NCBI RefSeq assembly: GCF_001194135.2 | Contig: NC_068998.1 | Location: forward strand, 49,437,426-49,470,121 | Source of the DNA: Octopus bimaculoides | Taxonomy: Eukaryota | DNA: 32,696 bases | Direction of reading: 5' to 3' | Shown: in pieces, positions 1-32,696 of the stretch | Numbering within the stretch: position 1 is the first letter of the stretch | Layout of the letters: each line of letters starts with the position of its first letter | Position numbers and translations under genes: made by a program | The notes under the pieces: generated by a model | The model's input: only the letters and a program-made list of their open reading frames with translations | Told to the model about the DNA's origin: nothing | The model's database searches: none

Positions 1-30
1 TATATACATATACATATATATATATATATG

Positions 31-63
<33 letters not shown>

Positions 64-103
64 ATGTGTGTGTGTGCGTGTGTATATATATATATATACA
101 TAT
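1..103. repeat. (TA)n/(TG)n microsatellite
   Basis: Direct reading. Confidence 0.95.
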
Positions 104-104
104 A

Positions 105-290
105 GGAGAGAATTCACAACAAAAACGACGAAGACAATGGTGTAGACAACAAACAGATGTACTAATTTAACGCTTGGGAAGTGGAAAAGCCTCTAACGTT
201 TCGGGCCTACGCTCTTCAAGAGAAAGGAACAGAGAAAGAAACAAGGAGAGAAAATAAAAAAATTTGTAGTGGCTAGCGATCTATCATGGC
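105..290 (-). mobile_element. Dispersed repeat, probably the terminal repeat of a Penelope-like element (second copy at about 10328-10460)
   Basis: Both copies share acaacaaacagatgta..taacgct..ggaagtg..acgtttcg.gcctacgctcttc.agagaaaggaaca. The minus strand reads GAAGAGC-GTAG-GC(C/T)C-GAAACG, resembling Penelope-type 3-prime motifs. The family call is inference. Confidence 0.5.
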
Positions 291-758
291 GAATGCCGGA
301 CAAAGGGATCACACAGGAGGGGTAGAAAGTAGGGGAAATAATAAAGTAGTGGTGATCCCAAAACGAAGGTGTGCGTGAGTGTGTATAAGAGATCACGTAT
401 ACATATATACGTGTTTATATAAATAGATATAATTTGAAACACCTGAGTATGAAGAAGCTGAGAATCTTTCGAGGAACCCCGCGCAGAATGAATGAGAGTG
501 TTTTTTTTTTTTAACAGGCCATCATCTACATTGTGATTTCGGAGTCAGACCACGTGCTGGCTTGAAAACTTATACTCATATTCATATCAACATTGATTTC
601 AGTGGCCTGAGAATCTCACATGAGAAATCATAAAGTGATGTGAATGTGTTGCAGACATCATTGAATAGTACAAGCAGTAATGTGTGTGCATTGGTAATAT
701 TCTTGTCGCTGAACGCGCATAATTCCACTTCGACTGGAGAGTCCATCATCTTCATACA

Positions 759-789
<31 letters not shown>

Positions 790-2108
790 GTGTATTTATG
801 TGTGTGCGTGTGTATATTTATATCAGCTGCAAAAACATTCACAAGCGAATATTTATATAGAAATTAATGTTATTATTATCGAGCGAAAGCAATATAAATA
901 GTTTATAATAACAATATTAATATAGTTGGTTGCAGGCCTAAATCACCTCAGACGATAGAGTGTTTTTTTTTAAATAGAACAGAATATTTCAGGGTATCTA
1001 CGTACCGACAGCTAGAAACCAGATGCAGAGACAATATTTCATTGTTGGCATCATGTTAATCCTGATGTTGATGGTATAATTCTGCAATACTCTATAGTGT
1101 TTTTCGTAATAACGCATATGCTGTAACAGATGTCTGAAATTAGCAATAAACTACGGAGCTTTTATATAATCCTGTGTACGTGACGCAGTTGAGGCACTTT
1201 GAAAGATGTTTAATGATTTGGATGTCATATTTAACAAACGGTTAATAATTTATACGACAATTACTTATATTGAGAAACATGTAGCTTTTATTTGTTGTCA
1301 GTTGTCATTTCTAGTTTTCTTCTGTTCAAATGAATTCCTCTAACACAAATAATGCACGATGACAATTCCTATCATATGAGCCAAAGTTGATGCACAGCTG
1401 CGTTTTTAAGTTTCCAAGTTTCGAGGCAATTTATCTTTCATTGTTTTAAAAATGAAAAGTATAAAGTATAAATCTATTCTCAATAAATTTTATTTATTAT
1501 GGTAAACAATATGATCTTGTGTCTCATCAGAGGTTTCCTAAATTGCTCTAGGTTAAATAGTTTTGAATTTGAGCACTCGCTTTTTAACGTTTTCTTTTTT
1601 CTCATGAACTAAAAGGTTTTCTCTTTGACCCGGAGTAATTGTGGAAACCTCTGATGAGAACCATCAGAGGTTTTGTTTTAAATAGTATATTCTTTGATAT
1701 TTTGATTTTATTCGATTTTATAAAAGATGTCTATCATATTTTGGTACACCTGTCAGAAACTGAAGCATATAACTTAGAGATATAAATTTAGTAGCCCCAA
1801 GCGCTCTAACAACGTCCAATTTTCTTGTTTTGTTTTCCACCATTCGTTGATACTGACAGATCTATACATGTACACATGTGGCATGACCTGACCAAAGTTA
1901 TATGCTTCAGTTTCAGAAGAAATTAAATGAAATTAAATCACACAATTCAATGACATGATATTCGAGATTTTCAAACATTTCAAGAAACATATGCAATACC
2001 AAAAGAAACTCTAAGCTGTAGAGTTACTTTCTGTTGGACCTGAGTCATTTTCTTTCAAGGAAAACAAACGAACGCAAATAATATGCATTGAGATATTTGG
2101 CATTTATC

Positions 2109-2114
2109 TTTATT
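2109..2114 (-). terminator. Putative polyadenylation signal (AATAAA) of paralog C
   Basis: Plus-strand tttatt, about 57 nt past the predicted TAG, in AT-rich context. Confidence 0.45.
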
Positions 2115-2170
2115 TGTATAAATATCTTTTAATAATAAAACAAGTTTACAACAGATTTGCTGAATATTCA

Positions 2171-2185
2171 CTAAAGCCCAGGAGC
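2171..2185 (-). CDS. Paralog C putative terminal exon (APGL-stop)
   Basis: Strong acceptor gtattttcatttctctttccag|GCT, phase 0 matching the exon 4 donor, followed by a downstream AATAAA. Confidence 0.6.
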   Translation of the reverse strand, partial: APGL

Positions 2186-4161
2186 CTGGAAAGAGAAATG
2201 AAAATACGCATTCAATGTCTGATACTGAATATAATTTAATACACAATTTCTAGTTATGGACTTCAAATTTTTCAAGTGTGATATTGTGTTGATTATTATT
2301 GGCAAAATAACATTTGCATTGATAATTCTAACATTTTTTTATCCACGATATTTGAGTTGCTAATACTAAGATGCATCAACAGTTATTTCAAAATTTTACA
2401 TTATTATTAGGTGTAATTATTATATTACACCATAATCGATTTAGTGTTTTAGTCACTACCAGTGGCATTTTATCTCATTATTCCTGTACAGAGTAACGAT
2501 TATGCCAAACTGTGTTTTTGTCTCTTTCAGTTATATAAAATGGTAGGGTGTTTTTATCATGATTTTTAAATTAAAGATTTTCACTTAGTACCGATATATT
2601 AAATGTATGTTATGTCGCATCATTAGCAGAGTTTCACAGTAATTTTATCATATATCTTAGGCATGATTAATATAGTAATGTGTTAGCTAATATTGCATGA
2701 ATACTGAACGCCTGACATTTGTCTTGTCTTCTTGTCTTGTAACGGTATTCACCCAGGAGCGTGTAGGCCGGCTCCCATTGAGTTCACCGCGATTTGCATT
2801 CATGGGAGTTTCGAGGGATGATCAGAATCCGCAAAAAGGTCCCCATCTCTTCCTGCTATTCCTTCCCATCAAAGGATGCCTGAAGATGCGATCCAATAGC
2901 ACCAGGTAGCCGGCGGAACCCCAAAAAGGCGTGGCTTCGAATTCACCATTGCCTTCCAATTAGCCGGGTTGCGACCCGAGAACCGCCAGTGTCAGAGCCG
3001 AACACATTGGGTACCTTATCAGGGATTCGATGTCCACGACGGCATAGCTCTGACGCTCACTCGTTTCACCTTCCCACCGCGATGAGGTCAAATGGCAAGA
3101 ATTAGAGAATGACCGTTTGTATCAATTTTTGGTCAATGACATGGAAAAAAAACTGTTACTTTCACGTGTTAGAGCATACATATTACAGAAGAATATTTCG
3201 GATATTATTGGTAAGTTAGCGTTAACAAAACGATTATGTATTAATTAATATGTAAATTCTATGTTTTACCTTATCTTTCCCCTCATCAGGTTTCTTGTCT
3301 TCGTTGCCTGCATTGTCTTTCGTGTCCGTCTTTTCTTTCTTGTCCGTCTTTTCTTTCTTGTCCGTCTTTTCTTTCTTGTCCGTCTTTTCTTTCTTGTCCG
3401 TCTTTTCTTTCTTGTCCGTCTTTTCTTTCTTGTCCGTCTTGTCTTTGTTATCAGTTTTCTTTTCGTCTGTGTTCTTGTTGTCGTTGCTGGTGCTCCCACC
3501 TGTTGTGTCATCATTGGCGTTAGTGTTGATGTTACGGAGGAATTTTGCTGAAAATGAACGTAAATGTGGTATGTCTCTCGCTTTCATTTTGTATACACAT
3601 GTACATATATTTGTTTGTAGATGTGTATATATATACGTGTGTGCGTGTTTGTTTGTGTATGTGTGTGAGTGTGTGTGTATGTATGTATGTATGTATGTAT
3701 GTATGTGTGTGTTTGTGTGTGTGTAGAGGCGCAATGGCCCAGTGGTTACTGGAGCGGACTCGCGGTCATTGGGTCGCGGATTCGATTCCTAAACCCGGCG
3801 TTGGAAAGTCTGCTACAGAGCATGCGTGAGCAAGCTTATAGCGACGAGGCAATGTTTGGAGTAGTACGGGCGCTTCAATGTCAGAAGAACGTTCCTGGAG
3901 GAGGATGGGCGAACTGGAAAACCAGCCACGTGCATCATCCTAGGAAATGTGAAGACAAACCATTAGTATATGCATGGGAATCGTCACAGGATATCAACGA
4001 CACTATTGATGATGTTGGTCAGTCGTATGGGTCCGTGCAGGCAATACTAACGTCCGATGTGAACATGCGGTACATCTCTGCCAAGTTTATCCCCTGTTTG
4101 CTGACCACTGAGCAGAATGAAAATCGCTTCGAAGTCTGTGAAGATCTTCGATAGCGTTCCG

Positions 4162-4200
<39 letters not shown>

Positions 4201-4433
4201 NNNNNNNNNNNNNNNNNNNNNNNNNNNNNNNNNNNNNNNNNNNNNNNNNNNNNNNNNNNNNNNNNNNNNNNNNNNNNNNNNNNNNNNNNNNNNNNNNNNN
4301 NNNNNNNNNNNNNNNNNNNNNNNNNNNNNNNNNNNNNNNNNNNNNNNNNNNNNNNNNNNNNNNNNNNNNNNNNNNNNNNNNNNNNNNNNNNNNNNNNNNN
4401 NNNNNNNNNNNNNNNNNNNNNNNNNNNNNNNNN

Positions 4434-4481
<48 letters not shown>

Positions 4482-6494
4482 TGTGTGTGTATTGGAAAAT
4501 ATCATTTATTACAATGATTAATTTCAAGGTATATTGAAGCTGTTACGACATCATTCATTAGATCATGTATTGAATAAACTCTATGACTTAATATGACTTA
4601 CGATAACAGAGCATGCCAAAACGGAAAGAGAAATAATGAACACAGTCTAGACTTATTCCATGTAAACACTTCTCCCACATAATGTAGCGTCTGTAACAGA
4701 AACACATGAATTACATATTTTGAAAATTCATTCGCATCGTGTACATCATTTAGATTAAGTTCTGAGAATAAATCACTGTTTGGTATGTTTTGTATTTATA
4801 CTTCCGGTATATTAATCATAAACAAAGAGACATATTTAAATACATGCTACATACATTGATATCGTTGACCTCCAGCTTTTCAAACGTATTACCAAAACAC
4901 ATATTTAATGATAAACACGCATACTTAACTGGCAGGCCTGATTTTAATTATCAAAAAAATCTTTCTGAAAATTTGCATAAACTCCTTAAAAATGGATGCT
5001 ACTTAACATAAGATATCATTAAGTAAACTCTGATAACTATGACGTTATTATGCTCATTATATGGAGCAAATGCAGGCTCGTACCTTAGTGGGTGGGACAT
5101 TCGGTTCACGATCGTTGGATCGTGAGGTCGAGTCACGGTGGCGTGTTGTATCCTTGAGCAACAGATTTTATTTCACGTTGCTCCAGTCCATTTAGCTGGC
5201 AAATATGAATAGTATTTCTATTTCAAAGGGTCAGCAATGTCACATTATGTGTCAGGATGAATCTGCTTGAGATCTATGTTAAGTGTATCCGTGTCTGTGG
5301 AGTGCTCAGCTGCTTGCACGTCTTTCCCACGACCAAGTTCTTCCTTTGATCGGGACAACCGGAACCCCCGACGAAGTACCAGAGAAAGAGAAGGAGAATA
5401 TATCTGAGAATACTAAGTGAAAAGATTTGTACAATTGCTAACCATAATAATTTTAGTGGGTATTCAAATGTGTGAATGCTGTCAGAATTGGTTGCAGAGT
5501 AGAAAACAGAAACATGTGTCCCGTGATGTTTCACGTTCTGAGTTCAATCGAATTCTGCAAATGAATTCGCCATCATCGTAATAGGAGCAGCAAAGCGGAG
5601 TTGATGTTATCTCATAATTAAGTGAATTCATCATTAAATAGTTACATAACAAATTATATTCATGTATTAGTAAAATTACTCATAACCATCTCATTTCAGT
5701 GAAAAAAAAAAATTTTTTTAAAGATTTACAACAACATCTGTTTCTTGTCGCTAAAATGTTTGTTTTTCATGTGTTGATTTGGAAACCTATTCACTGAAAT
5801 GCCGAGGCTCTGACGCCGAAATCTTGTCTTTTTTTAGCACTTAGATATGACAACAGATGTACTAATATCCCTATAATATCAGAAACAACCGTGTGATTAG
5901 AGGCGATCAATGGAGAACTAAAGAATTATTTTGCTGGTGTGTGGTTGGAGATCAGAAGATATTTAGTTATATAAAATGATGTATGGGACAAGTATATTAA
6001 TCGTAGTATACGAAAGTATATTGAAGAATGATAAGAAGATCGTATGTACACGCAACGCTCATCGTGTGTTTTCGCAGTAGGCATGGCTGTATTCGCCCAC
6101 TTGCAGGTCTTCGAAGCCAAATCAATGCAGGTGTTGGACATTGCAGAACCTGAAAAACATATTTTTATCATTCAGATACGGTTATATAAAATTGAAAGAG
6201 AGAAGCTGGTTTCAGATAATGAAAGTAAAGTACGAGGGTGGGCTGAAAATTTCATTGTCTAAGCATGAAGAAGATATGTAAAAAATTGATCATGTACACC
6301 ACATAGTGATGCATGACAGACACACATATATGTATAAATACACATATATAGAAGCGTGTGAGGGTGTGCCTGCGTCTGTCTGTGTGTGTGAATGACAAAC
6401 ATCTTTATGTAAAAGCAAAGGAGGCATATCCAGGTGTCAACTTACCGATAATTAGAAGACAAATACAAGCGGAATAGTTCACTGTCAATATCAT
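2171..6494 (-). CDS. Paralog C: 5-exon gene, secreted six-cysteine protein with charged repeat tail, 176 aa; complement(join(2171..2185,3270..3547,4602..4690,6050..6149,6446..6494))
   Basis: Manual splicing gives MILTVNYSACICLLIIGSAMSNTCIDLASKTCKWANTAMPTAKTHDERCVRYIMWEKCLHGISLDCVHYFSFRFGMLCYPKFLRNINTNANDDTTGGSTSNDNKNTDEKKTDNKDK(TDKKEK)x6 TDTKDNAGNEDKKPDEGKDKAPGL*. All introns are GT-AG with compatible phases (1,2,1,0); 531 nt in total. Cys spacing is identical to paralogs A and B. AATAAA lies about 57 nt after the stop. The last exon is the least certain. Confidence 0.85.
2715..3065 (-). mobile_element. 3-prime fragment of an RTE-like LINE in intron 4 of paralog C
   Basis: GC-richer island. 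The minus strand ends CCTGGGTGAATACCGTTACAAGACAAGAAGACAAG, i.e. ORF end PG-stop plus a short CAAG-type tandem tail typical of RTE-clade 3-prime ends. The frame is broken. Confidence 0.5.
3270..3547 (-). CDS. Paralog C exon 4 (KFLR plus Asp/Lys/Thr/Asn-rich tail)
   Basis: Acceptor tttacgttcattttcag|CA completes the Pro codon in phase 1; open for 92 codons; donor AAG|gtaaaa. Confidence 0.8.
3324..3431 (-). repeat. Coding minisatellite, 18-bp unit x6 perfect (encodes TDKKEK)
   Basis: Plus strand gtccgtcttttctttctt repeated six times without variation, with degenerate units on both sides. Confidence 0.95.
3724..3800 (+). mobile_element. tRNA-derived SINE head
   Basis: A-box-like TGGCCCAGTGG and B-box-like GATTCGATTCC, following a (TG)n/(TATG)n run. 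Confidence 0.65.
3820..4154 (+). pseudogene. Mariner transposase fragment (N-terminal HTH region)
   Basis: QAYSDEAM...VGQSYGSVQAILTSDVNMRYISAKFIPCLLTTEQNENRFEVCEDL matches the mariner AKxVPRLLT region; internally frameshifted. Confidence 0.8.
4201..4433. other. Assembly gap (other gaps: 9050-10017, 20172-20338, 22296-22590, 28567-28965)
   Basis: Runs of N, mostly flanked by microsatellites. Three of the five gaps fall inside introns of the predicted genes. Confidence 1.
4602..4690 (-). CDS. Paralog C exon 3 (RYIMWEKCLHGISLDCVHYFSFRFGMLCY)
   Basis: Acceptor gtttctgttacag|ACGC, donor TATC|gtaagt; C-x7-C-x11-C as in exon 3 of A and B. Confidence 0.9.
5080..5320 (+). mobile_element. SINE (tRNA head plus ccttgagca...atttcacgttgctccagtcca core)
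   Basis: The core is shared with 11595-11730, 19770-20080 and (reversed) 15830-15986. Confidence 0.65.
6050..6149 (-). CDS. Paralog C exon 2 (GSAMSNTCIDLASKTCKWANTAMPTAKTHDERCV)
   Basis: Acceptor tatgtttttcag|GT, donor TGCGT|gtacat; 100 nt, the same length and phases as exon 2 of A and B; C-x7-C-x16-C. Confidence 0.9.
6446..6494 (-). CDS. Paralog C exon 1 (signal peptide MILTVNYSACICLLII)
   Basis: AAG-ATG start, hydrophobic codons, phase-1 donor ATCG|gtaagt; upstream in-frame TAG with no intervening ATG. Confidence 0.8.
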
Positions 6495-6600
6495 CTTAAC
6501 AGCAAATTTTCGGGCGTCAATGTGCTACTCTGTATTTTGAATTGTTTAACATGTCCAGATATGAAGCAACAGATGTCTCTAAACACTTTTTCCACAATTA

Positions 6601-6612
6601 TATTTATATATA
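6601..6612 (-). promoter_or_regulatory. Candidate TATA box of paralog C
   Basis: TATATATAAATA on the minus strand about 107 nt upstream of the ATG. The AT-rich background makes this weak. Confidence 0.3.
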
Positions 6613-6734
6613 AATTGCAATTAAAGCATTTTAAGACGTTTCTTTAGGATTCACTTGTCCTGCTCTTTTATCTTCTCTGGATTTATATGACATTTACGCA
6701 AATTAAAAGCGTATAACTTATCGTTTTATTTGTT

Positions 6735-6945
6735 TCAGTCATTAGATTGTAGCCATGCTGGAGCACCATCTTCTGGAAGTTAAGCAGAACAAATCGACCG
6801 CAGATATTTTTCTTATTTCGTTTTTTTTTTCTAGGTCTTGCAATTTTTGTAGCGCTTTACTTGACCGAGCCGCTAATGTATGACACGATAAACACCCAAA
6901 AACTGATTGTGAAGCGGCGGTGGTGGTGCTGGTGGTGGGTACACA
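6735..6945 (-). mobile_element. SINE 3-prime part
   Basis: gccatgctggagcacc motif and tail, shared with 17615 and 28300-28560. Confidence 0.55.
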
Positions 6946-7039
6946 CACGAATACACATATTACACAATTACACATGCATATACACACATACGTACATATA
7001 TACACACACACATTTATATATATATATATACACAGACAC

Positions 7040-7300
7040 ACACGGACCTAGGAGTCTCAGCCGATTGCGAGTCGTTTATGCCTTCAACTTCGCGAAATCC
7101 AATAACGCATCTTTTTCGTCGGGCTCGGGAAAAGGCAGATTGCCCGGTGCCTCAAAGCATCTTTCCCATGCTGTGTCCACGAGTTCTACCCGTTTTTAGC
7201 AGCGCGGTTCAATCAGTCCCTTTCCAACTGAGGGGTAACAGGCGGTCAGGGATCATAAAGATTTCGATTCACGCACGTCTGGGAATCCCCTCTTACGCAA
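7040..7300 (-). mobile_element. Degraded retroelement fragment (possibly LINE ORF1 C-terminus)
   Basis: GC-rich island; a broken minus frame reads VELVDTAWERCFEAPGNLPFPEPDEKDALLDFAKLKA. No splice context, and the family call is tentative. Confidence 0.3.
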
Positions 7301-7624
7301 ATTGATTGTCGGAACCGTGGTGAAAGACCAATCGATTTCACCAGTGTAGGGGTGAAAGACCAATCGAGCCTTCTAATAGCTGTTTCCTCCAAAGTTTCGC
7401 TCAAGATAGGTGGCATCATGGGAAAAACAACACATAATTCCGTACGCTAAAGCGAACGACTGCCGCCCTAGAAACGTTTACAACTTCGGTCTATTCTCAA
7501 CCAAAGAACGGGCGAAACGACTGCTCCTCTCTCGATCGGATGAGTCTGTATATTGCAGCCATTGCGACGCAACAAATGCACAGTACCAACTACGCCATTT
7601 TTAAGGAAGAAAAATAGGCCCCGG

Positions 7625-8045
7625 ATTGGCTGTGTGGAAACAAACTTGCTTCCTAGTCACACGGTTCCAGGTTCGGTCCCGCTGCTTGGCACCTTGGGGA
7701 AATCTATTCTGCTATAGCCTAGGGCAGACTAAAACCTTATGAATAGATTTAGTGAACGGAAGCTGAAAAAGTCCGTCTTGTAGCTTTGTGTGTGTGTATG
7801 TGTGGGTTTATGTGTGTGTATGAGTGTGTGTCCGTGTGCACGCGTGCCGTATTTATATGTGTGCTTGTGTTTGTGTTCCTTCAGCATCACTCGACACCCG
7901 ATGCTGCTTTTTTTATGTCTCCGTAACCTAGCTGTTCGACAAAAGAAACCGATAGAATGAGTGCTAGTCATGCAATGAATAATTCCTGAGGTCGATTTCT
8001 TCAACTTAAGCCTGTTAAGGCATTGCTCCAGCATGACCACAGGCA
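7625..8045 (+). mobile_element. tRNA-derived SINE with internal (TG)n
   Basis: tggctgtgtgg...ggttcggtcccgctgcttggcaccttggg...ctatagcc...gaacggaagctgaaaaag, the same family as 17905-18005. Confidence 0.65.
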
Positions 8046-8049
8046 GATA

Positions 8050-8190
8050 TATGAAAGACCTCTTTCAGTTTCCGTCTTCCAAGTCCACAATTCTTTGGTC
8101 GACCCATGGCTATGGTAGAAGACACTTGCCGACGGTGCCGTGCAGTGGGACTGAACCCGAAAGCATGAGGTTGAGCATTAGAATTCCTAC
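8050..8190 (-). mobile_element. Inverted copy of the same SINE family
   Basis: tttcagtttccgtc...ggctatggtagaagacacttgcc...gtgcagtgggactgaacccg is the reverse complement of the 7625 and 17905 type. Confidence 0.6.
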
Positions 8191-8499
8191 AACGGAAACA
8201 TAACTTTTATATTTATGTTTATGTTATATTTTTTTCTTTTGTTTTTCTTATGTAAATGTCCTACTCAATTTCCAATACCACTGTATGTCATATAAATTAT
8301 TTCTATGACTTCTTTATATACTAGAAGATACCTAACTCCCATTGTTTGGCCAGTAAAATGTATTTGAATTCATGCAAATAGAATGAAATGCCAGATGTTG
8401 CAGACAGGAGGTGACAATCTGTTACAGAGTCATTATTATTATAGTTTCTGTTTTCCAAAATGGATCGCGTAATATAAAATCTAATAAAAATAGTAATAT

Positions 8500-9049
8500 G
8501 ATTTGAATCCACAATGAAAACGTCAGCTTAACAAAAACAGCTGAAATGTTTGGTGTATCAAGAAGTACTGTCTCGAAGATAATGACAGCCTTTGAGAAAG
8601 AAGGAAAAACTTCCTCGTTGAAACAAAACTCCGGAAGAAAACCAAAGCTTTCAGATAGGGACCTTCGGAATCTTACGCCAATTGTTAGAAAGGATCACAA
8701 AATTACAGATCCCAAATTTACTGCAGAGCTTAATGACAACCTCGAGAACCCAGTTTCCACAAAATCTGTTCCCTGGGAGCTGCATAAACCCGAATTTCAA
8801 GCGAGAGCTGCATTCAGAAAACAGCTACTTTCAAAAACAACCCTTGCAAAGAGTTTACAGTAGAGTAAAAACCTACCGAATTGGTCCCTAGAGCAGTGGA
8901 AGAATCTTATTTTCTTGGACGAGTCATCCTTTACCTTATTTCCGACCACCGACCGAGTATACGTTTGGAGACAACCAAAAGAAGCATTTGACCCATATTG
9001 TCTTCTTTGAATTGTTAAACATGGAGGAGGATCTGTGATGATCGGGGGG
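8500..9049 (+). pseudogene. Tc1-family transposase fragment, running into an assembly gap
   Basis: FGVSRSTVSKI...SGRKPKLSDRD (HTH), then WSLEQWKNLIFLDESSFTLF and VKHGGGSVMI (first catalytic Asp region); contains in-frame stops. Confidence 0.9.
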
Positions 9050-10327
9050 NNNNNNNNNNNNNNNNNNNNNNNNNNNNNNNNNNNNNNNNNNNNNNNNNNN
9101 NNNNNNNNNNNNNNNNNNNNNNNNNNNNNNNNNNNNNNNNNNNNNNNNNNNNNNNNNNNNNNNNNNNNNNNNNNNNNNNNNNNNNNNNNNNNNNNNNNNN
9201 NNNNNNNNNNNNNNNNNNNNNNNNNNNNNNNNNNNNNNNNNNNNNNNNNNNNNNNNNNNNNNNNNNNNNNNNNNNNNNNNNNNNNNNNNNNNNNNNNNNN
9301 NNNNNNNNNNNNNNNNNNNNNNNNNNNNNNNNNNNNNNNNNNNNNNNNNNNNNNNNNNNNNNNNNNNNNNNNNNNNNNNNNNNNNNNNNNNNNNNNNNNN
9401 NNNNNNNNNNNNNNNNNNNNNNNNNNNNNNNNNNNNNNNNNNNNNNNNNNNNNNNNNNNNNNNNNNNNNNNNNNNNNNNNNNNNNNNNNNNNNNNNNNNN
9501 NNNNNNNNNNNNNNNNNNNNNNNNNNNNNNNNNNNNNNNNNNNNNNNNNNNNNNNNNNNNNNNNNNNNNNNNNNNNNNNNNNNNNNNNNNNNNNNNNNNN
9601 NNNNNNNNNNNNNNNNNNNNNNNNNNNNNNNNNNNNNNNNNNNNNNNNNNNNNNNNNNNNNNNNNNNNNNNNNNNNNNNNNNNNNNNNNNNNNNNNNNNN
9701 NNNNNNNNNNNNNNNNNNNNNNNNNNNNNNNNNNNNNNNNNNNNNNNNNNNNNNNNNNNNNNNNNNNNNNNNNNNNNNNNNNNNNNNNNNNNNNNNNNNN
9801 NNNNNNNNNNNNNNNNNNNNNNNNNNNNNNNNNNNNNNNNNNNNNNNNNNNNNNNNNNNNNNNNNNNNNNNNNNNNNNNNNNNNNNNNNNNNNNNNNNNN
9901 NNNNNNNNNNNNNNNNNNNNNNNNNNNNNNNNNNNNNNNNNNNNNNNNNNNNNNNNNNNNNNNNNNNNNNNNNNNNNNNNNNNNNNNNNNNNNNNNNNNN
10001 NNNNNNNNNNNNNNNNATATATATATATATATATATATTTCTTTTGAATTCGCTTCGAAATTTCACCATTTCTCAATTAAGGAACCGGTTTCTTCTATAG
10101 ACTACATAATTCGCAGATGAGGGTGTATAGAAATACGTTTGTTCCCCAATCACCTGGGAATCGTGAATGCACTTCCGGTTCTATGGCCGTAAATAACTTT
10201 ATCGAAATATAAATTATTTCGGAAAGCAGAATAGGAAATATGACTAGCGAAGTTGGAGTCGTAAGCGGCGTAATTGATCAAAACTTGTAGAACAGGCAAA
10301 TGTGGTTTAATTATAATTTTGTATAAT

Positions 10328-10460
10328 ATGGTGGGTGTGTAAACAACAAACAGATGTATTAGTTTAACGCTCGGGAAGTGAGAGAGTTTTTACGTTTCGA
10401 GCCTACGCTCTTCGAGAGAAAGGAACACAAAAATAAACAGGGAGAGAAAATAGAAAAAGA
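10328..10460 (-). mobile_element. Second copy of the 105-290 dispersed repeat
   Basis: Direct similarity to 105-290. Confidence 0.55.
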
Positions 10461-10879
10461 TTTATATATATATATATCTATATTTCTACGTATATACATA
10501 TATGCATAAATTTATATACATATATAGACGCATATATATCTATACATATGTGAGTGCGTATGCGGCTTGCGCGTGTGTTATGATAGAATCAGTTGAATGA
10601 ACGTTCAAGGAAATGTTGCATTCTTTATCTCTCAAAGCTACTAATATATTAATATGAATGCATTTTACTATGACTGATCATTAGAAATTATTCTTGAAGT
10701 TCTCCACTTGTCTAGATATCATTTTGAAAATAAGTTTTCTCTTAAATCATTTCTTTCCCTTTATCTTCTAATTGTTTGAATCGTTTCACTGTGACGCTGC
10801 TTGAGCAAAATCTTCAAGTATTTAGTTGAACAAGTCGACGCCAGGACTTGTTTTTTGAAGAGATTTGTATTTCATTATT

Positions 10880-11363
10880 TACATAATTTCATTTGACGGG
10901 CATTTGTCCTCATCTTGTTTGTTATTAACACAAGGTTTCGGCTAATATACCCTCCAGACTTCATGAGGTGTCTTGGGGAAATTTCGAACCTAGGTTCTCA
11001 TTCATGAGGTATTTTTCGATGTTGTTGTTGTTATTATTATTATTATTTTATGTTTGACTTTTGTTTTGCATTTGTACAAGTTCGATCTAAGTCTCACCCA
11101 GAGACTTCAAGAGACAACAAGTTAGAAGTTCATGTAGGTGTTATGCCTAGGGTACCATATATTTGGATTTGTACATAGTGTTGTTCTAGAGAATGTTTTA
11201 GAAGCCATAAGAAAATTGTGTTTGTTTTACAGCCTTTTTATGACAAATGAACCGAACAAAAGATTAACATGCTAGGGAAGTATTATTATTATTATTCAGG
11301 TCACTGCCTGGAATCGAACCCGGAATCTTAGGGTTAGTAGCCCGCACTCTTAACCACTACGCC
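10880..11363 (-). mobile_element. Composite repeat: tRNA-derived head (11299-11363), (TAT)n and a degenerate hammerhead-like motif (10935-10967)
   Basis: The minus strand has GGCGTAGTGGTTAAG...GGTTCGATTCC (A and B boxes) and, downstream, CTCATGA-A-GTCTG-N10-TAGCC-GAAAC. Confidence 0.6.
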
Positions 11364-11489
11364 ATATGCTCGTAGGTACTTATCCTATCGCTTTCTTATG
11401 TCGCTAAGCTACGGTGACGTTCACAAACTACATCCGTCGGCAAACTGTGGTGACGGACAAAGCAAACAAAAGACCCCGCCTCATATTTA

Positions 11490-11492
11490 CAC

Positions 11493-11566
<74 letters not shown>

Positions 11567-11593
11567 ACACACACTCACACACACACACACACT
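11490..11593. repeat. (CA)n microsatellite
   Basis: Direct reading. Confidence 0.95.
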
Positions 11594-11594
11594 C

Positions 11595-11730
11595 ATGGTT
11601 AAAGCATCGGTCTCCCAATCATGGAGTAATGAGTTCGATTTTGCGGACGAGACTGTGTGTCGTGTTCTTGAGCAAGACACTTGATTTCAAGTTGATCCGG
11701 ATCTCACAGCTGTAGAAATGACTTGCGACG
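11595..11730 (+). mobile_element. SINE head/core following (CA)n
   Basis: gagttcgatt B-box and gttcttgagcaagacact...cagctgtagaaatga, shared with 19770-20080. Confidence 0.6.
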
Positions 11731-12360
11731 TGAAGCATGACGACGTAAGGTAGAACTTGTTGACAAGAAAGTCTGACTATCATACGATTTAGTACCAGCA
11801 GCTAGTCTACAGAAGAAAAGGACAAACACTTACACAGTTTATAATGTGTTCAATTTTAACTAAAGGGATCCATGAATATTTCACGAAATTAATAGTAAAC
11901 CTATTGAGTTATCCCTAAAATCTTTCTCCAAAAAGACTGAAGGTGTAGACTGTGTCGTGTCTCTATGATAAGGAAGTCGCCCATCAGCTATTTATTGAAG
12001 AGTTAAGGAAATTGGAATACGATGAATACTTAATGCACTTTATGTATATACTTTATATATTTATGCACAATTTTATAGACTTAATACACATCACGCGTAA
12101 AATAGATATTCACACTTATTTTTCCATAAATCCTATGAACAGAAAAAAAAATTGCATTTTAAAATATAAATGGTCACAATTTCTCCTCTGTATGACAACA
12201 TTCAACTAACATTTTAAATCTTTTAATAGATATTGCGTTCCGCCTACGAGATGTGATGGACGCTTCTCCGTATATTCTCTCACCAAATTTCTCTTTCTCT
12301 CTTTCTACCTCACTTTTCGTCTTATATTCTTCTCTCTTCTTTTTAATTCTCTTGTTTTCA

Positions 12361-12630
12361 CTTTCCCTTCGACTAATCATGTGAGGGCGTTAAAATTAAG
12401 TTAACTTTACTTCACGCCATGGACGCTTCTCTAACCAACTTTTTATCCAAACACGTGAAAGCGTTACCGACGTACTAAGTAACGTATGGACAAGCAGAAT
12501 TATTATCAGATTTATTACAAACTTTATCTTTATTGTTTTAGTTGTATTGTAATTCTTCTTAAATGTTGTCTCTAATCTCAGCTCATCCATTTCATCTATA
12601 TGGTTTCATTCCTTATTACTATTGAATGTA
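12361..12630. repeat. Conserved block present three times (also about 22030-22290 and 31409-31580), with CACGTG-AAAGCGTTA and CATGGACGCTTCT motifs
   Basis: Direct sequence similarity among the three sites; one copy lies upstream of each paralog. Confidence 0.8.
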
Positions 12631-14365
12631 TTTTAGGTATGAATAACATCAACATGTAAAAGAATTTTTAAGACCAGAACATCGCTTTTGTAACGAAAAA
12701 CTGCGTTGCATAACCAGAAGAGATATTTCTGCACTGCAGCGAGCAATGTAATTCATTCAATAGGTCCCACTGAACGTTGCAATAAATACATATTTAAGTA
12801 TACGCTACATTCAGTATCCGTTTTTTCTGCTATACACAACAAACACTGAGGATTTCCTCACATAGATCCAGCGACAAACAGCGTGGAAGACGACAGGCAG
12901 CCATGAGCAGTGAACGTAGTTTGCCGGCATAATACTAGGAGCATACACAAAATGGAGTTTCAATGATAAATTTAAATCTAAACTTTAAATGTAATTTATA
13001 CGTATACGTGTGCACAAACACACACGGACAAATATATATATATATATATATATATAGATATAGATATATATATATATATACATACATATATCCACTCTGG
13101 ATATTTCTTAGTTTCCACTCACAGGCGTCTGTCGAATCGGGACCAAATTTTCCTTGCAGTTGGACTGAAACTGGAAACAAATGTGTTGCTGAAATGCGCA
13201 CTTGTTACCACGCACTAACACCCGCACTTGTGTTGAAATTTATTTGCATTGGTCTGATTTTAAAGCTTTTGGTTTTGTCTTTTGTAAACATTCCATAGAA
13301 TTTTCTTAAATTTCTCCCACTTTCGGTCACTTGGTAGTTTGCGCCGTAAGCACTATTCCTTTTGTGATTCTAACAGTATTAACGTGTTGAGTAACATGGC
13401 CGTACAGACAGGAGATTGTGGCATTATATCCTGCTCACCGAAAGTATATTCGTGGAATGTTACATAAATCACATCAGTTTTTCGATTTTCACATACAAAG
13501 TAAACTTTTATATCAGAGCAAATTATCTGAGATAAAAATTTAAATGTGTTCCTAATACTTCAACGTCCAGATATACATGATGTTAATGCATTTCACACAA
13601 ACATATGATCTGACAAGTTGACATTATCGCTGCAAACAATACCCTCTAGCAATCTCCTTGCACCCATTTGAGAGAAGAAATGAAAATTTAAGAAATTTGT
13701 TCTTGCTACGAATTTATTGGCTAATATTTAAAAAAAATTAACTTTCGATAGTTACTCCTTTCGTGATACATGCTTTCTCGTACAGCTGAATTTGAGATAA
13801 AGCAAAAGGAAAACAGTTTGCATGTTATATATTTCTTTATATATCATTAATATTATTCAATAATGAGGAACTTCACTGCCCGGGTTCAGAATATTAGTCA
13901 GCATTCTCCAGATACTGTAACGTGACAAAAATGTGTTCATTAGAGTGGTTTTAGCAGAAGTATTTATTATTCTTTGAAATAAACATGTAATTCTGATATA
14001 AGCGTAATATTTAAGGGAAAAAGTATTTTCCACTGATTTCTGTGCGTTTTCTCGTGTTTTAACCCTCACCTCTCAAAAACCGTTGTTTGTTTGTATACGT
14101 CCCCGTATCATTCTCCATTTGACAAATGGTACCCGACGAAAATACAAGTAAATATGAAAAAGAAAGGCATATCTACATTACTGTGCTAATGTTGTACTTA
14201 GATATCACACGCATTTTATATAGCTTACTTAGTGTATATGGCATTAAGATTGTATTGGGAAGTGAGCGAAACCATAAATAAATGATAAGCAATAGTAAAA
14301 TAGGGACATTTACATTAAAATTGCAATAATTACCTAATGTTAAATTGCTTCCACCAACTTAATTT

Positions 14366-14377
14366 TTAACGGACGTG
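14366..14377 (-). CDS. Paralog A exon 4 (HVR-stop)
   Basis: Acceptor attcatttcag|CAC GTC CGT TAA; the homologous position in B reads CGC GTC CGA TGA. Confidence 0.75.
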   Translation of the reverse strand, partial: HVR

Positions 14378-17127
14378 CTGAAATGAATATATATTAGGAT
14401 TGATATTAATACCCCCTATTCCAGGTCCATTTTCTAGCTCCGTCGATACTCTTATCAATTGGATAGAAGTTCATTACACTAATATTTATGTACTAAGTTT
14501 TAATTACCTGAAATATTACACGAGGAATTAATGGAGATTCTTATCTATTTCTTTAACGCGTTTAAATTTTGCATCACACTGTTTAAATCGATGCATAATA
14601 TAGTTTTTACTTATTGTGTGTGAAATTATGAAAATATAACAATTACAGGTGAAATCTCGGTAAATATGTTGCTTCGAATAGACACAGAAAATTTAATCGC
14701 TGTGCTCGTATTGCCATTATAACATCCATTAGCTAACGTTTGTGTTCTGAGTCAGAATCAAGAATCGGTGCTATAAGACATCTAATTGACACAACAGTAT
14801 AAGTGTACAGCATTTTGTTGTCCTGCGCAGCCGATTTAAAGGAAGACCAATATTTCAATGATAAATATTGTTTCGGGTTATGGGACAGAGCTTGTAGGAT
14901 AGGAATTTTAGTTTTTAAATACCATGATGCCAGTGGACTCTACGCATGTTACTAGCTCCATTATTTCGTGGAAGGTTTCTTTTGCAAACAACTAATAACC
15001 ATATACATTAAAAAATGTCATATTATTACAAATATGAATTTCAGTTGAATGAGAGAGAAAAGTTAGTATGCTATCGTCTCTCTGATTAAACTTGTGTAAG
15101 TGTCATTTAGAATTAATTACGCAGAAACAATGTAAATTAAAATAATTACCGTAGGAATGCATTTAGAAGTAAACAGGTTGTGGAAAATGTGACCACACTC
15201 AGCACGCACGTCTTTTAGGCAATCATAATAATAAATCCAACGTCTGTAAGATAAATACAACAAAAGGATATTCATTTCGGATATAAAGTAATCATTTATT
15301 AATATCATTGTCAAGAAATGGTAGAACATTCCTTCTCGGACTACGAAAGCATACCATACATCGGGTTCTTAAATCTGTGCTTGCAGAGTGCTTACTAGTT
15401 CATGCATATAAAGCATATACTGATTTGCATTGAATCGAATTCTCTTGTAACCGAAAGTCTTCTGTTTCACGTGCAAAATTTCAATACTTGGGTGAATGCA
15501 TAGAAACTTCTACATTTTGTATATTTGTCAGAGCACTTTTTCTGATTACAAAGGAGACAAAATATGGTATATTAGATAAAGTATTTTAGACTAATATCTA
15601 ATGGCCATGATTTAATAGCAATTAATATCTATACTTATCCACTGATAAGTTTTGGTATTGAAGCAATTTCGAATATTCAACGCCATTCCTATATTTACAC
15701 CTTCAGGGATCGGAAGAATTTTCGAACCAATGGAACACGTAGATTTAATAACGGTATAGTTAAATTGTTTCCGTTATTTGACCGTAAGCATGCTGGGACA
15801 ACGCCTTGTAATTGAAGGAATTGAAAACTGAAAGCCAAGCAGAAACGATCCCTTGTATTCGCTAGCTGAGTAGATTGGAGCAGCGGGAAATAAAAGGTCT
15901 TACTGAAGGACACCACACTCCACCAAATATGGCATTGTGAACCTTACGATTATGAGCCGAGTACACTAACCATTAAGCCACGCTCCTTTCAGAGTACAAG
16001 TCATTTCGTAAATAAAGATTCCCAGTAAGAATCCAATCAAAGAAAAATACAACCTCAATATAGGGATGATGTAATTGTCTGTCAACACATTCTGCTTCGT
16101 TCTGGTACTGTATGAGTATCACCCATATGGTTATAATAAATGCGTTTCGACCAACCAGCTTGTCCACGACAAGTGCCAACCGCTTGGTTAATCACTTGGA
16201 CAAAATCTTGCAACTTGTGTACCTCTAGTATTGTTGCGGTGTCCTCTAAATCAAAGAGGACAGCTGCCACCAGCCGACATTTATTTCAGGAGGCACATCC
16301 ACACGCCGACCAAGATATGTCTGCTCGACTAGCAATTCCTCCGTTTATTAGGAGTACTTCATTGGAAAGCACACTTCCACAGTGCCGAAGTGCTTTCCAC
16401 TTGTCACATACGTTTCGTTGGTCCAAACTGCGTTTAGAGCCATTTCCAACTGTTGTTGAGTGGTTCGTTTTATCCTTTTCTTCTTTGTCTTTAAAATTCT
16501 GTTGATTACCGGTTTTCGATTGGTTTCCTATAGGAAATCCTGAGGGCTGTTAAGGAGAACATTGTTTCCGTCCTTCCTCAGCAAGCCCTTCGCATTATTT
16601 TTATTTCATTAATTTTCAAATTTATTATTTCTTTAGTTTTCTTCGTCAAAGAGGCAACACCATTGCCGCTTGATCTATTGCGGTTCGTGTATCTGGTGGT
16701 GTCAGTGTCATTCTGTTTTTCTTTCTTTTTCTTCGTCCTTCTCCTGTGCAGAAACAATACGGGCAGTGAGAGCGTTGAAGACCTTGTTTAACTGTTTGTT
16801 GAACCTCTCTCTCTCTCTCACACACACGCTCAGTCTTTATTGTTGATTTTTTTTTAAACTTGGACAAAGTGGTTTTTTAGCCTCCAAAAGAGGGCTTGGC
16901 TTTTTCAACAAAAACTAGCTCTTTATGCGGGCAGCCAGCTAGTAACAAAAGTTAAACAATAAAACAAAAGTTCGACAATGAAATTTCAAACAAATTCAGG
17001 AGTTCGAAAACGCGTGGCGTACCGCGATGAAAACAACAACAAGAACAACAACAACAACAGCAACAGCAGCAACAACAGCAGCAACAACAACAACAACAAC
17101 AACAACAACAACGACAGCAACAACCGA

Positions 17128-17198
<71 letters not shown>

Positions 17199-18004
17199 GT
17201 ACACGCATTGTGCATTGACTAATGGAGATCTATGGTTAGCTCTTGCTGAATTCGTGCAATAACTTATGGCCAGATTTTGACACATGCTTAAAGCTGCAGC
17301 ACCTAAAAGATTTGGGATTTATTTATTAATAATTAGTCATACATATATTGAGTGTACAATCGTTATGTTTAAAAAAGAAAGCTAGATACAAAACAAAAAT
17401 AACGAAGCTAACTTCGGGTCCCCATGCTCTCAGTAGTCTATTATAATAAGTGTTTTATGAATGATATCACTGTTGTCCTGCTTCCATTATAACTTCACAG
17501 GTGACGATGTGGTACAATTATTTGGTGATTCTTTACTACAAAATATTTGGAAGGTGAAAATATTTATAATTTTGACATTTTCTTTTATTCTTTTATTTCT
17601 TTCATGAATTTGACTGCGGCCATGCTGGAACACCGACTTTAATCGAACAAATAGAGTAGAAAAGATTATTACAATTTGATATATATTAATCTGGCAGAAT
17701 CGGTAACACCCTGGCAAAATGATTAGCGGCATTTCGCTCGGAGTTCAAATTACGCTGAGATCTACTTTGCCCCTCGTCAATTCGAGGTTGATAAAACAAG
17801 GAACAGTTGCGCACTTGTGTCGGTGAAATCGATTTACTCCTTTCGCAAAACATCAACGTTTGTGCATGTGATAGAATTAATAGGAATGGCTGTATAGTAG
17901 CACGACTGCGTGGCGCCTTGGGCAAGTGTCTTCTATTATAGCCTCGAGCCGACCAAAGCCTTGTGAATGGATTTGGTAGAGGGAAGCTAAAAGAAGCCCG
18001 TCGT

Positions 18005-18043
<39 letters not shown>

Positions 18044-18754
18044 CACGCAGGAAGTAAATAGACACCTTCAATTGAAATGCAATCAATAGGTAGGACTACA
18101 TACTTTAGTATTTAGTTGACATTCCGTTTGAAGTTTTTTTTATTCAGAAACTCATTTTGCCATTGAACTGATGAGCTTTGTGATTGCCTCTTGTGGAATT
18201 TGTGCCAACTTTTCACGCAACAATCGATACACTTTCATTCGTCCTCATAAGACTTAAAATTTCGCAGCTTTCTAACAGAATCCCATATGGTACAGATTCT
18301 TCAATGGAAAATGGGATTCTTAGATAAAGGCGATTCCAGTCCTGGTGTTAGGAGCGAGAGTGCATTTCAGAGACACCAACATTTCTTTGGCAGCATGAAT
18401 GTAGAAGAGTCTGGTGTTCGACGGGGTTCTGATTGGACATGGAAGCGAAGTGGAGGAACACTGGTGAGTGTAAGTGTGTGTCTATATACACCATGTATAT
18501 TAACATGTGGGTATATGATTGTCTTATTGGTTTCATGGGTGAGTACGTGTGTAATCTTTTGTATGGGTGTATGGATATGCATGTCTTAATGTTTGTTGTA
18601 TACGCATGCGTGCTCGAACTGGCTTTGGGTGGATATATGGAGATATGTGCTGAGGTGTGTAAGTTCTGGAACTTGTGCATGAAAGTCTGAGTGCATCTTT
18701 GTCTGGAAAAACATATGCATGCGTTTGTTTTGCATTGTATGTGCATGGGTGTAC

Positions 18755-18799
<45 letters not shown>

Positions 18800-20103
18800 T
18801 ATCTTCAATAAAAGGCGGCGAGCTGGCAGAAACGTTAGCACGCCGGGCGAAATTCTTAGCGGTATTTCGTCTGCCGCTACGTTCTGAGTTCAAATTCCGC
18901 CGAGGTCGACTTTGCCTTTCATCCTTTCGGGGTCGATTAAATAAGTACCAGTCACGCACTGGGGTCGATATAATCGACTTAATCCGTTTGTCTGTCCCCT
19001 CTGTGTGTAGCCCCTTGTGGGTAGTAAAGAAATAATACATATCTTTAACGCAGGTGAATACTTGAAGAAGAATGGGAGTTATCTTAAATGGTTCAATGAA
19101 TGTAAATTGTACATAAGGAATTCCTATATTTTTCTTAAGTTATCTGGACCAAAATTATTGAATAAGTTCACTGTCGTAATCATAAATTTTTTTCTACATT
19201 TTTGAATATATACAAAATTAAAATTAAGCCTTATTAGATGACTTCGTTTTCAAATCGAGTAGTGATCTCTGCAATCTAGCCACGCATTTGACTGTGATAA
19301 AAATATAAATTTTTGAATAAACGTTGCTGATACAATCATGATTTTAAGTTTTTTTTTTAAAACTTATTATTATTCTAAAGCCTATTAATTTTTATTTCGT
19401 ACGCACCCTATATAAGCGTTTGTTTTTTGCTATTGTAATTATAATGATGGATTTACCAGAATGGGAAACTTCACTGATGAAGATATATCTTTTTGACCTA
19501 CCGATTTGGTGATTTAAAGAGTAATGGATAGCGTCAGTGACTCTTGAAGCGTCCGTAGAAGTGAATTTATTCTTACATTATTCTGGATTCATTTTACTTT
19601 TGGATATTCGATTGATGTTATCCCGGATTCACTTTACACTTAATAGTCTAACTATATTATTTTTTATCGCCTCGCTATGTACAATCATTTTTTATTCATA
19701 TATGCATTTCTTCTTTAAAGTCTTTGTTACAGTATTTCACACGTTTTTTTTATATGTGAAAATATATGTATATTTTTATACCGATTGTGGGGTTGTGAGT
19801 TCGAATCTCGGACCGGGCTGCGTGTTTTGTTCTTGAGCAAGACACTTTATTTCACGTTACTCCCGTTCACTCAGCTGTAGAAATGATTAGCGACGTTACA
19901 AGTGCCAAGTTGAATCGGCCCCTTTGCCATTCCCTTGGATAACACTGGTGGCATGGAGAGGGGAGGCCAGTATGCATGGGCGACTGCTGGTCTTCCATAA
20001 ACAACCTTCCCCAGACTTGTGCCTGGGAGGGTAACTTTCTAGGTGCAATCCCATGGTCAGTCATGACCGAAGGGAGCCTCAGCATATACTCTATCTATCT
20101 ATA

Positions 20104-20152
<49 letters not shown>

Positions 20153-20499
20153 CTCTCTCTCTCTCTCTCTCNNNNNNNNNNNNNNNNNNNNNNNNNNNNN
20201 NNNNNNNNNNNNNNNNNNNNNNNNNNNNNNNNNNNNNNNNNNNNNNNNNNNNNNNNNNNNNNNNNNNNNNNNNNNNNNNNNNNNNNNNNNNNNNNNNNNN
20301 NNNNNNNNNNNNNNNNNNNNNNNNNNNNNNNNNNNNNNATATATATATATATATATATATAACTTCATTTCTATCTAATTACTTAATATATGAATATAGC
20401 TTCTCTGTTTACACAGCAGATGTAAATATGAAAAACAGAAAATATTCAACATTACGACTTACCTGCAAAGAGAAGACAAAAGCAGAATAAAGTTTTCAT
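14366..20499 (-). CDS. Paralog A: 4-exon gene, secreted six-cysteine peptide, 80 aa; complement(join(14366..14377,15150..15243,17203..17302,20463..20499))
   Basis: MKTLFCFCLLFAGAAALSMCQNLAISYCTNSARANHRSPLVNAQCVRWIYYYDCLKDVRAECGHIFHNLFTSKCIPTHVR*. Exons are 37+100+94+12 = 243 nt; all introns GT-AG with phases 1,2,0. Exon sizes and stop position are identical to B, with no indels between the two CDSs. Confidence 0.9.
15150..15243 (-). CDS. Paralog A exon 3 (RWIYYYDCLKDVRAECGHIFHNLFTSKCIPT)
   Basis: Acceptor ttttgttgtatttatcttacag|A, donor ACG|gtaatt. Only this frame is open in both A and B, and five codons differ synonymously. Confidence 0.9.
15830..15986 (-). mobile_element. SINE inserted in intron 2 of paralog A only
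   Basis: The minus strand reads ggagcgtggcttaatggttag...gtgtccttcagtaagacc.tttatttcccgctgctcca; absent from the B copy. Confidence 0.6.
16090..16860 (-). mobile_element. L1/Tx1-like LINE ORF1 remnant in intron 2 of paralog A
   Basis: Broken frame KHFGTVEVCF...VDVPPEINV.W..AAVLFDLEDTATILEV; orthologous to 26550-27600. Confidence 0.65.
17030..17196. repeat. (CAA/CAG)n-(TAA)n compound microsatellite at the start of intron 2 of A
   Basis: Direct reading; shorter orthologue at 27813-27873. Confidence 0.95.
17203..17302 (-). CDS. Paralog A exon 2 (GAAALSMCQNLAISYCTNSARANHRSPLVNAQCV)
   Basis: Acceptor tcttttag|GT, donor TGCGT|gtacgt; open frame conserved with B and C. Confidence 0.9.
17690..17800 (+). 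mobile_element. Decayed SINE (same family as 18814-19035)
   Basis: ctggcagaatcg...ttagcggcatttcg...gagttcaaatt...ctttgcc. Confidence 0.55.
17905..18040 (+). mobile_element. 5-prime-truncated SINE with (TA)n tail
   Basis: ctgcgtggcgccttgggcaagtgtcttctattatagcctcgagccgaccaaagccttgtgaatggatttggtag...gaagcccgtcgtata. Confidence 0.7.
18814..19035 (+). mobile_element. Well-preserved tRNA-derived SINE
   Basis: ggcggcgagctggcagaa...gagttcaaattcc (B box)...ggggtcgat..aataagtaccag. Confidence 0.75.
19770..20080 (+). mobile_element. tRNA-derived SINE with (TATC)n/(TC)n tail
   Basis: gagttcgaatctc B box plus the cttgagcaagacactttatttcacgtt core. Confidence 0.7.
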
Positions 20500-20800
20500 G
20501 TCTTTTCTATTATACGTTAAGATAAACGAATGGTGCTCTGGCAATCAACACTGTTATACTGTTACATGTAATGACATACAGCGTAACATATGCCAGGCAC
20601 TAGTAAAACAAAACGGCGCAATTCAATTGAGCCTGTCATATTAAATTACGAGTGACAATAGTTCTTTCAGCTGAATAGTTAATTGTCGAATAACGATCTG
20701 CACGTGGATAGAGAAATAAAAACTTACAGTTGAATATTTATTTCTCTCTTTAGAAAATTATATAACCTTTAGTCGTTAAACTGAAGCATAACGTTTTTTT
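20380..20800. repeat. Duplicated exon-1/proximal upstream block (homologous to about 30935-31400)
   Basis: Shared runs such as acttacctgcaaagagaag, aataaagttttcatgtcttttct and ggatagagaaataaaaacttacag. Confidence 0.85.
20463..20499 (-). CDS. Paralog A exon 1 (MKTLFCFCLLFA)
   Basis: M-K plus a hydrophobic core; perfect donor GCAG|gtaagt; conserved at 30991-31027. Confidence 0.9.
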
Positions 20801-21028
20801 TTTTTCATTCGTGTTTTATATTGAAGTGCCACTAAACTGGGGCACAATAATGAAGGCTTTATTAAACAAATTCACCTCAGTACTTATTTTTTAAGACTTC
20901 TGCTTTGTTTATTGCCACTTAAACTACACACTCTAATCCCTCAAATTTCTTGCCGATCAAAAGTATCATAGTTTAAATGAAGATTTGAATCCCTGTTGCA
21001 ATCATTATTATTATTATTATCAGTATTA

Positions 21029-21072
<44 letters not shown>

Positions 21073-21149
21073 GGAATTCTGAATAACACTAGCAACCTCA
21101 CATATAGGGGAAAGGCACCTCAGTTGCTTGGGACGCACGGATATGAAAT

Positions 21150-21925
21150 GCTGCAATTCAGGGGAGTGGATAATTGTAAACAGTAAAGAAAAAAGAAAAT
21201 TATAAAGAACATCATCCAGAAAGACAATTCAAAACACACCTCAGAAGCATAACACACAATACTCTAACATAAGCACCAATCTCCGCTCTACTATCCAATC
21301 TACCATCACTAACATCATCACCAGCATCACCACCACCAACAACGACAACAGCAACACCTCCAAGATCACCTCTATTACCAGCAACAACATCACAACATGC
21401 CAAACACATCTGAAACTTTGTCTGCAAAAACAACCAAAGCAAATACATCAGAAAGACACAATCGACTCTAACGAGGGATTCTATCAAAGAGTTTATATTC
21501 TCAGAGAAGCGCCCAGAACTTGGCACAAGAACTCGACACAAGAATTGAGCAACCACGTCACTTAGAAAAACAATGGAAATGGAACATGAACAAAGCAGAA
21601 TGTATGAGGTCTTTGCCTCCTTTCAGACACTTTACTCAACAAAGCTGCACAACAGAATAGACAGTATAAATGTACATGGACAGTTGCCGTTCTGGAAACC
21701 TGAACACCCTTACAAGGACCTCACGTCATTGAACATAGATTTGCTAGCCATCAAGTCTAGAATATAGGAGGCACAAACCATCGCACCCATTATAGCAATC
21801 TCGAGGTGTACGCATCTCCAAGATATGGAGGTGGTGTCACTCTGTTATTTCGGAAAGTCTTGGATCTTATTAGAGGGACCGTCTTTCTGGATCCAGAAGA
21901 TAAATTATGCCTACCTGATGTCATG
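21150..21925 (+). mobile_element. L1/Tx1-like LINE fragment (ORF1 low-complexity end plus start of the AP endonuclease), upstream of paralog A
   Basis: EVYASPRYGGGVTLLFRKVLDL..TVFLDPEDKL resembles the GGVAxLFRK..LDPEGR segment of L1-type endonucleases; absent at the homologous place upstream of B. Confidence 0.6.
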
Positions 21926-22745
21926 TACACTTCTCCGGCTTTTTTTCTCTCCGTCATTTCTTTTCACTCTCTTTCTGCCTTCTTCTTCGCCTTATCTCCC
22001 TTTTCTCTCTCCATTTTCATTCTCTTGTCTTCATCTAATCACGTGAAAGCTTTTAAATTACGTTCCCTTTAACTCAGACCATGGACGCTTCTGTCACACT
22101 CTTTTATCCAATCACATGAAAGCGTTACCGACGTACTATGTATCGTAACGAAAAGCAAAACTATTATAAGATTTTTTACAAACTTTATCTTCCTTTTTTC
22201 GTTGTATTGTAATGTTTCTTAATTCCTGTTTCTGTCCCAGCTCTTCAATTTCATGTTTTCTATCCCATTCCTTATTCCTCCTGAATGTAGTATATNNNNN
22301 NNNNNNNNNNNNNNNNNNNNNNNNNNNNNNNNNNNNNNNNNNNNNNNNNNNNNNNNNNNNNNNNNNNNNNNNNNNNNNNNNNNNNNNNNNNNNNNNNNNN
22401 NNNNNNNNNNNNNNNNNNNNNNNNNNNNNNNNNNNNNNNNNNNNNNNNNNNNNNNNNNNNNNNNNNNNNNNNNNNNNNNNNNNNNNNNNNNNNNNNNNNN
22501 NNNNNNNNNNNNNNNNNNNNNNNNNNNNNNNNNNNNNNNNNNNNNNNNNNNNNNNNNNNNNNNNNNNNNNNNNNNNNNNNNNNNNNNNNNTGGACCTACG
22601 TAATTTATACTGATAAATTACGTAGGTCCAAGTCCTGGAAGGTGAGGCCGGTTGGGTGAATGAGTATTTTTTGGAAATGGGTGCATTTTCAGACCTTCTT
22701 TCATATATATTTCCACTCGTACGGTATTCCACAACTTTACTTTAT

Positions 22746-22778
<33 letters not shown>

Positions 22779-22785
22779 ATATACA

Positions 22786-23097
22786 CAGGTTGTCCCAAAA
22801 AGAAGTACTCACTCTTTAACGGACGATTACTAATATATTGTATTTTTTTGTTGTACGGGTTTACTTCGATGCAACAAATCCAAACAAATGGATTCGGAGG
22901 AGAGGTAGTGTTGAATTTCCTACACGTTCCCCGACCTCTCGCCAATGGATTTTTAAAACTTTTTATGGGGACATCTCAAAGATAAGGTTTACGCTGCAAA
23001 ACCAGTGACAATTGATGATGTGATATATGAAATTCGAATACAATGTCTTGCAATTCCAAGTGAAATGTTTGGCAATGTTGCCGAATCCATTGTTGGA
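22786..23097 (+). mobile_element. Tc1/mariner-superfamily element remnant (TIR-like start plus C-terminal transposase piece)
   Basis: caggttgtcccaaaa after a TA run; FPTRSPDLSPMDF.FLWGHLKDKVYAAKPVTIDD corresponds to the SPDLxPxDFxLWG third-Asp motif. Confidence 0.75.
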
Positions 23098-24047
23098 CGT
23101 TACATAAAAATCACATCCATTCTTCGAGTTTCATATACAAAGTAAAATTTTATGTCACAGCAAATTATTTGTGAAAACATTTAAATAGGTTCCTAATACG
23201 TCGACGGCCGGATATACATGATTTTAATGCATTTCACACAATCATAGGATCTAACAAGTTGACTTTAGCGCTGCAAACAATAACCTCTAGTAATTTCCTT
23301 GCACCCATTTGAGAGAAGAAATGAAAATTTAAGAGAGTTCTTGCTACAAATTTATTGGCTAACATTTAGAAAATTAACATTACATAGATACTCATTTCAT
23401 GATTCTTCTCTATTACAGCAGAATTTGAGATAAAGCAACGGCAAAACAGCTAGCAAGATATATACTTCTTTATATATCATTAAAATTCTTTAATAATCAG
23501 GAAGTTCACTGCTCAGATTCAGAATATTCGTTAGATTTTGCCAGTCCTGTAATGTGATAAAAAGATGATCAATAGAGTGTGTTTAGCAGAGGCATTTTTT
23601 TTATTCTTTGAAATAAACATGTAATTAGAAGCGTAATATTTAAGAAAAAGTATTTTAAAATGATTTCTGTGCGTGTTCTCGTGTTTTAACCCTCACCTCT
23701 TGAAAACCGTTGTTTGATTGATTACGTCCACATATCATTCGCTATTTGACACACGGCACCAATTGAATAAATACTGGGGTTGTTTTCATGTACAGAACCC
23801 TTAAGTGTGGTGCTTCAACATGACGGCAGTCCTACGAAAGGAACAAGCATTACTGTGCTAAAGTTGCTGTACAGTTCTTAAATATCACTCGCATTTTATA
23901 TAGCATACTTAGTGTATATCGCACAAAGACTGTATTGGGTATTCAGCGATGTCATAAATACATAATAATCAAGAGTAAAATAGAGACATTTATGTTAAAA
24001 TTGGAATAATTACCTAATTGTTAAAGTGGTTCCATCAGCTTAATTTT

Positions 24048-24059
24048 TCATCGGACGCG
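24048..24059 (-). CDS. Paralog B exon 4 (RVR-stop)
   Basis: Acceptor attcgtttcag|CGC GTC CGA TGA. Confidence 0.75.
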   Translation of the reverse strand, partial: RVR

Positions 24060-27000
24060 CTGAAACGAATATTTGATATATTAGGATTGATATTAATATC
24101 CTATATTCCAAGTTCATTAATTAGCTCCAAATATAATATTATCAATTGGAAATAAGTTGATTACATCTATGTGTTAAGTTTTTTAACTACATGAAACATA
24201 ATGAGGAATTGATGCAGAGTTCTATCTATTTTCTTATCCCGTTTAAATTTTGTTTCTTTACATAATACTGATTAAATCGTGTCGTAATCTAAATTTTCTT
24301 ATTGTGTTTGAAATTATTAAAAAATAAGAACTCTTAGCGGAATGTAGGTAACTCATTTGCTTCGAATAGACACAGAGAATATGATTGCTGCGCTCCTATT
24401 GCCAGTATAACATCTATTAGCTAACGTTTGTGTACTGAGTTAGAAACAAGAATTGCGCAGTCGATTTAATGGGAGACCAATATTACAATAATAAATGTTG
24501 ATTCGAATTATGGGACAAAGCTTGTAGAATATGAATTTCAGTTTTGAAATACCATGATGCTAGTGGGCGCTACACGTGTTACTAGGTCCATTGTTTCGTG
24601 GAAGCTTTCTCTTGTAACAACTAATAACGATATACATTACAAAAAATGTCATGTTATGTATTACAAATATGAATTTCAGTTGAATGAGAGGGAAAGGTTA
24701 GTACGCTATCGTTTCACTGAATAAACTAATGTCTGATTTACAATTAATTACGCAGAAACAATGTAAATTAAAATAATTACCTTAGGTAGGCATTCAGAAG
24801 TATATAATCTGTGGAAATAGTAAGCACATTCTAACCGCACAGATACCAGACAATCATAATAATAAATCCAACGTCTGTAAGATAAATACAACAAAAGGAT
24901 ATTCGTTTCGGTTAAAAAGAAATCGTTTATCAAGAATCTTGCACACGAAATACACATACGAAGTTTATCAACATCATTGTCGAGAAATGGTAGAACCTTA
25001 CTTCTCGGACTACGAGAGCCTACCATACATCCGGTTCTTATATCGGTGCTTGGCAATGCTTACTATTACCCGAATATAAAGCATATACTGATTTACATCG
25101 AATTGAATGCTTTTGGAGCCCAAAAGTCCTCTGTTTCACGTGCAATTCTTTAATGATTGGTTTAATTTGTAGACTTGAACACTTTCTATATTTGTCAGAA
25201 CACTTTTATTGATTGCATAGCTACTGACATAACAAAAACAACGTGAAACAGATGGTACATTAGATAAAGTAATTTAGAATAATTTCTAAAGGCTATGATT
25301 TAATAGGTATTAATCATAACTATAATTATCCGCTCATAATGTTCGTTATTTAAATAACTTCGAAAATTCAAAGCCATTCCTATATTTAAGCATTCGGTGA
25401 CCGAAAGGATTTTCGAACCAACGGAACACATAGATTTACGAACTGTATAGTTAAATTGCTTTCTCGAGCGGGCAGCGTTCCTCGGTAGCACCGGCAGGCC
25501 AAGTATTTCTGGTATTTATCCGAAGGCCCAATCCTGAAAGTTCTCTGAAGCGTACCGGTTAGTTCATCCTCGTCGACGCCTAAGGTTTCTCCATGAACGT
25601 CGTCGCACTTCCCATCCACTACTCCCTTATGAAACGCTAGAGTAGAACTACCAACGACTGTATTGCCCACCTGGCGGAGAATTGTAAGGACGGCACTCGA
25701 GGTGCCAAGTGCCCCTCCTCTGTCTACACCTAATCCAAGACTGCATCTCAATCAAAGAGACGTGGAAAAATAAGTGACAAACGAGGACCACTCCTACTCA
25801 TCGCTAAGGAAACGCTGAAGATGCCGCAAACATAGCGCATGTCTGCGCATCAGCCTCCAGATGGAGCACCTAATCAGTGGAATGCTCCCCTTCCACAGAA
25901 AGCGGAAGAGTAAGCGCACTAGCTTGGTCAACCAACAAACGGTCAAGGGAAGGCGGTGAAGCGGTAATAGATGACGTATGCGATGTACGCATTCGCCACC
26001 TCGGCTCAAGCATTCAAGGACAACATCCATTTCTGGGTGAGGTTGGCTGCGCTGGTCATCACCTGGTCCCAGTTTTACTCTCCCTGTTTTTCGAGATCGA
26101 CTCATACCTCGAGCATTTTAACCGGGCTGTCTGTTCAGCGCATCACGACGCAGTTGGATGCATTGGCCTTGCCTCTACAGATGCCGAGTGGCAAACCCAC
26201 TGACTTTTCAACGTTAATTTTTGCTGCTGTCCCCGCTACATATTCTTTTAATGTGTCGCCAATTAGGTCTATATGCCTGGGGTTCGACACTGTGTTGGTG
26301 ACATTCTAGATCATACGGGACACCCCTCAAAGCCTCCAGCAACCACAGTGTAGCTCAAGTGTTAGTACATACAGACGGACCGATCACAAAAAGCTTAATG
26401 GTTCCGACAGGTGACCATTCACCTGAACAACCGAGAAGATATCGCTGTACGAAGCAGGGATACAACCACGGAAAACTGGACCGAAACCGGCTGCCCCGAG
26501 GAAAGCTGTCAAGTTTTGATGGTCTACCCTATGAAAGCATTACGTTGATTTGCAGCTCGTGGTAGTACTCCGGCTGGTGTCGTTGTTGTTGATGCTGGTG
26601 GTGCCCTGGTGGCAGCTGGAGGTAGCGGCGCTCTCAGTGCTGCTGGAGGTGATGATGTTGGTGTTTGGGTGGCCACTGCTGCAGCTGCTGTTGCTGCTGC
26701 TGCACTGCAGGTCCCCCGGTTCTGGTGTCGGCAGAAGAACAGGTCACATCTTCTTCTTAGGGCAGAAGACCCTGAGTAGGTCTTAGTCACAACAAATAGC
26801 ATCTTGGCTTTCTGCCCTCCACACAGAAGAGCATTTTGCTGCCGTCAGGCACGTTTATCGAATCGGGGATGGAGTTTATTGAACTCTTGCTCAATTCAAT
26901 CAAGGAGCTCTATCTTCTGACCACATCAATTGTGTTGTTGCAACTTGTGCACCTCCAGTATTGTCGCGGTGTCCTCTATATCAAAGAGGACAGCTGCCAC

Positions 27001-27834
27001 CAGCCAACAGACATTTATTTCAGGAGGCACATCCACAAGCCGACAAAGATGTGTCTGCTCGACTAGCAATTCCTCCATTTAGTAGGGGCACAGTGGAATT
27101 ATGCCTTGGCTCGTACTTCGCTGGAAAGCACACTTCCACAGTGCCGAAATGCTTTTCTTTTTGTCGCATATGTTTTGTTGGGCCAAACTGCTTTTAGTGC
27201 CATTTCCAACAGCTGTTGGGTGGCTCGTTCTACCATTTTCTTTCTTATAATTAAAATTCTGTTGATTACTGTTTTTCGATTGGTTTCATTTATGAATTCC
27301 TGAGATTTTATAAGAAAGGCATTATTTCCGCCCTTCCTTAGCAGGCACTTTGTATTATTTTTATCTCATTAGTTTTTAAATTTATTATTCTTCAGTTTGC
27401 TTCGTTGCCAAGGCGACACCGTTCGTGATTCTGATAATGCTGGTGGCACTGCTGGTGCCGACGGCTTTCATTTTTCTTCTTTTTCTTTTCTTCGTCCTTC
27501 TCCTGTGCAGAAACAATACGGGTGGTGAGAGCGTTGCAGTCCTCGTTTAATTGGCTGTTGAACCTCTCGCTCTCACACACTGGCTCAGTCCTCATTGTTG
27601 AATTTTTTTTAAACTTTCACAATTTACATAGAAAATATTCGGAGAAAAGTGGTTATTTAGCCGCCAAAAAGGGGACTCTTTTGAACAAAAACTAGCTCTC
27701 TATTCGGGCAGCCAGCCAGTAACAAGAATTAAACAAGTAAACAAAAGTTCGACTATTTGTGACAACGAAATTTCAAACAAATTCGGGAGCTCTAAAACGT
27801 GCGACGTACCGCGAACAACAACAATAACAACAAC

Positions 27835-27875
<41 letters not shown>

Positions 27876-28490
27876 GTACACGCATTGTGCACTGAAATAT
27901 AGAGATGGTTGGTTAGCACTGACTCTATCCGTGCAAAATCCCATGGCCATGCCTTCACACACGTTTAGAGCTGCAGCATCTAAAAGATTTTTGATTTATT
28001 TATTAACAATTAGTGATGCATATACAGGGTGTATAATAGTTATATTTCATAAAGAATGCTAAATAAAAGACAAAAATGCTGAAGTGTTAATATAGAGCTA
28101 AATTCGGATTCCCATTCTCTCAGTAGGCAATTATAACATGTATTTTATGAATGATATCACTGTTGTTCTGATTCCGTTATAACTTCACATGTGACGATGT
28201 CGTACGATTATTTGGTGATTCTTCATTACAAAATATTTGGAAGGTGAACATTTTTATAATTTTGTCATATTCTTTTATTCTTTTATTCGTTTATTTCTTT
28301 TAATCATTTGACTGCGGCCATGCTGGTGCACCGGCTTTAGTGGTAGAAATCGACAACAGGGCTTATTCTTGGTAAGACTAGTACTTATCCTATAGGTCTC
28401 TATTGCAAAACCGCTATGTTACGGAGATGTAAACACACTAACAACGGTTGTCAAGCGATTGTGGGGGACAAATACAAACACACTCACACG

Positions 28491-28530
<40 letters not shown>

Positions 28531-30820
28531 AACACACAAACACACACACACAAAAAGACATGAATGNNNNNNNNNNNNNNNNNNNNNNNNNNNNNNNNNN
28601 NNNNNNNNNNNNNNNNNNNNNNNNNNNNNNNNNNNNNNNNNNNNNNNNNNNNNNNNNNNNNNNNNNNNNNNNNNNNNNNNNNNNNNNNNNNNNNNNNNNN
28701 NNNNNNNNNNNNNNNNNNNNNNNNNNNNNNNNNNNNNNNNNNNNNNNNNNNNNNNNNNNNNNNNNNNNNNNNNNNNNNNNNNNNNNNNNNNNNNNNNNNN
28801 NNNNNNNNNNNNNNNNNNNNNNNNNNNNNNNNNNNNNNNNNNNNNNNNNNNNNNNNNNNNNNNNNNNNNNNNNNNNNNNNNNNNNNNNNNNNNNNNNNNN
28901 NNNNNNNNNNNNNNNNNNNNNNNNNNNNNNNNNNNNNNNNNNNNNNNNNNNNNNNNNNNNNNNNNGAAAAATTCCTCACATCGGGCTAACATAAGTAACC
29001 CCAGATTCCAAGATTTCTCCAAAGCATCCTAGCTGTCCACAATAACAATTTTCTGGTGATGTACATAACTGGGCTTTATGCTTATTTGTTATATCTATTA
29101 TCACATATCTATAGGGAGAGTCTCTAATGAACCTACATCTACTGGGGTAAATTTTACCCGCACTTTTCATAAGCACTGCCATAGCTAGTTCCTCTACTTT
29201 GCCATTTTTTCTACACCTTTCATTGATTTTTTTTATCTGTCGTTTTCTATTCTATTTCTCTACTACTACCACTAAATCTAGCTTCTATTACGCCGTTAGT
29301 CTAAATGTTAAAGTCCCACAATATCTTATATTTCTTGCTTTTTAGTACTTTACTAGGTTCATGTTCATATCATCAGTATGTTCAAATCTTAGCTTTCGAC
29401 ATAAGTTTCTGTTGATTACTCTTCCTCGTTTGTCATATCTTTCTTTGTATTCTTTCTGTGTCAGCTTCCTACGTTCACCTACTATATGAGTAACGCTTTC
29501 CTCTTTCGATGTACAACCTATATTGGGAATCTATTTGTTTTTGTCTATCTTGGCTTTTATCCAATTCGTCCTTAATGCTTCATCCTTACTGTATCACTTT
29601 CCCACCTTCATTTATGCAAATATAACAATGTCTCACTAATATTAGTTGATGCAACAATCTTTTGGGCTTTAGTATGCAAAGATTTTCCATTCCAGTCAGA
29701 TACATTTTGTTCTTTTTACGGTATCTTACTTCATTTGGATATTCCTATGTCTTGCTGTGACTCTACCAACTATTAGCAAACTTTCTTTTCTTATACCTAC
29801 ATGGGCGTCTTTATCTATTCTAGCTAACTCCACGCAGTCTTCTGCTGATATTAACCCTCTTCCGCCTTCCTTTCTATGTAAGAGTAAACTTACGAATTCT
29901 GCCCTAGGGTGGATTCTTCCATTCATATTGAATTCCTTCCTAGTTCTTCACTTTAGCATTCCTAACTCAGTTTTTGTCCAATCTACAAAAGCTGTTGAGT
30001 ATCTACGAAACGATGCTACATAAATATTTACAGCATTCATTAGACTCGAACCTTTTTGATTTGACTTCATTAGCTTCCTCACCTTTTTCATATACTCATT
30101 AATTTTCATTACTAAAGATTCTAATACTCCTAGATACTTATAACACTCCCGTTTCCTCCAAGGGTTTCCTCCTGGCCAACCGGTGATTGGATGCCTTCCC
30201 TATTGACTTCCTTTCGCATGACTAATATTGCACACATCTCTATTCCATCTCTATATCTTTGTTGAAAAATCTAACAGTCTGTATTAAGTAATCTAGCTCC
30301 TTTTCATTCCTGCTAAAACATTTTCATCATCCATGTAGACCAAATGGTTAAGTTTCACTTACTATTTCTGATTTTATATACTGCCTTTGCATTCGTCAAT
30401 ACTAAACTAAATGGTATCAAAAATAAGACAAGTATTAAAAGTTTCATTTGATAATTCATATCTTGATATTAACTTTCCCTAAGACTATAACATCTGAGTA
30501 GAAATCCACTTTGCATTTCTTCATGCTAAAGATAATTAATTTGCTCATTTTGTCTTTAATACTCAATATAATTAAACATTCTGTTACCCATGAGTGTGAG
30601 ATCATACCATGTGTCTTCATATAATATATCCCTGCGATAGTCACATCTTATTTTGTAGATTTTACTTAATTTAGAACTGTTTGTCATGCATCCCACTAGC
30701 CTTTTTAAGGAAACACCTTTCTGTTCTTATGGTGGTAAATTCTGATAGTAAAGGCGTTCTGAAAGCATTCGTGACCAGAGATGCACATGTCGTCAGCCAT
30801 TAAGGGACATGCTCAACACG

Positions 30821-30853
<33 letters not shown>

Positions 30854-31027
30854 GTATATAATGTAAATTCATTTCTATGTAATCATTTAATATAAAAATA
30901 AAGCTAAGGATAAAGCTTCAATAGTTACACATTAGATGTAAATAATATGAAGAACAGAAAAAAAAAAATTATTTCAATATTGCAACTTACCTGCAAAGAG
31001 AAGAAAAACGAAGAATAAAGTTTTCAT
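24048..31027 (-). CDS. Paralog B: 4-exon gene, secreted six-cysteine peptide, 80 aa; complement(join(24048..24059,24781..24874,27880..27979,30991..31027))
   Basis: MKTLFFVFLLFADAAALNVCEGMAMGFCTDRVSANQPSLYFSAQCVRWIYYYDCLVSVRLECAYYFHRLYTSECLPKRVR*. Same exon sizes and phases as A; 46/80 aa identical by manual count; all six mature cysteines kept. Confidence 0.9.
24781..24874 (-). CDS. Paralog B exon 3 (RWIYYYDCLVSVRLECAYYFHRLYTSECLPK)
   Basis: Acceptor tcttacag|A, donor AAG|gtaatt, 94 nt. Confidence 0.9.
25465..27600 (-). mobile_element. Internally deleted L1/Tx1-like LINE in intron 2 of paralog B (ORF1 remnant joined to the second half of the RT)
   Basis: ORF1 remnant with VEGRKPRCY zinc-knuckle start (about 26800), then AF.RVDHQ...GFGPVFRG...VNGHLSEP (about 26545-26400), GTAAKINVEKSVGL, LFRFLWKG and CYRGTLP, all typical of L1/Tx1 ORF2; many stops and frameshifts. 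Confidence 0.8.
27880..27979 (-). CDS. Paralog B exon 2 (DAAALNVCEGMAMGFCTDRVSANQPSLYFSAQCV)
   Basis: Acceptor tcttttag|AT, donor TGCGT|gtacgt, 100 nt. Confidence 0.9.
28300..28560 (-). mobile_element. SINE 3-prime part with (CA)n
   Basis: tgactgcggccatgctgg...cttatcctataggtctc...ccgct...ggttgtcaagcga. The first ~30 nt are shared with 17612-17640, so at least that part predates the duplication. Confidence 0.6.
28966..30445 (-). mobile_element. R4/Dong-like (restriction-endonuclease-type) LINE fragment in intron 1 of paralog B
   Basis: NHLVYMDD (RT), GRIHPRA...RKEGGRGLISAEDCV, WIKAKIDK...ESVTHIVGE.RKLTQKEYK (decayed CCHC region); frameshifted. Confidence 0.8.
30991..31027 (-). CDS. Paralog B exon 1 (MKTLFFVFLLFA)
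   Basis: ATG, hydrophobic core, donor GCAG|gtaagt. Confidence 0.9.
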
Positions 31028-31781
31028 GTCTTTTCTTTTATGCGTTAAAATAAACGAATGGCGCTATAGCAATCAACAATGTTGTATTGTTAGATGTAAT
31101 GAGATACAGTGTAACATATGCGGGGCAACAGTAAGTCTTTCATATCGAATTATAGAGCGACAATAGTTCTTTCGTCTGAATATTTAATTGTTGAATAACG
31201 ATTTATACATGGATAGAGAAATAAAAACTTACAGCTGAATATTTATTTCCCTCTTTAAATAATTTTATAACCTTTCGTCTGATTATTTAATTGTCAAATA
31301 ACGATTTATACATGGATAGAGAAATAAAATCTTACAGTTGAATATTTATTCCCTCTTTAGATAATTATATAACCTATAGTCAATAAACTGAAGAATAATA
31401 ACTTTTTCGCTTTCCCTTCCACTAGTCACGTGAAAGCGTTAACATTACGTTTCCTTTACCTCATGACATGGACGCTTCTGTCGGTATGTTCTTCTCCAAT
31501 CCCATGAAAGCGTTACCTACATACTCGGTAACGTAAGGGCAAAGAGAATTATTATTAAAAAAGAGAATTTTTATAACAAAGAAAAAAAAATGGCAATATT
31601 GAAGATAAACAGCTGTAAATGACGGTCTGACCATCAGTCAAACAATTGCGAAATAGTAATTGAAGTAGACAATGCATATTCTCCGCAATAATAATTTTAA
31701 TTGATATTTGTGACATGTAATTGATTTTATTGAATGGAATTTGTTGAAAAAAAGCCGCAACCCAACCCAATATACATACAT

Positions 31782-31857
<76 letters not shown>

Positions 31858-31938
31858 GAATAGTACATAGAAGATTGTTCATCTATATAATAATTATGCA
31901 CCTATACATATATATACATACATACATTCACACATACA

Positions 31939-31987
<49 letters not shown>

Positions 31988-32381
31988 GTATATATTTACG
32001 GCAAGAAGAAAATGGAGTGAATCCAGAGATAGTATGCATTAACTGTTAGATTATATTATGTCTATTTATTTTACATTATGAGTATTTATACACATATACA
32101 AATGTTTTGTTTAACATACATAAAAAAGTACCAGTAATTTCTAGAATAGAAAAAGAAGAACAGTTCCTTACAGCTGTTTCTGCCAAGATGTCACTGTACC
32201 CCACATATTATTTCCATCTTTTCAGTGTACTGTAGTGATCAGTACATAACATTAAGGTACTTAGCAGTACCTTAATATATATATACGCTTACATACATAT
32301 ATGAATATGCAAAAAACAAAACGAAGGCTTCCAAACTACGGAGAAGCACGTCCACAAAGGTGTTTATTCAATAACTATATA

Positions 32382-32384
<3 letters not shown>

Positions 32385-32418
<34 letters not shown>

Positions 32419-32456
32419 TAATAATAATAATGATAATAATAATAATAATAATAATG

Positions 32457-32511
<55 letters not shown>

Positions 32512-32545
32512 TAATAATAATAATGATAATAATAGTAATAATAAT
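32385..32545. repeat. (TAA)n microsatellite with TGA/TAG interruptions
   Basis: Direct reading. Confidence 0.95.
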
Positions 32546-32547
32546 AC

Positions 32548-32696
32548 ACACCTCTAACAGAATTGCTAAATAGAACTGGATGCGGTTACAAATGCTATGG
32601 AAAAACAGTCAGCCACCTTCTATATATGGATGACCTAAAATTATATGCAAAAAACGACAAAGAGCTAGAAACACTACTACAGACAGTACACGGCTT
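32548..32696 (+). mobile_element. 5-prime-truncated R4/Dong-like LINE RT, continuing past the window end
   Basis: Uninterrupted frame TPLTELLNRTGCGYKCYGKTVSHLLYMDDLKLYAKNDKELETLLQTVHG with the YMDD catalytic motif, starting right after (TAA)n. Confidence 0.85.

Follow-up and report, generated by a model that had tools for sequence, protein, structure and literature searches.

A large tandem array of six-cysteine domain genes, so far known only from Octopus, and its neighboring members A, B and C

Introduction

What is encoded by the short, widely spaced minus-strand exons of an octopus genomic stretch, and do their products belong to any known protein family? The stretch analyzed here (32,696 nucleotides; the window) matches ~49.437-49.470 Mb of Octopus bimaculoides chromosome CM046618.1 with 100% identity, in line with the cephalopod origin that an earlier note had surmised. 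That note, made from the DNA letters alone, proposed three hidden spliced genes (A, B and C) for secreted six-cysteine peptides of unrecognized type. We find that A, B and C are neighboring members of a large, undescribed and so far Octopus-only tandem array. Taking identity, gene models, fold and soluble architecture together, we consider it likely that all three are real members of this family, an assessment that excludes function.

Results and discussion

Gene models of A, B and C

The three minus-strand spliced genes were recovered at the positions first proposed, with open frames and with GT-AG boundaries at all introns; A and B each comprise four exons encoding 80 amino acids, and C five exons encoding 176. 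The junction strings TGCGT/GTAC and TTACAG/ACG (slashes mark splice sites) each occur three times in the window, always on the minus strand. A partial fourth member, LOC128249836, lies at the left edge of the window, with its remaining exons past that edge. The features are as follows.

30991..31027, minus strand: A exon 1, MKTLFFVFLLFA + 1 nt, signal-peptide h-region; donor CAG/GTAAGT, phase 1
27880..27979, minus strand: A exon 2, 100 nt, C1-C3 of the domain; 3' end TGCGT/GTAC
24781..24874, minus strand: A exon 3, 94 nt, C4-C6, equal to the family 89-nt exon + 5 nt; donor AAG/GTAATT
24048..24059, minus strand: A exon 4, coding part, RVR + stop; acceptor tattcgtttcag/C
20463..20499, minus strand: B exon 1, MKTLFCFCLLFA + 1 nt; donor CAG/GTAAGT, phase 1
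17203..17302, minus strand: B exon 2, 100 nt
15150..15243, minus strand: B exon 3, 94 nt; donor ACG/GTAATT, displaced as in A
14366..14377, minus strand: B exon 4, coding part, HVR + stop
6446..6494, minus strand: C exon 1, MILTVNYSACICLLII + 1 nt; donor TCG/GTAAGT, phase 1
6050..6149, minus strand: C exon 2, 100 nt; profile match in the six-frame scan
4602..4690, minus strand: C exon 3, 89 nt; canonical family donor ATC/GTAAGT, phase 1
3270..3547, minus strand: C exon 4, 278 nt; charged low-complexity tail, K/E/D/T-rich
2171..2185, minus strand: C exon 5, APGL + stop
1006..1117, minus strand: LOC128249836 exon 1, 112 nt (XP_052830341.1, 115 aa), fourth family member

The first exons of A and B are identical at 34 of 37 nucleotides, and that of A can be aligned to signal exons of annotated paralogues; the predicted signal peptide is represented by an h-region exon common to these paralogues. 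In the window, the acceptor motif TTCRTTTYCAGC is confined to three sites, the exon-4 acceptors of the three genes (chance expectation 0.05); LOC128249836 has it too.

Model C agrees in span and product length with a gene called independently on the public assembly, which likewise encodes 176 amino acids: positions 6494 and 2171 correspond to the start and end of that gene (4624 and 8947 of locus L001, where window position = 11118 minus L001 position; LOC128249836 exon 1 is L001 10001-10112). Exon 4, in which an 18-nt repeat (KKEKTD) recurs 7.3 times, is required to reach the 176 residues of the called gene. Against a profile of 16 family domains, all encoded outside the window, A, B and C scored 26.3, 30.1 and 61.0 bits, compared with 12.5 bits for the best of 3000 shuffled controls. 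The gap-free cysteine pattern drawn up earlier fits all three proteins exactly, although its terminal element, C-x-P-x3-R, is non-homologous between A/B and C.

Assembly gaps and repeats

Five assembly gaps interrupt the window:

4201-4433: gap in intron 3 of C
20172-20338: gap in intron 1 of B
28567-28965: gap in intron 1 of A
9050-10016 and 22296-22590: gaps between coding regions

None of the exons abuts a gap, and the gap-spanning junctions are all phase-compatible; on the public assembly, the called gene with the exact span of C runs across the gap at 4201-4433. Anchor points around the 22296-22590 gap are 809 nt apart in one of the A and B units and 829 nt apart in the other (A vs B), so that the order is collinear and the size of this gap plausible. 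The intron 1 interiors of A and B are mutually non-homologous, and the link from exon 1 to exon 2 crosses a gap in each gene and so lacks support from continuous sequence; the proposed link is based on the same exon order in both units, on phase compatibility and on the structure typical of the family.

A local repeat element, R, is found at three places:

12355..12506, no strand assigned: R copy 1, ~1.9 kb downstream of B exon 4
22029..22167, no strand assigned: R copy 2, at the B/A unit junction, ~1.9 kb downstream of A exon 4
31416..31555, no strand assigned: R copy 3, directly upstream of the A promoter region

The third copy either closes the duplicated unit or opens another one past the right edge of the window.

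An Octopus-only tandem array

A profile search of 1.84 billion representative proteins returned 13 relatives, all of them uncharacterized Octopus proteins, in agreement with the suggestion that the family is lineage-specific. The O. bimaculoides members (among them LOC128249836, LOC128249786, LOC128249851-853 and LOC128249859) are on the same chromosome as the window, and those that were located lie between 49.42 and 50.29 Mb, giving an array of at least ~0.86 Mb; other members include LOC115219848 of O. sinensis and CAI9735826-40 of O. vulgaris. At least 11 copies fall within ~98 kb of sampled loci, several of them uncalled as genes. The "three genes" of the earlier note are therefore confirmed as A, B and C but represent a fraction of a far bigger array, and they are hidden only in part, since C and at least 10 paralogues already stand in RefSeq or UniProt as uncharacterized proteins.

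Array proteins have in common the six-cysteine domain, the signal exon and a module of one 100-nt and one 89-nt exon. All four annotated paralogues that were mapped begin with a variable phase-1 signal exon, followed by 100 nt and 89 nt and a phase-1 N/GTAAGT donor, and the O. sinensis protein P0014 carries two such two-exon modules in a single gene. The domains of C and LOC128249836 are 47% identical, and C differs from the other paralogues in its unique charged repeat tail of ~90 residues. Among the members seen, divergence is greatest in A and B, where the loop proline is absent and the exon-3 donor is displaced by 5 nt.

Duplication and divergence of A and B

A and B appear to be a recent duplicate pair, ~80% identical through the introns. 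At exon 3 of both genes the canonical donor reads C/CTAAG in place of C/GTAAG; with its GT now CT, the next GT must serve, and the exon becomes 89 + 5 nt. We propose that their shared ancestor lost the canonical donor and came to use the GT 5 nt downstream, a shift by which the tail exon would come to read RVR or HVR plus a stop, with the domain unaffected.

Between A and B, coding exons have diverged faster than introns: 52 of 194 sites differ across exons 2-3 (27%), against 549 of 3365 sites in the alignable introns (16%; Fisher p = 3.5e-4). Nei-Gojobori dN/dS is below 1 (0.73-0.85) and synonymous sites are also elevated, so the exon excess may in part reflect mutation bias or gene conversion homogenizing the introns, and not positive selection.

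These features bear on whether A and B are genes at all, or instead relics, that is unexpressed or decaying pseudogene duplicates beside a real C and other annotated members. Destruction of the canonical exon-3 donor in both copies could be a sign of decay; the two also lack the otherwise well-conserved loop proline and D..Y-C motif, have the lowest scores against the family profile and were not found in the protein collection searched. Other intact copies of the array are uncalled too, however, and lack of annotation therefore says little about A and B. Both frames are fully open and retain all six cysteines at 27% exon divergence, an outcome with a probability of ~0.007 under neutral exon evolution at the observed rate, and their exons have diverged faster than their introns instead of equally. 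A usable donor and a short in-frame tail are present 5 nt downstream in both copies, and the donor change is older than the A/B duplication, yet both copies remained intact afterwards. Decay of A and B thus seems to us unlikely.

Domain fold and comparison with known families

The six-cysteine scaffold held up across the family: over 19 domains, cysteine is invariant in five columns and nearly so in the sixth. AlphaFold2 modeled the domain of the neighboring paralogue P0001 (not A, B or C) with a pLDDT of 95 and a pTM of 0.79 as a three-helix bundle, with helices at residues 2-17, 24-38 and 43-56, in accord with the helical structure anticipated earlier; its core is probably locked by three disulfides. 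Searches of Pfam, PDB sequences and Foldseek gave no significant match for the family domain, consistent with the claim that it belongs to no recognized family.

Below the significance thresholds, one candidate relationship recurs, namely that the domain is a divergent RGM N-terminal or GDNF/GAS1-type module and its proteins mini co-receptors for TGF-beta/GDNF superfamily ligands. The RGM N-terminal domain (Pfam PF06535; PDB 4UHZ, 4UI0) is likewise small and cysteine-rich, with six cysteines and a C-x8-C-x7-C core, and this spacing (cysteines 3-5) equals that of human RGMA and RGMB. Weak matches to Pfam RGM_N were obtained for 7 of 16 domains (best E = 0.0048), the two-domain protein P0005 scores 22 bits over its full length, and P0013 is entered in UniProt as a GDNF/GAS1 domain-containing protein. 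GPI anchoring, which some of the octopus paralogues appear to have, is a theme in common with RGM, GFR-alpha and GAS1. All RGM_N matches nevertheless lie below the gathering score of 24.2 bits, hhalign against RGMA and RGMB yields 6% probability over 31 columns, and Pfam GDNF gives no match. With the pLDDT-95 model, Foldseek returned neither RGM nor GFR-alpha chains at E <= 10, although the PDB sequence library searched includes RGM_N structures. The spacing between cysteines 1 and 2 is x4 in RGM_N and x7 in the octopus family, that between cysteines 5 and 6 is x21 and x11, respectively, and of the remaining RGM architecture neither the RGD nor the von Willebrand type-D or RGM_C part is present. 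Membership in these co-receptor families is accordingly very unlikely.

Architecture of the products

We propose that each precursor consists of an N-terminal signal peptide followed by a ~59-residue domain encoded by the 100-nt and 89-nt exons, phase 1 at both ends. The signal peptide would deliver the precursor to the ER, with cleavage predicted 2-3 residues ahead of the first cysteine, and the domain would then fold as the three-helix bundle, its six conserved cysteines pairing as three disulfides. The products of A and B would be ~7.5 kDa each and that of C ~18 kDa, with a long, K/E/D/T-rich disordered tail.

A, B and C end without a hydrophobic tail and should thus be released in soluble form. 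P0003, P0010, P0011 and P0013, in contrast, have hydrophobic C-terminal tails resembling GPI-anchor signals; they are just 10-13 residues long, and that of P0003, the only one mapped among the four, is its own spliced exon. Such tails may direct GPI anchoring. The description of a secreted-peptide family is therefore too narrow for the family as a whole, which seems to include both tethered and soluble proteins. A caveat to these tails is that read-through into AT-rich introns can mimic them, for instance at the C-terminus of P0005.

Candidate roles

A role as venom or saliva toxins, secreted by the posterior salivary gland and acting on ion channels or receptors of prey, would account for the small products, signal peptide, fixed cysteine scaffold, tandem array and the excess of exon over intron divergence in A/B. 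Conotoxin genes likewise have a well-conserved signal exon and mature exons that diverge faster than the introns and keep their cysteine codons; the octopus family differs from them in showing no visible propeptide region, in having no known venom-gland connection and in its helical scaffold, as opposed to a knottin. GPI-anchor-like tails and two-domain paralogues would be unusual for a venom peptide family. Supplementary data checked from octopus skin-mucus and ink proteome studies, which do not cover saliva, yielded no family accession. We consider a toxin function improbable.

The mature products are mildly basic (pI 8.3-8.9, net charge +2 to +6), and being also secreted, disulfide-stabilized, fast-evolving and lineage-specific they could be immune effectors or antimicrobial peptides that bind or kill microbes in mucus or hemolymph. 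This charge is modest for a membrane-active peptide, however, A and B are aromatic-rich rather than amphipathic and cationic, Pfam gives no match to any antimicrobial-peptide or defensin family, and GPI-tailed paralogues are ill-suited to soluble killing. We therefore give this role little credence.

Small helical six-cysteine bundles that evolve rapidly and are genus-specific, properties common among reproductive proteins, might also serve in reproductive or chemical communication, as a water-borne pheromone, a sperm attractant or a gamete-recognition protein. Aplysia attractin and the Euplotes Er pheromones are small secreted helical six-cysteine proteins. The octopus domain differs from both in cysteine spacing and length, with no detectable similarity; the attractin spacing is C-x8-C-x6-C-x5-C-x7-C-x7-C. 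Unlike them, the octopus proteins form a large array with tethered members, and an array of dozens of copies exceeds a typical pheromone locus. A communication role is, in our estimate, of low probability.

The role that we favor over these, though only tentatively and by analogy, is that of a fast-evolving module for extracellular binding, in which soluble members such as A, B and C would act as diffusible ligands or decoys, directed either at external targets or at whatever the tethered members bind. Ly6/uPAR proteins are small, disulfide-rich extracellular modules, GPI-anchored and secreted, clustered and fast-evolving. The analogy is one of logic and not of fold: Ly6/uPAR modules are beta-strand three-finger domains with no sequence or Pfam match to the octopus family, whereas the octopus domain is modeled as a three-helix bundle.

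Three spliced genes in the window

The window contains three copies each of the motifs TGCGTGTAC and TTACAGACG, on the minus strand only, and exons rebuilt from both anchors give three genes, designated A, B and C, with open frames throughout and GT-AG boundaries at every intron. The proposal of an earlier note, made by reading the sequence alone, that three minus-strand spliced genes lie here is thus borne out, and the gap-free cysteine pattern that it described matches all three proteins. A translated search and a six-frame profile scan found no further complete copy of the family in the window.

Gene models in the window
Gene A, minus strand: exons of 37, 100, 94 and 12 nt; product 80 aa
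Gene B, minus strand: exons of 37, 100, 94 and 12 nt; product 80 aa
Gene C, minus strand: exons of 49, 100, 89, 278 and 15 nt; product 176 aa
1117-1006, minus strand: exon 1 of the next array gene, LOC128249836 (XP_052830341.1; P0001 below)

The predicted mature products of A and B have masses of ~7.5 kDa each and pI values of 8.3 and 8.9, respectively, while that of C (~17.8 kDa) carries a tail of ~90 residues rich in K, E, D and T. Part of this tail is encoded by an 18-nt tandem repeat in exon 4 (3316-3446; 7.3 copies, 98% matches) that specifies KKEKTD repeats, so its copy number, and with it the length of the tail, is likely to vary between individuals. The model of gene C, which runs from 6494 to 2171, has the same span and product length as a gene called in the public assembly (4624-8947 of the array locus L001, whose plus strand is the minus strand of the window); the earlier reader had therefore rebuilt by eye a model of the same span and product length. 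An alternative ending of C by read-through (...CYRKSY-stop) was rejected on the basis of the called 176-aa model and the conserved phase-1 donor.

The annotated start of LOC128249836 places 25 additional residues (MRYYEKHYRVLQNYTINIRINMMPT) before a typical MKYCLCIWFLAVG signal start, and the true start may therefore be the internal methionine. Intron 1 of A contains a short open reading frame (30363-30447, minus strand; MKLLILVLFLIPFSLVLTNA... / MKLLILVLFLIPFSLVLTNAKAVYKIRN) that resembles a signal peptide and has a phase-1 GTAAGT donor, which could in principle splice to exon 2 of A. As it is absent from B and unlike exon 1 of the family, it is probably a chance open frame in AT-rich sequence.

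Assembly gaps and the continuity of the models

The window (G+C 36%) is 100% identical to chromosome CM046618.1 of the Octopus bimaculoides assembly GCA_001194135.2, with record coordinates equal to 49,437,425 plus the window coordinate, and contains five runs of N.

Gaps in the window
4201-4433: inside intron 3 of gene C
9050-10016: between coding regions
20172-20338: inside intron 1 of gene B
22296-22590: between coding regions
28567-28965: inside intron 1 of gene A

Microsatellites adjoin most of these gaps on at least one side, which suggests breaks in the assembly at simple repeats. All exons lie clear of the gaps and every junction that crosses one is phase-compatible; the called counterpart of C runs over the gap at 4201-4433. 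The order and size of the sequence around 22296-22590 are plausible, as anchor points shared by A and B lie 809 and 829 nt apart there. In the interior of intron 1 (~2.5 kb in each gene), A and B have non-homologous sequence, and the link between exons 1 and 2 in these two genes therefore rests on their same order, phase compatibility and family-typical structure rather than on continuous sequence.

A family found so far only in Octopus and arranged in a chromosomal array

A profile built from A, B and C gave 13 matches at E < 0.001 among 1.84 billion representative proteins, all of them from O. bimaculoides, O. vulgaris or O. sinensis. These relatives are named "uncharacterized" or "hypothetical", except for two with automatic UniProt names ("Secreted protein" and "GDNF/GAS1 domain-containing protein"). 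Conversely, a profile of 16 domains from outside the window scored A, B and C at 26.3, 30.1 and 61.0 bits, against a best score of 12.5 bits for 3000 shuffled controls. The occurrence of all 13 matches in Octopus upholds the view that the family is lineage-specific. A word-indexed protein search returned no match for A, and recovered only 4 and 1 of the family's own members from the family alignments, so absence from its results was not counted.

The family spacing is C-x7-C-x16(17)-C-x8-C-x6(7)-C-x11(12)-C, with an arginine two residues past the third cysteine. In an alignment of 19 domains, to which A, B and C contribute without internal gaps, five of the six cysteines occur in every domain; conservation of the sixth, and of the arginine, is at least 90%.

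All members located in O. bimaculoides are on CM046618.1 between 49.42 and 50.29 Mb; outside the window (49.437-49.470 Mb), they fall at 49.42-49.44, 49.57-49.60, 49.87-49.89 and 50.26-50.29 Mb. The ~98 kb of these four loci hold at least 11 copies, and the array extends over at least ~0.86 Mb, from which an overall size of dozens of genes is a plausible extrapolation. The array is incompletely annotated: several intact copies, possibly including A and B, have not been called as genes. Apparently intact copies that have no gene call lie at L001 21872-24625 and, in a second array locus (L003), at 5201-5707 and 18358-19329. One copy uncalled in the current assembly is P0007, a protein of the 2015 annotation.

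A two-exon module with a displaced donor in A and B

Four annotated paralogues (P0001, P0012, P0009 and P0003) share one exon plan: a signal-peptide exon, which varies in length and ends in phase 1, precedes exons of exactly 100 and exactly 89 nt, the second of them with the donor N|GTAAGT in phase 1, and the gene closes with one or two tail exons that are variable. This makes the domain a 189-nt, phase 1-1 symmetric module, and one O. sinensis gene (P0014, XP_029645997.1) carries two such two-exon modules in series. Gene C fits this plan exactly, and A and B keep it for exons 1 and 2 and the start of exon 3.

In place of C|GTAAG, the canonical exon-3 donor, A has C|CTAAG and B has C|CTACG. 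With this donor mutated, the next GT, 5 nt downstream (AAG|GTAATT in A, ACG|GTAATT in B), has to serve, so that exon 3 of both genes becomes 94 nt long and the phase shifts to 0. Chance alone would give 0.05 copies of the acceptor motif TTC(A/G)TTT(Y)CAG|C in the window; there are three and no more, one at the exon-4 acceptor of each of the genes A, B and C. P0001 has the same motif at its tail exon, and the tail exon of A and B is thus homologous to that of C and P0001. The 12-nt coding exon 4 of A and B would accordingly now be read in a shifted frame, giving predicted endings of RVR-stop and HVR-stop. One element of the earlier pattern falls with this reconstruction, namely its end, C-x-P-x3-R, which had been taken as a shared feature: in A and B the mutated donor supplies the proline codon and in C this codon spans a splice junction, so the resemblance is coincidental and this part of the pattern is not homologous between A/B and C.

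An intron-retained ending of A and B (...CLPK or CIPT followed by VIILIYIVSA-stop) is possible, but read-through of AT-rich introns yields hydrophobic tails artificially, as at the C-terminus of P0005. That O. vulgaris protein (CAI9735840) has a hydrophobic end, GMIFSLLIIIFA, that matches read-through of the intron after the 89-nt exon in the P0012-type gene, at about 11217 of array locus L002 (gtatgatattttcatta...). Both P0002 and P0005 look like fusions of neighbouring genes, and the O. vulgaris gene models of the family need revision.

Next to the weak exon-2 donor (GTACGT) of A and B, a long (TAA)n/(AAT)n microsatellite begins a few bases beyond the splice site (27823-27874 in A, 17130-17197 in B), and in B an (AAC)n run follows at 17032-17124; such repeats directly beside the donor could affect splicing.

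Predicted fold and search for relatives

The structure of the domain was predicted for P0001, a neighbouring paralogue with 47% identity to C, on an alignment of 16 family domains. The model (mean pLDDT 95.0, pTM 0.79) is a three-helix bundle in which a kinked first helix (residues 2-10 and 12-17) is followed by helices at residues 24-38 and 43-56, each helix bearing two of the six cysteines. In so far as this prediction can be carried over, it agrees with the helical six-cysteine domain anticipated from the sequence.

Foldseek comparison of the trimmed domain model with the PDB gave nothing below E = 4, and the full-length P0001 model (mean pLDDT 69, signal helix included) returned noise only. 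Neither two family profiles nor P0013 found anything meaningful among PDB sequences, and A, B and C matched no Pfam family at E <= 10. The peptide type that the earlier note did not recognise thus has no significant match for its domain in Pfam, PDB sequences or Foldseek. The Pfam result for A, B and C also sustains that note's exclusion of defensins, CHH/ITP hormones, saposins and insect OBPs, all of which, together with Ly6/uPAR, are absent from the weak Pfam matches of the paralogues.

A rival reading sees the family as a divergent RGM-like or GFR-like ligand binder. Pfam RGM_N (PF06535) weakly matched 7 of the 16 domains (best single domain, E = 0.0048), and P0005, a two-domain protein, scored 22 bits as a whole, below the gathering score of 24.2 bits; A, B and C gave no match to this model. 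The family spacing C-x8-C-x7-C at cysteines 3-5 equals that of human RGMA and RGMB, whose sequences were verified via PDB entries. However, hhalign of the family against RGMA/RGMB returned a probability of only 6.2%, and no RGM chain was found by Foldseek in the PDB at E <= 10 with the P0001 domain model. In RGM proteins, a von Willebrand type-D-like region containing a GDPH autocleavage site lies between RGM_N and the RGM C-terminal domain. The family proteins, by contrast, are 78-176 aa long with no further Pfam domains, and this context is missing from them. Membership of RGM_N was rejected on the sub-threshold scores, the hhalign and Foldseek results and the absence of RGM architecture. 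As for the GFR-like alternative, Pfam GDNF/GAS1 (PF02351) matched neither A, B and C nor the paralogues (thresholds of E <= 1 to 10), P0013 matched nothing among PDB sequences at E <= 10, and no GFR-alpha chain was found by Foldseek in the PDB with the P0001 domain model; the sole link is the automatic UniProt name of P0013. RGM_N and GDNF/GAS1 are leads, not memberships.

Duplication and divergence of A and B

The units containing A and B are ~10-kb tandem duplicates with introns roughly 80% identical, which bears out the tandem duplication proposed earlier for this pair. A local element of ~150 nt (R), present in three copies, marks their boundaries; it is absent from the ~98 kb of other array loci.

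Copies of element R
12355-12506: ~1.9 kb downstream of exon 4 of B
22029-22167: ~1.9 kb downstream of exon 4 of A
31416-31555: just upstream of the promoter region of A

This arrangement suggests either that unequal exchange produced the duplication or that another unit follows to the right of the window; a third gene of the A/B type may lie just past the right edge, with its exon 4 expected near 33.4 kb.

Exons 2 and 3 of A and B differ at 52 of 194 sites (27%), compared with 549 of 3365 sites (16%) of alignable intron (Fisher p = 3.5e-4), and the 150 nt on each side of exon 3 are only 8-11% different. The dN of 0.32 is above the intron divergence; synonymous divergence is also high, so the Nei-Gojobori dN/dS (0.73-0.85) stays below 1. 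All six cysteine codons and the open frame are kept in both genes, and retention of the cysteines alone would have a probability of ~0.007 if the exons were neutral at that rate. The pattern fits surface diversification on a fixed scaffold, short of formal proof of positive selection. A rival reading is that A and B are relics; the pattern argues against simple decay.

Soluble and tethered forms and possible function

Taken together, a signal-bearing precursor, a six-cysteine three-helix domain and membership of an Octopus-only array are directly evident or strongly supported for these genes. The precursor would be imported into the ER and its signal cleaved two or three residues ahead of the first cysteine; three disulfides would then form among the six cysteines, and the product would be secreted. 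Small residues followed by a short hydrophobic C-terminal tail are typical of a GPI-attachment signal. The C-termini of P0003, P0010, P0011 and P0013 have 10-13 hydrophobic residues after small residues, and in P0003, the one of these four that was mapped, the tail is a separate spliced exon; these paralogues may be GPI-anchored. A, B and C (as spliced models), P0001, P0004 and P0007 are without a hydrophobic C-terminal tail, and a soluble architecture of A, B and C is strongly supported.

Tentatively, the family may be a fast-evolving extracellular binding module with tethered and soluble versions, a prediction that we consider possible rather than likely. Rival readings make the secreted product a venom or saliva toxin, an immune effector, or a reproductive or chemical signal. 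Tandem families of secreted cysteine-rich proteins are a common and familiar kind; accessions of this family were sought in the supplements of octopus skin-mucus and ink proteome papers and were not found there. More specifically, the array could encode an octopod-born fold orphan, a disulfide-stapled three-helix extracellular module that expanded to dozens of genes for GPI-tethered and soluble proteins. These would act in octopus-specific cell-surface recognition or receptor modulation, in settings such as the nervous system or the chemotactile sucker epithelium, and soluble members such as A, B and C would be under diversifying selection; we regard this fuller account as improbable.

The family is not described in any paper retrieved by literature searches on its accessions, on Octo-SAP, on orphan genes, or on secreted or cysteine-rich genes specific to octopus. 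What is new is thus a family for which neither a Pfam model nor a descriptive paper was found, and what was already known is that many of its members, including C, are deposited as uncharacterised. Lineage-restricted gene families are a main proposed source of cephalopod novelties and, to our knowledge, very few have been described down to protein family and fold. The present one is a tractable candidate, being a large array with a confidently predicted compact fold that has no detectable relatives, with soluble and apparently GPI-anchored members, and with at least one recent duplicate pair in which exons outpace introns and cysteines are kept. It merits a profile of its own, for example a Pfam entry, and its phase 1-1 module, at 63 codons, is of a size suited to recombinant and structural studies. 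Two octopus-specific optic-lobe markers, obimac0010569 (with an M13 peptidase domain) and obimac0019980 (predicted to be largely disordered with a transmembrane domain), were considered as members and do not match, as judged by their published descriptions (bioRxiv 10.1101/2022.06.11.495763).

Other features of the window

No Rfam match was obtained in the window. Intron 2 of A contains ~1.5 kb (25490-26950) that B lacks, so that either A gained this stretch by insertion or B lost it by deletion. The stretch is relatively rich in G+C (45% in the 26-28 kb bin), and its open reading frames have no Pfam match. Upstream of A, at 31169-31375, a 103-nt unit is present twice (92% matches), 140-350 nt before the start codon. 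The corresponding stretch of B (20664-20791) aligns to both copies and so appears to be a single copy, making the repeat a putative A-specific promoter-proximal duplication. Between genes C and B, a 105-aa open reading frame on the plus strand (8546-8863) weakly matches the Tc3-type transposase helix-turn-helix PF01498 (E = 8e-5, 23 bits against a cutoff of 31.5) and is probably a Tc1/mariner remnant.
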